A stretch of 43,481 nt of DNA from a virus (lineage: Duplodnaviria > Heunggongvirae > Uroviricota > Caudoviricetes). The DNA is taken from IMG/VR virus record IMGVR_UViG_2711768000_000011; one strand, given 5' to 3'. The translations under genes were made by a program, and so were the position numbers. Below are positions 1 to 43,481 of this stretch, one piece after another. How positions within the stretch are numbered: position 1 is the first letter of the stretch; the number at the start of each line of letters is the position of its first letter. The notes below the pieces were generated by a model, which was not told the DNA's origin, ran no database searches, and was given only the letters and a program-made list of their open reading frames with translations.

Positions 1-1236
1 CTACGATAACCGCGCATTCAACATGGCTACCTGTTCGTCGTTCATGTCATCAATCCACATACCGTAAATTTCATACACCATCTGCGCAGTTTCATGCCCC
101 ATCTGGCTGGCTATAAACGCCGGGTTCGCTCCTGCCGTCAACAGCCAGCAGGCAAAAGTATGCCGCGTATGGTACGGATTACGGCGGCGAATACCAGCAC
201 GTTTTACTGCTGCATTCCATCTCGCACCCAAACTGCTTACCGAGTAATAAGGTTTCTGTTTTCCGTTACACACTCTGGGCATGAAAACAAAATGCAGTTT
301 TTGCTTTTCGGTTCTGCCGTACTCCCGATGATAAAAAGTGATTTCGCTTTTGCGATGATGCCCGGTCAGTTTGTATTGCTCCTTCAGTGCTTCAAGAGCA
401 GGCTGCAGTAGTGTTACCGTCCGGATCCCCGCATTTGTTTTTGGGGGACCGAACATATCCAGTATCGTCAGGTTTCTTCTGACATTCACAACTCCCTTCT
501 CGAAATCCACATCCTCCCACGCCAGAGCAGCCAGTTCCCCGTGACGAAGCCCGGAGTATACGGCAAATTTCCACAAGTTCTGGCTCTGTCCTTTTTCACT
601 TTCCATTAATGCATTGAATTCTGTTTTAGATAACGGGTCAGGCTTTATTCTGTTTCTCTGTAATTTCTTTACTCCTTCAAATGGTTTGGTTGATATAAAT
701 CCCGACTGATACGCAAAACGTAACAACGAACAGAGCAGGGCGATATAGTTATCAACTGTGCGCACGGTTCTTCCTTTTTTGTTGGATCTTGGATTATCCA
801 GGTAAAGCGTTTCTCCATGCAGCAGTTCATTCCGGTAGTTTAAGATATCGCTATAACGAATATGCGATATCGGAGTACTCTCACAAATTATTATCCTGAG
901 TGTTTTTAATTGTGATTTCGTTTTCTTCATTGTGTTTGTTGTTAACTCTGTTTCTTTAATTTTTGTCCAGATATCACAAAGCTCCCCGAACGTTTTTATG
1001 ACCCTCGTTGTCACCATTTTTGCCCCAGTGCTGGACTGGGGAAAACGTCTTAAATACTCAAACTCACCGGAATTGATTTCATGAACTATCAACGCTCTTA
1101 AATTCCCGGCTTTTTTAATGTTACTGTTAGTAACCTCCCAGCCTTTCAATGTTTCCCGACATCGTTTTCCTCGAAACATGAACCAGATGCGAATGTATTT
1201 ACCTCGAATCTCGACACCTGTTGGTAATTTAGACAT
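1..1236 (-). CDS. intR: Tyrosine site-specific integrase, 411 aa (Rac IntR-like)
   Basis: Complete 411-aa ORF with stop at nt 1-3. N-terminus MSKLPTGVEIRGKYIRIW and C-terminal HTRHTFACWLL...YEIYGMW match the tyrosine-recombinase catalytic motif pattern. Recognised from memory as Rac IntR. Confidence 0.9.
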   Translation of the reverse strand: MSKLPTGVEIRGKYIRIWFMFRGKRCRETLKGWEVTNSNIKKAGNLRALIVHEINSGEFEYLRRFPQSSTGAKMVTTRVIKTFGELCDIWTKIKETELTTNTMKKTKSQLKTLRIIICESTPISHIRYSDILNYRNELLHGETLYLDNPRSNKKGRTVRTVDNYIALLCSLLRFAYQSGFISTKPFEGVKKLQRNRIKPDPLSKTEFNALMESEKGQSQNLWKFAVYSGLRHGELAALAWEDVDFEKGVVNVRRNLTILDMFGPPKTNAGIRTVTLLQPALEALKEQYKLTGHHRKSEITFYHREYGRTEKQKLHFVFMPRVCNGKQKPYYSVSSLGARWNAAVKRAGIRRRNPYHTRHTFACWLLTAGANPAFIASQMGHETAQMVYEIYGMWIDDMNDEQVAMLNARLS

Positions 1237-1237
1237 A

Positions 1238-1453
1238 TCATGAGTCTTTGATAAACTGATTTATCTTTGGATAGTTATACCAGATAATCCCTCGCTTACT
1301 GTCTGGCTTCCCTAAAGGAGATACTCGTTTGAAGTGGAAGCCTTCCACCCAACAGTTCTGGCGGTATGCTTCAATTTGTCTGGCCCCCAGACCAGTGCGA
1401 AGCATCAGGCCGTATTCAACCATCCACTCTTCATTAAAGATTACTTGTGCCAT
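1238..1453 (-). CDS. xisR: Excisionase-like protein, 71 aa (YdaQ/XisR-like)
   Basis: Small ORF immediately upstream of int on the same strand. Taken from internal ATG ([15 protein letters not shown]...), giving 71 aa as in Rac YdaQ. Confidence 0.7.
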
Positions 1454-1552
1454 CGCATCACCTCTGGCAGGCGCCAATGTTAGACTTAAATTGACGCCCG
1501 ATGTTGATTATTAATAATCAGCTATGAAGTTTTAATTTGAATACAATGCAAT

Positions 1553-1741
1553 TCACGAGGACTGAAGTTTCTCGCAATTAAAATTTATCAGTTTTACTTT
1601 CTGCTCTCTGGAAACGCCTGCTTCTTTTTTACCTGAGAGCATTTTTTCGCATTCTGATTTCGTTAGTTTAGATTTTGAATATCTTGTCCAGTTAGTAGGA
1701 GTGCCACCTTCCTTTTCAATAGTGGCGGTAATTTTATACAT
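1553..1741 (-). CDS. ydaC: Small Rac protein YdaC-like, 62 aa from MYKITATIEK
   Basis: ATG at 1741-1739 is preceded by GGAGGTG. Its start overlaps the end of the ralR reading frame (ATGTATAA). The 86-aa track ORF is an upstream extension without an RBS. Confidence 0.55.
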   Translation of the reverse strand: MYKITATIEKEGGTPTNWTRYSKSKLTKSECEKMLSGKKEAGVSREQKVKLINFNCEKLQSS

Positions 1742-1928
1742 GAACACCTCCATTATTATTTCCAGTGGTTCGTTTATTTCATCGTTCGAGTGCTTCTTTT
1801 TCACTTCCACCATAACCGGTTCGGGATTCGCATCCGTTACACTTCGCTCGGTAATATCCTGAAATGGCTTTCACCGTTACTGATGGACAACCACAAAATG
1901 GACATGGTTTAACATTGTCATATCTCAT
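1734..1928 (-). pseudogene. ralR: ralR-like toxin gene (Cys4 small DNase of the RalR/RalA type I TA pair) interrupted by an in-frame TGA
   Basis: Frame from ATG 1928 reads MRYDNVKPCPFCGCPSVTVKAISGYYRAKCNGCESRTGYGGSEKEALER, then TGA at 1781-1779. Reading through gives NKRTTGNNNGGVHV and TAA at 1736-1734, exactly 64 codons, the recalled RalR length. Not in the ORF track because it is under 60 aa. Confidence 0.5.
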
Positions 1929-1956
1929 AATTTTTCTCATAAAAATATTTCAAGTT

Positions 1957-1975
1957 GGCGGTGCATTACACCGCC
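1957..1975 (-). terminator. Hairpin (GGCGGTG-cauua-CACCGCC) just downstream of recT stop
   Basis: 7-bp perfect inverted repeat. On the minus strand a T-rich tract follows only after about 10 nt, so this is a weak terminator call. Confidence 0.3.
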
Positions 1976-1983
1976 AGGCTGAA

Positions 1984-2793
1984 TTATTCCTCTGAATTAT
2001 CGATTACACTGTATTCCCCGGTTAATACAGAGGAATCTGCAGGATCGATTGTCAGTGGTTCCTTTTCATCCATTGATACTGCACGCTGGATCTCAATTGA
2101 TACGGGCAGATATTTGAACAGGCGACGAATAGCCGTTTTCTTTGCCATTTCTTCCCAGTGAGTTACCCACGGCCCGTTATTACCAGCTTTACTCTGGCTG
2201 CGCACCAGCTCAATCTGTTTGCGCGTCATAACTTCAAACTGAGTACCTCCGTCTTTCAGTCTTGCGACAGCATAGACGTGGGTAACAGGGGCATCTTCGT
2301 TTTCTCCTGGGCGGTGTATTAACTTTTCATCAAGGCCAAATTCGAAATTAAACTCGTCACCTTCACGGACAACACGGGCTGACAGGCTGGCGATTTGACC
2401 TGAACGGCGAGCCAGATCAATCATGCCGCGATAGCCAATGATTAGCTGAACGTTTTTTTTACCGCTCTTTTCGTTTTTATTACCAAAAGGCAGTAAATAT
2501 GCATGACCGAGGGCGCTACCGGGCTCAAGTCCGAGCTGTGAACACTGTACGATTGCACTGACAAAACTCATAGTGTCACAGTTTCCTAACGCCGGAACTT
2601 TACGAATTTCTGTGGTGGCGATACGGATCATACGTTCAGCCGTCATATGGCGTGGAAGAGCTGCTGCCAGTTGCTCTTTCATTGATGGCTGGTTAATAAA
2701 ACTAATCACGTCGTTATTTTTAATTGCTGCTGGTGCACGGTTTCCCTGAGTTTTTTGCAGATCGGCTTTTGCGATTGGTGGTTGCTTAGTCAT
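1984..2793 (-). CDS. recT: RecT single-strand annealing recombinase, 269 aa
   Basis: Sequence from [17 protein letters not shown] recognised as RecT. Start ATG 2793 has an AGGA SD and overlaps the recE stop by 8 nt. The track ORF begins 19 codons upstream. Confidence 0.9.
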
Positions 2794-5386
2794 TTGCATA
2801 TTCCTTAGCCCAGCGGGGCAGTGATAACGTCTTAATAGCTGGCCATTCATCGGTATTGAGGCAGTCAGCCAGGGTTCGCAGATTGCGGTGATATTCCAGC
2901 TGACCTGCCAGTTTTGCTTCTTCGCCCATCATGAAAATTTCAACCGGATAACGTCCGCATTCAATAGTTGTGCTGGCAACCAGAAAAACGAAAGTTGGCT
3001 GCACTCCAAACTGTGCTTCATAACCGTCACTGTAGAATGCATCCTGAACGTGATAGCGGTAGTCGTAATAAGCGGTTTTGAATCGTTGAATATCCGCCGT
3101 AGTTTTCACGTCCATGATCCAGTGAAATTCAGGGATAATTTTGTCCGGACGGCACCGACACAAAATTGCTGTTTCAGGATCTTCCCAGTAAATTGATGAT
3201 TCAGCGTGTCCGGCGCTTTCAACAAGCCATTGCCCCAGCGGCAAAGCCATAACGCTCTGATACATGAGTTCAATTTTCCGGCCTTCTTCGGCAGTGATAA
3301 CCGTTTTTCCTGTGCTTGCGCATTCCCTCAGAAACGCTTTCTCTTCTTCTTTTCCGGAGTTTGTCCGGCGGTTAAATTCAGGTGCTACGATAAAGCGGTT
3401 ACTGAATTCTTCCGGCTCAAGTACCCGGCAGTGGAAAGCGGTTCCTAAATCGAGCGTTTTTGTCTTTGTGGTGTCCACGGGGGCATTTTTACGCCACAAA
3501 TACAGTGCCGGAGTATCAGCAATGTCATCGAGCTGAGACTTACTGACACCGGGACCCGCGTGGTAATTCTCATTCGAAATTCCGTAATAAATACCTGGCT
3601 CTATGTCTTCTACGATTACGGGATCTGCGACTTCGCCAGTTTCATCACTGCAATCGCGATGCGGATCGCTGCCAGCATTCTCATTGTGCGGATGTTCAGC
3701 GCCTTCCATTTCCTCCGGATCATTTTCCTTAGCTTCAACCTGACTCTCTTCATCGAATGTTTCCTGGTATGTTGCGTCGCCCATCACCGCACCACAGTCA
3801 GGGCAGTTATCCCCGCCAGTCTGGCCGCAGGCATTGCAGGCTATTTCCGGTTCCTGTTGCACTACTGGCTCAGGTTGATTCATATCCGGGCTGGTTTTTT
3901 CCGTTTCTGGCTGGTTCTGGTACACACAATCGCGAGTCTGGATCCCCTTTACCCATTTCGGATCGTTCGGGTCGCTAATTCCGTCAACAAATTCACCACG
4001 TGATGCAGCAAGCAATTTATCGGCATCGACAGGATTTTTTGATGGAATGTTTTTCCGGGCTTCATGGAGTTCTGCCCGCAGTTCCTGATATTTCGCATCA
4101 ACAGAATTTACCTGTGACTGAGCATCCAGCGGCTGCGTGTCCTGATGATGTTCAGTTGCGTCCGGTTCCATTGTTTCAGCCTCTCCCTGTTCAACTGCCG
4201 TTGTTCCAGATGGTTGCGGTTTTTCTTCATCATCCTGTTTTCCTTCTTCTGTTACTCGCTGCGGCATCGGGGCAGAGGAGCGACCGCAGGCAATATCCAC
4301 GATTTCCGGATCAGGGTTGGCATGATCGGTTTCAGTCAGTACTTTGTTCAGATATTCAGTGACGTGCGCGGGGATGACCTCGATCCCAATTGGTGCTTCT
4401 TTTACGGACGCAACCACGATGGCGCGGGAATAATCCAGCCCGCCAGGCATGGTGATGAATTTGTCGCGGAAAACAGAAAAGGGCGGTTTATTTTCAGCGA
4501 TAATTTCCTCAATGCGTTTAGCGTGTGCCGGATGAAGGTTATAGATGTCCAGATCCATTGAACGGGCCAGTACGCCAGTGGCTACGTCCCGCGCCAGTGA
4601 CGTCAGATCGTGTACGAAACCTTCGCCGCGATCGGTGAGGTTTCCGCCGCCAGCATTAGCACCGGAAGCCGTGCGAGTGATGTGTGAAACACGATTACCC
4701 TTCATCCACTCTTTTGTCAGCAGTCCTCGATCGGTGTAGTCAGCGTTCAGGTATGCTTCGAAAAAAGCAGTTATCAGTCCCAGGTTTGAATTACCAGGAT
4801 TAGGGAAAACTTTGTCAGTGTCACGAACCAGTTTGTGGAGTTCGCGAATTTCCAGCGGGTCGAGCAGGCTGGTTTTGTGGGAAACAGCCAGGGCAGTAAC
4901 AGCCGGTAGTTCTTCAGCCCGAGCAATGTGTAATGCCTGGAGTCCGTCGCGTGAAACGTGCGTTACCGGTTTTTCGCTGCCGTGTTGAGCAAGCCAACGA
5001 ATGGGCAGTTCCTGGCCAGAAATTGGGAGTAGCATATTCTCCTCAATCTCAGTCATGTCTTCGCCGTTGACGTTGGTATTGCCTTGATAGTGAGCGTTGT
5101 CTGGTGCTGCTCCCGGTTTTAGTTCCCATGTCATGGAGTCTTTGCTGAGTTGATAGCGTTCACTCCAGGTAAAATCGATCTCACCTTCAGCGGGCAGGTC
5201 ATTAACGACAGGAAAATTCGTGGCAACAGCTTTAAAATAGCTGCTCAGTTTTTTACCTGACTTAACGATCAGGTAGTCCAGAGTGGCACAGGTCGATTCA
5301 AAATCGTTGCTTGCCCACAGGACGACGTCAGGTTCACCGGATGATTTTTTCGCTTTCCGTAACAGGAAGAGTGGTTTTGTGCTCAT
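2786..5386 (-). CDS. recE: Exodeoxyribonuclease VIII RecE, 866 aa
   Basis: 866-aa ORF with acidic/proline-rich central region and C-terminal nuclease domain. Length and sequence recognised as Rac RecE; translationally coupled to recT. Confidence 0.9.
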
Positions 5387-5457
5387 TGTTTTTTAACCTC
5401 AACTCAGATTAAAATTCGTTTTGTTCAGTGAATGATCTTGCCGGATACACACTGTTC

Positions 5458-5482
5458 ATAGCCTGCGCCATACGCAGGCTAT
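5458..5482 (+). terminator. Hairpin ATAGCCTGCG-ccaua-CGCAGGCTAT followed by TTCTTTC on the + strand, in the racC-recE spacer
   Basis: 10-bp perfect inverted repeat with a 5-nt loop. The T-rich tail is on the + strand only, although the flanking genes are on the minus strand. Confidence 0.35.
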
Positions 5483-5487
5483 TTCTT

Positions 5488-5763
5488 TCAGATTTCACCT
5501 TTTAATTTCATTGCAATTAGAGTTGCCAGAAATTCGGCTTTTTTTTCTGCGGGCAGATTCTTTCCGATATGCACCAGGCACATTTTTTTGACACCTTCAT
5601 CAAGTGTTTTTACGTTGCCTGATGGACCATCGATATCAACCACAGTGAATGGGGTTTCTTTATTTTCTGTTTTAATTACGTAGCCAATGCGCTTTCCTTC
5701 CAGATTCACCTCGTGAACAATGTCATCGGTAGTTACAACAGTGGCTTCATAATTGGTAATCAT
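5488..5763 (-). CDS. racC: RacC, 91 aa
   Basis: From ATG 5763 (MITNYEATVVTTDDIV...) preceded by AAGGAG. Length matches Rac RacC. The track ORF has a 16-codon upstream extension. Confidence 0.8.
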   Translation of the reverse strand: MITNYEATVVTTDDIVHEVNLEGKRIGYVIKTENKETPFTVVDIDGPSGNVKTLDEGVKKMCLVHIGKNLPAEKKAEFLATLIAMKLKGEI

Positions 5764-5837
5764 GTTTTTCTCCTTAATTAAGGTTGAGCGAATACCTGCC
5801 ATTTCTGGCATAAATTCAGTTTCGAATAGTCAATTAA

Positions 5838-6008
5838 TTAAAGTTCATGTGCCATCTGGTCTTTTTCGGCACAAGCTTCACTGCAATATTTTCTCGGTTC
5901 GTCTTTTGATAAAATCCCGTGCATGAAGTGAAGCATTCTTTCAATAGCTTTGCTTTCTTCAACGTCTTTTTTGCAAAGGTGGTAAGCACATTTTATTTTC
6001 TTAGTCAT
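5838..6008 (-). CDS. ydaE: YdaE-like zinc-binding small protein, 56 aa
   Basis: Hand translation: [59 protein letters not shown] overlaps the kilR stop (TGATG). Missing from the ORF track because it is under 60 aa. Confidence 0.75.
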   Translation of the reverse strand: MTKKIKCAYHLCKKDVEESKAIERMLHFMHGILSKDEPRKYCSEACAEKDQMAHEL

Positions 6009-6229
6009 CACCATGACTCCGCCTTTACAGGTAAACCATCACGACCGAGGAAGACTTTAATCATGCGGTCAGTAATGCATGTTTTTGTGGTCAGGTTACG
6101 AATATATAGTTTTCGCTTTTTAATATTGTTTGCCGAGGCAATATATGTCCGGCCTTCATGAAGAACATAATCGCCAGGAGTCACACACTGACGTGGTATT
6201 TCATCAGTTCCGAAGTGATGTGCAATCAT
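6008..6229 (-). CDS. kilR: KilR cell-division (FtsZ) inhibitor, 73 aa
   Basis: From second ATG ([15 protein letters not shown]...) with GGAG 7 nt upstream. 73 aa matches Rac KilR. Confidence 0.8.
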
Positions 6230-6410
6230 AATTATCTCCATTTTTACAAATGAACTTTGTTGATGCGGTGCCTGGTGCCTCCAGGTGACTGCAACCAGTT
6301 AACAATTACAGTCGGCTTTCCCACCCAAACCAATAAGGACTAACATGACTTTTAACTGTGCCACGTGCGCTTAGCCGCATTCACCGCATCACAAAATTCA
6401 CTTTAAAAAG

Positions 6411-6452
6411 GGCGGACATCAGCCGAACTTCAAGAAAAAAACTGATGCCGCC
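6411..6452 (-). terminator. Stem-loop (GGCGGCATCAG...CTGATGTCCGCC) followed by CTTTTT on the minus strand, upstream of kilR
   Basis: 11-12 bp imperfect inverted repeat with a large loop; the T-run is on the minus strand only. Candidate leftward terminator or attenuator. Confidence 0.35.
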
Positions 6453-6670
6453 AGGACTACACACAGCAATGTCGTTATTTACAACCGGAGGCGCACTCCC
6501 ACCATTTAAATTTAACAGACAAGACCGACTCTTTATGGATATCGGAAATGCGCCTTCGTGTTGTGCCCGGTTTTATTTCACCACCTCCGGGCTTCGGTGG
6601 TCTCGGCTATACCCCTACAGCGAGAGCTTGTGTTAACATTTCAATACCCTTACAGTTGAGAGTTATTGAT

Positions 6671-7159
6671 ATGTTGGATGTATTTACTCCATTGTTGAAA
6701 CTTTTTGCTAACGAGCCACTCGAAATACTTATGTATACGATTATCATTTTTGGTCTCACTCTCTGGCTGATACCGAAAGAGTTTACTGTCGCATTCAATG
6801 CTTATACTGAAATACCTTGGCTCTTTCAGATTATCGTTTTTGCCTTTTCTTTCGTGGTCGCCATTTCCTTCTCAAGATTGCGAGCACATATTCAAAAGCA
6901 TTATTCATTACTACCAGAGCAACGAGTATTGCTTCGTTTATCTGAGAAAGAAATCGCTGTATTTAAAGATTTCCTTAAAACAGGAAATCTTATTATCACT
7001 TCTCCTTGCCGTAACCCGGTTATGAAAAAATTAGAACGGAAGGGCATCATTCAACATCAGAGTGATAGCGCAAACTGTTCTTATTATCTCGTCACCGAAA
7101 AATACTCCCATTTTATGAAGTTATTCTGGAACAGCAGGAGTAGACGTTTTAATCGTTAG
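6671..7159 (+). CDS. sieB: Superinfection exclusion protein SieB, 162 aa
   Basis: From ATG 6671 (MLDVFTPLLKLFANEPLE...), with two hydrophobic segments. 162 aa as recalled for SieB. The track ORF carries a 41-codon 5' extension. Confidence 0.8.
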   Translation: MLDVFTPLLKLFANEPLEILMYTIIIFGLTLWLIPKEFTVAFNAYTEIPWLFQIIVFAFSFVVAISFSRLRAHIQKHYSLLPEQRVLLRLSEKEIAVFKDFLKTGNLIITSPCRNPVMKKLERKGIIQHQSDSANCSYYLVTEKYSHFMKLFWNSRSRRFNR

Positions 7160-7311
7160 CTTACTGTGTGCTTCTCCAACCATCGGCGCGCACCAGTTTC
7201 GGTTTTAAATGTTTTGCTTTTGGTATACGTCATGGCAGTGAACGTTCCATCCTGGTTGGGGAACACGCCGCACACCAGGGATTCGTTGTTGCCGAGGTCG
7301 ATTTTTTGCAT
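7156..7311 (-). CDS. ydaF: YdaF-like small protein, 51 aa
   Basis: Hand translation MQKIDLGNNESLVCGVFPNQDGTFTAMTYTKSKTFKTETGARRWLEKHTVS. Stop overlaps the sieB stop (convergent). Under 60 aa, so not in the track. Confidence 0.65.
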   Translation of the reverse strand: MQKIDLGNNESLVCGVFPNQDGTFTAMTYTKSKTFKTETGARRWLEKHTVS

Positions 7312-7321
7312 TTTGCGAATC

Positions 7322-7456
7322 TCACATCTTGTTGCTGTGTATAGCGACTTCTGCCTGCCAGAGATCCCAGTCGTTGCTGCGTAAAGCCTGCACAGCCTGG
7401 TTGTAAGTGATACCGCAACAATCCATCAAATACTGAACTACTTCGTAATGCACCAT
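7322..7456 (-). CDS. ydaG: YdaG-like small protein, 44 aa
   Basis: From ATG 7456 (MVHYEVVQYLMDCCGITYNQ...) preceded by a strong SD GGGGAGAG. Confidence 0.65.
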   Translation of the reverse strand: MVHYEVVQYLMDCCGITYNQAVQALRSNDWDLWQAEVAIHSNKM

Positions 7457-7630
7457 CTTATCTCTCCCCTTAACGCCGGGTGGCGGAACTGAAACCTGCT
7501 GCACTGCAAAATCTGAACCCTGCCGTCATGTTCATACGCCTCGGGCTGGCTACTTAACCCCTGACCACTGCCTGGTAACTCGAAGTATTGCCCTGCGTTC
7601 TGTGGGGCGGGGTGGGTTGGTAGGTATATA

Positions 7631-7671
7631 ATGTACTTTGTGTTCATTGATGTAAAGTACTATAAGTACAT
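7631..7671. promoter_or_regulatory. Operator-like repeat cluster (ATGTACT-N3-AGTW/TGTT), candidate OL/PL region
   Basis: ATGTACT at 7631-7637. Palindromic AGTACTATAAGTACAT at 7656-7671 contains the same heptamer on the minus strand. Same motif as the repeats in the repressor/cro intergenic region. Confidence 0.45.
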
Positions 7672-7746
7672 TTTGTGTGTAAAAAAATGAGATGGGATAA
7701 AGTGAAGCACAAACCCGGAGGGGGACGCTACCGGATTTATGCTGGT

Positions 7747-8184
7747 TTAAGAGGCTTTTTGTTTTTTCTTTCGTGCTAGCTCTTCGTAAATTGCATTGTA
7801 CTTCTGTTTTTTCTCCTCAAGAGTTTTTAAAAGTTCATCTGTCTCACTGTCAGGGAGCTCGTCCAGAAGGTCAATGATGATTTTTTGTCTTGGATTTAAC
7901 TCCTGATAGAAACGTACCTGTCCACTTTCTTCTGTATCCTCTCCCAAAAGATAGGTTGGTGTTGTTCCAATGAGTGTTGCTAATTCCCTTAATTTCTCTC
8001 GGCGAGGAATTGTTTCGCCATTAAACCATTTGCTAACCGCTTTTGGTGTTAATTTCATTCGACGGGCAATTTCTGCCTGCCTTCCATGTTGTTCATAACC
8101 AGCGTTTTCACAGGCTAGCGCAAGCCTACTGGCGAACTCTTTACGCGCTTTATCTTCATGAACCATAAGTTCAATGATATTCAC
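7747..8184 (-). CDS. Prophage repressor, XRE-family HTH N-terminus with coiled-coil C-terminus and no S24 peptidase domain (RacR position)
   Basis: HTH segment QAEIARRMKLTPKAVSKWFNGE. Divergent from the Cro-like gene. Start is GTG 8184 or ATG 8166. C-terminal part is charged/helical rather than a LexA-like protease. Confidence 0.7.
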   Translation of the reverse strand: MNIIELMVHEDKARKEFASRLALACENAGYEQHGRQAEIARRMKLTPKAVSKWFNGETIPRREKLRELATLIGTTPTYLLGEDTEESGQVRFYQELNPRQKIIIDLLDELPDSETDELLKTLEEKKQKYNAIYEELARKKKQKAS

Positions 8185-8186
8185 TC

Positions 8187-8228
8187 TTGAATGTACTGTC
8201 AGTTCTGTTATAGCATGTACTCAAAGTT
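8187..8228. promoter_or_regulatory. Divergent promoter/operator region: two direct 14-bp repeats ATGTACTnnnAGTT overlapping a candidate PR (-35 TTGAAT, -10 TATAGC)
   Basis: Repeats at 8191-8204 and 8215-8228 lie between the repressor start and the Cro-like start. Confidence 0.45.
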
Positions 8229-8245
8229 CACATTGTGAGGGTGAT

Positions 8246-8500
8246 ATGAACCAGAAAACACTTGAAGATGTAATCAAAACTGTTCGCGTTTCTGTTGTGG
8301 CCGACGTTTGTGGTGTCAGCCAAAGAGCAATCTACAAATGGATGGATAACGGAAAATTGCCTCGCACAGAATATACCGGCGAAACAAATTACGCTGAAAA
8401 AATCGCTCATGCATCAAACGGATTATTTTCTGCTGATGTAATTTTAACTATTGGCAGAAATAAAACTACTACGAAAAAGCTGATGGGAGTTGATTCATGA
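8246..8500 (+). CDS. Cro/YdaS-like HTH protein, 84 aa from ATG 8246
   Basis: GAGGGTGA SD before ATG 8246. HTH VADVCGVSQRAIYKWMDNGKLP. First gene of the rightward operon, with stop overlapping the next start (ATGA). Confidence 0.65.
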   Translation: MNQKTLEDVIKTVRVSVVADVCGVSQRAIYKWMDNGKLPRTEYTGETNYAEKIAHASNGLFSADVILTIGRNKTTTKKLMGVDS

Positions 8501-8919
8501 AAATCAAGCATGAGCACATCGAGTCAGTGTTGTTAGCCCTGGCAGCCGAAAAAGGGCAGGCATGGGTAGCCAATGCCATTACTGAAGAATATCTGCGCCA
8601 GGGGGGCGGCGAATTGCCCCTGGTACCAGGCAAGGACTGGAATAATCAGCAGAATATCTATCACCGTTGGTTGAAAGGTGAAACGAAAACGCAAAGAGAA
8701 AAAATTCAGAAGCTGATCCCAGCAATTCTGGCAATCCTTCCGCGCGAGCTGCGTCACCGACTCTGCATCTTCGATACCCTGGAACGCCGTGCATTACTGG
8801 CGGCGCAGGAAGCGTTAAGTACGGCAATTGATGCGCATGATGATGCAGTCCAAGCCGTTTACCGGAAAGCGCATTTCAGCGGCGGCGGGTCTTCCGACGA
8901 TTCTGTCATTGTTCATTAA
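8497..8919 (+). CDS. ydaT: YdaT-like protein, 140 aa (toxic partner of YdaS in Rac)
   Basis: 140-aa ORF coupled to the upstream Cro-like gene. Length and position match Rac YdaT. Confidence 0.7.
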   Translation: MKIKHEHIESVLLALAAEKGQAWVANAITEEYLRQGGGELPLVPGKDWNNQQNIYHRWLKGETKTQREKIQKLIPAILAILPRELRHRLCIFDTLERRALLAAQEALSTAIDAHDDAVQAVYRKAHFSGGGSSDDSVIVH

Positions 8920-8931
8920 GCAAAAGTTTCC

Positions 8932-9789
8932 ATGCTGTTTGTGCTTATTCTAAGCCACCGGGCAGCATCATACGGGGCAATTATGGCCGCATTACCATAC
9001 ATGCAACTGTACATAGCTGATTACCTGGCTGACACCATGCATTTGTCAGCAGAGGAGCATGGTGCGTATTTGTTGCTGATGTTCAATTACTGGCAAACAG
9101 GAAAGCCAATACCTAAAAACAGGCTGGCAAAAATTGCCCGTCTGACTAACGAGCGATGGGCTGATGTTGAACCATCCTTGCAGGAGTTTTTTTGCGATAA
9201 CGGCGAGGAATGGGTGCATCTTCGGATTGAGGAAGATCTGGCATCAGTCAGGGAAAAATTAACCAAAAAATCAGCCGCAGGAAAAGCATCTGTTCAGGCC
9301 AGAAGAAGCAGAAAGGAAGCAGATGTTCAAACAAAACAAGAGAGAAATTTAACAGGTGTTCAAACAGATGTTGAAGTGGTGTTTGAACATGATGTCAACA
9401 CAAAGGCAACTAATAAAGATACAGATAAAGATCTAAAAACAGATCCCCCCCTAAATCCCCCCCGGGGGAATCGAGGTGTCAAAAAGTTTGACCCTCTGGA
9501 TATTGCTTTGCCGAACTGGATTTCTGTCTCGCTTTGGCGTGAGTGGGTTGAATTTCGCCAGGCATTGCGAAAACCGATTCGAACGGAGCAGGGCGCTAAC
9601 GGGGCGATACGGGAGCTGGAAAAATTCCGCCAGCAGGGTTTTTCACCTGAGCAGGTGATTCGACACAGCATCGCCAATGAATACCAGGGCTTGTTCGCGC
9701 CGAAAGGTGTTCGACCTGAGACGTTACTCCGACAGGTTAACACCGTCTCGTTACCGGATAGTGCGATCCCGCCAGGCTTCAGGGGGTAA
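8932..9789 (+). CDS. ydaU: Replication initiation-like protein YdaU, 285 aa (DUF1376-like)
   Basis: 285-aa ORF with N-terminal conserved segment MAALPYMQLYIADYLADTMHLSAEEHGAYLLL. Position matches the lambda O analogue. Confidence 0.8.
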   Translation: MLFVLILSHRAASYGAIMAALPYMQLYIADYLADTMHLSAEEHGAYLLLMFNYWQTGKPIPKNRLAKIARLTNERWADVEPSLQEFFCDNGEEWVHLRIEEDLASVREKLTKKSAAGKASVQARRSRKEADVQTKQERNLTGVQTDVEVVFEHDVNTKATNKDTDKDLKTDPPLNPPRGNRGVKKFDPLDIALPNWISVSLWREWVEFRQALRKPIRTEQGANGAIRELEKFRQQGFSPEQVIRHSIANEYQGLFAPKGVRPETLLRQVNTVSLPDSAIPPGFRG

Positions 9790-9795
9790 CTGACC

Positions 9796-10226
9796 ATGAA
9801 AAATATTGCGACAGGCGACGTTCTTGAACGTATCCGCAGACTGGCCCCGTCACATGTAACCGCGCCATTCAAGACGGTAGCGGAGTGGCGCGAGTGGCAA
9901 CTTTCCGAAGGCCAGAAACGTTGTGAGGAGATCAACCGTCAGAATCGTCAGTTGCGGGTGGAAAAAATTCTGAATCGCTCTGGCATCCAGCCATTGCACC
10001 GCAAATGCTCGTTTTCGAATTACCAGGTGCAGAACGAAGCGCAGCGATACGCGTTGAGTCAGGCGAAATCCATCGCTGATGAACTGATGACCGGGTGTAC
10101 AAATTTTGCGTTCAGCGGAAAACCTGGTACCGGGAAGAACCACTTAGCGGCAGCTATCGGGAATCGCCTGCTGAAAGACGGTCAGACAGTGATTGTGGTT
10201 ACCGTGGCTGATGTTATGAGTGCCCT
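9796..10226 (+). CDS. ydaV: DnaC-like helicase loader (IstB-type AAA+), 3' end lost in assembly gap
   Basis: Walker A GKPGTGKNHLAAAIG. The ORF runs into the N-run at 10227. The track's 422-aa ORF is an artefactual fusion across the gap. Confidence 0.75.
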
Positions 10227-10278
10227 NNNNNNNNNNNNNNNNNNNNNNNNNNNNNNNNNNNNNNNNNNNNNNNNNNNN
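10227..10278. other. Assembly gap (52 N)
   Basis: Run of N characters. Confidence 1.
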
Positions 10279-10302
10279 AATTTTTACCGGGAGGAAATTT
10301 TT

Positions 10303-11064
10303 ATGGAGACTGTTTTTGACGCACTGAAAGCAATGGGAAAAGCCACATCCATAGAACTTGCTGCGCGACTTGATATCAGTCGTGAAGAAGTGCTGAACGA
10401 ACTATGGGAACTGAAAAAAGCTGGTTTCGTTGATAAAAGCGCGTACACCTGGCGTGTGGCTGATAACAACGTTCAGCAGGAACAGCCAATGCAGGCAGAA
10501 CTGCCGGAAGAAACCACCACGGCAACTGTAGTGAAAATCTCAGAGTGCGATTTAACCGCGACGATTGAACAACGCGGACCACAAACGGCGGATGAACTGG
10601 CTACGCTGTTCGGTACAACATCCCGCAAAGTTGCTTCAACGCTGGCAATGGCAATCAGCAAAGGACGCCTGATTCGCGTAAACCAGAACAGTAAATTTCG
10701 TTACTGCATGCCGGGCGATAATTTACCAGCAGAGCCGAAAGCTGCATCGGTAGCGGAAACTGATGGTAAAGCCTTTCCTCAGCCAGCCGGTGTTGCGTTA
10801 CCAGTACAGGAAGCGGCAACACAGGAAGATATTAAAACAGAAACTGTGGCGGACATTGTGCAGTCGCTGCCATCGTTTACTGAAACGCAAGCGGATGACC
10901 TAGTTTTACCATCGCTGCATATGGCAAACCGCGAACTGCGTCGGGCGAAAAATCATGTCCAGAAGTGGGAGCGAGTCTGCGCCGCGCTGCGGGAGCTGAA
11001 CAAGCACCGGGATATTGTCCGACAGATTGTCGATTCCTCCAGTCGTATTGTGTCGGAAAAGTGA
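10303..11064 (+). CDS. Hypothetical protein with two winged-helix-like segments and a C-terminal coiled coil, 253 aa
   Basis: ATG 10303 with GGGAGG SD just after the gap. Function unknown. Confidence 0.6.
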
Positions 11065-11079
11065 TTGCCGGAGGCGCTT

Positions 11080-11496
11080 ATGGCAAAAGTTTTTACACAG
11101 GAAGAGCGTGAAAAAATTAAGGAGCAGGTTGTTGAGTTGGTACGCCAGAGTGGGCGCGAGACGTTAAGGCAACTGGAGGCCAAGACAGGTGCGACAAGAT
11201 ATCTGATGAGCATTCTTGCCAGAGAGTTGGTTGCCAGTGGCGATGTATACAACTCTGGCTATGGGTTATTCCCGTCTGAACAGGCTCGTAAGGATTGGAA
11301 AAACGCCCGCAAAAAACTATCCAGGGCAAAGGTGAAAAAAACGGTTGTGGTTGATCCTGACCTTATCTGGTCATTACCAGACGGAGAAATACGCCGCTAT
11401 GACAGGCGTCAGAACATAATCTGTCGCGAGTGCCGGAAGAGTGAAGTTATGAAACGTGTACTGGCATTTTATCAAGGAAATCTTCGGTATTTATAG
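11080..11496 (+). CDS. Hypothetical basic protein, about 138 aa
   Basis: ATG 11080 preceded by GGAGG. Contains CxxC (ICRECRK). The track start 11065 overlaps the previous stop. Confidence 0.55.
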   Translation: MAKVFTQEEREKIKEQVVELVRQSGRETLRQLEAKTGATRYLMSILARELVASGDVYNSGYGLFPSEQARKDWKNARKKLSRAKVKKTVVVDPDLIWSLPDGEIRRYDRRQNIICRECRKSEVMKRVLAFYQGNLRYL

Positions 11497-11634
11497 ACGT
11501 TACTAGATCAAAGAGCATTAGTTCATATGTAAATTGACATTTTTCTGGCACAGGGGAGAGCTAGCGTGGTTGTCCGCTTTGTGCCAATAGCGGACATTGC
11601 TGGCTCATGGTATGTTAGTTTAAGGAGGCAGGTT

Positions 11635-12657
11635 ATGCCCTGTATTTCGCTGTGGTATAATAGTTGCGCAATTGATACAAGGGAGCGTTACATCGTGAAA
11701 ATTGTTTTCGAGGTTAATGGAAAGAAAGTTCCACTAAAATCTTTAAAATACATAAGCAAAAAAGATCAACTCGAAGTAATGAAAAACTGGTTCTTTGAAA
11801 ACTTTGAAGATCCGGCAAATGCTTGTCCGTATGAAAGTAGAGAAGGTGGCTATGCTTACATATATGGCGGGCCGTATGATGCGAGCGAAGAACTACAATC
11901 CATCTTCGGTCAATATGTTAAATCTGAGTATATTGAGGAATTAGTAGATGAATTACAAACACAATGTTTTGACTGGTCTGGAAACTCAAATAATATAGAT
12001 GATTGGTACGATGATGATATCTACGACGCTGTAACGTCTTCCGGTAATCCGTATTTAAAATTCATTGATAATATCGATAAAATAAAAAAACTTGCAAAAG
12101 ATAAAACTGAACAACAGCAAAAAAACCACTTGCTTAGTTTGCTCTACACGAATGTTATTACAGCTTTGGAAACGCTTTATGTTGAGCTATTCATTAATTC
12201 TATAGAGAAAGATGATGTCTACATAGCCAATTGTATAGAAAAAGGTAAGACTGAATTTAAAGTAAGCAAAGATATTGCTGCGTTGCCTTTCAAGGGTGAA
12301 CCCATCGAGAAAATTAGGGGAGAGCTAATCAGGTCAATCAAGGAACACTTGATCAGTGCAAGCTGGCATAGCACTAAAAAGGTAATCGACCGCTATGAAG
12401 CTACATTCGATATAAAAGTACAAAAAGACTGTCCGATAGAAGCTATTGAATTGGCAACCCTCAATCGAAATCACTTAGTGCATCGTGGTGGAAAGGATAA
12501 AGAAGGGAACCTCGTAGTGATTACAGACCAGGATCTTGAAACGCTGATTGAAAATGCATCGAACCTGGCAATTATGCTCTACAACAGTTTAAATGTAGCA
12601 ACGAATAAAACCACCATTTTGCAACCAGATGACAAACCGTTCATTCATGAATTTTAA
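11635..12657 (+). CDS. Cassette gene A: hypothetical low-GC protein with an Rx4H (HEPN-like) motif RNHLVH
   Basis: Start ambiguous: ATG 11635 with AAGGAGG SD, or GTG 11695 with GGGAG SD. Coding region is about 35% GC. Acidic N-terminal half and helical C-terminal half. No recognisable phage function. Confidence 0.7.
   Translation: MPCISLWYNSCAIDTRERYIVKIVFEVNGKKVPLKSLKYISKKDQLEVMKNWFFENFEDPANACPYESREGGYAYIYGGPYDASEELQSIFGQYVKSEYIEELVDELQTQCFDWSGNSNNIDDWYDDDIYDAVTSSGNPYLKFIDNIDKIKKLAKDKTEQQQKNHLLSLLYTNVITALETLYVELFINSIEKDDVYIANCIEKGKTEFKVSKDIAALPFKGEPIEKIRGELIRSIKEHLISASWHSTKKVIDRYEATFDIKVQKDCPIEAIELATLNRNHLVHRGGKDKEGNLVVITDQDLETLIENASNLAIMLYNSLNVATNKTTILQPDDKPFIHEF
11653..11661 (+). promoter_or_regulatory. 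Candidate extended -10 (TGgTATAAT) upstream of or within the start of cassette gene A
   Basis: Motif seen directly; a perfect TTGACA lies at 11534-11539. Conflicts with the ATG 11635 start, so either the promoter or that start is wrong. Confidence 0.3.
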
Positions 12658-12672
12658 TAGCGCAGGTCATAC

Positions 12673-13674
12673 ATGGATATTCGCACACGAAAGACAAAAT
12701 TTTTAGAGTCGTTAGATTCAACTGAAGTGATACGCAAAGCAGTAAGTCTCGCTATAGATTGCATTATTGATAATCATAATAGTAATGAAGATACCCCCTT
12801 AGTTATTACCAGCTATGATGATCTCTGTAGAATCCAGGTGCTAAATTATGTACAGGAGTTTTGCGAAGCTGCATTCCCTGATATGGATGAATATTACTTT
12901 AGTCCTAACATACTTCGCATCAACGGCAAGACTAGTGAAGAAGCTTGTATTAACTTAATTAAACTCTTAAGAAGTACAAAAGGCATGCTATTCTGGTCCG
13001 ATGCCCCATCGTGGTTCGCTAGCCTCCCCGACGGATTATTCCATGTTGTTAACATTGATCAAAAAATCGTTACTCGCGGCCTTAATAAGAAAAACTCTAA
13101 GCCGACAATAATCAATAAAGATTACAGTGTAGATACACTACTATCAGAGCTATTTTTGAATGGCGCACACATGGAGCAACCCAACGTACACAACGTTTCT
13201 GAGGGAAACATGAAGTTCTATGATGAATGCCATGCTGGATTAATCAGACCAATACCCGCTCCAATAGGCGCGTCATACGATGAAGAGATCACAATTAATT
13301 CTCCAGATTGGCAAAAGCTCGCGTGTGTAGCTTTACGCCGCTATCAGTCGAAGGAATGTCATGACGGAATGCAATGGGATACAACCGATCATGGTTGGAC
13401 TGATGTAATCGCGTATCCATTCGTCGAAGAAATACAATCAATGGATAATAGTGGTTATCGACAATGTTTAGTTGGGCTGGTCACAATAAACAATTCAAAT
13501 GCAAATTCTCCGTACCTATCTACCGTTTGGATACATCCATTTTATCGCAGGAGAGGGTTATTAAGTAAGTTATGGCCAAAATTACAAGAGTTATATGGAA
13601 GTAACTTCGAAATTGAGCGACCTAATGAAAATATGAAAGCATTTCTGAAAAGTGCGAAACACGCAGATTACTAA
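12673..13674 (+). CDS. Cassette gene B: hypothetical low-GC protein, 333 aa, with a weak GNAT-like motif near the C-terminus
   Basis: Starts 15 nt after gene A stop, so likely co-transcribed. C-terminal LVGLVTI...HPFYRRRGLLSKLW resembles a GNAT beta-strand plus motif A, non-canonically. No recognisable phage function. Confidence 0.7.
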   Translation: MDIRTRKTKFLESLDSTEVIRKAVSLAIDCIIDNHNSNEDTPLVITSYDDLCRIQVLNYVQEFCEAAFPDMDEYYFSPNILRINGKTSEEACINLIKLLRSTKGMLFWSDAPSWFASLPDGLFHVVNIDQKIVTRGLNKKNSKPTIINKDYSVDTLLSELFLNGAHMEQPNVHNVSEGNMKFYDECHAGLIRPIPAPIGASYDEEITINSPDWQKLACVALRRYQSKECHDGMQWDTTDHGWTDVIAYPFVEEIQSMDNSGYRQCLVGLVTINNSNANSPYLSTVWIHPFYRRRGLLSKLWPKLQELYGSNFEIERPNENMKAFLKSAKHADY

Positions 13675-14235
13675 TTTATGAATCAGTCTGTGGAGTTAGG
13701 GTTGGTGTGAACAAGTAGGGTAAGAGCCTCAACGTGATGCTATGCCGACCTGCTCCCTGAGAATTCACACAGAAGGCTGCTAGCAATGTCTGCAGATCGC
13801 TCAAAGCGGACTAAAATGTTGGCTTGTTTCTGACTTAGAGCATTTAAGGAAGTGCTGGTGGTGACTGGTTGTTGTGTTCCATTTCTACAGAATAAAATCA
13901 CAGAAACTATACCCAATAGTTGTATTGAATCACTGACGAGACAGCCTCATATTTATCAGGACTGGTGTGCGTCTAATACAGGGGGTTGTCGTGCTGGTTC
14001 TCAAATGTGCGCTGGCTATTGCGGCTGTAATGGCAATTTATTGTCTTGCTGTTGTTCTTATGGAGCGGCTTTCTGATTGATTACATACTGGCTAGAAAAA
14101 AGGTGTTACCTTGGTTTATCTTTGTCCGGCAAGGTGCGCTCATTAATCTTAAGTAAATTTATTGCTCAAGTATTCAGATTACTTCTTATGGTTGAAGTCT
14201 CCTGTCAATGTAGAACCAATATATTTACAAAAATG

Positions 14236-14265
14236 AGACCCGTCGGGGATAGCCCTGCCGGGTCT
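14236..14265 (-). terminator. Rho-independent terminator for the YeaR-like gene
   Basis: AGACCCG ... CGGGTCT 7-bp stem, followed on the minus strand by CATTTTTG, immediately 3' of the gene stop. Confidence 0.55.
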
Positions 14266-14294
14266 GACTGTTAAAGCATTTTTAATATGATCAT

Positions 14295-14633
14295 CTATTT
14301 TTTGGTGCTATAGACTTTTTCGCCCGAAAAGTCTGGAGCGACCCAAAAGTTAATATTAAACTGAGCATCATCGCTTAGTTCAACACGGTGCCAGTATTGT
14401 GGTGGGCTTGTTGCAAAAGCGCCAGCATTAATGACTACTTTTATCTCCGGTTCAGTAGCATTCTCATCAGTAAAACCATAATATGTTACAGTGCCTTCCA
14501 TTACGCACAACTGCCCAAAAACACCTGCTGCTGTATTATGATGTGTTAATAACGCTGAAGGTACGTTCTCTTTTGTGAAGAACGGAGTTGAGCGTTTGAT
14601 TACCCAATCTTTAGGAATTCTCTTGTGTGTCAT
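14295..14633 (-). CDS. YeaR-like DUF1971 (cupin-like) protein, 112 aa
   Basis: ATG 14633 preceded by GGAGGAGG. Pattern RSTPF...G...V..G.V.YYGF.DE...EP...V.....FA..PP..WH......FNI.F.V.P matches recalled E. coli YeaR. Transcribed opposite to flanking phage genes. Confidence 0.65.
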   Translation of the reverse strand: MTHKRIPKDWVIKRSTPFFTKENVPSALLTHHNTAAGVFGQLCVMEGTVTYYGFTDENATEPEIKVVINAGAFATSPPQYWHRVELSDDAQFNINFWVAPDFSGEKVYSTKK

Positions 14634-15446
14634 AACCACCTCCTCCAAAACATGCATTAAAAATGCATCTTTTGGAGGGTTATGTCAAGCTGTTATGAAA
14701 CACATAATTGATATGTTGATTAGAGGAGAAGATAGAATAAATATGGTTGTTTTTCGTATAACTATTTGTTTTACTTTTAGTTTATGCATTCTGTGTGTTA
14801 GGAATAAGTTATTAAAGTTTAATCAAAAAATCTCGATGTAGTCCACATAGATTACTGTTACTGAACCTTATTGTGTGTATTAGTTGTGTTCTGAAATTTC
14901 AGCTTAATTATTTATGATGTATTTTTTAACGATAAATATTTTCCCAGGATACCTTTACTGTGTATATAAATAAATTATATACGCATAAATAATGTAAAGG
15001 CGTCCTTTTAGATATATCTTATCAAATGTTAATGACTTGAGTGGGAAATATGATTCCAGCAACTTATCATGTGGCTACTTTATAAAAATAATGCCCATAT
15101 AAAACAACAAGCGAAAAGGATTACGGATAAAAAAGGAGCGAGATGTGCGAACTTGTTATTTTCCATGTTTAACCACCTTAAATAATTGATGATGACGGGA
15201 TGATTGCATCTGTAATGCTTTTATTGAAATGTTATGATAAAAAAGAACTTTTGCATAACATTAAAATGTAATTTATCTAATCGTTTTTAATAATAAGTGT
15301 CGTATTTCTATCCTTGTACCAGCTATTTGATATGTAGTGTTTGTTCATGCTATGTGGGGCTTTACACCATAGCCAGTTTATTTATACTTTATTCGTCAGC
15401 CTGAACAACTGGCATCTGCTGCGCTGCGCCATCGAGAGATTGAGAA

Positions 15447-16046
15447 ATGGCGCATATACAACTGGTCAAACAAACCTCTTCTGGTTTACTTCTCCCGGCG
15501 ACGCCGGAGAGTTGCGATTTTCTGCATCAAATCAAAATAGGTGAGTGGATACACGCAGACTTTAAGCGTGTGCGTAACTACGCATTCCACAAGCGTTTTT
15601 TCAAACTCCTGCAACTGGGATTCGATTACTGGACTCCGGTCGGTGGGGCGATCACGCCTCGCGAACGAGAACTGCTGTCTGGTTTCGTTGATTACCTGTG
15701 CGAATCAGTTGGTCGGGAACACACGCCAGCCCTGAGTGATGCCGCAGAGCAATACCTTAACACCGTTGCGACTCGTAGAACCCGGGATACGGCGTTGCTA
15801 AAGTCGTTTGAGGCTTTCCGCGAGTGGGTAACCATTCAGGCCGGATTTTACACCGAGCATATTTATCCGGACGGTAGCCGTGGGCGTCGGGCAAAATCCA
15901 TCGCTTTTGCGAATATGGACGAAGTCGAGTTTCAGCAGGTTTATAAATCTGTACTGAATGTGCTGTGGAACTGGATTCTGTTCCGTAAATTCTCCTCTCA
16001 GGAGGAAGTTGAAAATGTGGCCGCACAACTACTGGAGTTTGCGTAA
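15447..16046 (+). CDS. Conserved lambdoid nin-region protein (DUF1367-like), 199 aa
   Basis: ORF preceded by 0.8 kb of AT-rich non-coding DNA. Family assignment is from memory only. Confidence 0.6.
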   Translation: MAHIQLVKQTSSGLLLPATPESCDFLHQIKIGEWIHADFKRVRNYAFHKRFFKLLQLGFDYWTPVGGAITPRERELLSGFVDYLCESVGREHTPALSDAAEQYLNTVATRRTRDTALLKSFEAFREWVTIQAGFYTEHIYPDGSRGRRAKSIAFANMDEVEFQQVYKSVLNVLWNWILFRKFSSQEEVENVAAQLLEFA

Positions 16047-16336
16047 TGGTGAATTTACGTAAAGCGGCTAAAGGCCAGATGTGCCAGATCAGAATCCCTG
16101 GCTACTGCAATCACAATCCCGAAACCTCTGTGCTGGCGCATTACAGGCTGGCGGGGACGTGCGGAACAGCGACAAAACCACATGATATGCAGGCGGCGAT
16201 AGCCTGTAGCTCATGCCACGATCTAATCGACGGGCGGGTAAAAACCAGCGATTACACCAAAGAAGAATTGCGCCTGATGCATGCTGAAGGGGTTTTTCGC
16301 ACACAAGAAATCTGGAGAAAGAAAGGTCATTTATGA
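16046..16336 (+). CDS. YbcO-like (DUF1364) putative nuclease, 96 aa, Cys-rich
   Basis: Cys cluster CQIRIPGYC...CSSCHD. Start overlaps the upstream stop (TAATG). Confidence 0.6.
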   Translation: MVNLRKAAKGQMCQIRIPGYCNHNPETSVLAHYRLAGTCGTATKPHDMQAAIACSSCHDLIDGRVKTSDYTKEELRLMHAEGVFRTQEIWRKKGHL

Positions 16337-16875
16337 TTTACCCAACGAATACAGGAAAAAGCGGAGAACACCTTCGCCTCACCACGCTGGAAAGTGTCTG
16401 GATTCAGGGAAAACTACGTATGTGGGGGCGCTGGTCGTATATTGGCGGTGGCAGGTCAGGGAATATGTTCAATCAGTTGTTGGCATCCAAAAAACTGACG
16501 AAAACAGCCATTAATGAAGCCCTGCGCAGAATGAAAAAAGCGGGAATAGAGAAAGCTGAGCTGGAAGCGTTTTTGCGAGAGATGATCAACGGCAAGCAAA
16601 AGAGCTGGCTGGCGCATTGTACTGATGCAGAGGCGTTATGTATTGATCGAGTCATAAGTGAGGTGCTGGCAGAGCATCCAGGATTGATTTGCATTCTCCG
16701 GCAACGCTATGAAGGGCGGGGGATGACTAAGCGCAAAATGGCTGAATTGCTAAATGATGCACACCCAGAGTGGTGTTTTAGCACATGCGAAAAACGGATT
16801 GCTAATTGGTTAGCTGTTGCTGAGTATGCCCTATATATTCCCATGCGTGAATCATTTGCTGAGAAAATGGCTTGA
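16333..16875 (+). CDS. Hypothetical protein, positional candidate for late-gene antiterminator (Q-like), 180 aa
   Basis: Last gene before a strong terminator and the lysis module, as for lambda Q. ATGA overlap with the upstream gene. The functional call is positional only. Confidence 0.4.
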   Translation: MIYPTNTGKSGEHLRLTTLESVWIQGKLRMWGRWSYIGGGRSGNMFNQLLASKKLTKTAINEALRRMKKAGIEKAELEAFLREMINGKQKSWLAHCTDAEALCIDRVISEVLAEHPGLICILRQRYEGRGMTKRKMAELLNDAHPEWCFSTCEKRIANWLAVAEYALYIPMRESFAEKMA

Positions 16876-16954
16876 TTTCTTACGTATAAACTGCTTCAAT
16901 TTTGCTATGCTTCGCAAAGCTGTATCGCGAGGCGGATTGCAGACATGGACATCG

Positions 16955-16982
16955 TAAAAAAACCGCTTAATGCGGTTTTTTT
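16955..16982 (+). terminator. Rho-independent terminator (AAAAAAACCGC-uuaau-GCGGTTTTTTT), candidate tR'-like
   Basis: Perfect GC stem flanked by an A-run and a T-run, so possibly bidirectional. About 80 nt after the Q-like gene. Confidence 0.8.
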
Positions 16983-17302
16983 ACGTCAGGAAAGCAGGGG
17001 AGAATGCTGCTAGTTGGGCAACTGGTCTTTCTGCTCCAAATTATAACAGAGACCAGTTATAGTTTCGGTGCTGTGTTTTTTTTACAATATTGTGATAACA
17101 CATTGCTGGCGGGAGTTTTGATATTTCTTGGCAGGGGCTGATGATGCGTTATCCTGATGTCGTCAACTCATATAAAATGAGATGAGAGATCATTGCAGGG
17201 TGGTTTGTAATTCGCTGTTTAGCGGGACAATATGTTGTCTGATACAAGACACCCGACGCCTCAGATTACTATAATAAAGACGAAGCATCCTTTGTATTGA
17301 CC

Positions 17303-17328
17303 AACCGCCTGTTTAGGCGGTTCTTTTT
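17303..17328 (+). terminator. Rho-independent terminator (CCGCCTGTTTAGGCGG + TTCTTTTT)
   Basis: 6-bp stem with 4-nt loop and a T-run. A TATAAT at 17270-17275 lies about 30 nt upstream. Confidence 0.65.
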
Positions 17329-17860
17329 GGGCTGGTTTATTGTATGCCAAATGATTATTAAAAAGGTTGTGTTAATAACAAGATCCGAAATAATATGCCT
17401 GCATATTTTTATCTTGCTTATATTCTGCATATTGTGCATAGCAGGCTCATCCCTGCAATCAAAACTGTATGATGAGTATTTTTTGTTTTCCTTTTTTCCA
17501 GTCATCTGATGATGACCTGCTTCTTTTTAATCCGGATCGACATCAGTTTTTTAAGATAATTCCTGCGAGTTATATGCATAAATGCCACAAACTCCGCATT
17601 TTATGTGGTTGGGAGTTGCCGGGCGCGCAGTGAGTTTGCTAAGAAAACTCCTGCATGGTGAATCCCCCTGTGCGGTGGGGTGATACCATTAACCTTTTCT
17701 GTCGCCGACAGGTATCACGAACATTTTGTTCACCGGGAGGCACCCGGCACCATGCACTTCAATAGATTCTCTCCACATTATGGATATTCTTTCAGAATAT
17801 CCCACGCAGACTTTGTGTAAATGTTAACAAATGTGCGTTTTATTTGATCTGATTCGCTGT

Positions 17861-17890
17861 TTGAGCGTCCAAAACAACGGTATATATAAT
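17861..17890 (+). promoter_or_regulatory. Candidate sigma70 promoter for the first lipoprotein gene (-35 TTGAGC, 18-bp spacer, -10 TATAAT)
   Basis: Motifs at 17861-17866 and 17885-17890, about 30 nt upstream of ATG 17920. Confidence 0.4.
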
Positions 17891-17919
17891 CCTTTACTAT
17901 ATGACATATGTGAGGAAAA

Positions 17920-18348
17920 ATGGGTTTTCGTAGCGCATCAATTCTTACGTTGATTATTAGTGGGATTATTATCGGGTGCACTGATGCTGTATCGACAAAT
18001 TATCATGACCGTACATCATATTACTCCGATAAAGCAATAGAGACACAGTATGTGAGTTCATCTGAACGTACTTCTGATGTTAGTGAGGATATCCGTCTGT
18101 ATGCCCATCAAATCAAGAGCGCCATCGAAAAACAGTTCGGGGATGCGAGTAAGTATTCAGGAAAAGAGTGTACACTGAGAATGCATATGGCCCCGAATGG
18201 CCTTCTACTGGAGGTTAAAAGAGAAAGTGGAGACCTCGATTTATGTCGTGAAGCGATGAATGCGATAAAGAATGCTGATATACCTGCCCCCCCTTCGCCG
18301 GAAGTATATAAAGTATTTCAAAATGGGGTGCTGGATTTTAAACCCTGA
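17920..18348 (+). CDS. Predicted lipoprotein, 142 aa (lipobox IIGC)
   Basis: Signal peptide and lipobox. C-terminal region is paralogous to the next gene (shared C.L.M...G, PEVY.FQ.G.D motifs). Confidence 0.7.
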   Translation: MGFRSASILTLIISGIIIGCTDAVSTNYHDRTSYYSDKAIETQYVSSSERTSDVSEDIRLYAHQIKSAIEKQFGDASKYSGKECTLRMHMAPNGLLLEVKRESGDLDLCREAMNAIKNADIPAPPSPEVYKVFQNGVLDFKP

Positions 18349-18498
18349 TATTTATTGTTTTGTAATAAACGGTTTCGGCTTAGGTTTGTTCTGACACAGC
18401 TACGGCACTGAGCTAAATTTAGCGGATAGTCAGCTCTGAGCCAGTGGCGGACGTAACAACTACTATTGCTGAGATTTTAATGGATTGAGGAGCAAGAA

Positions 18499-18894
18499 GT
18501 GGGATTAAAGAAAATCGTTATGTTGACTTTTTGGGTCGGTTTTGTTGCGGGATGCACACCTTTACACCCTTCAGATTGCCACAAAACTACTGCTACAGGT
18601 AGTTGCAGTTCAGGACGCTGGGATGATCAGGATGAATGGGGGGCGCAAGCGCGGGGAATCAGAGCTGCAATTAATGCCAAACTTGATGAGCCGCATAACT
18701 GGAAAGGGAAAAAATGCAGGTTGCATATGGAATTCTCTCAGGATGGCACGGCGTTAAAAATATCTACCAGTAACGGTGATAAAGCCTATTGCGAAGCGAT
18801 AAAGTCCGCAGCTCATAAAGCCAAATTTCCGGCCTTCAACAATCCGGAAGTCTACAGAGATTTTCAGAAATCTGGCTTTGACATGCGAGGTTAG
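18499..18894 (+). CDS. Predicted lipoprotein, 131 aa (lipobox VAGC), paralogue of the previous gene
   Basis: GTG start with GAGGAG SD. Signal peptide MGLKKIVMLTFWVGFVAGC. Conserved C-terminal domain shared with 17920-18348. Confidence 0.65.
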   Translation: MGLKKIVMLTFWVGFVAGCTPLHPSDCHKTTATGSCSSGRWDDQDEWGAQARGIRAAINAKLDEPHNWKGKKCRLHMEFSQDGTALKISTSNGDKAYCEAIKSAAHKAKFPAFNNPEVYRDFQKSGFDMRG

Positions 18895-19145
18895 CTCTTC
18901 AATTACTATATCTCATTCATAGCAAACTGACAGATTTGATGATGTTCTATATACGAAACCTGTGATGTCAAGTCTGAGCTAATACAAATAAACATAATAT
19001 CAGAGAAATACATTTTATTAGCTCGCTACGGCGAGCTTTTTATATTGCATCGTCTCCAGCATATATATCAATTAAGGCTCTGATTGATGTGTCTGAAAGC
19101 CTACACATAATAACTATGCCATCCGTTCCGTGCGGAGGTGAGGCT

Positions 19146-19361
19146 ATGAAATCCATGGACAAAATTTCAACAGGCATTGCCTACGGCACCTCCGCAGGCA
19201 GTGCTGGCTACTGGTTTTTACAGTTGCTCGATAGAGTAACTCCGTCACAGTGGGCTGCAATCGGTGTGCTGGGTAGTCTGGTATTTGGCCTGCTGACGTA
19301 CCTGACAAACCTTTATTTCAAGATTAAAGAAGATAAGCGCAAGGCTGCGAGAGGTGAATAA
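19146..19361 (+). CDS. Holin, 71 aa, with dual-start motif MKSM
   Basis: [26 protein letters not shown]... with hydrophobic segments and a charged C-terminus. Resembles DLP12 EssD. Confidence 0.8.
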
Positions 19362-19858
19362 TGCCTCCATCATTACGAAAAGTCGTTGCTGCTGCTATTG
19401 GTGGCGGAGCAATTGCTATAGCATCAGTGTTAATCACTGGCCCAAGTGGTAACGATGGTCTGGAAGGTGTCAGCTACATACCATACAAAGATATTGTTGG
19501 TGTATGGACTGTATGTCACGGGCATACAGGAAAAGACATCATGCTCGGTAAAACGTATACCAAAGCAGAATGCAAAACACTCTTGAATAAAGACCTTGCC
19601 ACTGTCGCCAGACAAATTAACCCGTACATCAAAGTCGATATACCGGAAACAACGCGCGGCGCTCTTTACTCATTCGTTTACAACGTGGGTGCTGGCAATT
19701 TCAGAACATCGACGCTTCTTCGCAAAATAAACCAGGGCGATATCAAAGGCGCATGTGATCAGCTACGTCGCTGGACATATGCTGGCGGTAAGCAATGGAA
19801 AGGTCTCATGACTCGTCGTGAGATTGAGCGTGAAATCTGTTTGTGGGGTCAGCAATGA
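19361..19858 (+). CDS. SAR endolysin (T4-lysozyme-like muramidase with N-terminal signal-anchor-release domain), 165 aa
   Basis: N-terminal Gly/Ala-rich hydrophobic segment [20 protein letters not shown] followed by a lysozyme domain. Start overlaps the holin stop (TAATG). Confidence 0.85.
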
Positions 19859-20319
19859 ACAGAGTAACCGCGATTATCTCCGCTCTGGTTATCTGCATCA
19901 TCGTCTGCCTGTCATGGGCTGTTAATCATTACCGTGATAACGCCATTACCTACAAAGCCCAGCGCGACAAAAATGCCAGAGAACTGAAGCTGGCGAACGC
20001 GGCAATTACTGACATGCAGATGCGTCAGCGTGATGTTGCTGCGCTCGATGCAAAATACACGAAGGAGTTAGCTGATGCGAAAGCTGAAAATGATGCTCTG
20101 CGTGATGATGTTGCCGCTGGTCGTCGTCGGTTGCACATCAAAGCAGTCTGTCAGTCAGTGCGTGAAGCCACCACCGCCTCCGGCGTGGATAATGCAGCCT
20201 CCCCCCGACTGGCAGACACCGCTGAACGGGATTATTTCACCCTCCGGGAACGACTGGTAATGATGCAGGCCCAACTTGAAGGTGCTCAGCAATACATAAC
20301 CGAGCAGTGTTTAAAGTAA
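19855..20319 (+). CDS. Rz i-spanin, about 154 aa
   Basis: N-terminal transmembrane segment and coiled-coil periplasmic domain. ATGA overlap with the endolysin. Confidence 0.8.
20075..20260 (+). CDS. Rz1 o-spanin lipoprotein embedded in the +1 frame of Rz, 61 aa
   Basis: Lipobox LVVVGC and proline-rich mature region (PPPPPAW...PPPDW), entirely inside Rz. Confidence 0.8.
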
Positions 20320-20456
20320 AATCTTAACTACAATATGATTCATTTTGATGATTGTTTCATAAGGAACAGTGAAGTAAGATCTAAGAGGAGTTAAATTTTA
20401 TACAGTATAATCATAATATTGCAGCAAGGTGGTTATAATTGAAAGAATATTTAGAT

Positions 20457-21914
20457 ATGAATACATCTCATGTAAGAGTTGTTACTCATATGTGTGGGTT
20501 CCTGGTTTGGCTCTATAGTCTTTCAATGTTGCCACCAATGGTTGTAGCATTGTTTTATAAAGAAAAAAGCCTGTTCGTTTTCTTTATAACTTTCGTTATA
20601 TTTTTTTGCATTGGTGGCGGAGCGTGGTATACAACTAAGAAATCTGGCATTCAATTACGTACCCGTGATGGGTTTATTATAATTGTAATGTTTTGGATTT
20701 TGTTTTCTGTTATTAGTGCATTCCCTTTATGGATTGACTCAGAACTTAATTTAACGTTCATTGATGCTCTGTTTGAAGGGGTTTCTGGAATAACAACAAC
20801 AGGAGCAACTGTAATTGATGATGTTAGTTCATTACCTCGGGCATATTTGTACTATCGGTCACAGTTAAATTTTATAGGTGGTTTAGGAGTTATTGTTCTG
20901 GCGGTTGCAGTATTGCCATTATTGGGTATTGGTGGTGCAAAGCTTTATCAGTCAGAAATGCCGGGGCCATTTAAGGATGACAAACTCACTCCCCGCCTGG
21001 CCGATACGTCACGGACACTGTGGATAACTTATTCTTTATTAGGTATTGCTTGTATTGTCTGTTATAGACTTGCAGGAATGCCTTTGTTTGATGCTATTTG
21101 TCACGGGATTTCCACAGTTTCGCTTGGTGGTTTCTCAACTCATAGCGAGAGTATCGGATATTTTAATAACTATTTGGTTGAGCTGGTGGCTGGTTCTTTT
21201 TCCCTGCTATCGGCTTTCAACTTCACTCTTTGGTATATTGTTATTAGCAGAAAAACGATAAAACCTTTAATCAGAGATATTGAACTTCGTTTCTTTCTGT
21301 TAATAGCCTTAGGGGTGATCATTGTTACCTCTTTCCAGGTCTGGCATATAGGTATGTATGACTTGCATGGAAGTTTTATTCATTCGTTTTTTCTTGCCAG
21401 CTCCATGCTCACTGATAATGGTTTAGCTACGCAGGATTATGCAAACTGGCCCACGCACACGATAGTGTTTTTGCTGTTGTCAAGTTTCTTTGGGGGATGT
21501 ATAGGTTCAACCTGTGGTGGAATTAAGTCACTTCGATTTCTTATACTTTTCAAACAAAGCAAACACGAGATAAATCAGCTTTCTCATCCCAGAGCGTTGT
21601 TGAGTGTAAATGTAGGAGGGAAGATAGTTACAGATCGTGTAATGAGGTCTGTATGGAGTTTCTTTTTTCTTTATACTCTCTTCACGGTGTTTTTTATACT
21701 GGTGTTAAATGGTATGGGATATGATTTTCTTACATCATTTGCAACAGTGGCTGCATGTATTAATAATATGGGATTAGGTTTTGGGGCTACTGCATCGTCA
21801 TTCGGAGTGCTTAATGACATTGCAAAATATTTAATGTGCATAGCTATGATTCTTGGTCGCCTTGAAATTTATCCTGTTATTATATTGTTTTCAGGTTTTT
21901 TTTGGCGCTCCTAA
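20457..21914 (+). CDS. trkG: TrkG potassium uptake protein (TrkH family), 485 aa
   Basis: Multi-pass membrane protein from MNTSHVRVVTHMCGFLVW. Recognised as Rac TrkG. Low GC. Confidence 0.9.
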   Translation: MNTSHVRVVTHMCGFLVWLYSLSMLPPMVVALFYKEKSLFVFFITFVIFFCIGGGAWYTTKKSGIQLRTRDGFIIIVMFWILFSVISAFPLWIDSELNLTFIDALFEGVSGITTTGATVIDDVSSLPRAYLYYRSQLNFIGGLGVIVLAVAVLPLLGIGGAKLYQSEMPGPFKDDKLTPRLADTSRTLWITYSLLGIACIVCYRLAGMPLFDAICHGISTVSLGGFSTHSESIGYFNNYLVELVAGSFSLLSAFNFTLWYIVISRKTIKPLIRDIELRFFLLIALGVIIVTSFQVWHIGMYDLHGSFIHSFFLASSMLTDNGLATQDYANWPTHTIVFLLLSSFFGGCIGSTCGGIKSLRFLILFKQSKHEINQLSHPRALLSVNVGGKIVTDRVMRSVWSFFFLYTLFTVFFILVLNGMGYDFLTSFATVAACINNMGLGFGATASSFGVLNDIAKYLMCIAMILGRLEIYPVIILFSGFFWRS

Positions 21915-22000
21915 TATATGGCTGATTTATAATTGTGAGTTTAATATTATGTTGACTCACTCATTGATCCAATACCTAACTTTACCAGCAACACCTCCGC

Positions 22001-22035
22001 CCCCAGTAGCACTGGCTGCTGGGGTGCGTTTTATT
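22001..22035 (+). terminator. Possible terminator after trkG (CCCCAG...CTGGGG then GCGTTTTATT)
   Basis: 6-bp stem with 12-nt loop; the T-run starts 4 nt after the stem. Weak. Confidence 0.3.
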
Positions 22036-22051
22036 CATAAAGCAAGGCTGT

Positions 22052-22840
22052 ATGAGCGAGAAATTAAAGATAGTCTATCGCCCATTACAAGAATTGTCAC
22101 CGTATGCGCACAACGCCAGGACGCACAGTACTGAGCAGGTGGCACAACTGGTAGAAAGTATTAAGCAATTCGGCTGGACTAATCCGGTGCTGATTGACGA
22201 AAAGGGCGAAATTATTGCGGGTCACGGTCGTGTTATGGCGGCTGAAATGCTCAAAATGGATTCTGTTCCGGTCATTGTTCTGTCTGGCCTGACGGATGAG
22301 CAGAAAAAGGCGTACCGCCTGGCAGATAATCGCCTGCCGATGAATGCTGGCTGGGATGAAGATCTGTTGCGGATGGAGCTGTCGGACCTAATCAATGCTG
22401 ATTTTGATGTCTCCCTGACAGGCTTCATCCCGGCAGAAATTGATGAACTGTTGACGGATGTTTTGCCCGGTACAGGAAATGAGGAGGAGCCGTATACGAC
22501 GAAAATTGATACGCCTGTTTATGAGCCGTCAGGCGGTAAACCGGATATCAGTGAACTGTACGACGATACGAAAACTCAGGAGCTGATCAGCCGGATACGT
22601 TCGGCGTCCCTTGATCCTGATATTGAGAAATTCCTCCTGTGTGCAGCAGAACGTCACACGGTGTTTAATTTCAGCAGAATTGCGGACTATTACGCTCATG
22701 CCCCCGCTGAAATTCAGTGCCTTTTCGAGGAGTCGGCGCTGGTGATCATTGATTATCAGCAGGCTATTGAAAATGGATTTGTCCGAATGACGCAGCGCAT
22801 GGTGGAGATCATGCATGGCGGGGAGGAGGAATATGCGTGA
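22052..22840 (+). CDS. ParB-like nuclease-domain protein, 262 aa
   Basis: N-terminal KIVYRPLQELSPYAHNARTH...IIAGHGRVMAA resembles the ParB/Srx N-domain. C-terminal part is of unknown function. Confidence 0.65.
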   Translation: MSEKLKIVYRPLQELSPYAHNARTHSTEQVAQLVESIKQFGWTNPVLIDEKGEIIAGHGRVMAAEMLKMDSVPVIVLSGLTDEQKKAYRLADNRLPMNAGWDEDLLRMELSDLINADFDVSLTGFIPAEIDELLTDVLPGTGNEEEPYTTKIDTPVYEPSGGKPDISELYDDTKTQELISRIRSASLDPDIEKFLLCAAERHTVFNFSRIADYYAHAPAEIQCLFEESALVIIDYQQAIENGFVRMTQRMVEIMHGGEEEYA

Positions 22841-23765
22841 TGATTTTTGCGCCTTTATTCTGACTCACGGGCGACCGGACAAAGTTCTGACTTACCGGAC
22901 GTTGCGTCGTGCTGGCTATACCGGGAAAATTTTTATCGTTGTTGATGATGAAGATAAGACACGGCATCAGTACATGGCTGAATTTGGTGAACAGGTGCTG
23001 GTATTTTCCAAAGCCGATATTGCTAGTCGTTTTGACGAAGCCGATAATTTTAGTGACCGCCGCTCAATTTTTTACGCCCGTAATGCCTGTTTCGACCAGG
23101 CAAAACTGGTCGGGTGTAAATACTTCATTCAGCTCGATGATGATTATCACGAGTTCCAGTTTCGGGTGGATCGCAACTATGACCAGGCCTATTTCCCGAT
23201 AAGGAAACTGGATGAGATCCTTTCTGAAATGCTTGCGTACTACGAATCAATACCTGCTCTTTCCATCGCTATGTCGCAGGGCGGGGATTTTCTTGGTGAC
23301 AATGGCGGCCATGCTTCGTGGGTGAAACGCAAGGCAATGAACAGCTTTATCTGTTCGGTTGATCGACCGTTCTCATTCATGGGGCGCATTAACGAGGATG
23401 TGAATACGTACACGAATCTCGGTCGCTGTGGTGAATTGTTTATGACGATCGGTGCTGTCCAGTTAGGGCAGAAACAGACGCAGAAAAACAGCGGCGGAAT
23501 GACCGAGCTGTATCTGGATTCCGGAACCTACGTTAAAAGTTTTTACTCCGTCATGTATGCGCCGTCGTGCGTAAAAATCTCACTTATGGGTGCCAGTCAT
23601 AAACGCATTCACCATCAGGTCACCTGGAACAACGCTGCAGTAAAAATCCTTCACGAAAAATACAGGAAGAAGACACCCTGCATATCAATGGGGGTGACAA
23701 ATGATTCCGTATTCGAAAGTCGAGTCTCTGGCAGCGTGCCGGATGACTGCACAACAAATCGCTGA
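22833..23765 (+). CDS. Hypothetical protein, about 310 aa, with weak GT-A-like (nucleotide-sugar transferase) features
   Basis: ATG 22833 with GGAGGAGG SD, overlapping the upstream stop by 8 nt. Hydrophobic strand followed by VVDDEDK and later QLDDDYHEF (DxD-like). Fold assignment is tentative. Confidence 0.55.
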   Translation: MRDDFCAFILTHGRPDKVLTYRTLRRAGYTGKIFIVVDDEDKTRHQYMAEFGEQVLVFSKADIASRFDEADNFSDRRSIFYARNACFDQAKLVGCKYFIQLDDDYHEFQFRVDRNYDQAYFPIRKLDEILSEMLAYYESIPALSIAMSQGGDFLGDNGGHASWVKRKAMNSFICSVDRPFSFMGRINEDVNTYTNLGRCGELFMTIGAVQLGQKQTQKNSGGMTELYLDSGTYVKSFYSVMYAPSCVKISLMGASHKRIHHQVTWNNAAVKILHEKYRKKTPCISMGVTNDSVFESRVSGSVPDDCTTNR

Positions 23766-23952
23766 CGTTCTGGATGTTGATCTGAACCGACTGAAAGAAA
23801 ATCGGGAAGCAATGACAGATTTTTATGCGGCCATCCGTAAGGGCAGAGCGAAAGGTGAAGCCGAGTTACGAGCGGCATTGTTTAAGCTTGCCAGAAAAGG
23901 GGATGCCTTTGCTCTGCGCGAACTACTCAGGGTGGATAAAAATCAGGACTAA
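23701..23952 (+). CDS. Small helix-rich protein, 83 aa, possible DNA-binding accessory protein upstream of terminase
   Basis: GGGGGTGA SD before ATG 23701. Overlaps the previous gene by 65 nt in another frame, so the start is uncertain. Confidence 0.4.
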   Translation: MIPYSKVESLAACRMTAQQIADVLDVDLNRLKENREAMTDFYAAIRKGRAKGEAELRAALFKLARKGDAFALRELLRVDKNQD

Positions 23953-23955
23953 CTG

Positions 23956-25050
23956 ATGAGCAGACCGGACTGGGGGGCGTTGCAGCAGGAGTATATTGCT
24001 GAATACACCCGCTCCGGTATATCTCCGGTGGCATGGTGTGAAGCAAGGGGACTGAATTACGCAACAGCCCGTCGTTACATCAAAAAAACTCCGAAAAATG
24101 CGCAGACAGAAATGTGCAAAACTGCGCAAAAAAGTGCGCAGAAAAAATCTGCGCAGACTGCACAAAAGCGGAACGAAAAATCTCAGGAAAAAAAGCCAGT
24201 ATTCGATGCGGGCCTGAATGAGGGCGACGCGGAGGAATTTTCGTTCTGTCCCGATGAATTCGGCATTTCTGACCAGCAGGCTAAGTTTGCGATGCTTGTT
24301 GCTCAGGGTAAAAAGCCGACAGAGGCGTACCGACTAGCCGGTTATGAGGGGCAAGGTGCGACAGCTAACAGCAACGCCAGTCGTATGCTTAGAAATGCCA
24401 GGGTTTTTCGCGCTATCAGCTACTTCCGCAATCAGTACCAGAAACGCTATACCGCAGACCTGGATTTACTAGTGAGTCAGTTGATGGCTATTGTCCTGGC
24501 CGACCCCAATCAGCTTGCACAATTTCGCCGTGTTAACTGCCGTTATTGCTGGGGCGAGAATCATCTCTACCAGTGGCGCGATATAGCAGAATTCGACAAG
24601 GCAGCGGCGCAGGCTTCCAGAGATGGCAAACCCGAACCGGAATATGGAGGCCTCGGCTTTGTTGATAACGCCATACCCAATCCGGACTGCCCGAAGTGCT
24701 GCGGTGAGGGAACGGGACAGCTTTATATGGCTGATACCACTCTGCTTGATGGGGATGCGCGGCAATTATATGCAGGGGCAAAATTCGGAAAATTCGGCGT
24801 TGAGATCCTGCTGGAGGATAAGGCTGCCGCCCGGCGTGAATTGTTGCGTTTGTTTTCTGCTGGCGGGGCTTTATGTGCAGATAAGCGGCTACGGGAACTG
24901 GAAATTGAACGGCGCAGAATGGAAAACCAGAAGCTGCGCAAAGAGATCGAAACGGTGGAAGATAATGAACATCCCCAGCCTGTGGCGATCAATATTAATG
25001 TGGTTGATGCCAGAGTAAGGAGTGATGAAGATGATCTCTCCGACGCTTAA
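23956..25050 (+). CDS. Terminase small subunit-like protein, 364 aa
   Basis: Central FAMLVAQGKKPTEAYRLAGYEG...ASRMLRNARV matches the terminase small-subunit (Terminase_2-type) signature. Lies immediately upstream of the large subunit. Confidence 0.65.
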   Translation: MSRPDWGALQQEYIAEYTRSGISPVAWCEARGLNYATARRYIKKTPKNAQTEMCKTAQKSAQKKSAQTAQKRNEKSQEKKPVFDAGLNEGDAEEFSFCPDEFGISDQQAKFAMLVAQGKKPTEAYRLAGYEGQGATANSNASRMLRNARVFRAISYFRNQYQKRYTADLDLLVSQLMAIVLADPNQLAQFRRVNCRYCWGENHLYQWRDIAEFDKAAAQASRDGKPEPEYGGLGFVDNAIPNPDCPKCCGEGTGQLYMADTTLLDGDARQLYAGAKFGKFGVEILLEDKAAARRELLRLFSAGGALCADKRLRELEIERRRMENQKLRKEIETVEDNEHPQPVAININVVDARVRSDEDDLSDA

Positions 25051-26332
25051 TGTGCCTCAGGCGCGATTTCTTTCAATGCCCCATAAATTTAAAGCCTATA
25101 TTGCTGGTTTTGGCTCGGGCAAAACATGGGTTGGGTGTGGCGGCATATGCAAGGGGATTTGGGAGCATCCAGGTATAAATCAGGGATATTTTGCGCCAAC
25201 GTATCCCCAAATTCGCGATATTTTTTACCCTACAGTGGAAGAAGTTGCTGCTGACTGGGGATTGAACGTAAAAATTAATGAGGGAAATAAAGAGGTTCAC
25301 TTTTATTACGGACGCCAGTATCGGGGAACCACTATCTGCAGATCGATGGAGAAGCCACAAACGATCGTCGGTTTCAAAATTGGTAATGCGTTGGTGGATG
25401 AACTGGACATTTTGCCGAAGGAAAAAGCCAGAACGGCGTGGCGCAAGATAATTGCACGTATGCGTTATAAGATTGATGGACTTCGCAACGGTATTGACGT
25501 TACAACCACGCCGGAAGGATTCAAATTTGTCTACGAGCAGTTTGTTAAAGCCGTGCGTGAAAAAACAGAGCTGGCCTCACTGTATGGTCTGGTGCAGGCA
25601 TCTACTTTCGATAATGAAAAGAACCTGCCAGCAGATTACATTCCTTCGCTTCTTGAATCATACCCTCCAGAGCTGATTAAAGCCTATCTTCGAGGACAGT
25701 TTACTAACCTGACAAGTGGTACTGTTTACCATCAGTTTGACCGGAAACTGAATAATTGCGAAGAAGTGGAGCAGCCAGGGGAGCCGATTTATATTGGGAT
25801 GGATTTTAACGTTGGAAAGATGGCGGGAATCGTCCATGTGCTGCGTTTGGGGCTTCCATGTGCGGTAACTGAAATCATCAATGCCTACGATACGCCGGAT
25901 ATGATCCGCATCATTAAAGAACGCTTCTGGCTGTATGATGGGAATGATTACCGGAAAGTGAGGGAAATTTATATTTATCCAGATGCTTCCGGGGATTCCA
26001 GAAAATCAAGTAACGCAAGTACGACGGATATAGCCCAGCTTAAGCAGGCTGGTTTTAACGTTGTGGTGAACAGCTCGAACCCGCCAGTAAAAGATCGCGT
26101 TAACTCAATGAATGCAATGTTCTGCAATGCCAATGGTGAGCGTCGCTATAAAGTTAATGTGAAGCGTTGCCCGTTATATGCCGAATCTCTGGAGCAACAG
26201 GTCTGGGATGAGAAGGGGGAGCCTGATAAAAAATCTGGCAATGATCACCCGAATGATGCCGGAGGTTATTTCATCGTTAAGCAATTCCCTATTGTCAAAC
26301 CGACCGGAAGAGTCACATCACTTCGGATTTAA
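25022..26332 (+). CDS. Terminase large subunit, 436 aa
   Basis: Walker A AGFGSGKTW near the N-terminus and acidic nuclease-domain residues later. Start could be ATG 25025. Confidence 0.8.
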   Translation: MMKMISPTLNVPQARFLSMPHKFKAYIAGFGSGKTWVGCGGICKGIWEHPGINQGYFAPTYPQIRDIFYPTVEEVAADWGLNVKINEGNKEVHFYYGRQYRGTTICRSMEKPQTIVGFKIGNALVDELDILPKEKARTAWRKIIARMRYKIDGLRNGIDVTTTPEGFKFVYEQFVKAVREKTELASLYGLVQASTFDNEKNLPADYIPSLLESYPPELIKAYLRGQFTNLTSGTVYHQFDRKLNNCEEVEQPGEPIYIGMDFNVGKMAGIVHVLRLGLPCAVTEIINAYDTPDMIRIIKERFWLYDGNDYRKVREIYIYPDASGDSRKSSNASTTDIAQLKQAGFNVVVNSSNPPVKDRVNSMNAMFCNANGERRYKVNVKRCPLYAESLEQQVWDEKGEPDKKSGNDHPNDAGGYFIVKQFPIVKPTGRVTSLRI

Positions 26333-26334
26333 TT

Positions 26335-27741
26335 ATGGCTGATATATCAACACCCAACCTCGACTATAACGATATGCTGGAGGCGTGGGATATTAACGAC
26401 GCACTGATGGGCGGTACGCTTGAAATGCGCAGGCAGGGGGAAAATTATCTCCCAAAATGGCCTAACGAAGATGAAGACGCTTATAAAAAACGCCTGTCTG
26501 TGGCTACGCTACTTCCTGTGTATGAAGAAAGCATCAAGCAAAATATTGGGCGCATATTTGCAGAGCCGACAGTATTGAGTGAGGAAACGCCGGCAAAAAT
26601 CAGGGAATATGCAGAAAATATCGACATGGAGGGGAGCCGACTGGATGTGTGGGCGCAGCAATTTTTCAGCCTCGCATTTCAGTATGGTGTGGCACATGCG
26701 CTGGTGGACTATCCACGAACGGATATGAAAGAGATTCGGACAAAAGCCGATGAAAACGCGACCGGTGGTCGTCCGTACGTTACGATGCTGAATCCACGCC
26801 AGGTTATTGGATGGAAATCGAAAGTTGAAAAAGGGAAAGTTGTTCTCACTGATTTGCGTATAAAAGAGGTCATCATTATTGATGGTGATGATTTCGGGCA
26901 GAAGAAGGTGGAGCAGATCCGCCATATTATGCCCCGTCGAGTTGAAATTTATCGACGTAGCGAAGGCACTAATGGCGAATCTGTCTGGACGCTTCATGAG
27001 TCATGGAATACCAGCCGTGATGATATTCCTCTGGTAACACTGTACACGAAGAAAACAGGATTTATGCGTGGTACACCGCCATTGCTTAATCTTGGCTTGC
27101 TGAATATCAAGCACTGGCAAAGCCAGAGCGAGCAGGACAATATTCTTCATGTTGCCCGCGTTCCATTGCTGGTGGCCTACGGGCTGGACAGGAATGAAGA
27201 ACTGACGGTTGGTGCATCCACCGCTACGATTTTTGAGGACAGAACAAAAAATGGCCTCGAATATGTTGAACATAGTGGCGCAGCGATAGAATCTGGCGAA
27301 ACATCACTTGAGAAGCTGGAAAATCAGATGCGTCATGCCGGCGCTAAACTTCTGCGTGCTGAAAATACATCCACCAAATCTGTTGATCAGACTAATGAAG
27401 AGCGAATGCAGGAAAACTCGCCGCTTTATACAATGGCGAACTCCCTCGAAGATGCCCTCGATAATATTCTCCAGATAATGGCGGAATGGATCGGAGAGAG
27501 TTGCGGTGGCAATGTGGATGTGCGCACTGAACTGGATGTATCTGCCCAGGTGTTTGACTCATCCTCCGCGCTGGCTGTTCAGTCATTGCGTCAGGGCGGT
27601 GATATACGTCAGATTGATGCGGTTCGGGTGTTGCAGGCGTTGAAATTTATCGATCAGGATTCCCGTCCAGAGGAAGTGATCGATGAATTAAAAAATCAGA
27701 GTGTAATGCTGATGGAAATCAATGATGCAAACCGTGAATGA
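26335..27741 (+). CDS. Portal protein, 468 aa
   Basis: Large ORF directly after the terminase large subunit with an acidic C-terminus. Assignment by position and size. Confidence 0.6.
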   Translation: MADISTPNLDYNDMLEAWDINDALMGGTLEMRRQGENYLPKWPNEDEDAYKKRLSVATLLPVYEESIKQNIGRIFAEPTVLSEETPAKIREYAENIDMEGSRLDVWAQQFFSLAFQYGVAHALVDYPRTDMKEIRTKADENATGGRPYVTMLNPRQVIGWKSKVEKGKVVLTDLRIKEVIIIDGDDFGQKKVEQIRHIMPRRVEIYRRSEGTNGESVWTLHESWNTSRDDIPLVTLYTKKTGFMRGTPPLLNLGLLNIKHWQSQSEQDNILHVARVPLLVAYGLDRNEELTVGASTATIFEDRTKNGLEYVEHSGAAIESGETSLEKLENQMRHAGAKLLRAENTSTKSVDQTNEERMQENSPLYTMANSLEDALDNILQIMAEWIGESCGGNVDVRTELDVSAQVFDSSSALAVQSLRQGGDIRQIDAVRVLQALKFIDQDSRPEEVIDELKNQSVMLMEINDANRE

Positions 27742-28837
27742 ACGGCTGCGTGATGAATCAATTGCTCATGCAGTCTGGATATCCCGCTATAGCACTGGCG
27801 TGGCTGCCAGAATGGTGAAAATACTGAATGACAGCGATGCGGAACTTACTGCTCGCCTGCTGATAGCACTGGACAGCCTCGATCCAGGTAGTTTTACCGT
27901 TAAGCGCCTGGAGTCACTTCTGGCGAGCGTCAGAGAGGTTAACCGCACTGCTATTAACAGCATGTTTACCAGTCTCTCCGGAGAGCTGAACGAGCTGGCA
28001 ATTTATGAGGCTGGTTATCAGTTAAGTCTGTTTGATTCTATGCTACCTGATTTTGTTGCTGATGTTCACCCTCTGGTTGGTATCTCTCCTGATGCACTTT
28101 ATGCCGCTGCAATGGCGCGACCATTCCAGGGACGACTGCTCAGTGAGTGGGCCTCAGATCTTGAGGCGGATCGGCTCAGACGCATAACAAATACAGTGCG
28201 TCAGGGTTTTTTGCTGGGGGATACCAATGAGCAGATCGCAAGAAAAATTCGGGGACATGTCAGTAAGGGATTTCAGGATGGTGCATTGCAGATGAGCCGG
28301 GCTAATGCGGCCAGCATTGCAAAAACAGCGGTTGGACATCTTGCTGCTACTGCCCGTGAGAGTTTTGCCAGCGCGAATAATGATTTGATTAAGGGTAAGC
28401 AATGGTTATCAACGCTTGATAATCGTACTACGCCACAATGTCGAATCAGGGATCGCCTCAAATATACGCTGAATAATAAACCTGTAGGTCACAGCGTGCC
28501 TTATTTGCAGGGGCCGGGAAAAATTCATTTCTGCTGCCGCTCAACGGAAACGTTCATTCTGAAATCAGCGAAGGAACTGGGTATTGATGTTCGCGATATT
28601 TCCCCGGCTGAGCGGGCCAGCATGGATGGCGTGGTGGCCGGAGATACAACCTACAGGGAATGGTTTTTGCGTCAGCCTTACACCAGACAAAAACAGATTG
28701 TGGGGGAAAGCCGAGCAAAGCTGATTCGGGATGGTGGTATGTCGCCAGATGAATTTTACACCGATAAAGGCGAATGGCTGACGCTGAAGCAGCTCCGTGA
28801 GCGTGATGCACAGGTATTCAGAAAAGCAGGGATTTAA
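27722..28837 (+). CDS. Head morphogenesis / minor capsid protein (Mu F / SPP1 gp7-like), 371 aa
   Basis: Follows the portal gene with overlapping start. Family call is from the typical gene order and recalled motifs. Confidence 0.55.
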   Translation: MMQTVNERLRDESIAHAVWISRYSTGVAARMVKILNDSDAELTARLLIALDSLDPGSFTVKRLESLLASVREVNRTAINSMFTSLSGELNELAIYEAGYQLSLFDSMLPDFVADVHPLVGISPDALYAAAMARPFQGRLLSEWASDLEADRLRRITNTVRQGFLLGDTNEQIARKIRGHVSKGFQDGALQMSRANAASIAKTAVGHLAATARESFASANNDLIKGKQWLSTLDNRTTPQCRIRDRLKYTLNNKPVGHSVPYLQGPGKIHFCCRSTETFILKSAKELGIDVRDISPAERASMDGVVAGDTTYREWFLRQPYTRQKQIVGESRAKLIRDGGMSPDEFYTDKGEWLTLKQLRERDAQVFRKAGI

Positions 28838-28856
28838 ATAAATCATTTATTACAAC

Positions 28857-28882
28857 AGGCTACCTTCGGGTGGCCTTTTTTA
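28857..28882 (+). terminator. Rho-independent terminator (AGGCUACC-UUCG-GGUGGCCU + UUUUUU)
   Basis: 8-bp stem including one G-U pair, a UUCG tetraloop and a T-run, 20 nt after the head morphogenesis gene stop. Confidence 0.7.
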
Positions 28883-28941
28883 TTGCTGCGATCCGGATGG
28901 TGAGCAGCGTAACTGTCGGAAGACTTAAACCAGGTACTAAT

Positions 28942-29706
28942 ATGAAACTGAAAACGGTCGAGATTAACGGAAAACAATACGCAGAAATTGATACTGCTGG
29001 CCTGCCAGTTTATGTGCACGACGATGGTAAAGAAATTGGCTTCGATGCACCGCTGGCGACAAAAAAAATTACAGAGCTTAATGGCGAGGCAAAAAATCAT
29101 CGCCTGGCTAAAGAAGCTGCAGAGGAAAAACTGGCTAAGTTTGCCGCTATCGAAGACCCGAAGAAGGCGATCGAGGCACTGGAAATGCTGTCAAAAATCG
29201 ACCAGAAAAAGCTGCTCGATGCGGGACAGGTTGACCAGGTTAAGGCAGAAATTACGAAAAATTTTCAGCAGCAATTAGATGAAGAAAAGCAACGCTCTCA
29301 GATGCTGGAGAAGCAGCTTTACGATTCTATGATTGGCGGTAGTTTTGCGGGTTCAAAATATATTGCCGATAAAATTGCGATCCCGGCAGATTTATTACAA
29401 GCCCGCTTCGGGCAGGCATTCAAAGTGGAAGAAGGGAGGATCGTTGCTTATGACGCTTCCGGCAACAAAATTTATTCCCGCGCGAAGCCTGGCGAACTGG
29501 CGCAGTTTGATGAGGCGCTGGAGTTCCTTGTCGAAAATTACCCTCAGAAAGACTACATCCTGAAAGCCAGTGGCAACAATGGCGGCGGCTCCCGTCCGAC
29601 ACAGCATGATATTGGTCAGAAAACGATGAAACGCTCTGCTTTTGATGCACTGGATGTTGCAGGTAAGCAAAACGCATTGAAAGACGGTATCACAATCGTT
29701 GATTAA
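28942..29706 (+). CDS. Putative scaffolding protein, about 254 aa
   Basis: Coiled-coil-rich (KKAIEALEMLSKIDQKKLLDAGQVDQVKAEITK...) and immediately upstream of the major capsid gene. Start uncertain; the track start 28870 lies inside the terminator. Confidence 0.5.
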   Translation: MKLKTVEINGKQYAEIDTAGLPVYVHDDGKEIGFDAPLATKKITELNGEAKNHRLAKEAAEEKLAKFAAIEDPKKAIEALEMLSKIDQKKLLDAGQVDQVKAEITKNFQQQLDEEKQRSQMLEKQLYDSMIGGSFAGSKYIADKIAIPADLLQARFGQAFKVEEGRIVAYDASGNKIYSRAKPGELAQFDEALEFLVENYPQKDYILKASGNNGGGSRPTQHDIGQKTMKRSAFDALDVAGKQNALKDGITIVD

Positions 29707-29804
29707 CACATTTGTCAGCTTCCGGATGGGAGCTGGTGTCAGGGCTGGATAGCTCATTACTCCATCTATTCACAATTACGCAAATTTTTAAGGAATATTT
29801 AATT

Positions 29805-30944
29805 ATGGCTGGAAATACCCTGACCGGGTTGATCCCGACTATTTATACCGCCCTGGATGTTGTATCCCGTGAGCAGGTAGGTTTTATCCCTGCGGTAGCA
29901 AAAAACGCAAAAGCTGACGCCGCAGCAAAAGATCAGACGGTAACCGCGCCAGTTGCGCCTGAGGCGAAAACCGAAGATATCGTACCGGGGCCGTCAGCTC
30001 CGAATACCGGTGATCAAAATATTGGCACTGTTGATGTAAAAATTACTAAATCCAAAATGGCACCGGTTAAATGGAATGGTGAAGAACAACTGGCTCTTGG
30101 CCCTTCAGGGACTTACAACACCATTCTGGCTGATCAGTTCAAGCAGGCTTTTCGCGCCCTTGCAAACGAGGTTGAGGCTGATCTTGGTGCGTTGTATTTC
30201 GGTGCTTCCCGCGCCGTGGGAACCGCAGGGACAACGCCGTTTGGTGTTAAAGATGATCTTTCTGATGCTGCTCTGGCTCGTCAGGTTCTGGAGGATAACG
30301 GCGCACCGACAACCGATCTGCAGATGGTGCTTGGCTCCACTGCCATTGCTAATTTGCGCGGAAAACAGTCTGTATTGTTTAAAGTGAATGAATCCGGCAC
30401 TGAACAGCTACTGCGTGAGGGCGTGTTGGGGCGTCTGGAGGGATTCAATATTCACAGTTCGGCAGGTGTGAAACGAGCGCCAAAGGTTGCTGCAACTGGT
30501 TATCTCGTGAATGGAGAGAAAAAAGAAGGCGATGTTCTTATTTCCATTGATACTGGTTCGGGGAGTATTTCTGCAGGTCAGATTGTTACGTTCGCTGGTG
30601 ATCCGAATCAGTATGTTGTGGCAGCAGCGACCAGCAATCTGATTACTCTTGCAGCGCCCGGACTGCGTCAGGATCTGGCCGATGATACTGCCATCACAGT
30701 TGTTGGGGCCTTTACTGCAAATATGGCGTTTGATCGCAACGCGTTTCTGCTGGCATCCCGTACTCCGGCAATGCCGGAAGGTGGCGATAATGCTGATGAT
30801 GTAATGAATGTTACGGACCCGATTTCAGGGATTACGTTCCAGATTGCACTGTATCGTCAGTATCGCCAGGTGCGCTATGAAGTTGGACTGGCATGGGGTG
30901 TTTCATCAGTGAAGCCGGCACATGGTTGTCTGATTCTTGGTTAA
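29805..30944 (+). CDS. Major capsid protein, about 379 aa
   Basis: ATG 29805 with AAGGAAT SD. Followed by a strong terminator. Position after the scaffold gene. Confidence 0.7.
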   Translation: MAGNTLTGLIPTIYTALDVVSREQVGFIPAVAKNAKADAAAKDQTVTAPVAPEAKTEDIVPGPSAPNTGDQNIGTVDVKITKSKMAPVKWNGEEQLALGPSGTYNTILADQFKQAFRALANEVEADLGALYFGASRAVGTAGTTPFGVKDDLSDAALARQVLEDNGAPTTDLQMVLGSTAIANLRGKQSVLFKVNESGTEQLLREGVLGRLEGFNIHSSAGVKRAPKVAATGYLVNGEKKEGDVLISIDTGSGSISAGQIVTFAGDPNQYVVAAATSNLITLAAPGLRQDLADDTAITVVGAFTANMAFDRNAFLLASRTPAMPEGGDNADDVMNVTDPISGITFQIALYRQYRQVRYEVGLAWGVSSVKPAHGCLILG

Positions 30945-30954
30945 ACATTCAAAC

Positions 30955-30975
30955 GGGGCTTCGGCCCCATTTTTA
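30955..30975 (+). terminator. Rho-independent terminator (GGGGC-UUCG-GCCCC + AUUUUUA)
   Basis: Perfect 5-bp GC stem with UUCG loop and T-run, 10 nt after the capsid gene stop. Confidence 0.8.
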
Positions 30976-30986
30976 ATGGGGGGCAT

Positions 30987-31163
30987 ATGGCCGGATTAAC
31001 TAAAGAGCAAAGAGCACAGCGTGAAGCCGCACAAAAAACGCAAATTGAGTTAGTGGTTATGGTGACCGATTATCAGATGTTTCCCGGCGCACCAACTATC
31101 GCTAATGTTCATCCTGATGAAGTTGACAACTGGAAGGCTATGGGCTGGAAAACTCAGGAGTAA
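30987..31163 (+). CDS. Small hypothetical protein, 58 aa (MAGLTKEQRAQREAAQKTQIELVVMV...)
   Basis: Hand-translated ORF between the capsid terminator and the head-tail genes. Under the track's 60-aa cutoff. Confidence 0.4.
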   Translation: MAGLTKEQRAQREAAQKTQIELVVMVTDYQMFPGAPTIANVHPDEVDNWKAMGWKTQE

Positions 31164-31166
31164 CAC

Positions 31167-31562
31167 ATGATCACTTACGTGACCTGTGATGACGTTGATA
31201 ATGCGTTTGGGAACGCCTGGACGAGTGAGAACGCTAAAAATAAAGCTGTTTTAATGGCTAATGCCTGGCTTAATGGCTTCAACCTGAAAATTAACCCATC
31301 CCGTATTCCGGAAGAGGTAAAACTTGCGGGAGCATATGCAGCCAGAATTGCCTCATTCGGTAAGTTGTTTCAGCAGAAAAATGATTCTGGCGTTGTTATC
31401 AGTAAAGCCGTGTCGGCTGACGGGGTCAGTGTATCGAAATCATTTTCTGAGTTGCCAGCAAACAGCACTGCATTGCTTGAACCCGATTTACAGCTTGCGA
31501 TAGCACTGCTGAAACCGTACGGACTTAGTCGCTCACAAGTCAGGGTTGTGAGGGGGGGATAA
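31167..31562 (+). CDS. Head-tail connector / head completion protein, 131 aa
   Basis: AGGAG SD. Position in the head-tail joining block; start codons overlap stops through 32715. Confidence 0.55.
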   Translation: MITYVTCDDVDNAFGNAWTSENAKNKAVLMANAWLNGFNLKINPSRIPEEVKLAGAYAARIASFGKLFQQKNDSGVVISKAVSADGVSVSKSFSELPANSTALLEPDLQLAIALLKPYGLSRSQVRVVRGG

Positions 31563-31945
31563 TGGGGCTTCGTGAAGAGATTCAGTCAGAGGTTGCCGCT
31601 GCTTTTGATGAGGATTTAGCGGACGCCGTGAGTGATTTTTCTGGTTCTTACGTTACGCACCGGCACTGGGATCCTGTGACGGAAACTGGCGGCGAATCAA
31701 CCGCAATCTATACCGGGCGAGGCGTGTTGACACGTTATAAGCTGGGCAGAATTGATGGGATTAATATTTTGCATGGTGACCTTAAATTAACCGCTCTGGT
31801 ATGCGAGGTTACGGATAAACCAGCTGTCGACCATATTATTGAGATTTATGATCCTGTATCAAGGCAGTTACAACGATACGAGGTAATTACAGCAAGTGTA
31901 GATCCTTCCGCATCAGTTTACTCTATCCAGTTAAGGAGAGCGTAA
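31562..31945 (+). CDS. Head-tail adaptor / head closure protein, 127 aa
   Basis: Translationally coupled (ATGA-type overlap). Assignment by position. Confidence 0.5.
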   Translation: MGLREEIQSEVAAAFDEDLADAVSDFSGSYVTHRHWDPVTETGGESTAIYTGRGVLTRYKLGRIDGINILHGDLKLTALVCEVTDKPAVDHIIEIYDPVSRQLQRYEVITASVDPSASVYSIQLRRA

Positions 31946-32326
31946 ATGGCAAAGGCATGGGATATAGAACCGTCAATATTTGCCGGGATGATTGAGGAAG
32001 ATGTAGGGCTGAAGATTCGCTACATCGCTATGCAGATTCTTACTGCTATTGATATTGCTGCTCCGGTTGATACCGGACGTTTCAGAAATAACAACCTGGT
32101 GTCGTTACAGCATCCCGATTTTGGTATATCTGATAACGTGGATCCGAACGGTACGATTGCTGTTCAGCGTGGGATCGGGGTTATTTCGAAAGCTGCAAAT
32201 TACGGGGTTATTTATATCCAGAATAACCTTCCTTATGCAGAGGCTCTTGAAAACGGTCATTCACAACAAGCGCCAACTGGCGTGTATGCCAACGCTTTTC
32301 ATGGTGTTTTACAGGCTTACAAATGA
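31946..32326 (+). CDS. Tail completion protein (HK97 gp10-like), 126 aa
   Basis: Position and size; recalled gp10-family features. Confidence 0.5.
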   Translation: MAKAWDIEPSIFAGMIEEDVGLKIRYIAMQILTAIDIAAPVDTGRFRNNNLVSLQHPDFGISDNVDPNGTIAVQRGIGVISKAANYGVIYIQNNLPYAEALENGHSQQAPTGVYANAFHGVLQAYK

Positions 32327-32715
32327 AGTTTACTGAAATCAGAAATACGGTTATTTCCAGAATGACGGCACAGACGATTATTGATGGAAAAGACGTATTG
32401 TATCCGAACGGGCCAACGTTCGATCCTTCCGGTAAGTTAATCTGGGCGCGGTTAAGTAATATTCCCGGGCAGGCTGGAGTTAATGAAATTGGCGCGGGGC
32501 CGGTTGTTTATCGCACGGGGATAATCATTATTCAGTTATTTGTCCCCGCAGGTTCTGGTTCAAAACTCATTACTGAGACAGCCGATAAATTGCGGGAACT
32601 GTTTGAGTTTCAGGATGACGATCGTCTCAGTTACCAGGCTGTTTCCTCAATAGCCGTTGGCGAAAAGAATGGCTGGTTCCAGCTTAATCTTCAAATTCCA
32701 TATCGCGCGCTCTAG
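32323..32715 (+). CDS. Tail terminator-like protein, 130 aa
   Basis: Last small gene before the major tail protein; overlapping start. Confidence 0.5.
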   Translation: MKFTEIRNTVISRMTAQTIIDGKDVLYPNGPTFDPSGKLIWARLSNIPGQAGVNEIGAGPVVYRTGIIIIQLFVPAGSGSKLITETADKLRELFEFQDDDRLSYQAVSSIAVGEKNGWFQLNLQIPYRAL

Positions 32716-32741
32716 CGCAATTAATGACATAGGAGGCTCCT

Positions 32742-33704
32742 GTGAGTTCAGGTGCAAAGGTTATCTCGGCATTTATCCGGGAGACGGTTGCAGGCACTAC
32801 GCCAGCAAGTGGTGACTGGAGTTTATTAAAACGCACAAGCTGGGGAGTAAAACCCACCCAGAATAAAGGCGAAAATAATGAGATTGGTGGCTCCCGGATG
32901 GCTCAGGGGGCGACGCCTGGCACTGTGGATGTCGGCGGTGATGTTGGTACCAAATTTCGCTGGGGTCAACATGATGATTTTCTTGCATCCTGTTTCGGCG
33001 CGGAATGGTCAGGCGATTCTCTGACAATGGGGAATGAGCGAATAACATTTTCTCTGGCGACCTATGCGTCCGATGTCGGAATTGCCTCTGTCGTCAGAGG
33101 AGCGCAGGTTGGCTCATGGAAAATGCAGATCCCTAACGACGGCGATATTACAGCGACCGTAACCTTTGCCGGACTGGACTGGGAATCAAAGGCCGATGAT
33201 ACGAATTTTATCAAAGGCGAACCTGTGGATAGTGCAGGAAAGCTACGTTATTCGTTTAAGGAGGTTTCAGCAGTAAGCCTGAATGGTGTTGCCGGAGGTA
33301 ACGGTTTTTGTATCGACAGTTTTGATATTCAGTTCGATAACAAACTCCAGACACAGCGTTGTATCGGGACTGGCTCGCCTTATGCAGGAGCAAATATTCC
33401 GACTACTTTTACACCGTCCGGTACGGTGACGCTTTCATGGTCTAAAGCCGCGTGGGAAATCTGGAGTAAAACACTGACTGGAGAAACAGTTCCGTTCAGC
33501 TTCACGCTTTCGAATGGAGAGGGGGCATACACTTTCAGTTTCCCGAAGGTTCAGGTGTCAGGTGAATGGCCTGATGGGGGTAATAGCGACATTATCCAGG
33601 TTCAATTGAGCATTACCGCAGCAGATGAAGCACCTACGATAACCAGAAAAAAAAATTCCCCGGCTGCCGTGATCGCAAAAGCCAGTGCTGAGGCGATTAG
33701 TTGA
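32742..33704 (+). CDS. Major tail (tube) protein, 320 aa
   Basis: Gly/Thr/Ser-rich protein directly upstream of the G/GT chaperone pair and tape measure gene. Confidence 0.65.
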   Translation: MSSGAKVISAFIRETVAGTTPASGDWSLLKRTSWGVKPTQNKGENNEIGGSRMAQGATPGTVDVGGDVGTKFRWGQHDDFLASCFGAEWSGDSLTMGNERITFSLATYASDVGIASVVRGAQVGSWKMQIPNDGDITATVTFAGLDWESKADDTNFIKGEPVDSAGKLRYSFKEVSAVSLNGVAGGNGFCIDSFDIQFDNKLQTQRCIGTGSPYAGANIPTTFTPSGTVTLSWSKAAWEIWSKTLTGETVPFSFTLSNGEGAYTFSFPKVQVSGEWPDGGNSDIIQVQLSITAADEAPTITRKKNSPAAVIAKASAEAIS

Positions 33705-33752
33705 TTTTCCGTTATTCCTCCTGTGGTACTGCCCTACAGGGGGACGCATTGA

Positions 33753-34214
33753 ATGAGGTTATGGATGTTTATTCTTAATCAGAAAATTATCATTGGTGGA
33801 GAACGCTGGTTTACGCCAATGAAGGACTTAAAACCTGTAGACGGGTTAAAACTGTTGGTGGCAAGCAGCGATAACGATCAGTATCGCTCCCGTAATGCAT
33901 TAATCCGTCGCCACATTGAGAAAATGGATGCCAGTTTGCACGTCGGAACGAAGGAGTTTGATATTTCAAAGGTTTCCGAGGTGGATTCTGTTGATGATTT
34001 ACTCATTGATAATGCCGCTCGTTATCTGCTGAAAGACTGGAAAGGGGTTGGTGAACTGGTTAATGGTGTTGAGGTTGCACTGGAATATACGGCAGAACGA
34101 GGGATCGCGCTGCTTAAGCAGAATCCAGAGTTGTACTGGCAGATCCTTGCAGAAGCAGCCAGCATCGCCCAGGGTAAAGAGCAGCAGAAGCAGGATACGA
34201 TAAAAAAGCCATAG
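33753..34214 (+). CDS. Tail assembly chaperone G-like, 153 aa
   Basis: Acidic small protein upstream of the tape measure gene. Contains the slippery heptamer A_AAA_AAG 4 nt before its stop. Confidence 0.7.
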   Translation: MRLWMFILNQKIIIGGERWFTPMKDLKPVDGLKLLVASSDNDQYRSRNALIRRHIEKMDASLHVGTKEFDISKVSEVDSVDDLLIDNAARYLLKDWKGVGELVNGVEVALEYTAERGIALLKQNPELYWQILAEAASIAQGKEQQKQDTIKKP

Positions 34215-34522
34215 CTGCCCAGCGGTGGTTATCGGAGTTCGGGGGAGAAAGGGGGGAAAAGGCAAGATGGAAGCGAGAAAAACTCAGGTTGCCACCGATA
34301 CCGGAACCAGAAATAGACCCGGTGCTTAAGGAGTTGTTGTACGCCTATTCGGTAATATCCCGTGCCCGACGTTATGCTGGAATGGCTGGGGTGCCTTTGC
34401 CTTTATCTCTGACAGAGATAAATGAATATTTAGCCACTCATCCGGTATTGATTGAGCGCGATGAATTTGAAGCAGTGATCTTTGCACTGGATGACCAGTA
34501 TTTTCAGGAGCAGTGTGTGTAG
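33753..34522 (+). CDS. G-T fusion chaperone produced by programmed -1 frameshift, about 256 aa
   Basis: The -1 frame is open from 34178 to stop 34520-34522 and overlaps the G frame exactly at the heptamer A_AAA_AAG (34202-34208). The track lists the distal part as a TTG-initiated 77-aa ORF. Confidence 0.6.
34202..34208 (+). promoter_or_regulatory. Slippery heptamer A_AAA_AAG (programmed -1 ribosomal frameshift site)
   Basis: Heptamer in the X_XXY_YYZ register of the G frame, the same sequence as the dnaX frameshift site. Confidence 0.6.
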
Positions 34523-34642
34523 TTGTTAATTACGTACACTCTGTTACAGAGATGTGATGGTGTCTTTAATTAAATCGATGATGCTCCTGGAGAAAAGCAT
34601 TGCGTGGCCTCGTAATCGCTATATCTACTATTATGTCGCCTG

Positions 34643-34668
34643 AAACCCACTTCGCGGTGGGTTTTTTG
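34643..34668 (+). terminator. Terminator/attenuator hairpin (CCCAC-uucgcg-GUGGG + UUUUUUG) upstream of the tape measure gene
   Basis: 5-bp stem and T-run 20 nt before ATG 34688. Confidence 0.5.
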
Positions 34669-34687
34669 TTGTCAGGAGTTTTAATAA

Positions 34688-37600
34688 ATGGCAGAGCAAA
34701 CCTCGCGTCTCGCAATAATTATTGATAGCACTGGAGCGAAAAATAATGCTGACAATCTGACCTCCTCATTAGTCAAAATGACGCAGGCTGGGGAAACTGC
34801 TGCAAATAGCGCAGGGAAAGTGACTAAGGCAACAGAAGATGAGAAGAACGCGCTCGCAAAATTAAAAGCAGCTATTGATCCAGTTGGTGCCGCAATTGAT
34901 ACTGTCGGTCGACGCTATTCTGAATTAAAGAAATTTTTCGATAAAGGGCTTATTGATAAAGAAGAATATGAATTTCTTGTCCGTAAACTTAATGAAACCA
35001 CAGAGGAATTGAGCGGGGTTGCGCAAGCGCAGAGAGAAGCCGAGAAGGCCGGAAAACTTGCTGCCGCCCAGCAGGAAGCGCAGGCTCAGGCCTTTCAAAG
35101 AATGCTGGACAAGATCGACCCTCTGGCTGCGGCGCTAAGAAATCTTGAACAACAGCATGATGAACTTAATGCTGCGTTTGCATCCGGGAAAATAAATGGT
35201 TCTCAGTTTGAGAATTATAGCCGAAAAATACAGGAAACACGGCGAGAGCTTACCGGAGAGGCTCAGGCAGAGCGAGAAGCAGCAAAAGCGCATGATGAAC
35301 AGGTTGTTGCTTTGCAACGTCTGATTGCTCAACTTGATCCTGTCGGAACTGCTTTTAATCGTCTGGTAGAACAACAGAAACAGCTCAATGAAGCAAAAGC
35401 TAAGGGGATGCTTTCTCCTGAAATGTATGAGGAGCTTTCTGGAAAACTTCGTGCTATGCGGAGTGAGCTTGAGGTTACTCAATCACAATTAAGCAAAACC
35501 GGAATGTCGGCAAAACAAACGGCTTTTGCTATGCGCATGTTGCCTGTACAAATGACGGATATTGTTGTTGGGTTGTCCACTGGTCAGTCGCCATTTATGG
35601 TGTTAATGCAGCAGGGCGGCCAGCTAAAAGATATGTTCGGTGGGATTGGCCCGGCGATCAAAGGTGTAGGTTCTTATGTGCTGGGATTAATTAATCCTTT
35701 TACCCTGGCCGCAGCAGCCGTTGGGGTCTTAGGACTGGCTTACTATAAAGGCTCTCAGGAGCAGGACGAATTTAATAAATCTCTTATTCTTACCGGAAAT
35801 CAGTTGGGGACAACCAGCGGGCAATTGGGCGATATAGCTCAACGTGCCGGGAATGCGGCTGATTCGACAACTGGTGCTGCGGCGGCAGTATTAAATCAGC
35901 TTGTGCGTTCGGGAAAGGTAGCGAGCAGTTCGCTGGAGCAAGTGACGACAGCGATAGTAAAAACGAGCGAAGTAACAGGAATATCAACCGAACAACTGGT
36001 TAATGACTTCAATGAAATTGCAAAGGATCCTGTCAGTGCCATATCAAAACTTAATGATCAGTACCATTTTCTGACACTTGCGACTTATAACCAGATTAAG
36101 GCGCTACAGGATGAAGGGAACCAGCAGGAGGCCGCCCGCATTGCGACAGAAGAATACTCATCCTCAATGATCCAGCGCACCAACCAGATTAAAGAAAATC
36201 TTGGTTATCTTGAGACTGCATGGAAAGCTGTCGCAGACTCCGCAAAATGGGCATGGGATTCCATGCTGGATATTGGCCGTGAGGCCTCCCTTGATCAAAA
36301 AATCTCAGATGTTCTCCGTCAAATTGATGAAATAGAAAAAAATACCCGACCCGGAGTTTTCGGGTTAGGTGGCATTGGAGATGGCGGAGCTCAAAATAAA
36401 AGGCTGGCACGATTAAAGCAGCAATTGGGCGTACTTCAAGCAGAAAAAATTGCTCAGGACGTACTAAATTCATCAATAAACGATTACAACAAGCGACAAC
36501 AGGAAGGAATTGAACTCAGACAGAGAGCAGATGCCTTTTCAAAACAATATCAGACCCGGGAGCAGCAGAGAGCTAGTGAACTTGCAAAACTGGAAAAGCT
36601 AAAGAATCAGTATTCAAAGGAAGAATATAATAATCTTATCGCTCAAATAAATGAGCGTTATAAAGATCCAAAGCAACCAAAGGCGAAAGGTTATTCTGAT
36701 GATGCAGCCCAACGAATGATTGATCATCTGAATCAACAGAATGCGTTACTAAGTTCACAAGCTGAGTTGACCGTTAAATTAAGTTCCTCTGAACAGGAAC
36801 TGGTTAAGTGGCGTCAGCGGATTGCCGACCTAGAGTCACGACCATCATCGAAATTAACCCAGGATCAGAAATCGCTTCTCTTACACCGGGAAGAAATAAC
36901 CACGTTGATGGAGAAAAATGTTGCGATTGAAAAAAATAACAGGCTAATCAAGGAATCCGCCGAAATAACAGCATGGCGTGATTCATTGCAGGCTTCGATT
37001 GATAATCGTCAGCAGGGGTATGATATTCAGATTGCTGGTTATGGGGTTGGCGATAAAAATCAGCAACGCCAGCAGGAATTACTGCGGATTGAACATGGAT
37101 ATAACAATCAGCGTCTGCAACTTGAACGTGACTATGCAGATAAATCCCGTGGAATGTCAGATCATGTTTTTCAAGAGAAAATGCAGGCTCTGAATGATGC
37201 TCTGGAACGGGAAAAAGAAATTGTCAGACAGAAAAACGAGCAGCTCGATATTCAGGCAGGAGACTGGGTTAGTGGTGCCTCCCAGGGATTCAATAACTGG
37301 CTGGATGACACTAAGGATATCAGTGAGCAGATAAAATCAACCACGACTCAGATGTTTGATGGGATGACCGATGCGCTGGGTGATTTTGTCACGACAGGCA
37401 AGGCAAATTTTCGTTCTTTCGCTACTTCCGTGATTTCGGATCTTAGTCGAATAGCATTAAAGGCTTCAATTACTGGGATTTTCGACAGCATTAGTAACAG
37501 TTCTTCTGGGGGGATTTTAGGAACTATCGGGAGTGCTATTAGTAAATTTATTCCGAATGCAAAGGGCGGTGTTTATGAGTCTCCGTCATTGAGCACGTAT

Positions 37601-37921
37601 TCGAACGGTATTTATGATTCCCCGCAATTTTTTGCTTTTGCAAAAGGGGCTGGTGTTTTTGGTGAGGCTGGACCGGAAGCCATTATGCCATTAACACGAA
37701 CTTCCGATGGTTCTCTTGGTGTCAGAGCTATTAATAGTAAAAGTGGTAATGGAGGCGGAGATATTACCTATGCCCCTGTATACCAAATCACTATTCAAAA
37801 TGACGGCCAGAATGGAGAGATTGGCCCTCAGGCAATAAAAGCACTTATGGGGATGGTTGATCAGCGGGTGCAGGGCAATCTGTTAAATATGCGACGTGAT
37901 GGGGGAATGTTAAGTGGCTAA
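34688..37921 (+). CDS. Tail tape measure protein, 1077 aa
   Basis: Very long, coiled-coil-rich ORF with Gly-rich C-terminal segments, located between GT and the M-L-K-I-J block. AGGAG SD. Confidence 0.9.
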
Positions 37922-38252
37922 TACGGAAGAATTTCACTGGTTACCAGAGGATGGAATGAAAACAGAAAATAAACCATCGATAAAAACTGTAAGATTTGGT
38001 GATGGTTATGAGCAACGAAGTCCAAATGGACTTAATCATTCTCTGCGCGTTTTCACCTGTGATTTCAAAGTTGAGGCGAATGAACGTGATTCATTTGAAA
38101 AATTTTTAGCCCGGCATGAAGGCTATAAATCTTTTTTTTGGCGCCCGCCGGGTATTAACAGAAAAATCAGAGTGGTGTGTCGAACGTGGTCAGCGACAGA
38201 ACATATCACCTATACCGATTTTTCGTGTCAGTTTGACGAAGTGGTGATCTGA
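37914..38252 (+). CDS. M: Minor tail protein M (lambda gpM-like), 112 aa
   Basis: Size, position and overlap with the tape measure stop and the L start. Confidence 0.8.
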
Positions 38253-38950
38253 TGCAGGACATACAACAGGAAACGCTGAATGAATGCATTCGTGCGGAGC
38301 AGTCGGCCAGCGTGGTGCTCTGGGAAATCGACCTGACCGAGGTAGGCGGGGATCGCTACTTTTTCTGCAATGAGCAGAACGAGAAAGGAGAGTCTGTCAC
38401 CTGGCAGAGTCGGCAGTATCAGGCCTATCCCATTCAGGGGAGTGGATTTGAGATGAACGGCAAAGGTGCCAGTGCAAGGCCAACGCTGAAAGTCTCTAAT
38501 CTGCACGGCATGGTCACCGGGATGGCGGAAGACCTGCAGAGTCTGGTCGGCGGAACGGTGGTCAGGCGTAAGGTTTACGCCCGTTTTCTGGATGCGGTGA
38601 ACTTCGTCAACGGAAACAGTGACGCCGATCCGGAGCAGGAGGTGATCAGCCGCTGGCGTATTGAGCAGTGCAGCGAACTGAGCGCGGTCAGTGCCTCCTT
38701 TGTACTGTCCACGCCGACGGAAACGGACGGCGCTGTTTTTCCGGGGCGCATCATGCTTGCTAATACCTGCACCTGGACCTATCGCGGTGATGAGTGCGGT
38801 TATCACGGTCCGGCTGTCGCGGATGAATATGACCAGCCAACGTCCGATATCACGAAGGATAAATGCAGCAAATGCCTGAGCGGTTGTAAGTTCCGCAATA
38901 ACGTCGGCAACTTTGGCGGCTTCCTTTCCATTAACAAACTTTCGCAGTAA
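38252..38950 (+). CDS. L: Minor tail protein L (lambda gpL-like), 232 aa
   Basis: 232 aa with C-terminal Cys cluster (CTWTYRGDECGYHG...CSKCLSGC) recognised as lambda L. Confidence 0.85.
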   Translation: MQDIQQETLNECIRAEQSASVVLWEIDLTEVGGDRYFFCNEQNEKGESVTWQSRQYQAYPIQGSGFEMNGKGASARPTLKVSNLHGMVTGMAEDLQSLVGGTVVRRKVYARFLDAVNFVNGNSDADPEQEVISRWRIEQCSELSAVSASFVLSTPTETDGAVFPGRIMLANTCTWTYRGDECGYHGPAVADEYDQPTSDITKDKCSKCLSGCKFRNNVGNFGGFLSINKLSQ

Positions 38951-38955
38951 ATCCC

Positions 38956-39693
38956 ATGACACAGACAGAATCAGCGATTCTGGCGCACGCCCGGCGATGT
39001 GCGCCAGCGGAGTCGTGCGGCTTCGTGGTGAGAACACCGGAGGGGGAAAGATATTTTCCCTGCGTGAATATTTCCGGTGAGCCGGAGGAGTATTTCCGNN
39101 NNNNNNNNNNNNNNNNNNNNNNNNNNNNNNNNNNNNNNNNNNNNNNNNNNNNNNNNNNNNNNNNNNNNNNNNNNNNNNNNNNNNNNNNNNNNNNNNNNNN
39201 NNNNNNNNNNNNNNNNNNNNNNNNNNNNNNNNNNNNNNNNNNNNNNNNNNNNNNNNNNNNNNNNNNNNNNNNNNNNNNNNNNNNNNNNNNNNNNNNNNNN
39301 NNNNNNNNNNNNNNNNNNNNNNNNNNNNNNNNNNNNNNNCTGGCGGGAATTGAGATGCCAGATTTTCATCGTGAGGACGACTGGTGGCGTAATGGTCAGA
39401 ATCTCTATCTGGATAATCTGGAGGCTACAGGGCTGTATCAGGTGCCGTTGTCAACGGCGCAGCCGGGCGATGTGCTGCTGTGCTGTTTTGGTTCATCGGT
39501 GCCGAATCATGCCGCCATTTACTGTGGTGACGGCGAGCTGCTGCACCATATTCCTGAACAACTGAGTAAACGAGAGAGGTACACCGACAAATGGCAGCGA
39601 CGCACACACTCCCTCTGGCGTCACCGGGCATGGCACGCATCTGCCTTTACGGGGATTTGCAGCGATTTGGCCGCCGCATCGACCTTCGTGTGA
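38956..39693 (+). CDS. K: Tail assembly protein K (lambda gpK-like), interrupted by assembly gap
   Basis: N-terminus MTQTESAILAHARRCAPAESCGF and C-terminal part recognised. The middle is replaced by N 39099-39339. Confidence 0.75.
   Translation: MTQTESAILAHARRCAPAESCGFVVRTPEGERYFPCVNISGEPEEYFXXXXXXXXXXXXXXXXXXXXXXXXXXXXXXXXXXXXXXXXXXXXXXXXXXXXXXXXXXXXXXXXXXXXXXXXXXXXXXXXXLAGIEMPDFHREDDWWRNGQNLYLDNLEATGLYQVPLSTAQPGDVLLCCFGSSVPNHAAIYCGDGELLHHIPEQLSKRERYTDKWQRRTHSLWRHRAWHASAFTGICSDLAAASTFV
39099..39339. other. Assembly gap (241 N)
   Basis: Run of N characters. Confidence 1.
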
Positions 39694-40238
39694 AAACGGG
39701 GGCCGAAGCCATCCGGGCACTGGCCACACAGCTCCCGGCATTTCGTCAGAAACTGAGCGACGGCTGGTATCAGGTGCGCATTGCCGGGCGTGATGCAGGC
39801 GAAAATGAATTATCTGCCCGTCTTAATGAACCGCTGGCAAATGGTGCCGTGATCCACATCGTTCCGCGTCTGGCGGGTGCCAAAAGTGGCGGTGTGTTTC
39901 AGGCGGTGCTGGGTGCGGCGCTGATTGCGGTGGCATGGTGGAACCCTGTGGGCTGGCTGGGGGCCGCGGCTGTATCGGGTATGTATGCAGCAGGGGCCAG
40001 TATGATCCTGGGTGGTGTGGCGCAGATGCTGGCACCGAAAGCCAGGACGCCCACGGCAGCCAGTACAGATAACGGCAAACAGAACACGTATTTCTCGTCA
40101 CTGGATAACATGGTTGCCCAGGGTAATGTTCTGCCTGTTCTGTACGGGGAAATGCGCGTGGGGTCACGTGTGGTTTCTCAGGAGATCAGCACGGCAGACG
40201 AAGGGGATGGTGGTCAGGTTGTGGTGATTGGTCGCTGA
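39591..40238 (+). CDS. I: Tail assembly protein I (lambda gpI-like), 215 aa
   Basis: MAATHTLPLASPGMARICLYGDLQRFGRR... recognised as lambda I. Overlaps the 3' end of K in another frame, as in lambda. Confidence 0.85.
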   Translation: MAATHTLPLASPGMARICLYGDLQRFGRRIDLRVKTGAEAIRALATQLPAFRQKLSDGWYQVRIAGRDAGENELSARLNEPLANGAVIHIVPRLAGAKSGGVFQAVLGAALIAVAWWNPVGWLGAAAVSGMYAAGASMILGGVAQMLAPKARTPTAASTDNGKQNTYFSSLDNMVAQGNVLPVLYGEMRVGSRVVSQEISTADEGDGGQVVVIGR

Positions 40239-43200
40239 TGCAAANNNNNNNNNNNNNNNNNNNNNNNNNNNNNNNNNNNNNNNNNNNNNNNNNNNNNNNN
40301 NNNNNNNNNNNNNNNNNNNNNNNNNNNNNNNNNNNNNNNNNNNNNNNNNNNNNNNNNNNNNNNNNNNNNNNNNNNNNNNNNNNNNNNNNNNNNNNNNNNN
40401 NNNNNNNNNNNNNNNNNNNNNNNNNNNNNNNNNNNNNNNNNNNNNNNNNNNNNNNNNNNNNNNNNNNNNNNNNNNNNNNNNNNNNNNNNNNNNNNNNNNN
40501 NNNNNNNNNNNNNNNNNNNNNNNNNNNNNNNNNNNNNNNNNNNNNNNNNNNNNNNNNNNNNNNNNNNNNNNNNNNNNNNNNNNNNNNNNNNNNNNNNNNN
40601 NNNNNNNNNNNNNNNNNNNNNNNNNNNNNNNNNNNNNNNNNNNNNNNNNNNNNNNNNNNNNNNNNNNNNNNNNNNNNNNNNNNNNNNNNNNNNNNNNNNN
40701 NNNNNNNNNNNNNNNNNNNNNNNNNNNNNNNNNNNNNNNNNNNNNNNNNNNNNNNNNNNNNNNNNNNNGGAAAAAGACATCACCATTAAGGGCAAAACCA
40801 CCTCGCAGTATCTGGTCTCGGTGGTGGTGGATAACCTGCCTCCGCGCCCGTTCAGTATCCGGATGCGCAGGATGACACCGGACAGCACCACAGACCAGCT
40901 GCAGAACAAAACGCTCTGGTCGTCATACACCGAAATCATCGATGTGAAACAGTGCTACCCGAACACTGCACTGGTCGGCGTACAGGTGGACTCGGAGCAG
41001 TTCGGCAGCCAGCAGGTGAGTCGTAATTATCATCTTCGCGGGCGCATTCTGCAGGTGCCGTCGAACTATAACCCGCAGACGCGACAATACAGCGGTATCT
41101 GGGACGGAACGTTAAAACCAGCATACAGCAACAACATGGCCTGGTGTCTGTGGGATATGCTGACCCACCCGCGCTACGGCATGGGGAAACGTCTTGGTGC
41201 GGCGGATGTGGACAAATGGGCGCTGTATGTCATCGGCCAGTACTGCGACCAGTCAGTGCCGGACGGCTTTGGCGGCACGGAGCCGCGCATCACCTGTAAT
41301 GCGTACCTGACCACACAGCGCAAGGCGTGGGATGTGCTCAGTGATTTCTGCTCGGCGATGCGCTGTATGCCGGTATGGAACGGGCAGACGCTGACGTTCG
41401 TGCAGGACCGACCGTCGGATAAGGTGTGGACCTATAACCGCAGTAATGTGGTGATGCCGGATGATGGCGCGCCGTTCCGCTACAGCTTCAGCGCCCTGAA
41501 AGACCGCCATAATGCCGTTGAGGTGAACTGGATTGACCCGGATAACGGCTGGGAGACGGCGACAGAGCTTGTGGAGGATACGCAGGCCATTGCCCGTTAC
41601 GGTCGTAACGTCACGAAGATGGATGCTTTTGGCTGTACCAGCCGGGGGCAGGCACACCGCGCCGGGCTGTGGCTGATTAAAACAGAACTGCTGGAAACGC
41701 AGACCGTGGACTTCAGCGTGGGCGCAGAAGGGCTTCGCCATGTGCCGGGCGATGTCATTGAAATCTGTGATGATGACTATGCGGGTATCAGCATCGGCGG
41801 GCGCGTGCTGGCGGTAAACAGCCAGACCCGGACGCTGACGCTCGACCGTGAAATCACGCTGCCATCCTCCGGTACCATGCTGATAAGCCTGGTTGACGGA
41901 AGTGGCAATCCGGTCAGCGTGGAGGTTCAGTCCGTCACCGACGGCGTGAAGGTGAAAGTGAGCCGTGTTCCTGACGGCGTTGCTGAATACAGCGTGTGGG
42001 GGCTGAAGCTGCCGACGTTGCGCCAGCGCCTGTTCCGCTGTGTGAGTATCCGTGAGAACGATGACGGCACGTATGCCATCACTGCCGTGCAGCATGTACC
42101 GGAAAAAGAAGCCATCGTGGATAACGGGGCGCACTTTGACGGCGACCAGAGCGGCACGGTGAATGGTGTCACGCCGCCAGCGGTGCAGCACCTGACTGCC
42201 GAAGTCACCGCAGACAGCGGGGAATATCAGGTGCTGGCGCGCTGGGACACGCCGAAGGTGGTGAAGGGGGTGAGCTTTATGCTTCGCCTGACCGTGGCAG
42301 CGGATGACGGCAGTGAGCGGCTGGTCAGCACGGCCCGGACGACGGAAACCACATACCGCTTCACGCAACTGGCGCTGGGACGGTACACGCTGACAGTCCG
42401 GGCGGTAAATGCCTGGGGACAGCAGGGCGATCCGGCGTCGGTATCGTTCAGGATTGCCGCACCGGTAGCACCGTCGCGGATTGAGCTGACGCCGGGCTAT
42501 TTTCAGATAACTGCCACGCCGCATCTTGCGGTTTATGATCCGACGGTACAGTTTGAGTTCTGGTTCTCGGAAACGCGGATTACCGATATCAGGCAGGTTG
42601 AAACCACAGCCCGCTACCTTGGCGCGGGGCTGTACTGGATAGCCGCCAGTATCAATATCAAACCGGGCCATGATTATTACTTTTATATCCGCAGTGTGAA
42701 CACCGTTGGCAAATCGGCATTCGTGGAGGCCGTCGGTCGGGCGAGCGATGATGCGGAAGGTTACCTGGATTTTTTCAAAGGCAAGATAACCGAATCCCAT
42801 CTCGGTAAAGAGCTGCTGGAAAAAGTTGATCTGACGGAGGATAACGCCAGCAGACTGGATGAGTTTTCGAAAGAGTGGAAGGACGCTAACGATAAATGGA
42901 ATGCGATGTGGGGCGTCAAAATTGAGCAGACCAAAGACGGCAAACATTATGTCGCGGGTATTGGCCTCAGCATGGAGGACACGGAGGAAGGCAAGCTGAG
43001 CCAGTTTCTGGTTGCCGCCAATCGTATCGCGTTTATTGACCCGGCAAACGGGAATGAAACGCCGATGTTTGTGGCGCAGGGCAACCAGATATTCATGAAC
43101 GACGTGTTCCTGAAGCGCCTGACAGCCCCCGCCATTACCAGCGGTGGCAGTCCTCCGGTATTTTCCCTGACATCAGACGGAAAGCTGACCGCTAAAAATG

Positions 43201-43481
43201 CGGATATCAGTGGTAGTGTGAATGCGAACTCAGGAACGCTCAACAATGTCACGATTAACCAGAACTGTACGATTAAGGGCATGCTGGAGGCGACCCAGGT
43301 CAGAGGGGATTTCGTTAAAGCTGTATCAAAAGCCTTCCCGAAAAAAGTCGGTACGTGGGGTAACACGGAAACACCAGACGGTACGGTTACAGTCACCATC
43401 AGCGATGATCATAACTTTGACCGCCAGATTATTATTCCGCCCATTATTTTTAACGGTATAGCGTATGACGATCCGGGGAGC
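40238..43481 (+). CDS. J: Tail tip / host specificity protein J (lambda gpJ-like), partial, contains gap and runs off window
   Basis: ATG 40238 overlaps the I stop (ATGA). After the gap, an open frame from 40770 to the window end translates to ...[14 protein letters not shown]...[23 protein letters not shown]..., recognised as lambda J. Absent from the ORF track because there is no stop in the window. Confidence 0.9.
40245..40768. other. Assembly gap (524 N)
   Basis: Run of N characters. Confidence 1.

What the first reader, a model, noticed from the sequence alone, without database searches (positions are those of the whole stretch)
1..43481. Near-intact Rac-family prophage, including several sub-60-aa genes missed by the ORF track
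Seen: gene order matches the Rac element (intR ... kilR, sieB, ydaFG, repressor, ydaT, ydaU/V, trkG) but with complete lysis, head and lambda-like tail modules. ydaE (56 aa), ydaF (51 aa), ydaG (44 aa), ralR and a 58-aa ORF at 30987-31163 had to be hand-translated. Inference: this element may be inducible and could serve as the ancestral-state reference for the defective K-12 Rac.
Basis: partly seen in the sequence, partly recalled or inferred. Interest (0 to 1): 0.4.

Follow-up and report, generated by a model that had tools for sequence, protein, structure and literature searches.

The report
Full-length Rac-type prophage, already known
The window holds about 83% of a full-length relative of the K-12 "Rac" prophage, with every visible gene intact, but near-identical copies are already annotated in many E. 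coli genomes and active Rac-like phages have been described, so the finding is correct but ordinary.

Summary
The window runs from the stop codon of intR to about 255 nt before the end of tail gene J. It carries the Rac gene order plus complete replication, nin/Q, lysis, packaging, head and tail-shaft/tip genes. It is 99.9-100% identical (J: 95.8%) to a prophage at ttcA in E. coli NCTC10444.

All 53 RefSeq features checked there (51 CDS and two pseudogene calls that look like annotation artefacts) map onto the window. Fifty are uninterrupted; ydaV, K and J are cut by N runs. The hand-translated small genes (ydaE, ydaF, ydaG, ralR, 58-aa ORF) are real and already annotated in RefSeq.

K-12 Rac aligns to the window in five blocks. 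It can be derived by three deletions of about 9.1, 11.6 and 8.4 kb. These explain ydaW, rzpR, ynaK, ydaY, ynaA and lomR as truncated remnants.

The window is not a clean ancestor:
- Its immunity genes are unrelated to racR/ydaS.
- ralR and rcbA carry premature stop codons that K-12 lacks.
- att sites, lom and tail-fibre genes lie outside it.
- Full-length Rac elements with K-12-type immunity exist elsewhere.

Inducibility cannot be judged from sequence. The more interesting by-catch is a conserved ParB-like plus glycosyltransferase pair (K-12 ynaK is its stump), two candidate defence genes and two TolA-domain lipoproteins.

The parts
1..1236 (-). intR tyrosine integrase, 411 aa; the window starts at its stop codon
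   Evidence: 98.8% aa identity to K-12 IntR; identical to NCTC10444 WP_000040839.1
1238..1453 (-). xisR excisionase, 71 aa
   Evidence: 100% identical to K-12 XisR
1553..1741 (-). rcbA-like DUF1187 protein, 62 aa; premature stop (AGA->TGA, codon 63) relative to the 69-aa K-12 RcbA
1557..1735 (+). RalA antitoxin sRNA
   Evidence: Rfam RF02694, 225 bits, full length
1779..1928 (-). ralR toxin, 49-aa form; TGG->TGA at codon 50 relative to the 64-aa K-12 RalR
1984..2793 (-). recT recombinase, 269 aa
   Evidence: 98.5% identity to K-12
2786..5386 (-). recE exonuclease VIII, 866 aa, full length
   Evidence: 99.2% identity to K-12
5488..5763 (-). racC, 91 aa
   Evidence: 100% identity to K-12
5838..6008 (-). 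ydaE, 56 aa
   Evidence: 100% identity to K-12
6008..6229 (-). kilR FtsZ inhibitor, 73 aa
   Evidence: 98.6% identity to K-12
6410..6465 (-). DicF-like sRNA upstream of kilR; its position matches the K-12 ncRNA kilS
   Evidence: Rfam RF00039, 39.1 bits, below the gathering score of 48, E 2.2e-6, full model; K-12 kilS annotation
6671..7159 (+). sieB superinfection exclusion protein, 162 aa
   Evidence: 99.4% identity to K-12
7156..7311 (-). ydaF, 51 aa
   Evidence: 100% identity to K-12
7322..7456 (-). ydaG, 44 aa
   Evidence: 97.7% identity to K-12
7631..7671 (.). Two putative operator half-palindromes (ATGTACTnnnAGTWCAT), 24 bp apart, left of the repressor gene (OL-like)
   Evidence: 5 of the 6 window-wide matches lie in the two intergenic regions flanking the repressor gene; function inferred
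7747..8166 (-). Repressor candidate, 139 aa, HTH_3 only; unrelated to RacR
   Evidence: Pfam; local similarity to RacR limited to 32 aa at 37.5%
8191..8231 (.). Two putative operators, 24 bp apart, between the repressor and Cro-like genes (OR-like)
   Evidence: function inferred
8246..8500 (+). Cro-like HTH protein, 84 aa; unrelated to YdaS
8497..8919 (+). ydaT, 140 aa
   Evidence: 99.3% identity to K-12; PF06254
8932..9789 (+). ydaU (DUF1376), replication initiator candidate, 285 aa
   Evidence: 99.6% identity to K-12
9796..10226 (+). ydaV DnaC/IstB-like ATPase, visible N-terminal 143 aa; the rest is hidden by N run 1
   Evidence: PF01695
10227..10278 (.). N run 1 (52 N); stands for 314 bp (ydaV 3' end) in NCTC10444 and K-12
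10303..11064 (+). DUF1627 protein, 253 aa; full-length form of K-12 ydaW
   Evidence: K-12 YdaW matches residues 1-151 only
11080..11496 (+). DUF977 protein, 138 aa
   Evidence: PF06163, 2.8e-31
11695..12657 (+). Cargo: HEPN/RES-NTD1 plus RiboL-PSP-type HEPN protein, 320 aa, with an invariant Rx4H motif (R258, H263)
   Evidence: predicted structure is all-alpha with no PDB match
12673..13674 (+). Cargo: 333-aa protein with a C-terminal GNAT fold
   Evidence: Pfam hit weak; AF2 model pLDDT 90; Foldseek matches to GNAT/HAT1 with E 1e-4 and low TM-scores
14295..14633 (-). Cargo: DUF1971 protein, 112 aa, on the opposite strand
   Evidence: PF09313, 2.6e-26
15447..16046 (+). DUF1367 (nin-region) protein, 199 aa
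   Evidence: PF07105, 6e-98
16046..16336 (+). YbcO-family putative nuclease, 96 aa
   Evidence: PF07102, 5e-45
16333..16875 (+). Q-like late antiterminator candidate (DUF1133), 180 aa
   Evidence: PF06576, 2.5e-107, full length; PF06530, 8.6e-6
17623..17809 (+). STnc100 sRNA family match downstream of Q
   Evidence: Rfam RF02076, 86.6 bits
17920..18348 (+). Cargo: lipoprotein with a TolA C-terminal domain, 142 aa (lipobox IIGC)
   Evidence: PF06519, 2.4e-23; sequence; PGAP calls it a tolA fragment
18520..18894 (+). Cargo: second lipoprotein with a TolA C-terminal domain, 124 aa (lipobox VAGC)
   Evidence: PF06519, 1.3e-14
19146..19361 (+). Holin essD, 71 aa
19361..19858 (+). Endolysin rrrD, 165 aa
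19855..20319 (+). Rz spanin, 154 aa; K-12 rzpR is its 3' remnant
20075..20260 (+). Rz1/rzoR embedded lipoprotein, 61 aa
   Evidence: 100% identity to K-12 RzoR
20457..21914 (+). trkG potassium transporter (moron), 485 aa
   Evidence: 99.6% identity to K-12
22052..22840 (+). ParB_N/Srx-domain protein, 262 aa, full length; K-12 ynaK is its first 86 aa
   Evidence: phrog_620, 1.7e-90, full profile; PF02195; annotated as intact in NZ_CP182371.1
22833..23765 (+). TET-associated-type glycosyltransferase (TAGT/GREB1-related), 310 aa; overlaps the ParB-like gene
   Evidence: PF20691, 4e-34; phrog_842, 7.5e-104
23743..23952 (+). 69-aa protein matching part of a small-terminase PHROG
   Evidence: phrog_309, 1e-17
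23956..25050 (+). Terminase small subunit, 364 aa
   Evidence: phrog_51, 7e-75; PF03592
25031..26332 (+). Terminase large subunit, 433 aa
   Evidence: phrog_2 and phrog_10250
26335..27741 (+). Portal protein (DUF4055), 468 aa
   Evidence: phrog_145, 3.5e-165
27725..28837 (+). Mu F-like head morphogenesis protein, 370 aa
   Evidence: phrog_241; PF04233
28942..29706 (+). Scaffold candidate (DUF6651), 254 aa
   Evidence: phrog_784 and phrog_206
29805..30944 (+). Major capsid protein (P22-coat family by RefSeq name), 379 aa
   Evidence: phrog_283, 1.6e-136
30987..31163 (+). 58-aa conserved phage ORF of unknown function
   Evidence: phrog_1514, 3.5e-43; RefSeq WP_000908084.1
31167..31562 (+). Head-tail adaptor Ad1, 131 aa
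   Evidence: phrog_493
31562..31945 (+). Head closure protein Hc1, 127 aa
   Evidence: phrog_161
31946..32326 (+). Tail completion / neck protein, 126 aa
   Evidence: phrog_169
32323..32715 (+). Tail terminator, 130 aa
   Evidence: phrog_179
32742..33704 (+). Tail tube protein, 320 aa
   Evidence: PF18906; phrog_290
33762..34214 (+). Tail assembly chaperone G, about 150 aa; K-12 ydaY is its C-terminal 116 aa
   Evidence: phrog_313, 4.7e-46
34202..34522 (+). T extension reached by a -1 frameshift at slippery A_AAA_AAG (34202-34208), giving a G-T fusion
   Evidence: heptamer in the correct phase two codons before the G stop, with an open -1 frame; phrog_1189, 1.4e-36; the frameshift itself is inferred
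34688..37921 (+). Tape measure protein, 1077 aa; K-12 ynaA is its first 311 aa
37914..38252 (+). Tail tip protein M, 112 aa
   Evidence: phrog_14
38252..38950 (+). Tail tip protein L, 232 aa
   Evidence: phrog_18, 4e-150
38956..39693 (+). Tail tip protein K (C40 peptidase), interrupted by N run 2
39099..39339 (.). N run 2 (241 N); 247 bp in NCTC10444
39690..40238 (+). Tail assembly protein I, 182 aa
   Evidence: phrog_32, 3e-72
40245..40768 (.). N run 3 (524 N); 500 bp in NCTC10444; hides the I-J junction and the first ~446 nt of J
40770..43481 (+). Tail tip / host-range protein J, visible 904 codons, open to the window end; about 255 nt of J lie beyond
   Evidence: no stop codon in 904 codons; 95.8% identity to NCTC10444 J, best 98.5% elsewhere

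Best explanation
The window holds most of a full-length lambdoid temperate siphovirus prophage of the Rac family, about 43.7 kb of roughly 52 kb. In the nearest complete genomes this prophage is integrated in the 5' end of ttcA.

The parts are as follows. Functions are inferred from homology unless stated.
- IntR and XisR carry out integration and excision.
- A 139-aa HTH repressor and an 84-aa Cro-like protein are divergently transcribed. Paired 17-bp operators, two on each side and 24 bp apart, flank the repressor gene and set an immunity specificity different from K-12 RacR/YdaS.
- The leftward early operon carries ydaG, ydaF, a DicF-like sRNA, kilR, ydaE, racC, recE, recT and ralR/RalA.
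- The rightward operon carries ydaT, the replication pair ydaU and ydaV, full-length ydaW (DUF1627) and DUF977. A variable cargo slot follows, then nin-type genes and a Q-like antiterminator.
- The late operon carries a second cargo slot (STnc100 RNA and two TolA-domain lipoproteins), holin, endolysin and Rz/Rz1, the trkG moron, a ParB-like plus glycosyltransferase pair, and terminase.
- It continues with portal, Mu F-like protein, scaffold, capsid, connectors, tail tube, the G/G-T chaperones (with a programmed -1 frameshift), tape measure and the lambda-type tip proteins M, L, K, I and J.

K-12 Rac is a decayed sibling of this design. It lost three blocks:
- window 10753-19874;
- window 22306-33862;
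- window 35623 into lom.
It also gained an IS5.

The element is a mosaic relative, not the literal ancestor of K-12 Rac. Whether it still forms virions is not shown.
For: Shown here:
- Identity to the NCTC10444 prophage at ttcA is 99.9-100% over 40.7 kb.
- 50 of the 53 RefSeq features checked (51 CDS plus two pseudogene calls judged artefacts) map to uninterrupted ORFs of the same length.
- K-12 aligns collinearly in five blocks, with 2-nt overlaps of the aligned segments at the junctions.
- K-12 YdaW, YnaK, YdaY and YnaA each align only to a terminal part of the full-length window protein.
- The full-length ParB-like, Q-like, DUF1367, portal and other proteins match the whole length of their family profiles.
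- A slippery A_AAA_AAG lies in phase with an open -1 frame.
- Operator-like repeats are confined to the two intergenic regions next to the repressor gene.
- Rz1 is embedded in Rz.

Prevalence: 59 of 5426 complete genomes hold at least 80% of the left half. 679 hold at least 80% of the right half.

From the literature:
- K-12 Int/Xis-mediated excision works (PMC4632033).
- A 46.8-kb Rac-like prophage at ttcA (KingRac) is weakly mitomycin-inducible, forms tailed particles and lysogenises K-12 (PMC6731689).
Against: - attL, attR, lom, the side tail fibre and its assembly gene are outside the window.
- The ydaV 3' end, the middle of K and the J start are hidden by N runs. The first run's length (52 N against 314 bp) would mean a frame-breaking deletion in the helicase-loader gene if taken literally.
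- ralR and rcbA carry nonsense mutations. This shows that some decay has occurred in accessory genes.
- The repressor has no recognisable self-cleavage domain, so SOS induction is not predicted by the lambda mechanism.
- J differs from every complete-genome copy by at least 1.5%. In a short-read scaffold this could reflect collapsed repeats.
- No functional data exist for this element. The GenBank 'phage' records that resemble it are computational prophage predictions (bioRxiv 10.1101/2022.06.29.498070).
Confidence: 0.88

Rival explanations
1. It is a cryptic prophage that only looks intact. One or more lesions make it unable to produce virions. Candidates are lesions hidden in the N runs, regulatory defects, or missing downstream genes.
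For: - Three essential genes (ydaV, K, J) are partly unreadable.
- N run 1 is 262 nt shorter than the sequence it replaces in relatives.
- Two accessory genes already carry premature stops.
- The tail fibre region and att sites are not in the window.
- The related phage KingRac is only weakly induced.
Against: - All 50 uninterrupted features are full length, and 48 encode the same protein as in NCTC10444.
- The hidden segments are intact in NCTC10444 and K-12.
- The hidden segments are sequences that occur several times per genome. The N runs therefore look like scaffold gaps at repeats rather than deletions.
Confidence: 0.35
2. The window is an assembly chimera. The N runs join contigs from different lambdoid prophages of one genome, so the apparent single element is an artefact.
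For: - The gaps fall exactly in segments shared among lambdoid prophages.
- The J segment after the last gap is only 95.8% identical to NCTC10444, while everything before it is 99.9% or more.
- J is present at a median of 3 and up to 14 places per genome.
Against: - The same order across all three gap positions is found uninterrupted in closed genomes (NCTC10444, NCTC9082, JP538 and many others).
- The best J match (98.5%) is in the same Rac-site prophage of NCTC9082.
- Mosaic J alleles are normal among lambdoid phages (established knowledge).
Confidence: 0.05
3. The window is the literal ancestral state of K-12 Rac, differing only by the K-12 deletions.
For: - Five collinear blocks at 98.7-99.9% identity, with three clean deletion junctions.
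- The truncated K-12 genes are explained by these junctions.
Against: - The immunity region is unrelated.
- The ydaW block is only 93.9% identical.
- ralR and rcbA are truncated here but intact in K-12.
- Cargo slots differ among otherwise near-identical relatives.
- NZ_CP182371.1 carries a full-length Rac with racR/ydaS at 99.3% and 64-aa RalR.
Confidence: 0.05

Closest known systems
Cryptic prophage Rac of E. coli K-12 MG1655 (NC_000913.3 1411899-1434958)
   Same: - Same integrase and excisionase.
- Same early-left operon from xisR to ydaG, at 98.7% nucleotide identity.
- Same ydaT, ydaU and ydaV (99.4%), Rz1, trkG, RalA sRNA and DicF-like sRNA position.
- Same chromosomal site in the nearest complete genomes.
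   Different: - K-12 lacks window 10753-19874, 22306-33862 and 35623 onward into lom.
- K-12 has IS5 in lomR.
- K-12 has racR/ydaS instead of the 139-aa/84-aa HTH pair.
- K-12 has full-length RalR (64 aa) and RcbA (69 aa).
- K-12 has pinR/ynaE at the right end, where NCTC10444 has sitABCD.
Prophage at ttcA in E. coli NCTC10444 (NZ_LR134092.1 about 2711418-2763910) and about 58 other complete genomes
   Same: - 99.9-100% identical over window 1-40244.
- Same gene order, same cargo genes and same immunity region.
   Different: - J is 95.8% identical.
- Two proteins differ by one or two residues.
- The window lacks the last ~8.7 kb (J 3' end, lom, tail fibre, tfaR, sitABCD, attR).
KingRac, an active Rac-like phage of a mouse-gut E. 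coli (PMC6731689; PMC12251178)
   Same: - Integrated at ttcA.
- Replaces K-12 Rac on lysogenisation.
- Shares the 189-bp rcbA form and ydaT, ydaU and dnaC-like genes of the same lengths.
- Full structural gene set.
   Different: - Its recombination region differs (recE 1974 bp plus other ORFs).
- Total length is 46,834 bp.
- KingRac has experimental proof of induction and virions; the window element has none.
Rac-like prophages CP-933R / Sp10 of E. coli O157:H7
   Same: Integrated in ttcA, with the leftmost 8 kb reported as 99% identical to K-12 Rac (PMC4632033). They have long been cited as the complete counterpart of Rac (PMC6379469).
   Different: Not compared directly here. The racR-like genes of O157 strains are about 88% identical to K-12, whereas the window has an unrelated repressor.
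GenBank 'phage' records vB_EcoS-666R9 / 673R7 / 613R10 (ON470614 etc.) and Salmonella phage SPF_0923 (ON032529)
   Same: Same backbone and immunity genes. 97.7% identity over 71% of the left half and 98.5-99% over 79-95% of the structural half.
   Different: - Different genes in both cargo slots and a different holin/endolysin.
- The vB_EcoS records are in-silico prophage predictions, not isolated virions.
Phage lambda and lambdoid phage mEp460
   Same: - Overall lambdoid layout.
- G/G-T frameshift chaperones.
- Tail tip genes M, L, K, I and J. The L-to-J region is 94-96% identical in nucleotides to mEp460.
   Different: - Head and packaging genes are not lambda-type. They comprise a P22-coat-family capsid, DUF4055 portal, Mu F-like protein and a 364-aa TerS.
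- The tube protein belongs to the Phage_tube_2 family.
- Replication uses YdaU/YdaV, not O/P.

Membership tests
Rac prophage family (lambdoid prophages at ttcA) | IntR/XisR site-specific recombination module of Rac | tested here: met
   IntR is 98.8% and XisR 100% identical to K-12.
Rac prophage family (lambdoid prophages at ttcA) | Integration in the 5' end of ttcA, with attL/attR present | not testable with these tools
   The window starts at the intR stop and ends inside J, so no flank or att site is present. The nearest complete genomes have ttcA 52 nt beyond intR, which supports this only by proxy.
Rac prophage family (lambdoid prophages at ttcA) | Early-left operon synteny: rcbA-ralR-recT-recE-racC-ydaE-kilR, sieB, ydaF, ydaG | tested here: met
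   One collinear block, window 1-7622, at 98.7% identity. All proteins are 97.7-100% identical.
Rac prophage family (lambdoid prophages at ttcA) | ydaT-ydaU-ydaV replication region and the trkG moron after the lysis genes | tested here: met
   99.4% and 99.3% nucleotide identity. The ydaV 3' end is hidden by N.
Rac prophage family (lambdoid prophages at ttcA) | RacR/YdaS immunity (K-12 immunity type) | tested here: not met
   No nucleotide alignment across window 7623-8490. The proteins share only a short HTH-level similarity. The element is a heteroimmune family member, not a K-12-type one.
Functional temperate lambdoid siphovirus | Uninterrupted genes for replication, late control, lysis, packaging, head, connector, tail shaft and tail tip | tested here: inconclusive
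   All visible genes are intact and match full-length family profiles. However, ydaV, K and J are partly masked, and lom, stf and tfa lie outside the window.
Functional temperate lambdoid siphovirus | Programmed -1 frameshift producing the G-T tail chaperone | tested here: met
   A_AAA_AAG at 34202 is in the zero-frame phase two codons before the G stop. The -1 ORF runs to 34522 and matches phrog_1189. The sequence signature is met; the frameshifting itself was not assayed.
Functional temperate lambdoid siphovirus | Induction, excision and virion production | not testable with these tools
   Needs experiments. Only relatives (KingRac) have such data.
Lambda-type structural modules | Lambda-type tail tip (M, L, K, I, J) | tested here: met
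   PHROG families 14, 18, 32 and 31. 94-96% nucleotide identity to mEp460 from L to J.
Lambda-type structural modules | Lambda-type head and packaging genes | tested here: not met
   The head module consists of a P22-coat-family capsid, DUF4055 portal, Mu F-like protein and DUF6651 scaffold. No nucleotide match to lambda-type head genes appeared among the phage hits.
TET-associated glycosyltransferase (TAGT, PF20691) DNA-hypermodification systems | TAGT-family glycosyltransferase | tested here: met
   PF20691, 118.8 bits against a cutoff of 27.5.
TET-associated glycosyltransferase (TAGT, PF20691) DNA-hypermodification systems | A partner enzyme that makes the hydroxymethyl-pyrimidine acceptor (TET/5mYOX plus cytosine methyltransferase, or a thymidylate-synthase-like hydroxymethylase) | tested here: not met
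   None of the roughly 55 genes in the window has such a name or Pfam match. The only constant partner is a ParB_N-domain protein. The pair should therefore not be filed as a known hmC/hmU glycosylation pathway.

The most novel reading that the evidence does not exclude
The overlapping gene pair at 22052-23765 may be a self-contained, uncharacterised modification module of tailed viruses. It consists of a ParB_N/Srx-domain protein with a conserved C-terminal domain, followed by a TAGT/GREB1-type glycosyltransferase.

Evidence for a module:
- The two genes are adjacent and overlapping in 80 of 80 IMG/VR loci examined.
- The pair is also found in Lactobacillus phage phi jlb1 and the haloarchaeal virus HHTV-2. 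Both proteins are about 40-44% identical across these hosts.
- It typically sits just upstream of the terminase genes.
- It occurs here without any TET, methyltransferase or hydroxymethylase partner.

The reading is that it glycosylates phage DNA, or another late-stage target, by a route not yet described. This would give a function to the lineage of the K-12 orphan gene ynaK. The evidence here shows only conservation and linkage. No activity is shown.
Probability: 0.25. Interest if true: 0.55.

Novelty: already known. Interest (0 to 1): 0.12.

Why it matters
The finding itself adds little. The same prophage is annotated in dozens of closed E. coli genomes. Intact Rac relatives have been cited since 2001, and an active one was shown in 2019.

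Its practical value is as a worked map. Three deletions with defined junctions turn a full-length element into K-12 Rac. This explains what the K-12 genes really are:
- ydaW is the N-terminal 151 aa of a DUF1627 protein.
- rzpR is the 3' part of Rz.
- ynaK is the first 86 aa of a ParB-like protein.
- ydaY is the C-terminal 116 aa of tail chaperone G.
- ynaA is the first 311 aa of the tape measure.
- lomR is a 3' remnant.

The map also warns against using this element as 'the' ancestor.

The cargo genes may be worth more than the prophage:
- A ParB-like/glycosyltransferase pair conserved from enterobacterial to haloarchaeal viruses.
- Two single-gene defence candidates (a HEPN protein and a GNAT-fold protein).
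- Two TolA-domain lipoproteins that could act as decoys for Tol-dependent colicins or filamentous phages.

Tried and rejected
1. HEPN (11695-12657) and the GNAT-like gene (12673-13674) as a two-gene toxin-antitoxin or defence pair. Rejected: homologues of each occur alone in other contexts. These include an Aeromonas prophage end and defence islands next to Abi_2, BrxC/TerB and Mrr genes.
2. PADLOC scan of ten cargo proteins. It gave no meaningful defence-system hit. The only strong hit was the ParB_N domain matching the N-terminus of a ParB-methyltransferase model.
3. Foldseek of the HEPN model against PDB gave nothing below E = 0.2. The HEPN call therefore rests on Pfam hits in homologues and the invariant Rx4H motif.
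4. PDB sequence search for the glycosyltransferase found no relative. For the ParB-like protein, only the N-terminal domain matched ParB/Noc/sulfiredoxin.
5. ynaK and tolA 'pseudogenes' in the NCTC10444 annotation as real lesions. Rejected:
- The 262-aa ORF matches a full PHROG profile and is annotated as intact in another genome.
- The 142-aa ORF is a complete lipoprotein with a TolA domain.
6. The 564-aa antisense ORF inside J (41253-42947, minus strand). Judged a by-product of J's codon bias: its first codon position is J's GC-rich third position.
7. tRNA genes: none found.
8. Rfam at relaxed threshold on 13600-15500 found nothing.
9. Direct sequence comparison with KingRac was not possible. 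Only reads are deposited, and no supplement text is held for the 2019 paper. Gene lengths from the 2025 paper's S6 table were used instead.
10. The paper that defined TAGT (Iyer et al. 2013) is not held. Literature searches found no study of the ParB-like+TAGT pair or of prophage TolA-domain lipoproteins.

Full report
**What the window is.** The 43,481-base window contains three N runs: 10227-10278, 39099-39339 and 40245-40768. It has no tRNA genes. Megablast against 5,426 complete E. coli genomes found the left 21 kb at 100% identity and the right 22.5 kb at 99.4% identity. Both lie contiguously on the chromosome of strain NCTC10444.

The RefSeq annotation there shows a prophage bounded by ttcA on the integrase side. 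This is the attachment locus of the K-12 cryptic prophage Rac. The window begins exactly at the intR stop codon. It ends about 255 nt before the stop of tail gene J. From the K-12 att coordinates projected onto NCTC10444, the whole element there is about 52.5 kb. The window therefore covers about 83% of it. It lacks attL, the J 3' end, lom, the 3-kb tail fibre gene, tfaR, a sitABCD operon and attR.

**Checking the observation.** I mapped 53 RefSeq features of the NCTC10444 prophage onto the window: 51 CDS and two pseudogene calls.
- Fifty map as uninterrupted ORFs of identical length. Forty-eight of these encode identical proteins and two differ by one or two residues.
- ydaV, K and J are cut by the N runs.
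- All of them are annotated in RefSeq. 'Missed by the ORF track' reflects only a length threshold.

- The RalA antitoxin sRNA, 1557-1735 (Rfam 225 bits).
- A DicF-like sRNA at 6410-6465 on the minus strand. It scores below Rfam's gathering score but covers the full model at E 2e-6, and it sits at the position of K-12 kilS.
- Rz1 embedded in Rz, 20075-20260.
- The T extension of the tail chaperone (see below).

**Comparison with K-12 Rac.** blastn gives five collinear blocks:

| K-12 locus L004 | Window | Identity |
|---|---|---|
| 1001-8619 | 1-7622 | 98.7% |
| 9679-11414 | 8491-10226 | 99.4% |
| 11729-12202 | 10279-10752 | 93.9% |
| 12201-14631 | 19875-22305 | 99.3% |
| 14630-16389 | 33863-35622 | 99.9% |

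Against NCTC10444, the next K-12 block resumes inside lom.

K-12 Rac therefore equals this design minus three blocks: 9.1 kb (window 10753-19874), 11.6 kb (22306-33862) and about 8.4 kb (from 35623 into lom). It also has an IS5 in lomR.

Protein alignments show the direction of change:
- K-12 YdaW matches only residues 1-151 of a 253-aa DUF1627 protein.
- YnaK matches residues 1-86 of a 262-aa ParB-like protein.
- YdaY matches residues 35-150 of tail chaperone G.
- YnaA matches residues 1-311 of a 1077-aa tape measure.
- rzpR is the 3' part of Rz.

The long forms match whole family profiles. The K-12 forms are therefore the derived ones.

**Why it is not a clean ancestor.**
- Window 7623-8490 does not align to K-12. 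The 139-aa repressor candidate and the 84-aa Cro-like protein share only HTH-level similarity with RacR and YdaS.
- ralR has TGG->TGA at codon 50 and rcbA has AGA->TGA at codon 63. The downstream K-12 codons are still present in the DNA. These are therefore nonsense mutations in the window's lineage, and K-12 is the more intact copy for these two genes.
- Near-identical relatives carry different genes in two slots, between DUF977 and DUF1367 and between Q and the holin.
- K-12-type racR/ydaS occurs in 1,089 genomes. Strain Br_112_kylling (NZ_CP182371.1) has racR/ydaS at 99.3% in a full-length Rac at ttcA. That element has 64-aa RalR, full-length DUF1627, lysis genes, trkG, the ParB-like/glycosyltransferase pair, terminase, portal and head genes. 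It is a closer proxy for the K-12 ancestor, although it lacks sieB and ydaG.

**The N runs.** In NCTC10444 the hidden stretches are 314, 247 and 500 bp, against 52, 241 and 524 N. They cover the ydaV 3' end, the middle of K, and the I-J junction with the first ~446 nt of J.
- The ydaV segment occurs up to four times per genome.
- J occurs at a median of three and up to 14 places per genome.

The runs therefore most likely mark scaffold gaps at repeats shared among lambdoid prophages, with unreliable length estimates. This is inference. Taken literally, the first run would imply a frame-breaking 262-nt deletion in the helicase-loader gene.

The visible 904 codons of J are open. They differ by at least 1.5% from every complete-genome copy.

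**How it most likely works.** Functions are inferred from homology.

*Immunity.* Operator-like 17-mers (ATGTACTnnnAGTWCAT) occur as pairs 24 bp apart at 7631-7671 and 8191-8231. These are the two intergenic regions flanking the repressor gene, and five of the six window-wide matches lie there. The repressor shows only an HTH domain. Lambda-style RecA-stimulated self-cleavage is therefore not predicted.

*Late control and lysis.* YdaU (DUF1376) and the DnaC/IstB-like YdaV form the replication pair. A DUF1133 protein with a weak Phage_antitermQ match is the likely late antiterminator. Holin, endolysin and Rz/Rz1 are complete.

*Head and tail.*
- Packaging and head genes: a 364-aa TerS, TerL, a DUF4055 portal, a Mu F-like protein, a scaffold and a capsid that RefSeq names P22-coat-family. 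These are not lambda-type.
- Connector genes, terminator and a Phage_tube_2 tube protein follow.
- Chaperone G (33762-34214) ends two codons after a slippery A_AAA_AAG at 34202, in the correct phase. The -1 frame stays open to 34522 and matches phrog_1189. This is the classical G/G-T arrangement.
- The tip genes M, L, K, I and J are lambda-type. The L-to-J region is 94-96% identical in nucleotides to phage mEp460.

**What is already known.**
- Liu et al. describe rac-like prophages in ttcA in many strains. [quoted passage not shown]
- A review notes that K-12 Rac is incomplete while the EDL933 copy is intact. It also reports that a Rac-locus prophage is present in 69% of 638 strains (PMC6379469).
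- Frazao et al. showed that KingRac, a 46,834-bp Rac-like prophage at ttcA, replaces K-12 Rac in the mouse gut. It is weakly mitomycin-inducible and forms tailed particles (PMC6731689).
- KingRac's gene table shares the rcbA, ydaT, ydaU and dnaC-like gene lengths with the window. Its recE region differs (PMC12251178 S6 table).
- GenBank 'phage' records with the same backbone exist (ON470614 and others). They come from computational prophage prediction.

The finding is therefore correct but not new.

**By-catch 1: the ParB-like/glycosyltransferase pair.** The 262-aa ParB_N-domain protein (22052-22840) overlaps a 310-aa glycosyltransferase of the TET-associated family (PF20691, 119 bits).
- tblastn found homologues of the glycosyltransferase at 40-47% identity in phages of Lactobacillus, Nocardia and Vibrio and in the haloarchaeal virus HHTV-2. 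Porphyromonas phages match at 27.5%.
- In HHTV-2 and phi jlb1 a ParB-like gene overlaps it by 11 nt. The pair lies immediately upstream of the terminase genes in phi jlb1 and about 3 kb upstream of the large-terminase gene in HHTV-2.
- Both proteins align over their full lengths at 40-44% identity, including the C-terminal domain of the ParB-like protein.
- In 80 of 80 IMG/VR loci the ParB-like ORF is directly upstream and overlapping.
- The glycosyltransferase family has at least 8,000 clusters. UniRef names them 'GREB1-related' or 'TAGT'.
- No TET, methyltransferase or hydroxymethylase gene is in the window, so the known hmC/hmU glycosylation pathways do not apply.
- A preprint notes ParB-like genes near phage DNA glycosyltransferases but does not characterise this pair (10.1101/2023.12.21.572611).

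**By-catch 2: a HEPN protein.** The 320-aa protein at 11695-12657 has homologues carrying PF18870 and PF18735 (RiboL-PSP-type HEPN). R258 and H263 are invariant in an Rx4H motif. The model is all-alpha with no PDB match.

**By-catch 3: a GNAT-fold protein.** The 333-aa protein at 12673-13674 models confidently (pLDDT 90). It has a C-terminal GNAT fold, supported by a near-cutoff Pfam hit and weak Foldseek matches, and an N-terminal part with no match. Its homologues sit alone in defence islands. It is not an obligate partner of the HEPN gene.

**By-catch 4: TolA-domain lipoproteins.** Two lipoproteins with a TolA C-terminal domain lie between Q and the holin (17920-18348 and 18520-18894). They could act as decoys for Tol-dependent colicins or filamentous phage. 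This is speculation, and no literature was found.

**Verdict.**
- The novelty class is 'already known'.
- Interest is low for the prophage as such. The ParB-like/glycosyltransferase module is the one item that could repay an experiment.

Noticed in passing
window 22052-23765 (+): An overlapping gene pair: a 262-aa ParB_N/Srx-domain protein plus a 310-aa TET-associated-type glycosyltransferase (PF20691). The pair is conserved at about 40-44% identity in Lactobacillus phage phi jlb1 and the haloarchaeal virus HHTV-2. It is adjacent in 80 of 80 IMG/VR loci, upstream of the terminase genes. No TET, methyltransferase or hydroxymethylase partner is present here. K-12 ynaK is the first 86 aa of the ParB-like gene. 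The function is uncharacterised.
   Followed up: partly
window 11695-12657 (+): A 320-aa cargo protein of the HEPN/RES-NTD1 plus RiboL-PSP HEPN type, with an invariant Rx4H motif (R258, H263). It is absent from PADLOC. Homologues are solitary genes in prophages and mobile elements of Enterobacterales and Aeromonas. It is a candidate abortive-infection RNase.
   Followed up: partly
window 12673-13674 (+): A 333-aa cargo protein. The AlphaFold model is confident (pLDDT 90), with a C-terminal GNAT acetyltransferase fold (weakly supported) and an N-terminal region without a structural match. Homologues sit alone in defence islands next to Abi_2, BrxC/TerB-helicase and Mrr genes.
   Followed up: partly
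window 17920-18348 and 18520-18894 (+): Two paralogous small lipoproteins (lipoboxes IIGC and VAGC), each carrying a TolA C-terminal domain. They lie between the Q-like gene and the holin. RefSeq calls the first a tolA pseudogene fragment, but it is a complete ORF. They may be periplasmic decoys for Tol-dependent colicins or Ff phage. No literature was found.
   Followed up: partly
window 33762-34522 (+): The tail assembly chaperone G has a canonical -1 slippery site, A_AAA_AAG, at 34202, and an open T frame running to 34522. RefSeq and K-12 annotate only 'ydaY', which is the C-terminal 116 aa of G. The T frame is unannotated.
   Followed up: yes
window 1779-1928 and 1553-1741 (-): ralR (TGG->TGA, codon 50) and rcbA (AGA->TGA, codon 63) carry premature stops relative to K-12. 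The downstream K-12 codons are still present in the DNA. The RalA antitoxin sRNA is intact. The toxin may be attenuated in this lineage.
   Followed up: yes
window 6222-6465 (-): A DicF-like sRNA (39 bits, full model, below the Rfam gathering score) lies at the position of K-12 kilS. It is followed by a weak second STnc100-like match (35.5 bits) that runs up to and overlaps the first 8 nt of kilR. This resembles the dicF-dicB arrangement of prophage Qin.
   Followed up: partly
window 17623-17809 (+): An STnc100 sRNA family match (86.6 bits) lies in the 1-kb non-coding stretch after the Q-like gene. A promoter-like site at 17246-17275 and a terminator-like hairpin at 17303-17322 lie upstream. 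These are consensus matches only.
   Followed up: no
window 7631-7671 and 8191-8231: Four copies of a 17-bp partial palindrome, ATGTACTnnnAGTWCAT, occur in two pairs with 24-bp spacing. They flank the repressor gene and are candidate OL/OR operators of this immunity type.
   Followed up: partly
window 14295-14633 (-): A DUF1971 protein is encoded on the opposite strand inside a 1.8-kb, otherwise non-coding part of the first cargo slot. The same gene occurs in other Rac relatives next to different cargo, for example QueH in NZ_CP182371.1.
   Followed up: no
window 41253-42947 (-): A 564-aa antisense ORF, followed by a 150-aa one, lies inside J. Its first codon position coincides with J's GC-rich third position. 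It was judged non-coding.
   Followed up: partly
window 24094-24167 (+): An imperfect 36-nt tandem repeat (2.1 copies, AAAAnTGCGCA-like units) lies near the 5' end of the small-terminase gene. It might be a packaging-site element.
   Followed up: no
L001 3778-7227 (NZ_LR134092.1 2711777-2715226), outside the window: In NCTC10444 the sitABCD iron/manganese transporter operon lies between tfaR and attR of this prophage. K-12 Rac has pinR, ynaE and ynaM in that position. It is a right-end moron that the window does not reach.
   Followed up: no
window 10227-10278, 39099-39339, 40245-40768: The N-run lengths (52, 241, 524) do not equal the sequence they replace in relatives (314, 247, 500 bp). All three fall in segments that are multi-copy among lambdoid prophages. 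They look like scaffold gaps rather than length-preserving masks.
   Followed up: partly

Follow-up and report, generated by a model that had tools for sequence, protein, structure and literature searches.

A premature opal codon in ralR of a full-length Rac-type prophage: a widespread allele that has probably lost toxin function beside an intact RalA antitoxin gene

The ralR gene of the prophage analyzed here is probably a heritable loss-of-function allele, and the RalR/RalA type I toxin-antitoxin locus around it is intact in other respects. By one G>A transition the Trp50 codon (TGG) has become an opal codon (TGA), and translation stops after Arg49. The resulting 49-residue product keeps the Cys4 zinc ribbon and lacks the second half of its only predicted helix, including Trp50, Asn51, Lys52, and Arg53, and it would be devoid of DNase and toxic activity; the gene for RalA, the segment of RalA that pairs, and the target in the ralR mRNA are all unchanged.

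An in-frame opal codon interrupts ralR in a complete Rac-type prophage

The window, i.e. the whole 43,481-nt stretch of DNA that was analyzed, is a lambdoid prophage of the Rac type, complete and full-length, that is integrated beside ttcA. It carries intR, xisR, rcbA, ralR, recT, a full-length recE, racC, kilR, sieB, and the repressor region, together with ydaT/U/V, the lysis genes, trkG, and the terminase, portal, P22-type capsid, tape measure, tail, and gpJ genes, and its first 25 kb are 100% identical to E. coli NCTC10444, a calf isolate. The features of the ralR region are the following.

1553..1741, minus strand: rcbA/ydaC (DUF1187), 62 aa, matching PF06688 over positions 1-61 of 61
1557..1735, plus strand: RalA sRNA (179 nt), Rfam RF02694, 225.1 bits (gathering score 170), E=1e-54, full-length match (1-179)
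1619..1634, plus strand: RalA pairing segment, nt 63-78 of RalA (TGCTTCTTTTTTACCT), which pairs with the ralR mRNA
1734..1778, minus strand: stranded 3' part of ralR, codons 51-64 (NKRTTGNNNGGVHV) and the original TAA (1736-1734)
1779..1781, minus strand: opal TGA, codon 50 of ralR, TGG (Trp) in the K-12 alignment; the next base is A, giving UGA-A
1782..1784, minus strand: CGA, codon 49 of ralR, AGA in K-12 and in all sampled TGG alleles (synonymous)
1779..1928, minus strand: truncated ralR coding sequence, 49 codons plus TGA, for a Cys4 zinc-ribbon protein of the Lar family
1806-1791, minus strand: RalA target in ralR, 16 nt, coding-sequence nt 123-138, codons 41-46, with a perfect core at 1801-1791
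1984..2793, minus strand: recT, the upstream neighbor of ralR in the same leftward early operon (recE-recT-ralR-rcbA-xisR-intR)

On the minus strand the ralR frame starts at the ATG at 1928-1926 and meets the TGA at 1781-1779 after 49 codons, in the order ATG(1928) ... CGA TGA(1781-1779) AAT AAA ... GTA TAA(1736-1734). The product is MRYDNVKPCPFCGCPSVTVKAISGYYRAKCNGCESRTGYGGSEKEALER, with Cys at positions 9, 12, 30, and 33, and the toxin frame of the window is not full-length (64 aa). A previous sequence-only reading had described this frame and its Cys4 product, as well as the 64-codon frame that readthrough to the TAA would restore and the ydaC start overlapping that TAA, and both sequence and translation agree with that description. 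Its assignment of the gene to Rac ralR is borne out by the K-12 alignment and by the recT and rcbA neighbors, and the K-12 comparison that it had proposed, with the expectation of a TGG Trp codon, revealed AGA TGG in K-12 at the place where the window has CGA TGA. As it had also claimed, the product is 15 residues short, residues 50-64 of K-12 RalR being absent; codons 51-64 are no longer translated in the ralR frame unless the UGA is read through. With Trp at codon 50, the readthrough form agrees with K-12 RalR (P0016) in all 64 residues, and both the truncated and the readthrough form score above the cutoff of Pfam PF14354 (28.6 bits), the 49-residue product with 39 bits and the 64-residue form with 53.5 bits. 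The gene is annotated as 195 nt (64 aa) in K-12 MG1655 and as a 150-nt coding sequence in a 100%-identical O157:H7 genome, and RefSeq lists the identical sequence as ralR (WP_001443846.1, a 150-nt coding sequence, not a pseudogene).

Upstream of the annotated start, an in-frame ATG at 1940 (window 1929-1940, minus strand) would add MRKI to RalR, and entries with still longer N-terminal extensions exist (the 77-aa forms P0017 and P0020); a Shine-Dalgarno sequence is not obvious at either ATG (1928 or 1940). The interval from the recT stop to the ralR start contains a perfect 7-bp GC-rich hairpin (GGCGGTG-UAAUG-CACCGCC, window 1957-1975, minus strand), with a T-run only ~15 nt beyond it that has one T fewer in the TGA haplotype than in K-12. 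The promoter/terminator scan made no terminator call at this hairpin, and it returned four promoter-like sites, versus 1.9 +/- 1.4 expected, and zero terminator-like sites. The hairpin may modulate the readthrough of transcription from recT into ralR.

The opal codon belongs to a widespread haplotype

When 5,426 complete E. coli genomes were searched by megablast with positions 1480-2060, 1,923 of them contained the region, annotated as recT - ralR - DUF1187/rcbA. The exact 92-nt haplotype with TGA was present in 308 of the 5,426 genomes and the exact K-12 haplotype in 1,108, both counts being lower bounds because they rest on exact matches and on the best place per record. The TGA allele thus makes up ~16% of the ~1,886 ralR-bearing complete genomes, and its carriers include serotypes O157:H7, O111:H8, and O102:H6 and human, bovine, pork, and opossum isolates. 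In addition, the 49-residue RalR is found on at least 1,000 contigs in a 15-billion-protein collection, whose sources name it RalR.

These data bear on the choice, which the sequence-only reading had left between pseudogenization and a sequencing error. As the TGA is one defined substitution rather than a statistical effect, chance does not enter. According to the explanation by error the true sequence would be TGG and the gene intact, and the one point in its favor is that errors typically take the form of a single-base difference from the reference. However, an identical 92-nt haplotype recurs in the 308 complete genomes, which come from unrelated projects, hosts, and serotypes, the whole 581-nt region is 100% identical in many of them, the stop is always paired with a synonymous change 5 nt away, and the site lies outside any homopolymer. 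A sequencing or assembly error is hardly credible. Judged from these genome comparisons, TGA50 is a real, natural, widespread, and already catalogued allele, and of the two options the real inactivating allele is the one that stands, its inactivation being the inferred part.

A three-way alignment revealed five differences from K-12 in the 581 nt, as follows.

A T-run shorter by one T, immediately before the ralR start
One intergenic change
AGA>CGA at ralR codon 49 (synonymous)
TGG>TGA at ralR codon 50
AGA>TGA at rcbA codon 63

The 45 nt that follow the ralR TGA are unchanged. When synthetic queries for the CGA-TGG and AGA-TGA intermediates on the 92-nt background were run against the 5,426 genomes, no exact match was obtained, and CGA49 and TGA50 are completely linked on that background. 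This complete linkage and the lack of an intermediate haplotype suggest a single origin of the CGA49-TGA50 haplotype. Since AGA TGG was present in every full-length allele sampled, including a divergent allele with a TTG start, TGG is the ancestral codon. The allele would have arisen once as CGA49-TGA50 and would then have spread with Rac-type prophages into many lineages. The recE gene is intact in the window (866 aa), and in O157:H7 MB41-1, which has the same ralR haplotype, recE is a 5'-truncated pseudogene missing the N terminus; the Rac prophages that carry the haplotype have therefore decayed to different degrees. Nothing relevant came from a search of the literature for truncated RalR in O157. 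With its own RefSeq accession and its high frequency, the allele is most likely one already known, and a case of ordinary gene decay.

Three records named 'Escherichia phage vB_EcoS-...' (ON470614.1, ON470616.1, and ON470590.1) contain the 581-nt region, truncated ralR included, in identical form. They were considered as evidence for compatibility of the allele with a viable phage and rejected as such, as ON470614.1, the one inspected, begins at the integrase like an excised prophage prediction and may be a predicted prophage, not a sequenced virion.

The RalA antitoxin gene and its pairing site are intact

The RalA gene, which the sequence-only reading had expected nearby and had left unplaced, was located by Rfam at 1557-1735 on the plus strand, and its interval has zero differences from K-12. 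RalA lies antisense to nearly the entire rcbA/ydaC coding sequence, and the former ralR TAA is where its 3' terminator, a hairpin and U-run, ends. Given this antisense arrangement, the preservation of RalA needs no selection for antitoxin function, and its conservation alone is no argument for continued antitoxin function.

RalA and the ralR mRNA pair at 14 of 16 positions with an 11-nt perfect core, both sites are identical to K-12, and the target ends 9 nt upstream of the new ralR stop. A search for inverted repeats did not detect this pairing site, because the two RNAs come from opposite strands and their complementarity appears as a direct repeat in the DNA; a script then found it. The site matches the published description, i.e. 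a pairing of 16 nt, 11 of them contiguous, with the repeat located 62 nt downstream of the 5' end of RalA and the mutants T63C and G64C (Guo et al. 2014, PMC4041452). Hence the locus shows the adjacent RalA on the opposite strand, the position of ralR between recT and rcbA/ydaC, and the pairing site of a RalR/RalA system, and it most likely combines an intact antitoxin with a toxin that we infer to be disabled.

Two further alleles, P0055 (67 aa) and P0058 (96 aa), are in-frame ralR::ydaC fusions with junctions at short direct repeats, GAAAAAGAAG in ralR and AAAAAAGAAG and GAAAAGGAAG in ydaC (window ~1791-1801 and 1619-1629), which also form the RalA/ralR pairing site. To judge from these junctions, the direct repeat evidently serves as a deletion hotspot as well.

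The rcbA/ydaC gene starts at the ATG at 1741-1739 within ATGTATAA, shares 8 nt with the former end of ralR, just as annotated in K-12, and has its own Shine-Dalgarno sequence (GGAGG at 1751-1747); both the Shine-Dalgarno sequence and the start lie in the stranded 3' part of ralR. We propose that rcbA/ydaC would still be translated by means of this Shine-Dalgarno sequence, and that ribosomes coming from upstream, which formerly terminated in overlap with the rcbA ATG, would now halt 37 nt before it. The stop of rcbA/ydaC in the window (TGA at 1555-1553) is AGA in K-12, and the K-12 form has 69 aa versus 62 aa here. A second truncation was considered to account for this early stop and was ruled out, since the 62-aa form is found in 5 of 5 non-K-12 alleles sampled and covers the whole Pfam model; by this sampling, it is K-12 rcbA/ydaC that carries a 7-codon extension, and the copy in the window is not truncated. 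The 5' end of RalA (1557) is 2 nt downstream of the nucleotide change at the rcbA stop, a change that could also touch the initiation of RalA transcription.

The truncation removes an invariant motif of the Lar family

Family-wide conservation was derived from an exhaustive HMMER search of 1.84 billion representatives, which yielded 1,690 relatives at E<=0.001; a word-indexed protein search reached close relatives only. In an alignment of 60 single-domain Lar-family representatives, mostly 33-48% identical to the query, W50 and N51 were conserved in 60 of 60 sequences and R53 in 59 of 60. C9, P10, F11, C12, C30, and C33 were likewise conserved, the zinc-ribbon cysteines being invariant in all 60, and none of the 60 aligned representatives ended less than 4 residues past the Trp column. 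The truncated RalR ends at R49 and lacks this C-terminal W-N-x-R motif, which is still encoded past the stop. In the AlphaFold2 model of RalR (repaired 1734-1928, mean pLDDT 78.5), strands at residues 17-22 and 25-30 and a sole helix at residues 43-54 precede a low-confidence tail after about residue 55, and the stop bisects this only predicted helix.

In agreement with these observations, changes obtained by error-prone PCR at residues 14, 37, 39, 49, 51, and 52 lower the toxicity of RalR, and the purified K52Q variant does not cleave DNA (Guo et al. 2014, PMC4041452). Neither residue 51 nor residue 52 is present in the 49-residue product. Because the invariant W50, N51, and R53 and the essential Asn51 and Lys52 are lost, the toxin and DNase function of the 49-residue RalR has very likely disappeared. 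The sequence-only reading had called the stop likely inactivating, and the invariance of W50 and N51 and the mutants mentioned above point in the same direction.

Three further natural alleles of E. coli ralR alter the same motif, namely W50S (P0046, a cluster of 26 member sequences), N51D (P0021, 339 contigs), and R53Q (P0019, 360 contigs), and position 51, changed in N51D, is among those at which substitutions lower toxicity (Guo et al. 2014, PMC4041452). From the occurrence of such alleles, attenuation of RalR may be recurrent in natural E. coli.

The alternative that the 49-residue zinc-ribbon fragment is functional, as a weaker toxin, in a Lar role, or as a dominant-negative or DNA-binding fragment, and that the allele is being maintained instead of decaying, has several observations on its side. 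All four cysteines and the beta-hairpin (residues 17-30) are kept and the product exceeds the Pfam threshold, so residual or altered activity is possible. The allele is common, it resides in a complete and apparently functional Rac-type prophage, and it is also present in the three deposited phage records; its frequency and the unchanged 45 nt after the stop are equally expected under retained function, and RefSeq handles the 150-nt open reading frame as a normal gene. Nevertheless, the lost W-N-x-R motif and the cysteines are equally invariant across 60 diverse members, none of which is without the motif, substitutions at residues 49, 51, and 52 already suffice to lower toxicity and K52Q to abolish DNase activity (Guo et al. 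2014, PMC4041452), and the helix is halved in the AlphaFold2 model. Moreover, the other, independent lesions of W-N-x-R that circulate (W50S, N51D, R53Q, and the fusions) look like relaxed or negative selection on the toxin, and records that start at the integrase as excised prophage predictions do are not a demonstration of carriage by virions. A functional fragment is, on balance, unlikely.

With respect to the biochemical activity itself, a search of PDB sequences with RalR gave only a spurious match, the chitin-binding protein CbpD, and Foldseek, run with the AlphaFold2 model against PDB structures, returned generic zinc ribbons only (eIF2-beta, Pol III C11, and ELOF1), at E>0.1. Neither search found the structure of a RalR homologue or a recognizable nuclease fold. 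The assignment of RalR as a DNase depends entirely on the biochemical work of Guo et al., and restriction alleviation, the earlier function given for Lar, is still an alternative. Many relatives (e.g. P0065 with 322 aa, P0070 with 295 aa, and P0171 with 431 aa) contain 2-5 tandem Lar/RalR zinc-ribbon domains, and these are hard to reconcile with the simple picture of the domain as a small DNase toxin.

Readthrough and recoding of the opal codon

UGA is the leakiest stop codon and, followed by A, is described as 'particularly prone' to misreading by tRNATrp in E. coli (Engelberg-Kulka 1981, as cited in PMC5289835). At UGA, RF2 meets competition from Trp-tRNATrp, and the extent of readthrough differs from cell to cell (PMC10570021). 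The ralR stop has the context UGA and then A, and cells may still produce a little authentic full-length RalR, which speaks against complete inactivation. If tRNA-Trp read the UGA at low frequency and inserted the ancestral Trp50, the allele would be attenuated, giving a little, possibly heterogeneous, 64-residue RalR under the control of RalA; the downstream 14 codons, the TAA, RalA, and the RalA target are all intact. However, intact downstream codons are expected in any case, since the haplotype is almost invariant and the Shine-Dalgarno sequence and start of rcbA lie there, and basal readthrough is common to UGA codons in general and is no evidence of function. The 67 nt from the UGA fold at an MFE of -8.3 kcal/mol (z = -0.37 versus shuffles), with no stimulatory structure, and within positions 1-6000 nothing other than RalA matched Rfam at E<=1. 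RalR is probably made at trace level by readthrough, and nothing indicates that this level is elevated, selected, or consequential; attenuation as the effect of the allele is quite unlikely.

A related proposal, that the W50-opal allele is a 'dimmer switch' and not a dead gene, with rare UGA-A readthrough supplying low-dose, stochastic RalR controlled by RalA, is very doubtful. If it were true, the RalR level would be set by the competition between tRNA-Trp and RF2, which is growth- and cAMP-dependent and heterogeneous between cells, and the clustering of natural lesions in WNKR (W50*, W50S, N51D, and R53Q) might be explained.

Recoding of the TGA as selenocysteine, for which the identity of the codon is the one argument, can be practically dismissed. 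The fold test revealed no SECIS-like hairpin after the codon, Rfam gave no SECIS match, and the ancestral residue is Trp, not Cys. A selenocysteine or programmed-readthrough signal 3' of the UGA was accordingly ruled out by the z value of -0.37 and the Rfam search.

Significance for annotation

A natural loss-of-function allele of a prophage toxin, which is what we take the CGA49-TGA50 haplotype to be, is an ordinary kind of event, and the finding is of little fundamental importance. Its value is practical and concerns annotation and interpretation. About 1/6 of the ralR-bearing complete E. coli genomes, O157:H7 and O111:H8 among them, carry a truncated ralR labeled as functional 'endodeoxyribonuclease toxin RalR'. 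Because the labeled product lacks residues experimentally required for toxicity, counts of 'intact TA systems' and inferences about Rac phenotypes (e.g. fosfomycin tolerance) in carrier strains may be wrong. The locus also adds a data point to the general pattern in which the toxin of a chromosomal or prophage toxin-antitoxin system decays first and the antitoxin persists, the antitoxin being protected at the ralR locus by lying antisense to another gene.

Comparison with known systems

The closest known system is RalR/RalA of the K-12 Rac prophage (Guo et al. 2014, PMC4041452), with which the window shares the gene order recE-recT-ralR-rcbA/ydaC-xisR-intR beside ttcA, 99.1% identity over the 581-nt region, and identical RalA, 16-nt pairing site, and RalR residues 1-49. 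The window differs in having the opal codon in place of Trp50, CGA at codon 49, one T fewer, and a 62-aa rcbA. It also differs in the extent of its prophage, which is full-length and has genes for terminase, capsid, tail, and lysis, whereas Rac in K-12 is a 23-kb remnant (Guo et al. 2014, PMC4041452).

With the leaky UGA-A stops read by tRNA-Trp (Engelberg-Kulka 1981, as cited in PMC5289835), the ralR stop has in common the tetranucleotide context, and the residue that would be inserted is the ancestral one. In contrast, readthrough of ralR shows no sign of elevation or selection, and no stimulatory structure accompanies it.

Like the members of the Lar_restr_allev family (Pfam PF14354), the truncated product has a CPFC...C..C zinc ribbon followed by the beginning of a helix and matches the profile above threshold. 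In contrast to them, it lacks the invariant W-N-(R/K)-R motif, present in 60 of 60 representatives. Restriction alleviation protein Lar is the name for ralR/lar reportedly given by King and Murray in 1995, and the role claimed for Lar is the alleviation of EcoKI-type restriction together with the enhancement of modification.

Finally, inactivated copies of hok/sok in E. coli K-12 were reportedly described by Pedersen and Gerdes in 1999. As in decayed loci of the hok/sok type, a small lesion destroys the toxin frame at ralR and the gene for the antitoxin RNA persists. The difference lies in RalA, which is trans-acting, pairs through 16 nt, and is embedded antisense in rcbA, an embedding that alone can explain its preservation.

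Follow-up and report, generated by a model that had tools for sequence, protein, structure and literature searches.

What is the stem-loop that precedes kilR in a lambdoid prophage, and does it account for the silence of kilR and recET in the lysogen? A reading of the sequence alone had taken it for a tL-like terminator or attenuator with this role. The DNA analyzed, hereafter the window, is a stretch of 43,481 nucleotides from a virus of the Caudoviricetes (IMG/VR virus record IMGVR_UViG_2711768000_000011). Positions 6230–6670 of the window correspond exactly to the kilR-sieB intergenic region of the Rac prophage of Escherichia coli. In the segment 6200–6680, 480 of 481 bases are the same as in the Rac prophage of K-12 MG1655, the lone difference being found at 6271, and kilR, kilS and sieB all fit one offset (K-12 coordinate = window coordinate + 1,412,000). 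A 601-bp query (6150–6750) was found at ≥80% coverage in 1379 of 5426 complete E. coli genomes. The genes of the early-left region of Rac, and the elements identified in the interval, are listed in Table 1. The interval had been said to hold no credible ORF, and this agrees with what was found: only short mechanical ORFs occur, as those at 6358–6636 (plus strand, 92 aa) and 6244–6333 (minus strand, 29 aa), and none is annotated in K-12. Coding potential of the interval was considered and discarded; the 29-aa ORF sits in the variable central part of the kilR leader. Elsewhere in the window, RalA, the antitoxin sRNA of RalR, was recognized at 1557–1735 (plus strand) with a score of 225 bits, as expected for Rac.

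Table 1. Genes and sequence elements in and around the kilR-sieB intergenic region (window coordinates).
Feature	Position	Strand	Basis or remarks
recE	2786–5386	minus	early-left region of Rac
racC, ydaE			between recE and kilR in early-left region of Rac
kilR (FtsZ inhibitor)	6008–6229	minus	downstream of KilS terminator and leader
Structured kilR leader, STnc100/PasD-related	6230–6404	minus	Rfam, inverted repeat, fold
kilS gene, 98-nt Hfq-dependent sRNA KilS (b4833)	6405–6502	minus	K-12 RefSeq ncRNA 1418405–1418502 (minus)
U5 tract of terminator	6405–6409	minus	after C6410; KilS 3' end = 6405
KilS intrinsic terminator hairpin, DicF type	6411–6452	minus	arms GGCGGCAUCAG...CUGAUGUCCGCC; fold, Rfam, covariation
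RprA-like seed	6455–6480	minus	KilS nt 23–48 versus RprA nt 51–75, 24/26 match
RNase E cleavage site inside KilS (nt 32)	6471	minus	published; 5' edge of 16-mer common with RprA
Candidate KilS promoter, extended -10	6509–6517	minus	TG (6517–6516), T, TAAATT (6514–6509); +1 = G6502
Second inverted repeat, ACCACC(N10)GGTGGT	6580–6601		ACCACC 6580–6585, GGTGGT 6596–6601
sieB	6671–7159	plus	divergent neighbour; 6503–6670 = sieB upstream region
ydaF, ydaG			between sieB and racR-like gene in early-left region of Rac
racR-like repressor gene	7747–8184	minus	

The flagged feature is already known, as it is part of an annotated sRNA gene of E. coli K-12. The kilS copy of the window is identical to the K-12 gene at 98 of 98 positions, and was assigned to b4833 on the basis of this identity and of its location between kilR and sieB. 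Given the common offset and the kilS annotation, KilS is terminated by the hairpin and has its 3' end at the last U of the T-run. KilS had been predicted from RIL-seq data and verified by northern analysis as an Hfq-dependent RNA; it accumulates in stationary phase, and its transcription can start from a promoter of its own (Bar et al. 2021, Front Microbiol, PMC8175672). Table S6 of the same paper lists a start site at 1418502, from the data of Thomason 2015, and an RNase E site at 1418471, from the data of Clarke 2014 (Bar et al. 2021, PMC8175672). The sequence TG-T-TAAATT found upstream of 6502 is a candidate promoter of the extended -10 type; 7 nt separate the end of its hexamer from the KilS +1 residue. 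No good -35 sequence accompanies the candidate promoter, and no call was made there by the consensus promoter scan. Full-length KilS folds with a ΔG of -34.9 kcal/mol (z -3.28). A block of the 5' part of the RNA, GUGCGC(C/U)UCC(G/A)GUUGU (window 6485–6495, minus strand; about 960–980 in contig L001), was also seen upstream of dicF in Qin, as well as in several phage classes that otherwise differ.

The inverted repeat at 6411–6452 and the minus-strand T-run at 6405–6409, both pointed out from the sequence alone, are borne out by folding. Read leftward, residues 6452–6411 form a stem of about 13 bp, with a single bulged U (6416) and a loop of 15–19 nt. The hairpin has a ΔG of -19.5 kcal/mol (z -4.23), a value reached by 0 of 200 dinucleotide shuffles. 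The stem-loop is placed directly before the U-tract on the transcribed strand, as in intrinsic terminators, and was missed by a simple consensus terminator scan solely because the scan had a loop limit of 8 nt. All the 90 sequence variants retrieved from phage contigs fold as a hairpin followed by a U-run. Pairs of the inner stem covary among the variants (AU to GC and CG to UA, in both directions), and the structure is kept by these compensatory substitutions; the inner pairs are the only informative ones, since the pattern used in the search imposed the 5' GGCGG. The terminator structure is genuine and has been maintained in evolution. That it might be a chance feature of AT-rich intergenic DNA is a reading of negligible probability. 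Only the long loop and the single bulge speak for it, and it is ruled out by the shuffles, by the covariation across phage variants, and by the 3' end of an sRNA mapped experimentally at the U-run. The short U-tract (5 nt) and the long loop suggest that the terminator may be leaky.

The RNA which separates the terminator from kilR is also highly structured. The leftward transcript of 6226–6409 folds with a ΔG of -66.5 kcal/mol (z -5.31). Residues 6409–6382 and 6270–6243 pair over a long range in a helix of about 24 bp, which closes the leader and takes in the U-tract of the terminator. The kilR Shine-Dalgarno sequence (GGAG, 6239–6236) and the AUG (6229–6227) are unpaired in this fold. Variants in the 3' arm of the helix (G/A, U/C, C/U) keep the pairing in all instances. 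The leader was found in 4406 of the 5426 complete E. coli genomes, and in phage contigs it precedes at least 4 different downstream ORFs. By analogy with DicF, the long helix, with the U-tract included, would be a likely RNase III site on read-through transcripts.

No Rfam family was detected in the interval at the gathering score, nor at the motif in 14 related loci. Matches to DicF and STnc100 emerged in a scan at relaxed threshold; both are below the gathering score, and the memberships are not claimed. The STnc100 model (RF02076) is matched in full by 6222–6408 (minus strand), at 35.5 bits versus a gathering score of 47. The closing helix, the GGUGAAU motif and the CACCNGGAGGCACCNGGCACC hairpin of STnc100/PasD RNAs are also found in the kilR leader. 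In contrast to them, the kilR element is a 5' leader, not a free-standing sRNA. The window also carries a bona fide STnc100 copy (17623–17809, plus strand), which scores 86.6 bits, above the gathering score. This copy lies downstream of a 180-aa ORF (16333–16875) resembling a late-gene regulator, and has no RprA-like seed. In the CCUGG/CCAGG hairpin, a compensatory change from U-A to G-C is seen in the 17623–17809 copy relative to the kilR leader. The same hairpin hosts the one residue at which the window and K-12 differ: the C at 6271 (G in the RNA) closes it by a C-G pair, the T of K-12 leaves a C-A mismatch. The base of the window is that of most phage homologues. In other phage contigs an STnc100-like structure precedes an RprA-like seed and a terminator, whereas in Rac it follows them. 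Such an order marks class 1 elements, found in L012, L020, L036 and about 27 other viral contigs, where an STnc100-like structure is located before the seed and the terminator; in L020 and L036, the two contigs scanned, an Rfam STnc100 match of 42–43 bits spans structure, seed and terminator. The notion that the leader may be an antiterminator of the HK022 put type was rejected at the sequence level only, as comparison to the put elements of the HK022 early region (22000–34000) revealed only 9–11 nt matches, at chance level.

It is highly likely that the interval is the kilR-sieB intergenic region of Rac encoding the known sRNA KilS, and that terminator and leader work as follows. Transcription of KilS starts at 6502 and ends at the hairpin and the U5 tract, as published. 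Polymerases reading through, coming either from the KilS promoter or from the RacR-controlled early-left promoter further upstream, would transcribe the 175-nt leader and then kilR-ydaE-racC-recET. The hairpin would thus be both the 3' end of an sRNA and a partial barrier, in the form of an attenuator or insulator, before a toxic gene. In read-through transcripts, cutting of the leader helix by RNase III, again by analogy with DicF, would release the sRNA from the mRNA of kilR. Since no promoter-like site was found by the consensus scan between the terminator and kilR, a role of the hairpin as attenuator or insulator for the toxic gene is plausible.

To what extent would such a barrier account for the silencing of kilR and recET? 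The hairpin had been proposed as a leftward terminator before kilR. It is an intrinsic terminator, it is oriented leftward, and a stable RNA ends at its U-run. It belongs, however, to kilS, which starts 98 nt upstream, and does not mark the end of a long pL transcript; nor is it an anonymous tL-like element, being the terminator of the annotated KilS gene. Leftward transcripts do not cross 6411–6452 unimpeded, since the published 3' end of KilS, at 1,418,405, falls at 6405. KilR is the toxic product which makes depletion of Rho or NusG lethal, and repression of the early-left promoter by RacR is the established primary control. Rho, NusA and NusG are also reportedly implicated in kilR silencing. 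According to Barshishat 2018, kilR is silenced via NusG-dependent termination, NusG depletion leads to read-through into kilR, and KilR mediates the growth arrest induced by OxyS. In the supplements of Adams 2021, kilR and sieB are not mentioned. As derepression of kilR is NusG-dependent, a Rho-dependent step is hinted at, which is not explained by an intrinsic hairpin. The hairpin is not the sole silencer. At least two barriers probably exist, of which it is one, perhaps not the most important.

That the hairpin is a tL-like terminator of a long leftward immunity transcript, and as such the principal silencer of kilR and recET in the lysogen, is unlikely. The stem-loop and the U-run are in the right orientation directly upstream of kilR. 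Like the tL-type terminators of lambda, which are overridden by N antitermination, the element is an intrinsic terminator, and in the early-left operon it is placed upstream of kil and of the genes for recombination. Two active, N-encoding relatives, phiSTEC1589-Stx1c and PhiR5_2, have a KilS-like element between N and kil in the early-left operon, hence downstream of the annotated N gene. In contrast to lambda, no N is annotated in this part of Rac, and the Rac terminator also forms the 3' end of a separately promoted, trans-acting sRNA. Given the independent start 98 nt upstream, the hairpin mostly terminates the sRNA. Both the repression exerted by RacR and the derepression which follows NusG depletion further argue against assigning to the hairpin the leading role. 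A variant in which the silencer in the interval is a Rho-dependent terminator, with a rut site, and the hairpin is incidental, would accommodate the read-through into kilR observed upon NusG depletion. We regard it as improbable. The RNA transcribed leftward from 6230–6670 is G-rich, with C/G ratios of 0.4–1.06 and no C-rich, G-poor stretch suitable as rut, and pairing is predicted for much of 6230–6502, a condition that does not favour the loading of Rho. A rut site within the interval was accordingly discarded. The only C-rich, G-poor stretch of leftward RNA between racR and kilR is at 7600–7760, between racR and ydaG, where C rises up to 34% and G drops down to 6%. By its composition, this stretch is a candidate rut site or Rho-dependent terminator, which could explain the NusG-dependent silencing. 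A promoter-like sequence, TTTACA-17-CATTAT, is found at 7656–7628 (minus strand).

Our preferred reading, a KilS terminator followed by a structured leader, finds a close parallel in the dicF-dicB region of the Qin prophage. Identity between Rac and Qin is about 90% over four elements: the terminator base, the U-tract, and the initial ~60 nt and final ~70 nt of the leader. The sRNA bodies upstream and the ORFs downstream (kilR, dicB) are unrelated. Judged from this alignment, the module made by terminator, U-tract and leader is shown to be homologous in the two prophages, and KilS takes the position of DicF, ahead of a different cell-division inhibitor. Shared features are the terminator base UUGGCGG...CCGCCC, the U5 tract, and the ensuing leader, which covers about 175 nt up to the Shine-Dalgarno sequence of the division inhibitor. 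In both prophages, which are defective and lambdoid, the series terminator, conserved leader, division-inhibitor gene is located in the early-left operon, and RNase E processing has been reported for both RNAs. The Rfam DicF model (RF00039) is matched by the KilS hairpin end to end (model positions 1–52) at 39.1 bits (E 2.5e-6), under the gathering score of 48. In contrast, the 5' body UUUCUGGUGACG and the loop ACUCCGUGA of DicF, which pair with xylR, pykA and ftsZ, are replaced in KilS, and only TGGCGG(T/C)ATCAGTTTT aligns. The biogenesis also differs, as DicF is processed from the ydfABC-dicF transcript, whereas KilS has its own mapped start. DicF is described in Faubladier 1990 as made by termination and by processing through RNase III as well as RNase E.

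KilS could in principle be a functional DicF orthologue, repressing ftsZ translation and acting with KilR on cell division. The DicF-type terminator, the same placement upstream of a division inhibitor, and the alternation of DicF-type and KilS-type bodies at the same slot are in line with this idea. The replacement of the 5' body and the loop and the Rfam score below threshold are against it, as is the finding that the only robust RIL-seq partner of KilS is yncL, not ftsZ, and we deem it very improbable. In a duplex scan at the ftsZ translation start, even DicF did not rise above shuffles.

The alternation of bodies was assessed by scanning viral contigs with the beginning of the leader as anchor, a design not biased toward any seed. 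Bodies found upstream are 78 of DicF type, 31 of KilS type with a few variants close to it, and about 14 of other kinds. The slot that holds the sRNA, upstream of the leader of kil, dicB and similar genes, may be viewed as a seed-cassette locus, in which DicF-like, RprA-like and other bodies are mounted on one terminator-leader scaffold. KilS-like elements also occur in other settings. In GER2 and PhiR12_3 the element lacks the leader, and lies upstream of an ea22-like gene. In the Rac-like contig L026 (5482–5964, minus strand) a KilS-like sRNA and the leader are followed not by kilR, but by isrK and C4 antisense RNA, a P1 immI-type module.

In the right part of the interval, upstream of sieB, a second inverted repeat had been noticed at about 6580–6605. 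The string is present (6580–6601), but lacks structural support. The fold of 6560–6612 is no better than those of shuffled sequences (minus strand, z -1.3; plus strand, z -0.7), and pairing of ACCACC with GGTGGT is absent from the minimum free energy structure of the plus strand. As a structure, the repeat is indistinguishable from chance and was dropped. A different hairpin is found in related phages at the equivalent place, which is a weak hint that the site may have some function. Just upstream of the sieB start codon, the two copies of a direct repeat, ATACCCCTACAG (6609–6620) and ATACCCTTACAG (6644–6655), lie 35 bp apart on the plus strand. They could be an operator or a promoter element of sieB; as a family of two copies only, they could also be due to chance.

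The body of KilS, which differs from that of DicF, carries a stretch known from an RNA of the host. KilS nt 33–48 (6470–6455), AUUGCUGUGUGUAGUC, are identical to RprA nt 60–75 at 16 of 16 positions. The score of the KilS/RprA local alignment is 40, the maximum obtained in 5000 shuffles is 30. The shared stretch is located directly 5' of the terminator in both RNAs, and both are cleaved at its 5' edge. As KilS, RprA is Hfq-dependent, accumulates in stationary phase and has yncL as partner. In RprA, nt 60–75 are the anti-site Ib pairing with the csgD leader, and nt 45–75 pair with ydaM, as established in both cases by compensatory mutations; a RprA60-105 degradation product is also mentioned (Mika et al. 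2012, PMC3465796). A perfect complement of the seed, 13 nt long, occurs in the csgD leader at -98 to -86 and overlaps the mutated CAGC tract at -90 to -87. The duplex predicted with csgD is -27.2 kcal/mol for KilS versus -25.5 kcal/mol for RprA. The only robust RIL-seq partner of KilS, yncL (Bar et al. 2021, PMC8175672), is also a target of RprA in both RIL-seq and TRIC-seq, and KilS and RprA are predicted to pair at the same yncL site by the shared seed. When KilS is folded at full length, its 5' end pairs with part of the seed; RNase E processing at nt 32 may activate the seed.

Outside of the seed the two RNAs are different. The overall sequence and the three-hairpin architecture of RprA are unrelated to KilS, and the Rfam RprA model (RF00034, gathering score 70) is matched at only 28.1 bits (E 2.1), the seed stretch being all that is in common. 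KilS has one extra C inside AACGA-AUUGC, and lacks anti-site Ia as well as RprA nt 28–45, corresponding to csgD site II and to part of the rpoS pairing. RprA is encoded in the core genome and Rcs-induced, whereas KilS is prophage-encoded, with no Rcs control evident. As KilS is devoid of the partners of sites II and Ia, and as single RprA-csgD sites are dispensable (Mika et al. 2012, PMC3465796), binding need not mean regulation. On the strength of the shared seed, we tentatively consider, with slightly less than even confidence, that KilS is a prophage-encoded RprA mimic housed in a seed-cassette slot, which could act on csgD, dgcM (ydaM) and further targets of RprA, or compete there. The identity also raises a practical point. 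One of the two KilS northern probes overlaps the 16-mer identical in RprA: it is probe 2, AGGACTACACACAGCAATGTCGTTATTTAC (Bar et al. 2021, Table S3), which holds the full complement of the 16 nt. Its cross-hybridization with RprA is possible because RprA, about 105 nt long, is also Hfq-dependent and also a stationary-phase RNA. A terminator-specific probe is GCGGACATCAGCCGAACTTCAAG.

The association of seed and GGCGG-type terminator was found in at least 120 viral contigs, next to about 27 classes of unrelated upstream sequence; as the pattern search required the motif, the figure reflects spread, not conservation. The 3' half of RprA and the phage seed-terminator module may share a common origin. 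Variations on the theme were observed. In L018, L069, L077, L099, L104, L123 and L128 the GGCGG...CCGCC hairpin downstream of the RprA-like seed measures 60–70 nt. A Shine-Dalgarno sequence and an ATG (GAAGATAATGTTC...) are enclosed in it ahead of the U-run, so that the start of a small ORF is buried in the terminator. In L079 (about 6932, minus strand) and L131 (2622–2690, plus strand) seed and terminator are directly followed by a boxA-like sequence, CGCTCTTTAACA; in L131, a gene for a cI-like repressor lies on the strand of the element, about 860 nt upstream of it. Pairing of the KilS seed with the translation start of kilR, as a cis or trans antitoxin, had emerged from the minimum free energy fold of the read-through transcript and was rejected. 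The duplex is no better than those of shuffles (59/100 for KilS, 18/100 for RprA), and no compensation was seen in relatives whose kil has GCU instead of GCA, or whose seed has C in place of U.

In the literature searched, which was incomplete so that earlier publication is possible, no paper was found linking KilS, or a prophage sRNA, with the RprA seed. The seed identity and the seed-cassette architecture might be the only new parts of the picture. For the Rac prophage, the analysis corrects the view of the hairpin, which ends a trans-acting sRNA and is not simply a recET silencer. It also separates an intrinsic step, at the KilS terminator, from a candidate Rho step near 7600–7760. If KilS is indeed an RprA mimic, a cryptic prophage would tap the host circuit of Rcs, curli and c-di-GMP (csgD, dgcM), and RprA phenotypes, as well as results obtained with RprA-directed probes, may be confounded by KilS in Rac+ strains.

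Follow-up and report, generated by a model that had tools for sequence, protein, structure and literature searches.

In the 43,481-nucleotide stretch of DNA analysed here (the window), positions 7623-8490 very probably constitute an immunity cassette of the lambdoid kind, with HK022-type specificity, lodged in a Rac-like prophage. This 868-bp segment, which stands in place of K-12 racR-ydaS within an otherwise 99% K-12-like Rac prophage, contains five 17-bp sites in two clusters, one on either side of a repressor gene, and on sequence grounds these sites correspond directly, as homologues, to operators long known from HK022, making the switch one of an ordinary, well-understood kind. The preliminary description of the window had proposed that repressor operators lie on both sides of the gene in the manner of lambda OL and OR, and this reading gains support from HK022 homology, from site spacing, and from conservation across genera.

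Positions 1-7622, from intR to the ydaG leader, are 98.7% identical to K-12 Rac—an alignment that also bears out the previously given leftward gene order ydaG-ydaF-kilR-recET-xis-int—and positions 8491-10226 are 99.4% identical to K-12 ydaT-ydaU-ydaV, whereas 7623-8490 showed no detectable DNA similarity to K-12 racR-ydaS. The left junction, at 7622, lies ~6 bp past the -10 hexamer of a PL-like promoter and coincides with its predicted start (~7621, about PL +1). The right junction, at 8491, falls within a YdaT box of the form TTGATT-N6-AATCAA, the published consensus of the CII-like protein YdaT (PMC9986795; PMC11879457). This box is no part of the repressor's operator set. Both operator clusters are inside the one swapped cassette, together with the repressor gene and a cro-like gene (Table 1).

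Table 1. Features of the immunity cassette and its right edge, with the positions of the corresponding HK022 operators as annotated in GenBank X16093. Promoters and terminator are candidates; bit scores are from a matrix built on HK022 sites only.
Feature	Window position	Strand	HK022 counterpart	Description
PL-like promoter	7628..7656	-		-35 TTTACA (7656..7651), 17-nt spacer, -10 CATTAT (7633..7628); promoter scan and HK022 pL homology
OL1	7631..7647, centre 7639	.	oL 2201-2215, centre 2208	17-bp operator ATGTACTTTGTGTTCAT; 14.2 bits
OL2	7655..7671, centre 7663	.	oL 2225-2239, centre 2232	17-bp operator AAGTACTATAAGTACAT; 18.4 bits
Candidate terminator hairpin	7706..7743	-		after repressor stop codon, followed by U-rich tail; -19.7 kcal/mol, z = -3.9
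Repressor gene	7747..8166	-		139 aa from ATG at 8166; XRE HTH N-terminal domain (~aa 1-77) and DicA-like helical C-terminal domain
OR3	8158..8174, centre 8166	.	oR 3000-3014, centre 3007	ATGAACCATAAGTTCAA; 20.1 bits, best match in window; 15-bp core identical to HK022 oR3 and oR1
PRM-like promoter	8174..8202	-		-35 CTGACA (8202..8197, inside OR2), 17-nt spacer, -10 TATCAT (8179..8174); promoter scan
PR-like promoter	8187..8214	+		-35 TTGAAT (8187-8192), 16-nt spacer, -10 TATAGC (8209-8214); read from sequence
OR2	8191..8207, centre 8199	.	oR 3033-3047, centre 3040	ATGTACTGTCAGTTCTG; 14.9 bits
OR1	8215..8231, centre 8223	.	oR 3057-3071, centre 3064	ATGTACTCAAAGTTCAC; 16.8 bits
Cro-like gene	8246..8500	+		84 aa, in ydaS position; HK022 Cro homologue
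YdaT (CII-like) box	8490..8507	.		TTGATT-N6-AATCAA, over ydaT start codon; read from sequence

The cassette was identified by distant blastn against phage records, the match being the HK022 immunity region. GenBank X16093, which annotates two oL and three oR as 'potential repressor binding sites' along with the pL and pR hexamers, served as the HK022 reference, and our statements on HK022 binding rest on this annotation and on PMC8053113. Window positions 7627-7687 share 82% identity over 61 bp with HK022 2196-2256, the stretch holding OL and pL, and positions 8006-8416 share 70% identity with the 5' end of HK022 cI, OR, and cro; it was this right-hand comparison that exposed the fifth window site, OR3. 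Centre-to-centre spacing is the same in both genomes—24 bp between OL1 and OL2, 33 bp between OR3 and OR2, and 24 bp between OR2 and OR1.

The preliminary description had presented the right-hand sites as 14-bp direct repeats (ATGTACTGTCAGTT at 8191-8204 and ATGTACTCAAAGTT at 8215-8228), and the left cluster as the heptamer ATGTACT at 7631-7637 and the palindrome AGTACTATAAGTACAT at 7656-7671. Its coordinates were all correct when rechecked against the sequence, but the sites are inverted rather than direct: all five are 17-bp, two-fold symmetric pseudo-palindromes whose half-sites read TGWAC and whose centre is free, fitting the consensus aTGWACy-N3-rGTWCAt, and within OL2 the segment GTACTATAAGTAC (7657-7669) forms a perfect 5+3+5 palindrome. 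The heptamer at 7631-7637 is correctly placed, but what is present there is a complete 17-bp site, ATGTACTTTGTGTTCAT; likewise, the four sites seen to flank the repressor gene are real features of the sequence, but OR3, which covers the repressor ATG, had been overlooked. The errors of that first reading were minor, and the kinship to HK022 had gone unrecognised in it.

Allowing at most one mismatch, the 15-mer ATGTACTNNNAGTTC (ATGTACT-N3-AGTTC) has four matches in the 43,481-base window—7631-7645, 8191-8205, and 8215-8229 on the plus strand and 7657-7671 on the minus strand—so the full motif is confined to the two clusters, as had been claimed. Dinucleotide shuffles yielded 0.13 expected matches, and none of the 100 shuffles reached four. 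When the window was scored with a matrix derived from the five HK022 sites alone, its five sites were the top five matches over 43 kb (14.2-20.1 bits), with the next-best match at 11.4 bits. Mononucleotide-shuffled windows contained between zero and two matches of at least 14 bits, meaning that a lone match at such a score is no proof, and the argument is carried by clustering, spacing, and homology rather than by single-site matrix scores. That next-best match, centred at 15340 (ATGTAGTGTTTGTTCAT), was taken as chance; it is isolated and does not have the invariant C at position 6.

The likeness to HK022 extends beyond the individual sites. HK022, as well as HK75 and O276, shares with the window the operator consensus TGWAC-N5-GTWCA; two OL bracket pL past the 3' end of the repressor gene, three OR are present with OR3 over the repressor ATG, homology links the repressor N-terminal domains and the Cro proteins, and the pL and pR hexamers occupy equal positions. 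The two systems differ in the distance from OL to OR (~775 bp in HK022 versus ~500 bp in the window), in their flanks (nun, putL, and cII in HK022 versus ydaG on the left and ydaT on the right in the window), and in their repressors, HK022 CI being a 235-aa protein with an S24-type domain. The window also lacks recognisable counterparts of two further HK022 sites: at the positions equivalent to OL3 (53 bp away from OL2) and OFR (immediately after cro), the HK022 matrix found nothing scoring at least 7.3 bits, whereas it does find both in HK022 (2285 and 3331) and in HK75.

The N-terminal domain of the repressor shares 47% identity with that of HK022 CI across 99 aa (E = 6e-32), and the recognition helices—TPKAVSKWFNGE in the window repressor and TPKAISKWFNGE in HK022 CI—are distinguished by one V/I difference. 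An S24 peptidase domain is absent from the 139-aa protein, for which a Pfam search returned HTH families only. Instead of aligning with the S24-type domain of HK022 CI, its C-terminal 60 residues align with K-12 DicA (pairwise 29% identity over aa 30-137, E = 5e-15), and the score against the DicA subfamily model (NCBIfam NF007257) is 56.8 bits, below the curated cut-off of 101; by these sequence criteria, the repressor is DicA-like in architecture and outside DicA at the subfamily level. Its database relatives form two groups, one of short proteins (138-151 aa) from E. coli and Salmonella and the other of 235-240-aa proteins with S24 domains, whose N-terminal domains are 62-72% identical to that of the window repressor. 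A sequence search of solved structures returned only the N-terminal domain of P22 C2 and no template for the C-terminal domain. The only RefSeq label for the cassette is 'helix-turn-helix domain-containing protein'. The cro-like protein shares 62% identity with HK022 Cro across 73 aa (E = 2e-34). We regard it as possible, albeit rather doubtful, that the repressor is a natural domain swap, in which an HK022-type DNA-binding domain and the complete HK022 operator geometry (24-bp pairs, both OL and OR) are combined with a DicA-like C-terminus blind to RecA.

Three candidate promoters, all proposed from consensus matches and homology, can be placed relative to the operators. The PR-like promoter has the hexamers suggested in the preliminary description and is a position-for-position homologue of annotated HK022 pR (TTGACT-16-CATAAT); its -10 is preceded by a TGn extended -10 (8206-8207) and is unchanged across nine cassette variants, and it went uncalled by the promoter scan because this -10 is without the usual T at position 6. 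OR2 overlaps the final two bases of its -35, and OR1 begins one base past its -10 and spans the predicted start. On the left, OL1 overlaps the -10 and spacer of the PL-like promoter and OL2 abuts its -35. The -10 of the PRM-like promoter ends 7 nt ahead of the repressor ATG, and the repressor mRNA is therefore predicted to be leaderless, with OR3 centred on both the start codon and the predicted PRM start. A TATNAT hexamer is found at the matching position, 7 nt before the repressor ATG, in the HK022, Salmonella, Klebsiella, Citrobacter, and Providencia loci, and in Salmonella it is a perfect TATAAT. OR2 is centred at about -33 of PRM, on the predicted -35 itself; in lambda, by comparison, OR2 lies next to the PRM -35, so lambda-type PRM activation is not expected here. 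With the -35 inside OR2 and OR3 on the start, negative autoregulation would be expected instead, although this is the weakest part of the model. The placement of OR2, a misfit with lambda-style PRM activation, is a point against the proposed model, as are the uncalled PR -10 and the missing OL3 and OFR counterparts.

Among the nine cassette variants, changes in the candidate terminator hairpin (7743-7706) are confined to its loop, and the hairpin was not called by a terminator scan. Structure in the PL leader (7621-7457) was not unusual (z = +1.16), and an Rfam scan of positions 4500-10200 detected no known RNA family; no put- or nut-like element was detected.

A motif search over related immunity regions, which the preliminary description had suggested as a check, showed that the five-site layout recurs in relatives: it is found in E. 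coli, Salmonella, and Citrobacter prophages and in one Klebsiella phage. OR3-OR2-OR1 at 33- and 24-bp spacing are present in phages Tritos and HK75, Citrobacter phage Omnitron, two Klebsiella phages, and one Providencia phage, and Tritos, HK75, Omnitron, and one of the Klebsiella phages additionally have two OL sites at 24-bp spacing. For the second Klebsiella phage and the Providencia phage, the stretches retrieved contained the three right-hand sites only, and the OL pair was not found in them. Metagenomic variants that are 89% identical retain all five sites, as do Salmonella prophages, where the sites surround short repressors 62-65% identical to that of the window and where 1.3 kb separates OR from the OL pair, the latter being situated behind HigB/HigA-like paired genes. 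Across 28 distinct sites from eight immunity regions in four genera, G3, A5, C6, and their mirror positions are invariant, position 4 is either A or T, and the three positions at the centre vary freely. In nine E. coli cassette variants, none of the 50 core half-site positions varies, whereas changes occur at 6 of the 25 positions in the site centres (p = 0.0009) and, among the remaining non-coding positions, at 11 of 127 (p = 0.035).

The cassette is widespread: of 5426 complete E. coli genomes, 1049 carry it, in most cases at 95-99% identity. Some contexts are Rac-like, with ydaF/ydaG on the left (e.g., O157:H7 NE1127 and strain W), and others are Qin-like, with ydfA on the left plus dicB where the flank was retrieved; in phage Tritos, as in Qin-like prophages, ydfA and dicB have the same cassette upstream of them. 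Deposited phage genomes with the cassette are Tritos and vB_EcoS-666R9, -673R7, and -613R10. Literature searches, whether on phage Tritos or on a connection of HK022 with Rac immunity, yielded no relevant reports.

Comparison with other prophage switches helps to define what is shared in plan and what in specificity. The RacR-YdaS-YdaT system of K-12 occupies the same slot in the same prophage backbone (99% identical on either side), and, as in the window, each of its operators is an inverted repeat whose halves are separated by 3 bp. In K-12, a third or fourth site lies over the repressor ATG, and the racR promoter is leaderless (PMC9638921). Just inside the left junction of the K-12 cassette, we found two RacR-type sites, ATAGGTAATGCCTAA and ATAGGCTATGCCTAA, 25 bp apart and bracketing a near-consensus leftward promoter (TTGACA-17-TATAGT) in the equivalent place. 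The K-12 repressor and its half-site TAGGC are, however, unrelated to those of the window, and the intergenic region differs in length (123 bp in K-12 versus 79 bp, 8167-8245, in the window). Judged by homology to RacR and by operators of the form TAGGC-N3-GCCTA, the window falls outside the RacR family, the homology being limited to a 33-aa HTH match (E = 1e-4).

Qin and CP-933P provide parallels in repressor type and in layout. The DicA/DicC/dicBp system of Qin (PMC10448788) and the PaaR2/YdaS/YdaT system of CP-933P (PMC8630535) have short repressors without S24, as in the window, and both have operators not only in the divergent region but also at a promoter on the far side of the repressor gene. 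A left promoter and a left set of operators have been demonstrated for CP-933P (PMC8630535), and for Qin, the left operators and promoter at dicBp have been described (PMC10448788). The C-terminal domain of Qin DicA resembles that of the window repressor, but its recognition helix differs, and the operator repeats of CP-933P (consensus GTTTAGTAA) have a specificity unlike that of the window. Lambda itself has 17-bp operators with paired sites 24 bp apart, divergent PR and PRM, a PL located beyond cI, and a cI mRNA that is leaderless. The window shares this overall logic with lambda without any sequence relationship, and it has two OL sites where lambda has three.

Several other explanations for the sites deserve consideration. 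The bare heptamer ATGTACT is not by itself over-represented in the window (5 matches versus 3.4 expected, not significant; the fifth is at 22969), as might be anticipated if the repeats had arisen by chance or served another factor such as the CII-like YdaT; nevertheless, we assign this explanation a nearly negligible probability, given that the full motif is highly non-random, that HK022 alignment and matrix ranking refute chance, and that the YdaT box is a different sequence located elsewhere. It is also unlikely that the sites serve mainly the cro-like protein, with the motif reflecting Cro specificity rather than that of the leftward-encoded repressor. The cro-like protein is indeed nearer to HK022 Cro than the repressor is to CI, and in lambdoid phages and CP-933P, Cro-like proteins bind the repressor's operators too (PMC8630535). 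Yet the recognition helices of the repressor and HK022 CI are almost the same, and operators in lambdoid switches are common to both proteins, such that a role for the cro-like protein complements binding by the repressor and does not replace it.

An explanation specific to the left cluster, that it is an inherited relic or a mere looping anchor for OR that does not control an active leftward promoter, might draw on the composition of the candidate PL, which matches 9 of 12 consensus positions and has CATTAT as its -10. We consider this quite improbable: the hexamers lie at the positions annotated as pL in HK022, itself TTTACA/CATCAT; TGTAAA, which is the PL -35 read on the other strand, is kept in all six loci possessing an OL; and the core half-sites are invariant in the nine variants. 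Furthermore, K-12 Rac has its near-consensus leftward promoter at the same place, and the leftward genes are derepressed upon loss of RacR—xisR and intR rise ~100-fold upon RacR depletion (PMC11014345), and silencing of racR derepressed ydaG, kilR, ydaE, racC, recE, recT, ralR, xisR, and intR (bioRxiv 10.64898/2026.09.06.749655). The HK022 pL homology and the K-12 Rac parallel together favour the earlier proposal that the left cluster would control leftward transcription.

In the switch that we propose, dimers of the 139-aa repressor would bind the 17-bp sites through their HK022-CI-type helix-turn-helix domain. At OR1 and OR2, which cover PR from -35 to +1, they would repress the cro-like gene, ydaT, and the genes for replication; with OR3 on the start of the predicted leaderless transcript and OR2 holding the PRM -35, the repressor probably also limits its own synthesis. 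Some 500 bp away, beyond the repressor gene and the terminator-like hairpin, OL1 and OL2 bracket PL and would silence leftward expression of ydaG, ydaF, kilR, ydaE, racC, recE, recT, ralR, xis, and int. These sites are probably also used by the cro-like protein. HK022 CI binds cooperatively at adjacent operators and loops OL to OR in vivo (PMC8053113); adjacent dimers of the window repressor probably bind cooperatively as well, and a loop may bridge OL and OR, although these properties are not simply transferable from HK022 because the C-terminal domain of the repressor differs from that of CI. Since the repressor is without an S24 domain, induction would not proceed via RecA-stimulated self-cleavage.

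The kind of system described here is already known; what we add is the fifth site, the link to HK022, the DicA-like C-terminus, the arrangement without OL3 and OFR, and the Rac backbone. Current understanding of lambdoid switches is unchanged by these results. For the organisms concerned, operators, promoters, and an HK022-like specificity type can now be assigned, on the evidence above, to the cassette carried by those 1049 E. coli genomes, O157:H7 and strain W included. The model predicts that, in carrier strains, the switch silences kilR, recET, ralR, and xis-int—or dicB/dicF in Qin-like contexts—and that induction takes a route other than RecA cleavage. With junctions at PL +1 and the YdaT box, the cassette also represents a clean natural case of immunity-module exchange. 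If the repressor is truly a domain swap, approximately one-fifth of complete E. coli genomes would carry Rac- or Qin-like prophages sharing HK022-type operator specificity, and these prophages might cross-immunise their hosts against HK022-type phages or be cross-repressed. In that case, pairwise cooperativity and bridging between OL and OR would be achieved via a structurally unrelated oligomerisation domain.

The left junction of the immunity cassette with K-12-like sequence (7622/7623) coincides with the predicted +1 of PL, the candidate leftward promoter, and the right junction (8490/8491) falls within the YdaT box that overlaps the start codon of ydaT; because the junctions lie at these two points, the exchanged module comprises exactly the promoters, operators, repressor, and cro. 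The repressor itself (7747-8166, minus strand) looks like a domain mosaic, with an HK022-CI-type N-terminal domain—found fused to S24 domains in relatives of 235-240 aa—joined to a DicA-like C-terminal domain. Immediately past its stop codon lies a stable hairpin (7743-7706, minus strand; z = -3.9), in which natural variation is confined to the loop and which is likely a terminator shielding OL/PL from repressor transcription.

K-12 Rac carries an OL-like pair of RacR-type sites between ydaG and racR, ATAGGTAATGCCTAA and ATAGGCTATGCCTAA, spaced 25 bp apart and flanking on both sides a near-consensus candidate leftward promoter (TTGACA-17-TATAGT). Two RacR papers (PMC9638921, PMC11014345) confine the operators they describe to the intergenic region between racR and ydaS, and term xisR/intR "far away" from racR; term searches found no mention of ydaG in the former or of a leftward promoter in the latter. 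In Salmonella prophages, a HigB-toxin/HTH gene pair separates the short repressor gene from its OL pair, an insertion resembling paaA2-parE2 of CP-933P and rexAB of lambda.

Coordinates of features in the K-12 Rac (L001) and Salmonella prophage (L018, L019) loci
Feature	Locus coordinates	NC_000913.3	Description
OL-like pair	L001 2127-2169	about 1419626-1419668	RacR-type sites
HigB-toxin/HTH pair	L018 3053-3720		Salmonella prophage
HigB-toxin/HTH pair	L019 3088-3755		Salmonella prophage

A lone operator-like 17-mer, ATGTAGTGTTTGTTCAT (15332-15348), scored 11.4 bits with a matrix built from HK022 operator sites only. This 17-mer, whose position 6 is not the invariant C, is probably a chance match and sits in a segment missing from K-12 Rac. 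Masked runs of N occupy 10227-10278, where a ydaV-like reading frame is broken, 39099-39339, and 40245-40768. By megablast, 10753-19874, 22306-33862, and 35623-43481 gave no K-12 Rac match; the prophage in the window holds much more DNA than the cryptic Rac of K-12, and may be the more complete of the two.

Follow-up and report, generated by a model that had tools for sequence, protein, structure and literature searches.

A probable mobile cargo cassette in a Rac-like prophage: DS-33, its HEPN effector and a separable GNAT-fold accessory gene

Introduction

Several families of defence proteins bear on the locus described here. Proteins with a RiboL-PSP-HEPN domain (PD-T4-2, PD-T4-5, PD-T7-3/DARNA, and ApeA) all carry the HEPN motif Rx4-6H and form single- or two-gene anti-phage systems; DARNA and ApeA cleave tRNA. 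In HepT-MNT systems, the partner of the HEPN toxin is a minimal nucleotidyltransferase that neutralises it by AMPylation and that the cell needs for viability. The stand-alone, two-domain aRES proteins (RES plus PF18870) occur in the defence islands of Enterobacteria, and their protection of E. coli is accompanied by growth arrest; their effector is a RES NADase that yields ADPR-1''-phosphate (bioRxiv 10.64898/2026.01.28.702374). The GNAT acetyltransferases include toxins that acetylate tRNA. Closest of all is DS-33, a system of DefensePredictor (Science 2026, PMC13092281).

The window analysed here is a 43,481-nucleotide stretch from a Caudoviricetes record (IMGVR_UViG_2711768000_000011). After a DUF977/Ren-like gene of its Rac-like prophage lie two genes, A and B, that a sequence-only reading had presented as an uncharacterised defence candidate. 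The pair is DS-33 and thus already known: A is identical to DS-33A at 320 of 320 residues and B to DS-33B at 332 of 333, the one difference being P289 in the window and L289 in the clone. In NZ_QOWT01000046.1, the DS-33 genes are at 6922-7884 and 7900-8901, with the same 15-bp spacing, and RefSeq labels 100%-identical DNA WP_014639476.1. The label "uncharacterised" does not hold, since the 2026 paper had already cloned and assayed these proteins (PMC13092281). We consider it very probable that positions 11572-13811 are a mobile cargo cassette carrying DS-33, in which A is a sufficient HEPN effector and B a separable accessory.

Gene Organization and Promoter

Both genes are on the + strand, 15 bp apart, as the sequence-only reading had described. 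The open reading frame of A can start at 11566, 11635, or 11695 and ends at 12657; B occupies 12673-13674 (WP_000354966.1, 333 aa). The supported start of A is the GTG at 11695 (CDS 11695-12657), because about 25 homologues start at an aligned MK(I/V)VF, the PGAP product has 320 aa, and a conserved -10 element sits 3' of the ATG at 11635. The low GC content noted earlier is real: it is 0.35-0.40 over 11600-13000 and 0.40-0.44 to 13800, compared with 0.51-0.53 at 10400-11200. There is no rebound past the cassette (0.28-0.43 over 13800-15400), and 0.50 is reached again only near 15400. The upstream DUF977 gene is ruled out as a third component; the 138-aa gene upstream of the Aeromonas copies is unrelated to it.

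Two promoter motifs had been pointed out, and both are in the sequence: TTGACA at 11534-11539 and the extended -10 TGgTATAAT at 11653-11661 (+). They are 114 nt apart and so do not form one promoter, and TTGACA falls outside the mobile unit. The extended -10 is likely to be the cassette promoter, a function suggested by conservation: GTGrTAyAAT is invariant in six copies from five genera (Escherichia, Serratia, Aeromonas, Rahnella, and Enterobacter), including B-only copies from which A has been deleted. A two-hexamer promoter scan gave no excess (9 found, 8.9 expected from shuffles) and did not call the extended -10.

Published Defence Data

The anti-phage function proposed from the sequence is borne out by the published tables. 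In Table S6, WP_014639476.1 and WP_000354965.1 make up DS-33, with defensive = TRUE, and Table S7 gives 2-6 logs of protection (PMC13092281). For E. coli facing T7, T3, Bas67, or Bas26, this amounts to some 100- to 100,000-fold. The assays used plasmid expression in MG1655; the 'pBAD' column of Table S6 is TRUE, and strains are named pCV1-GNAT (PMC13092281). Values in Table S7 are log10 protection in two replicates. Wild-type DS-33 gave 3.78/2.60 on T7, 3.30/2.40 on T3, 4.0/1.98 on Bas67, and 5.0/5.9 on Bas26, and deletion of the GNAT gene (B) gave 4.78/4.30, 3.30/3.30, 4.0/3.30, and 5.0/4.9, respectively (PMC13092281). Deletion of the HEPN gene (A) left at most 0.54 log10 throughout. Mutation of the motif arginine, which the sequence-only reading had suggested, is also in these tables: R258A gave at most 0.78 log on five phages in both replicates (PMC13092281). 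Defence in these assays thus needs A and its R258, and the tested B allele is dispensable. In the main text, DS-33 is not named and GNAT is not mentioned; R258A and both deletions are in the supplementary tables only (PMC13092281).

The HEPN Protein A

Protein A (DS-33A, WP_014639476.1, 320 aa; 11695-12657, +) has an N-terminal PF18870 domain (HEPN/RES N-terminal, ~aa 20-100) and a C-terminal HEPN domain (~aa 120-308). PF18870 matches 40 of 40 A homologues (best 1e-6), several with precomputed PF18870 annotation; window A itself, at 22 bits (E 2e-4), falls short of the 27.4 cut-off. HEPN_RiboL-PSP (PF18735) matches 23 of the 40 at E <= 0.01 (best 9.9e-10) and gives no hit in window A at E <= 1. 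The C-terminal half adopts an all-alpha HEPN fold, HepT toxins are among its best structural matches, and the Rx4-6H motif is conserved, which upholds the earlier hint of a HEPN protein. The motif, R258-N-H-L-V-H263, had been placed correctly at 12466-12483 (+). Its catalytic assignment draws on the published R258A mutant and on the invariance of R258 and H263 in the 40 homologues, the most distant of which have 26% identity; E159 and W224-H225 do not vary either. PDB sequence searches with profiles of A, B, and the N-terminal domain of B returned chance-level hits only, an NCBIfam search gave nothing useful for either protein, and PHROGs lists the function of the two families (17908 and 16994) as unknown.

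Similarity to the RiboL-PSP-HEPN proteins was also found by the authors of DS-33, whose HHblits search linked DS-33A to PD-T4-2_B with a probability of 96.1 and a coverage of 0.55 (PMC13092281). PADLOC, a check proposed in the sequence-only reading, gave no meaningful hit for A or B, and none of its RiboL-PSP-HEPN system models matches A at E <= 1; the pair is therefore not a catalogued 2023 system. A is not DARNA (PD-T7-3), which has an N-terminal HEPN and a Pds5-like C-terminal domain, the reverse of the order in A. Like the aRES proteins, A has the PF18870 domain and is sufficient alone; unlike them, it has a HEPN RNase-type domain in place of the RES NADase, and Pfam finds no RES domain in A or its homologues, so A is not an aRES member. 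Prophage ORFs that share only the N-terminal domain of A gave PF18870 alone in Pfam, so effector swapping to RES is not supported there. Membership of the HEPN-MNT systems is ruled out: B has a GNAT fold and is not a minimal nucleotidyltransferase, the B-less strain is viable and defends (PMC13092281), and A homologues occur alone. A also differs from HepT in having an extra N-terminal domain of ~115 aa.

Family membership suggests how A may act. We infer that A would be a single-chain, abortive-type HEPN ribonuclease, an effector sufficient alone, whose active site (R258/H263) is probably composite and formed in a dimer, as in other HEPN enzymes. The PF18870 domain most likely senses a phage cue and holds the enzyme off until infection. 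Activated A would then cut cellular or phage RNA, and phage production would stop. B, presumably co-transcribed from the conserved extended -10 promoter and not required for defence, may be a mild brake on A or may have an independent function.

The GNAT-fold Protein B

B is a GNAT-fold member of a small gammaproteobacterial family, with a family-specific N-terminal domain (aa 1-175) and a divergent GNAT-fold module (aa 180-333). Its C-terminal 150 aa adopt the GNAT fold, and a BFVD fold search returned GNATs only. The earlier suggestion of a GNAT motif A is thus right in the fold and wrong in the motif: the canonical Q/R-x-x-G-x-G/A is absent, and the glycine varies among homologues. Where B reads R-R-R-G-L-L (within HPFYRRRGLL, residues 288-297), homologues read RGERLL, RRKRKL, RRKQKL, RRQRRL, or RRKNLL, and the only invariant residues of the region are H288, P289, and R292. 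Acetyl-CoA use by B is uncertain because this glycine is not conserved. Acetyltransf_1 scores 19.9 bits on window B, under the cut-off of 20.7, and matches 16 of 42 homologues at E <= 0.01 (best 6e-6); the 34 columns invariant across the 42 homologues indicate strong purifying constraint.

B shares the fold of the GNAT acetyltransferases, including the tRNA-acetylating toxins, and differs from them in its unique 175-aa N-terminal domain, its non-canonical motif A, and the lack of a DUF1778-type antitoxin gene; a PDB sequence search gave no sequence-level match to solved GNATs. No fusion of the N-terminal domain to other effectors was found: it occurs with this GNAT module or alone, as stand-alone ORFs, and the GNAT-like half also occurs as stand-alone proteins of ~160 aa. 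An apparent variant of B, P0148, was rejected as a deletion that fuses a DnaC-like replication gene to residue 134 of B.

The P289 codon (CCA, 13537-13539, +) deserves attention. P289 is invariant in the 42 homologues, and among 68 fetched copies all carry HPFYRR and none HLFYRR, whereas the published DS-33B reads WIHLFYRR. The tested B allele, with P289L at an invariant residue, may have been crippled, and the dispensability seen for the GNAT gene is that of the L289 allele.

A Cassette with Conserved Ends

The claim that the pair is horizontally acquired cargo is supported. The cassette spans 11572-13811 (2.24 kb) and is bounded by conserved 30-bp inverted repeats. The L-type repeat (11572-11601, +) is a GTCCGC-N12-GCGGAC hairpin followed by ATTGCT, and the R-type repeat (13782-13811), located by pattern search, reads GTCCGCTTTGAGCGATCTGCAGACATTGCT on the minus strand. 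The end pattern has exactly two matches in the window (0 expected), and the L-end DNA hairpin folds with z = -3.06. Blastn blocks common to unrelated contexts start at 11571/11572 and end at 13811 in locus L020 and the Serratia locus L009. At least 28 other cargo cassettes are flanked by these repeats; R-type ends terminate at least 28 types of cassette, and the L end likewise borders other cassettes. These counts use matches with at most three mismatches; allowing four brought in too much noise, with 48 hits even in shuffled sequence. Sister cassettes with the same ends carry DRT (RT_UG17, 1e-155), DarT/DarG, PD-T7-1, and PD-T7-5, and several unrelated genes are common within one sister cassette. 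An ERIC/IRU origin of the ends was rejected by comparison with the 127-bp ERIC consensus: real ERIC copies (L221, L222) share only words of 8-16 nt with the L and R ends.

Of 5426 complete E. coli genomes, 205 carry the cassette at >=99% identity, and it sits in two or more distinct prophage backbones. K-12 Rac is without it, as the sequence-only reading had stated, with ydaW followed by rzpR, and it is absent from the deposited-phage collection. Copies are also found in non-phage mobilisable elements of Aeromonas, beside Thoeris and SIR2 genes. The empty site, with the two flanks joined, was found in none of the 5426 genomes, so a target-site duplication cannot be read.

A literature search found no description of repeat-bounded cargo cassettes. 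A joint reading, somewhat less likely than not, is that the cassettes form a non-autonomous family with asymmetric L and R hairpin inverted repeats of 30-75 bp and that, separately, intact P289 B might restrain the HEPN effector as a GNAT-fold brake. Family members are proposed to sit singly or head-to-tail (R end, 18 bp, L end) and to shuttle DS-33, DarTG, DRT UG17, PD-T7-1, PD-T7-5, PDC-S15, and many unknowns, which would link lambdoid prophages with other islands of Enterobacterales. Movement would depend on a dedicated enzyme in trans or on recombination of the Red/RecET type at their short, conserved ends.

Relationship between A and B

The sequence-only reading had described the pair as a two-component effector module. 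This description is not supported: without the GNAT gene, defence was undiminished or a little stronger (PMC13092281), and homologues of A and B occur alone. Solo A homologues, at <=77% identity, are found in the P2 replication-portal hotspot (L041, L044), adjoining integrases, Mrr, and ParE/HTH genes, and, at 77% identity, beside sucCD. Solo B homologues reach <=86% identity. Because close relatives can have either gene without the other, DS-33 is better described as one HEPN effector with a separable accessory gene than as an obligate two-component system.

Separability could go further, with A as a complete defence and B as a single-gene module of its own selectable function, the two merely sharing a vehicle. 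B might, for example, provide a second line of defence against phages that the tested panel lacks, act in counter-defence, or modify a host or phage molecule. We give this explanation nearly even chances. It fits a B-only cassette in which a single internal deletion (window 11672-12594) took out A and spared the promoter and B, and which is found in three genomic contexts in Rahnella and Enterobacter (the Enterobacter cluster has 142 member sequences). It also fits distant B homologues (62-39% identity) that stand alone next to unrelated genes, the stand-alone occurrence of each half of B, the purifying constraint on B, and the often multi-gene, unrelated cargo of sister cassettes. Against it, B alone has no known phenotype, PADLOC does not recognise B, and solo B loci are not obviously within defence islands. 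The A-B pair has, moreover, co-diverged with its 15-bp spacer unchanged (A/B identities of 98/95, 87/79, and 78/74%); over 20-25% sequence change, this suggests more than chance linkage and is compatible with a functional link.

An obligate, toxin-antitoxin-like pair is improbable. Here B would neutralise the HEPN toxin A by acetylation, as MNT does HepT by AMPylation, and infection would lift the block. The co-orientation, fixed spacer, and co-divergence across Escherichia, Serratia, Aeromonas, and a metagenomic copy would suit such a pair, as would the resemblance of A to HepT toxins. When the GNAT gene was deleted, protection rose by 0-1.7 log on T7, T3, Bas67, and T5, as if B dampens A (PMC13092281), and the assayed B, with its P289L change, may have had less than full activity. 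These observations are opposed by the GNAT-deleted strain, which is viable and fully defensive (PMC13092281), by A homologues (<=77% identity) living without B in many contexts, by the persistence and spread of B without A, and by the variable motif A glycine that leaves acetyl-CoA use in doubt. Nor is there a sign of an RNA antitoxin over 11300-14400, where an Rfam search at E <= 1 yielded only two chance hits below threshold and a scan for tandem repeats was negative.

That the genes serve phage housekeeping or lysogeny control in the replication-nin region is hardly credible: their site between the replication and nin/Q genes and their uncharacterised PHROGs families would allow it, but their sporadic occurrence in different backbones, absence from K-12 Rac and deposited phages, and presence in Aeromonas elements speak against it, and the DS-33 plaque assays refute it (PMC13092281).

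Perspectives

The defence finding itself adds little, DS-33 being validated already. Three other points reach past the literature that we found. The dispensability of B was seen with an allele that carries a change at an invariant residue, and the role of intact B could include a new restraint on a HEPN nuclease. The PF18870 domain is common to A and the NAD+-depleting aRES proteins, so a single sensor or regulatory domain seems to serve two unrelated effectors. Finally, the common ends may explain how lambdoid prophages exchange defence genes at their replication-nin slot.

The gene pair and its protective activity

The sequence-only reading described two linked genes in a low-GC interval and proposed that they encode an uncharacterised two-component defence module. 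Both open reading frames are present as described, on the same strand and with a 15-bp spacer: gene A, which ends at 12657, and gene B (12673-13674). Through its RefSeq accession the pair was located in the supplements of the DefensePredictor study (PMC13092281), where Table S6 lists it, under the working name "GNAT", as DS-33 with defensive = TRUE. DS-33A is identical to A, and DS-33B differs from B in the window at residue 289 only. The observation is confirmed and its interpretation partly supported: the defensive assignment and the plaque protection values bear out a defence function, and publication of the system as DS-33 removes the description "uncharacterised" (PMC13092281). DS-33 goes unnamed in the main text of that study.

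Table S7 of that study gives log10 protection in two replicates against five phages (PMC13092281). The wild type gave 3.78/2.60 for T7, 3.30/2.40 for T3, 4.0/1.98 for Bas67, 5.0/5.9 for Bas26 and 0.77/0.08 for T5. With the GNAT gene deleted the values were 4.78/4.30, 3.30/3.30, 4.0/3.30, 5.0/4.9 and 1.73/0.55, respectively, so that protection is equal or somewhat stronger, the second Bas26 replicate excepted. Deletion of the HEPN gene reduced protection to <=0.54, and the R258A substitution to <=0.78, for all phages. By these tabulated values A is necessary, the arginine of its Rx4H motif is essential, and B, in the form tested, is dispensable.

Domains of the two proteins

The suggestion of a HEPN domain in A was right. 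Of 40 aligned homologues, 23 match HEPN_RiboL-PSP. Both residues of the Rx4H motif (R258 and H263), together with E159 and W224-H225, are invariant in the 40 homologues, the most distant of which share 26% identity. No PADLOC model covers A. The Pfam domain PF18870 ("HEPN/RES N-terminal domain 1") scores below threshold on A itself (22 bits) and matches all 40 homologues. This N-terminal domain is common to A and the aRES proteins, which are stand-alone, consist by definition of RES and PF18870, and protect E. coli through NAD+ depletion with growth arrest; the effector of A, however, differs. In distant relatives of the HEPN domain of A, PF18871 (HEPN/Toprim N-terminal domain 1) takes the N-terminal position; these lie in prophage regions (L085 5428-6591, L089, L099) that also have terminal repeats of the kind described below.

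The hint of a GNAT fold in B held for the fold; canonical motif A, however, is absent, and its glycine varies among homologues. Of 42 homologues, 16 match Acetyltransf_1 (Pfam), for which B of the window falls just under threshold. When 1.84 billion representatives were searched exhaustively with a profile, only about ten full-length two-domain proteins came up; stand-alone proteins of ~160 aa match positions 180-330, and some reading frames comprise the N domain only. For the N-terminal 175 residues of B, neither sequence nor fold search detected a relative.

Residue 289, the sole difference from the published protein, is Leu in the tested DS-33B and Pro in the window (codon 13537-13539). The proline is invariant in 42 B homologues, is present in all 68 other fetched copies, and lies within an H-P-F-Y-R stretch that is the counterpart of the GNAT cofactor loop. 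Because the tested protein has Leu at this invariant position, the allele on which B was judged dispensable may have been a weakened one. We found no discussion of this point.

Association of A and B

Family profiles of A and B were run over 99 fetched loci, and tblastn over a further set. The pair, with the 15-bp spacer unchanged, occurs in E. coli, in Serratia grimesii (A 98%, B 95% identity), in Aeromonas mobilisable elements (A 86-87%, B 78-79%), where it adjoins Thoeris, SIR2 and AbiE genes, and in one metagenomic contig (A 78%, B 74%). A also occurs alone: at 77% identity adjoining sucCD; at 74% in Dickeya, adjoining a ParE/HTH pair and an integrase; in Mu-like prophages; and in P2-like prophages between replication gene A and the portal gene, a documented P2 defence hotspot. 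In one such P2-like hotspot (L041), the solo A homologue adjoins an ApeA_NTD1 protein (4338-5696, - strand, and 5860-6945), so that two defence-type genes associated with HEPN are direct neighbours. B occurs alone at 62-39% identity; at 68% no A was seen on a contig that covers just 525 bp upstream.

In Rahnella and Enterobacter (B 86% identity) a single internal deletion, corresponding to window 11672-12594, removed A except for its last 20 codons and left the leader, the -10 element and B in place. The same junction, window 11571-11671 joined to 12594-13748, is found in three genomic contexts (L010 5816-7075; L110 4817-6075; L111 3593-4851), which indicates that the A-deleted cassette spread after the deletion. 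Solo loci of both kinds show that each gene is viable and maintained without the other. A two-component system is therefore not borne out, given these solo occurrences and the protection kept upon deletion of the GNAT gene (PMC13092281).

Start site, promoter and base composition

Translation of A starts at the GTG at 11695: about 25 homologues start at the aligned MK(I/V)VF, the RefSeq product (WP_014639476.1) has 320 aa, and the alternative ATG at 11635 is upstream of the sole conserved promoter element. Both promoter motifs of the sequence-only reading exist, TTGACA at 11534-11539 and the extended -10 TGgTATAAT at 11653-11661, but 114 nt separate them. A two-hexamer promoter scan found no excess over shuffled sequence; despite this, the extended -10 is kept in copies from five genera.

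The drop in GC is real, from 0.51-0.53 at 10400-11200 to 0.35-0.40 at 11600-13000, and low GC extends to ~15400, past the cassette end. From 13812 to 15400 GC is 0.28-0.43. In the near-identical prophage of FORC_081 the next annotated genes are DUF1367, DUF1364 and DUF1133; between the cassette and these lie a DUF1971 gene (14295-14657, - strand) and a strongly AT-rich stretch (14600-15400, GC 0.28-0.31). This region may be further cargo, one that lacks the terminal repeats as borders.

Distribution and prophage setting

Of 5426 complete E. coli genomes, 205 carry the cassette at >=99% identity; K-12 Rac lacks the two genes, as had been stated. At least two prophage backbones host it, Rac at ttcA and a prophage adjoining ompW, in both directly after a DUF977/Ren-like gene. 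The upstream replication ORF (9796-11064) contains a masked run of 18 X residues (~54 N) and reads as a DnaC-like N-terminal part followed by a DUF1627-like C-terminal part; its equivalent in FORC_081 is annotated as three pseudogene fragments. Outside the window, a protein in some E. coli contigs (P0148) fuses the first 120 residues of a DnaC-like replication protein to B from residue 134, a deletion having taken out DUF977, gene A and the beginning of B.

Cassette ends and related cassettes

The block common to unrelated genomic contexts stops exactly at 11571/11572 and at 13811. These borders are the outer edges of two 30-nt inverted repeats, the L end at 11572-11601 (+ strand) and the R end at 13782-13811 (- strand), imperfectly extended up to ~75 nt. 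In each repeat, ATTGCT lies on the inner side of a GTCYGC-N12-GCRGAC hairpin, whose loop sets the L type apart from the R type; in the window this pattern has exactly two matches, where 0 were expected. ERIC elements were rejected by comparison as the identity of the ends, and no description of the ends was found in the searchable literature. A lone end-like sequence with 2 mismatches to the pattern (GTCAGCTCTGAGCCAGTGGCGGACGT, 18429-18454) lies ~4.6 kb downstream, and at the same relative position in the fetched locus L001 and in viral contigs L159 and L187. No empty site was found: the flanks on either side are never adjacent in the 5426 E. coli genomes. The Aeromonas and metagenomic pairs lack the ends, which argues that the gene pair is older than, or independent of, this vehicle.

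Phage Tritos has the backbone flanks of the S88 prophage with different cargo between its L and R ends, an FRG-domain protein that matches PDC-S15. Scanning IMG/VR for such ends yielded 104 stretches. These gave 56 L..R pairs, which fall into 28 cassette types of 0.4-4.3 kb and GC 0.33-0.50; arrays in which 18 bp separate an R end from the next L end are frequent. In viral contigs of IMG/VR (loci L114-L218), at least 28 further low-GC cargo cassettes are bounded by these ends. Many of their cargo proteins have no match; others match DRT (RT_UG17, 1e-155), DarT (8e-38) and DarG (2e-79), PD-T7-1 (3e-69) and PD-T7-5 (3e-35), PDC-S51 and PDC-M68A, and DUF3800, ParA-like and ORC/CDC6-like proteins. 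Mobilisation of such cassettes could be effected by an enzyme acting in trans, or by recombination of the Red/RecET type between these short conserved sequences.

Follow-up and report, generated by a model that had tools for sequence, protein, structure and literature searches.

A probable modular defence hotspot, with candidate site-directed cassette exchange, in a Rac-type lambdoid prophage of Escherichia coli

Introduction

In integron attI/attC arrays and in the pdif modules of Acinetobacter, short imperfect palindromes stand between gene cassettes that are unrelated to one another, the attC sites being 55–140 bp long. Prophage defence hotspots have been described in P2 and P4, where a fixed site between conserved phage genes can be filled by any of a wide range of cargos, low in GC and for the most part related to defence (Rousset et al., 2022, PMC9122126; Vassallo et al., 2022, PMC9519451). 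The slot analysed here shares these properties; however, it lies in Rac/Qin-type lambdoid phages and, unlike the P2/P4 hotspots, its cargo lies between a pair of conserved 24-bp palindromes. In the literature searched, we found no description of a slot at this Ren-like/NinB-like junction or of its sites. Taken as a whole, small-ORF modules included, the region is best explained as a prophage hotspot for defence genes, with site-directed cassette exchange as a candidate additional layer (probability about 0.7).

Results

The window (the whole stretch of DNA analysed, 43,481 nucleotides) is a Rac-type lambdoid prophage of E. coli inserted beside ttcA; it matches E. coli JP538 at 100%, with the upstream gene order ttcA-intR-xisR...ydaU-ydaV-DUF1627-DUF977. 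The 4-kb region of interest lies where the replication module meets a nin-like module: the last gene on its left is DUF977, a Ren-like exclusion protein, and the first on its right, starting at 15447 as had been predicted, is DUF1367, a NinB/Orf recombination mediator (both by PHROGs). No other 3.9-kb stretch of the window is as poor in GC as positions 11500–15446 (0.376; whole window 0.464, flanks 0.49), and the tract at 14658–15446 (0.305) ranks 14th among 3,952 windows of 789 bp by low GC. The non-uniform composition claimed in the original prediction, with a low-GC island and an AT-rich tract, is thus borne out, whereas its "GC-normal spacer" has an intermediate GC content of 0.43–0.48.

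The 4 kb in question consists of modules that assort independently of one another and is not a single island, since the frequencies of its parts in complete E. coli genomes differ widely and their combinations are many (Table 1). Junctions were mapped at about 11596, about 13797, 14095, 14298, and 15079, and in about 230 loci the gene order is DUF977 > cargo > ORF29 > (hok and/or DUF1971) > ORF28 > DUF1367. This supports and sharpens the earlier view that the accessory region is a mosaic built up by several insertions; the full combination of modules occurs in 13 of the 5,426 genomes. The right edge of the island, originally placed at 15446, has to be revised, because variable DNA stops at about 15079 and the final 370 bp are conserved phage backbone.

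Table 1. Features of the region between the DUF977 and DUF1367 genes, with module frequencies counted in 5,426 complete E. coli genomes.
Feature	Position	Strand	Description	Genomes (of 5,426)
Backbone leader	11497..11571	+	3′ of DUF977 (Ren-like) stop; conserved; TTGACA at 11534–11539	
Left boundary site	11572..11595		GTCCGCTTT-GTGCCA-ATAGCGGAC; 9-6-9 palindrome	
Two-gene cassette			HEPN RNase + GNAT-fold partner	205
Cassette promoter candidate	11650..11661	+	Extended −10, TGgTATAAT; TATAAT at 11656–11661; read from sequence	
HEPN protein gene	11695..12657	+	320 aa; WP_014639476; HEPN/RES N-terminal domain 1 + RiboL-PSP-type HEPN domain	
GNAT-fold protein gene	12673..13674	+	333 aa; WP_000354966; N-terminal α/β domain + C-terminal GNAT fold	
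Right boundary site	13788..13811		GTCTGCAGA-TCGCTC-AAAGCGGAC; 24-bp 9-6-9 palindrome	
300-bp backbone block	13797..14095	+	Conserved; carries no annotation	1,758
Cys-rich ORF	13852..14076	+	74 codons; most likely not a gene	
ORF29	13991..14080	+	29 codons, GTG start; (M)LVLKCALAIAAVMAIYCLAVVLMERLSD; hydrophobic peptide; without annotation	
Linker	14096..14294		Short; ends in hairpin; sits where the hok locus lies in related phages	
DUF1971 gene	14295..14633	−	TehB-N/YeaR-like, 112 aa; ribosome-binding site GGAGGAGGTGG	453
AT-rich upstream region	14634..15079	−	445 bp, GC 0.29; accompanies DUF1971	462 (whole tract); module with DUF1971 about 455
Right-hand 370 bp of AT tract				850
ORF28	15080..15166	−	28 codons; MENNKFAHLAPFLSVILFACCFIWALFL; hydrophobic; AAGGTGG 6 nt 5′ of ATG; without annotation	
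Conserved intergenic backbone	15167..15446	+	5′ of DUF1367 (NinB-like) gene	

The slot 3′ of DUF977 (about 11596–13796) has one of two related 24-bp palindromes at either end and in this prophage is occupied by the two-gene cassette. Across 136 loci it carries 47 cargo types (0.9–6.8 kb, mean GC 0.40). Many of these are known defence genes; the cargo comprises, among others, IteA/IteS, AbiH, a SMODS cyclase, GmrSD, AIPR, SIR2 with an adenosine deaminase, a YobI ATPase, SMEK, DUF4209, FRG, and KilA-N, and also non-defence cargo (QueH, NUDIX+HAD, a BCCT-like transporter, and IS elements). The leader is near-identical across loci with unrelated cargo (pairwise identity 0.83–0.98 up to the left site); conservation then breaks off sharply just past the GTGCCA spacer, and on the right side backbone identity begins abruptly at TCGCTC. 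The spacer follows position, being GTGCCA at the first site in 79/81 loci and TCGCTC-like at the last site in 77/77. Each of 28 unrelated cargo types has its own degenerate arm abutting the invariant spacer, with sharp breakpoints, and arrays show bare internal sites followed by differing second cassettes. These patterns suggest that cargo may be exchanged by recombination at the boundary sites.

A competing reading, tentative but falling only somewhat short of even odds, is that the palindromes are REP-like hairpins acting as RNA or DNA insulators, mRNA stabilisers, or terminators, with cargo swapped by homologous or template-switch recombination without a dedicated recombinase. It is consistent with the abundance of the palindrome family (GTCCGCTTT-N6-AAAGCGGAC) between genes in Hyphomicrobiales and Xanthobacteraceae genomes, where about 17 copies with varied spacers were seen in 8 kb, with the finding of no recombinase gene (intI or other) linked to the slot, with the other, unrelated palindromes that stand at the right-hand boundary of a few kinds of cargo (types 35, 40, and 45), and with a paralogue of the site, flanked by L-like sequence, at 18429–18452, between two TolA-like genes. 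However, the positional spacer classes, the cargo-specific arms with their sharp breakpoints, and the bare internal sites of the arrays argue against it. Moreover, changes in the cargo arm are not matched by compensating changes in the backbone arm, so that what is preserved is not the pairing of the hairpin; no U-run was found 3′ of the palindromic sites; and the 1–2 copies per E. coli genome, at this prophage slot, mean that the site is not a REP in E. coli.

In the cassette itself, the R258-x4-H263 motif of the HEPN protein is invariant. A copy in Aeromonas, with DNA similarity from 11636 on and the promoter motif TGaTACAAT, keeps the two genes with an identical 15-nt gap within a Thoeris/TIR/SIR2 island, and the genes for distant relatives of the GNAT-fold protein lie within defence islands or next to HEPN genes of another kind (Abi_2). 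The HEPN gene also occurs alone in P4-like and other elements, and the GNAT-fold gene alone in an ICE and a Mu-like prophage; the two could be separate single-gene systems. With the HEPN protein, PADLOC yielded only matches at chance level (E 0.011–0.031) and NCBIfam none; with the GNAT-fold protein, PADLOC yielded none and NCBIfam a single match, also at chance level (E 0.048). Because the same slot carries many known anti-phage systems in other prophages, we take the cassette, by analogy, to be most likely an anti-phage system expressed in the lysogen and acting by abortive infection or in a toxin-like way, in which the HEPN RNase would be the effector and the GNAT-fold protein a regulator, sensor, or second effector. 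That the pair is instead a toxin-antitoxin addiction module stabilising the prophage seems unlikely: both proteins are large, each is found alone elsewhere, and defence systems predominate both in the slot and around the Aeromonas copy. Addiction and anti-phage roles are, in any case, not mutually exclusive.

To the right of the slot, the Cys-rich ORF of the original prediction, which falls in the 300-bp backbone block, is most likely not a genuine gene: its homologues break the frame by 1-nt indels, and it has no Pfam or PHROG match and is absent from a 15-billion-protein collection. The conserved frame is instead that of ORF29, which is intact in 142/145 copies, with synonymous changes at 11/24 against 26% expected, and phage HannyBb has retained a version with 68% amino-acid identity; GGGGG stands 5 nt upstream here, where most copies have AGGAGG. 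ORF28, at the other end of the variable DNA, is intact in 124/124 copies (25 distinct DNA versions), with 28% variable positions against 78–95% in its flanks and an enrichment of synonymous changes (p=0.02), and a clade at about 77% nucleotide identity retains its frame and ribosome-binding site. In both small ORFs changes are most frequent at the third codon position, and both encode a polar end and one transmembrane-length hydrophobic stretch; the coding signal is modest (p about 0.02–0.03) and comes from fairly similar sequences. The peptides may be type-I-toxin-like or small membrane proteins.

It is quite unlikely that both ORFs are untranslated and that their conservation reflects an RNA or DNA regulatory element (leader, operator, or sRNA). 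They are indeed very short, without a protein-family match and uncalled in databases including the 15-billion-protein collection, the statistics are modest, and in the predicted folds around ORF29 both the start codon and the ribosome-binding site are base-paired. Nevertheless, frame, length, start codon, and strong ribosome-binding site are preserved across clades at 68–77% identity, and two frameshifted ORF29 copies have a damaged ribosome-binding site too; the third-position and synonymous changes and the shared peptide layout likewise favour translation. Covariation is almost absent from the RNA structure around ORF29, and neither an antisense RNA nor a known RNA family (Rfam) was found.

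Between these backbone parts lie the linker and DUF1971. The linker hairpin (14236–14265; about 14234–14268) has a folding energy of −19.4 kcal/mol on the minus strand, where a U-run follows, and −22.6 kcal/mol on the plus strand. It had been taken for DUF1971's own terminator; the hairpin and its U-run are real, but it is not simply built for DUF1971, because it is homologous to the hairpin 3′ of hok in related prophages. It is probably a bidirectional terminator, serving both DUF1971 and read-through from the left. The minus-strand DUF1971 gene is genuine (Pfam E=2.6e-26), the RefSeq form being shorter than first drawn. A further hairpin at 14642–14678 (−30.4 kcal/mol, z=−6.5) has a 17-bp stem pairing with the DUF1971 ribosome-binding site. 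DUF1971 is a leftward-read accessory gene that moves together with its own 445-bp AT-rich upstream DNA.

The tract described as AT-rich and non-coding is indeed AT-rich but not uniformly non-coding: its left 445 bp are the DUF1971 upstream region and its right 370 bp are backbone with a small gene. Nor is it devoid of ORFs over 25 codons, those of 28–38 codons being present and one of them, ORF28, being conserved with a strong ribosome-binding site. The intergenic backbone beyond ORF28 contains a 19-nt imperfect inverted repeat at 15223–15267 and a conserved promoter-like TTTACA-16-TATACT at 15361–15388, ahead of the ninB-like operon.

H-NS prefers horizontally acquired AT-rich DNA, the known binding data coming from E. 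coli K-12. With GC 0.29–0.34 across about 800 bp, among the window's lowest, the AT-richness is compatible with H-NS binding, and 17 of the 70 loose matches to the H-NS high-affinity motif fall in the island, which is 9% of the window. We nonetheless consider it rather unlikely that this DNA is an H-NS-bound silencer repressing the island and the downstream nin/Q operon. The 70 matches are not above chance window-wide (58 ± 8 expected) and the local excess is due to base composition; the left 445 bp always go with DUF1971, and the right 370 bp, with their gene and promoter-like site, are conserved backbone and not foreign filler. Furthermore, none of four island pieces (13797–14095, 14096–14294, 14634–15079, and 15080–15446) had a homologue in the parts of K-12 Qin and DLP12 that were compared.

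Discussion

The cassette shares the HEPN fold and an invariant Rx4H with HEPN toxins (HEPN/MNT toxin-antitoxin systems, Gifsy-1 HepS, and S. aureus Tha; PMC11087260) and, like HEPN abortive-infection and toxin proteins, it is prophage-encoded, such proteins being stand-alone or part of a two-gene unit. The small ORFs recall type I toxin-antitoxin loci (hok/sok and others) in being hydrophobic, 28–29 aa long, endowed with strong ribosome-binding sites, and next to hok in the same phage region, and in the long conserved region upstream of ORF29 that is predicted to pair its ribosome-binding site. In contrast to hok/sok, they have no Hok similarity and no antisense RNA or Rfam family was found for them, and in contrast to type I loci, they are backbone genes and not cargo.

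The boundary sites resemble REP/BIME elements as short GC-rich palindromes with a variable loop and a motif highly repeated intergenically in some Alphaproteobacteria, but differ in the low E. coli copy number confined to the prophage slot and in a motif unlike the E. coli REP consensus. They differ from integron sites in lacking an adjacent intI or other recombinase gene and in being 24 bp long (about 38 bp with flanks) against the 55–140 bp of attC, some cassettes alone having AAC...GTT extensions, and from pdif in arms unlike the XerC/XerD arms of dif. In the loci surveyed, inverted cargo was not found. Nevertheless, like integrons and pdif modules, they separate unrelated cassettes in tandem arrays, with sharp breakpoints at the site centre and a half-site brought by each cassette and, as in pdif modules, the flanking sites read as relatives in opposite orientation, the reverse complement of TCGCTC being GAGCGA, to be compared with GTGCCA.

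A mosaic accessory region in a Rac-type prophage

The window is a Rac-type lambdoid prophage, and its stretch 11400-15500 is matched at 100% identity by E. coli JP538 as well as by a dozen further strains. In JP538 this region lies within a prophage integrated beside ttcA, whose first part runs intR-xisR-ralR-recT-recE-racC-kilR-sieB, repressor genes and ydaT-ydaU-ydaV-DUF1627-DUF977, and which continues after the flagged region with DUF1367-DUF1364-DUF1133 (Q-like), two TolA-like genes and the lysis genes. PHROGs labels DUF977 as a Ren-like exclusion protein and DUF1367 as a NinB/Orf recombination mediator; accordingly, the flagged region occupies the position that corresponds to lambda's ren|ninB junction.

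The original prediction described a low-GC cassette and very AT-rich DNA within these 4 kb, and the island indeed has a GC content of 0.376, the lowest of any 3.9-kb stretch in the window (0.464 overall), with the AT tract at its right end (0.305) being essentially the lowest 789-bp stretch, against 0.49 in the flanking backbone. That several insertions gave rise to a mosaic, as the prediction proposed, is likewise borne out by part frequencies, by junctions mapped with BLAST against related loci (~11485-11600, 14095, 14298 and 15079) and by the order of modules, even if the unit boundaries differ from those it had drawn. In individual searches against a set of 5,426 complete E. coli genomes, the whole 4.1 kb was recovered in 13, the two-gene cassette in 205, a 300-bp block to its right in 1,758, the DUF1971 gene in 453 and the whole AT tract in 462, the right half of the tract being found at ~77% identity in a further ~366 (850 in all). 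The order does not change over ~230 loci from phages and prophages: DUF977, cargo, ORF29 (optional), hok and/or DUF1971 (optional), ORF28 and DUF1367. IS2, ISSen4 and IS1 insertions break the island in otherwise identical strains (O78 strain 3, MB56, A65EC).

Coordinates of features in and around the flagged region (window positions)
Feature	Position	Strand	Remarks
Masked sequence (N runs)	10227-10278, 39099-39339, 40245-40768		
Flagged region (island)	11500-15446		
Left boundary site	11572-11595		GTCCGCTTT-GTGCCA-AnAGCGGAC; 74-82 nt 3' of DUF977 stop
Cassette slot	~11596-13796		
Candidate cassette promoter	11653-11661		extended -10 motif TGgTATAAT
HEPN gene	11695-12657	+	
GNAT-fold gene	12673-13674	+	
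Right boundary site	13788-13811		GTCCGCTyy-TCGCTC-AAAGCGGAC; start of 300-bp block
300-bp block	13797-14095		unannotated
Cys-rich ORF	13852-14076		74 codons
ORF29	13991-14080	+	GTG start at 13991; encodes (M)LVLKCALAIAAVMAIYCLAVVLMERLSD; ribosome-binding site AGGAGG (GGGGG in window) 5 nt 5' of start
Stretch in place of hok locus	14096-14294		
Hairpin	14236-14265		U-run 3' on minus strand
DUF1971 gene	14295-14633	-	PF09313, 91.9 bits (gathering threshold 23.1)
DUF1971 leader hairpin	14642-14678	-	17-bp stem; -30.4 kcal/mol; z = -6.5
AT tract	14658-15446		
ORF28	15080-15166	-	encodes MENNKFAHLAPFLSVILFACCFIWALFL; AAGGTGG 6 nt 5'
Inverted repeat	15223-15267		conserved, imperfect, 19 nt; 79% complementary
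Weak isrK matches	16909-16982; 16956-17037	+; -	at Q-gene 3' stem
Stem just 3' of Q-like gene	16953-16985		CGTAAAAAAACCGC / GCGGTTTTTTTACG; perfect, 14 bp
sRNA STnc100 (Rfam)	17623-17809	+	86.6 bits (gathering score 47); E = 4e-18
TolA-like genes	17920-18348; 18499-18894		
Third site	18429-18452		GTCAGCTCT-GAGCCA-GTGGCGGAC

The first of the N runs joins ydaV and the DUF1627 gene into a single artificial 422-codon ORF, and the window is here 262 bp shorter than JP538. Outside the island, the stem just 3' of the Q-like gene looks like a tR'/6S-type terminator acted on by Q, and the solid STnc100 match falls in the gap that separates the Q-like gene from the first TolA-like one.

A defence hotspot carrying an unnamed HEPN and GNAT-fold pair

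The interval 3' of DUF977 is empty in none of 136 loci, in which it holds 47 sequence types of cargo, 0.9-6.8 kb in length and with a mean GC of 0.40. As identified from annotation or Pfam, the cargo includes IteA/IteS, AbiH, a SMODS cyclase, GmrSD and AIPR; SIR2 with an adenosine deaminase and an NTP pyrophosphatase; a 1,210-aa YobI-type ATPase, SMEK and DUF4209/DUF7380; and FRG, Beta_protein, DUF5677, GIY-YIG and KilA-N, with a few non-defence items (QueH, NUDIX+HAD, a transporter and IS elements). With conserved flanks and many alternative cargos including known defence genes, the flagged region is an ordinary kind of object, namely a prophage accessory and defence hotspot. Three of its features deserve follow-up: an unnamed HEPN and GNAT-fold candidate system, two conserved unannotated mini-genes and the palindromes at the cassette boundaries, which hint at site-directed exchange of cargo.

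The HEPN protein has the four-helix HEPN fold and an Rx4-6H catalytic motif (R258-N-H-L-V-H263) invariant over 46 aligned homologues. It scores 22.2 bits against PF18870 (HEPN_RES_NTD1; gathering cut-off 27.4) and has no Pfam match to PF18735 (HEPN_RiboL-PSP); many homologues at 30-70% identity carry both domains, and its UniRef cluster is named RiboL-PSP-HEPN. Its partner has the GNAT fold, with a Pfam Acetyltransf_1 score of 19.9 bits that falls short of the cut-off (20.7). The acetyl-CoA loop of GNAT acetyltransferases has the motif Q/R-x-x-G-x-G/A; the predicted loop here is YRRRGLL, with an invariant R292 and the second G/A absent. A HEPN/MNT toxin-antitoxin pair was rejected, as the neighbor has a GNAT fold and no NTP_transf match. 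No model of a named system matched significantly: in PADLOC 2.0 the HEPN protein had three matches at chance level (E 0.011-0.031) and the GNAT-fold protein had none, in NCBIfam 2026 the former had none and the latter a single chance-level one (E 0.048, far under the cut-off), and a PDB sequence search matched neither protein.

Among complete E. coli genomes ~4% carry the cassette, which several other genera have as well. An Aeromonas copy keeps the identical 15-nt gap between the two genes and neighbors Thoeris, TIR and SIR2 genes; DNA similarity with it starts at 11636, just 5' of the extended -10 motif of the cassette's own candidate promoter. The two genes need not occur together: P4-like and other elements carry the HEPN gene alone, and an ICE and a Mu-like prophage carry the GNAT-fold gene alone. 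In two cases a GNAT-fold homologue neighbors a HEPN gene of another family (Abi_2), and in one case a homologue lies within a defence island; the Abi_2 (AbiD/F-type HEPN) genes adjoin distant homologues in Marinomonas and Shewanella vesiculosa, a neighborhood that hints at a recurrent functional link of the GNAT-fold family with HEPN nucleases. The cassette is best read as a lysogen-expressed abortive-infection or toxin-like system, with the HEPN RNase as its putative effector and the GNAT-fold protein as a putative controller of, or complement to, that RNase. A HEPN-only homologue with 74% identity lies in Dickeya (compared locus L240, 4837-6200), with a diverged copy of the left leader and CTTTGTGCCA-AGAGCGGAC on its 5' side and GTCCGCTTT-TCGCT on its 3' side; its neighbors are a ParE/HTH pair and an integrase rather than a DUF977 gene.

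Two conserved mini-genes and the DUF1971 module

The 300-bp block comes before hokD-rem in Qin-type phages and before DUF1971 in Rac-type ones. The Cys-rich ORF that had been proposed within it proves to have no conserved reading frame, and its candidacy as a microcin-like peptide was dropped because single-base indels break the frame. The block instead encodes ORF29, which 142 of 145 copies keep intact; it varies less than the DNA on either side and shows 11 synonymous changes out of 24 (26% expected); it is retained in phage HannyBb despite a different upstream sequence. The predicted RNA structure of the block pairs the ribosome-binding site, with a covariation term of just -0.77, too small to be informative.

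At the other end, backbone starts at 15079 and is common to phages with IteAS or relBE-hokD on the left, such that the variable DNA ends at ~15079 and not, as had been claimed, at 15446; nor is the AT tract devoid of ORFs over 25 codons, as those of 28-38 codons are present. All 124 copies of ORF28, which fall into 25 distinct DNA versions, are intact, with 28% variable sites inside against 78-95% in the flanks and an enrichment of synonymous changes (p = 0.02). In a second clade 7 of 28 residues differ, all of them hydrophobic-for-hydrophobic or in the polar head. For annotation, both the reading frame and the island boundary given before, which were wrong, are hereby corrected.

Like small hydrophobic type I toxin ORFs, both ORF28 and ORF29 include a single hydrophobic stretch long enough to span a membrane. 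An Rfam scan (evalue mode, 11000-18000) matched no family in the island, its sole solid match being STnc100 outside it, and no convincing conserved opposite-strand promoter was found. Both mini-genes are absent from the protein collection and PHROGs. They are spread over 16-32% of E. coli genomes. The stretches of K-12 Qin and DLP12 that were checked contain neither; should both be missing from K-12 altogether, this would explain why small-protein surveys overlooked them. The same stretches contain no homologue of 13797-14095, 14096-14294, 14634-15079 or 15080-15446, and ylcH is unrelated. Between ORF28 and DUF1367 there is a conserved promoter-like TTTACA-16-TATACT, and the inverted repeat situated there may be an operator for divergent promoters.

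Between the mini-genes, both the DUF1971 gene and the hairpin 3' of it are real, as originally predicted. The U-run after the hairpin on the minus strand makes it a plausible DUF1971 terminator, and it probably also blocks rightward read-through. The stretch containing it stands in place of a hok locus; we rejected a degraded hok gene, as the likeness is confined to the terminal hairpin and ~30 nt and the hok CDS is absent, and tblastn with HokD found no hok in the island, which does not carry the hok and mok frames. In strain AR_0067 (compared locus L005, 3424-3549) a hok cut to 41 codons abuts the DUF1971 3' end and has the same terminal hairpin, an arrangement intermediate between the hok type and the window type. 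DUF1971 was also rejected as a full TehB (48.8 bits versus 303). A 445-bp AT-rich upstream region always accompanies the gene, and the predicted leader hairpin, in which the gene's ribosome-binding site is paired, may serve to control translation; a 92%-identical relative has a weaker form of it, and in AR_0067 it is partly eroded.

Like H-NS-silenced DNA, 14634-15446 is an AT-rich tract of several hundred bp (GC 0.29-0.34). By its composition it is AT-rich enough for H-NS binding; an H-NS motif scan of the window, with matches not above chance, is uninformative.

Palindromes at the cassette boundaries

Both ends of the slot are marked by 24-bp sites of 9-6-9 geometry, with inverted arms around a short spacer as in the core sites of tyrosine and serine recombinases. 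On the left, loci with an identical 85-nt leader and different cargo split directly after GTGCCA; on the right, backbone identity starts at TCGCTC. In pairwise profiles the backbone has an identity of 0.9-1.0, the 10-12-nt arm next to it 0.6-0.7, and the sequence beyond only the random level of 0.25-0.3. Each of 28 unrelated cargo types has its own version of the arms (5'-RRAGCGGAC...GTCCGCTYY-3'), of which one G is invariant at both ends in 28 of 28. The spacer of the first site is GTGCCA in 79 of 81 loci and that of the last site TCGCTC-like in 77 of 77, internal sites having mostly GTGCCA (six of them). As the reverse complement of TCGCTC, GAGCGA, agrees with GTGCCA at four of six positions, the right site reads as an inverted relative of the left. 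Three loci are arrays, in which a common first cassette with co-varying arms (GCAGAC...GTCTGC) precedes a bare GTGCCA site of 24 bp, beyond which the second cassette differs in each of the three. Arm-arm covariation within cassettes was seen in one cassette family and is not significant overall, and none of the slot loci compared has inverted cargo. As for promoters in the left leader, a sigma-54 reading of TGGCAC-N-GC was discarded because the spacing is off by one, and a sigma-70 reading for want of an acceptable -10 beside the TTGACA present.

These features agree with recombination at the sites, much as integron arrays or pdif modules recombine. We give a probability of about 0.3 to a natural exchange system of Rac/Qin-type lambdoid prophages, in which a putative site-specific recombinase would insert and swap defence and accessory cassettes at the 24-bp 9-6-9 sites, whose spacers form a left class (GTGCCA) and a right class (TCGCTC, or GAGCGA when inverted); that a dedicated exchange mechanism exists is itself rather doubtful. 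The alternative is that the palindromes have a more generic hairpin or REP-like role. No annotated locus has a recombinase gene between DUF977 and DUF1367, and in some Hyphomicrobiales and Xanthobacteraceae (contigs L281, L274, L350 and others) the same palindrome family, (AT)GTCCGCTTT-N6-AAAGCGGAC(AT), is a very abundant intergenic repeat with ~17 sites in 8 kb and with GTGCCA, GGGTCA, GGGCCA and other spacers. In the species-representative genome set the full palindrome is present in 70 of 131 exact 15-mer matches, in a genome-wide scan partly swamped by chance matches and these alphaproteobacterial repeats. Both the lack of a recombinase linked to the slot and the repeats call for caution, and the latter favor the generic role. 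A REP element in E. coli, which would need many intergenic copies per genome, was rejected, as left-site copies are found in only 1-2 places per genome.

The third site lies between the two TolA-like genes; its upstream 50-nt flank is paralogous to the left cassette leader, its class is found in 21 other loci, and it may mark a second cassette slot. In Pantoea sp. AS142 (compared locus L257) two GTGCCA-type sites in the same orientation (1420 and 5047, 3.6 kb apart) enclose two ORFs of 594 and 450 aa, a left-type-flanked cassette outside E. coli.

Should the boundary palindromes be real recombination sites, they would explain the rapid shuffling of immune genes by temperate phages and provide a simple sequence signature with which to harvest new defence candidates from thousands of prophages; the machinery could also be widespread, given the repetition of the palindrome family in distant Proteobacteria.

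Comparison with known exchange systems

Integron attC sites have R'' (RYYYAAC) and R' (GTTRRRY) boxes and span 55-140 bp. In the slot, the ...AAC|GTCCGC and GCGGAC|GTT... extensions are present in some cassettes and not in all, and the site core is just 24 bp. An integron proper, with adjacent intI, attI and Pc, was ruled out for a slot with no linked recombinase. The many copies per genome that typify REP elements are attained only in some Alphaproteobacteria. The logic of the proposed exchange would resemble that of integron arrays, or of recombinase-mediated cassette exchange with heterospecific sites.
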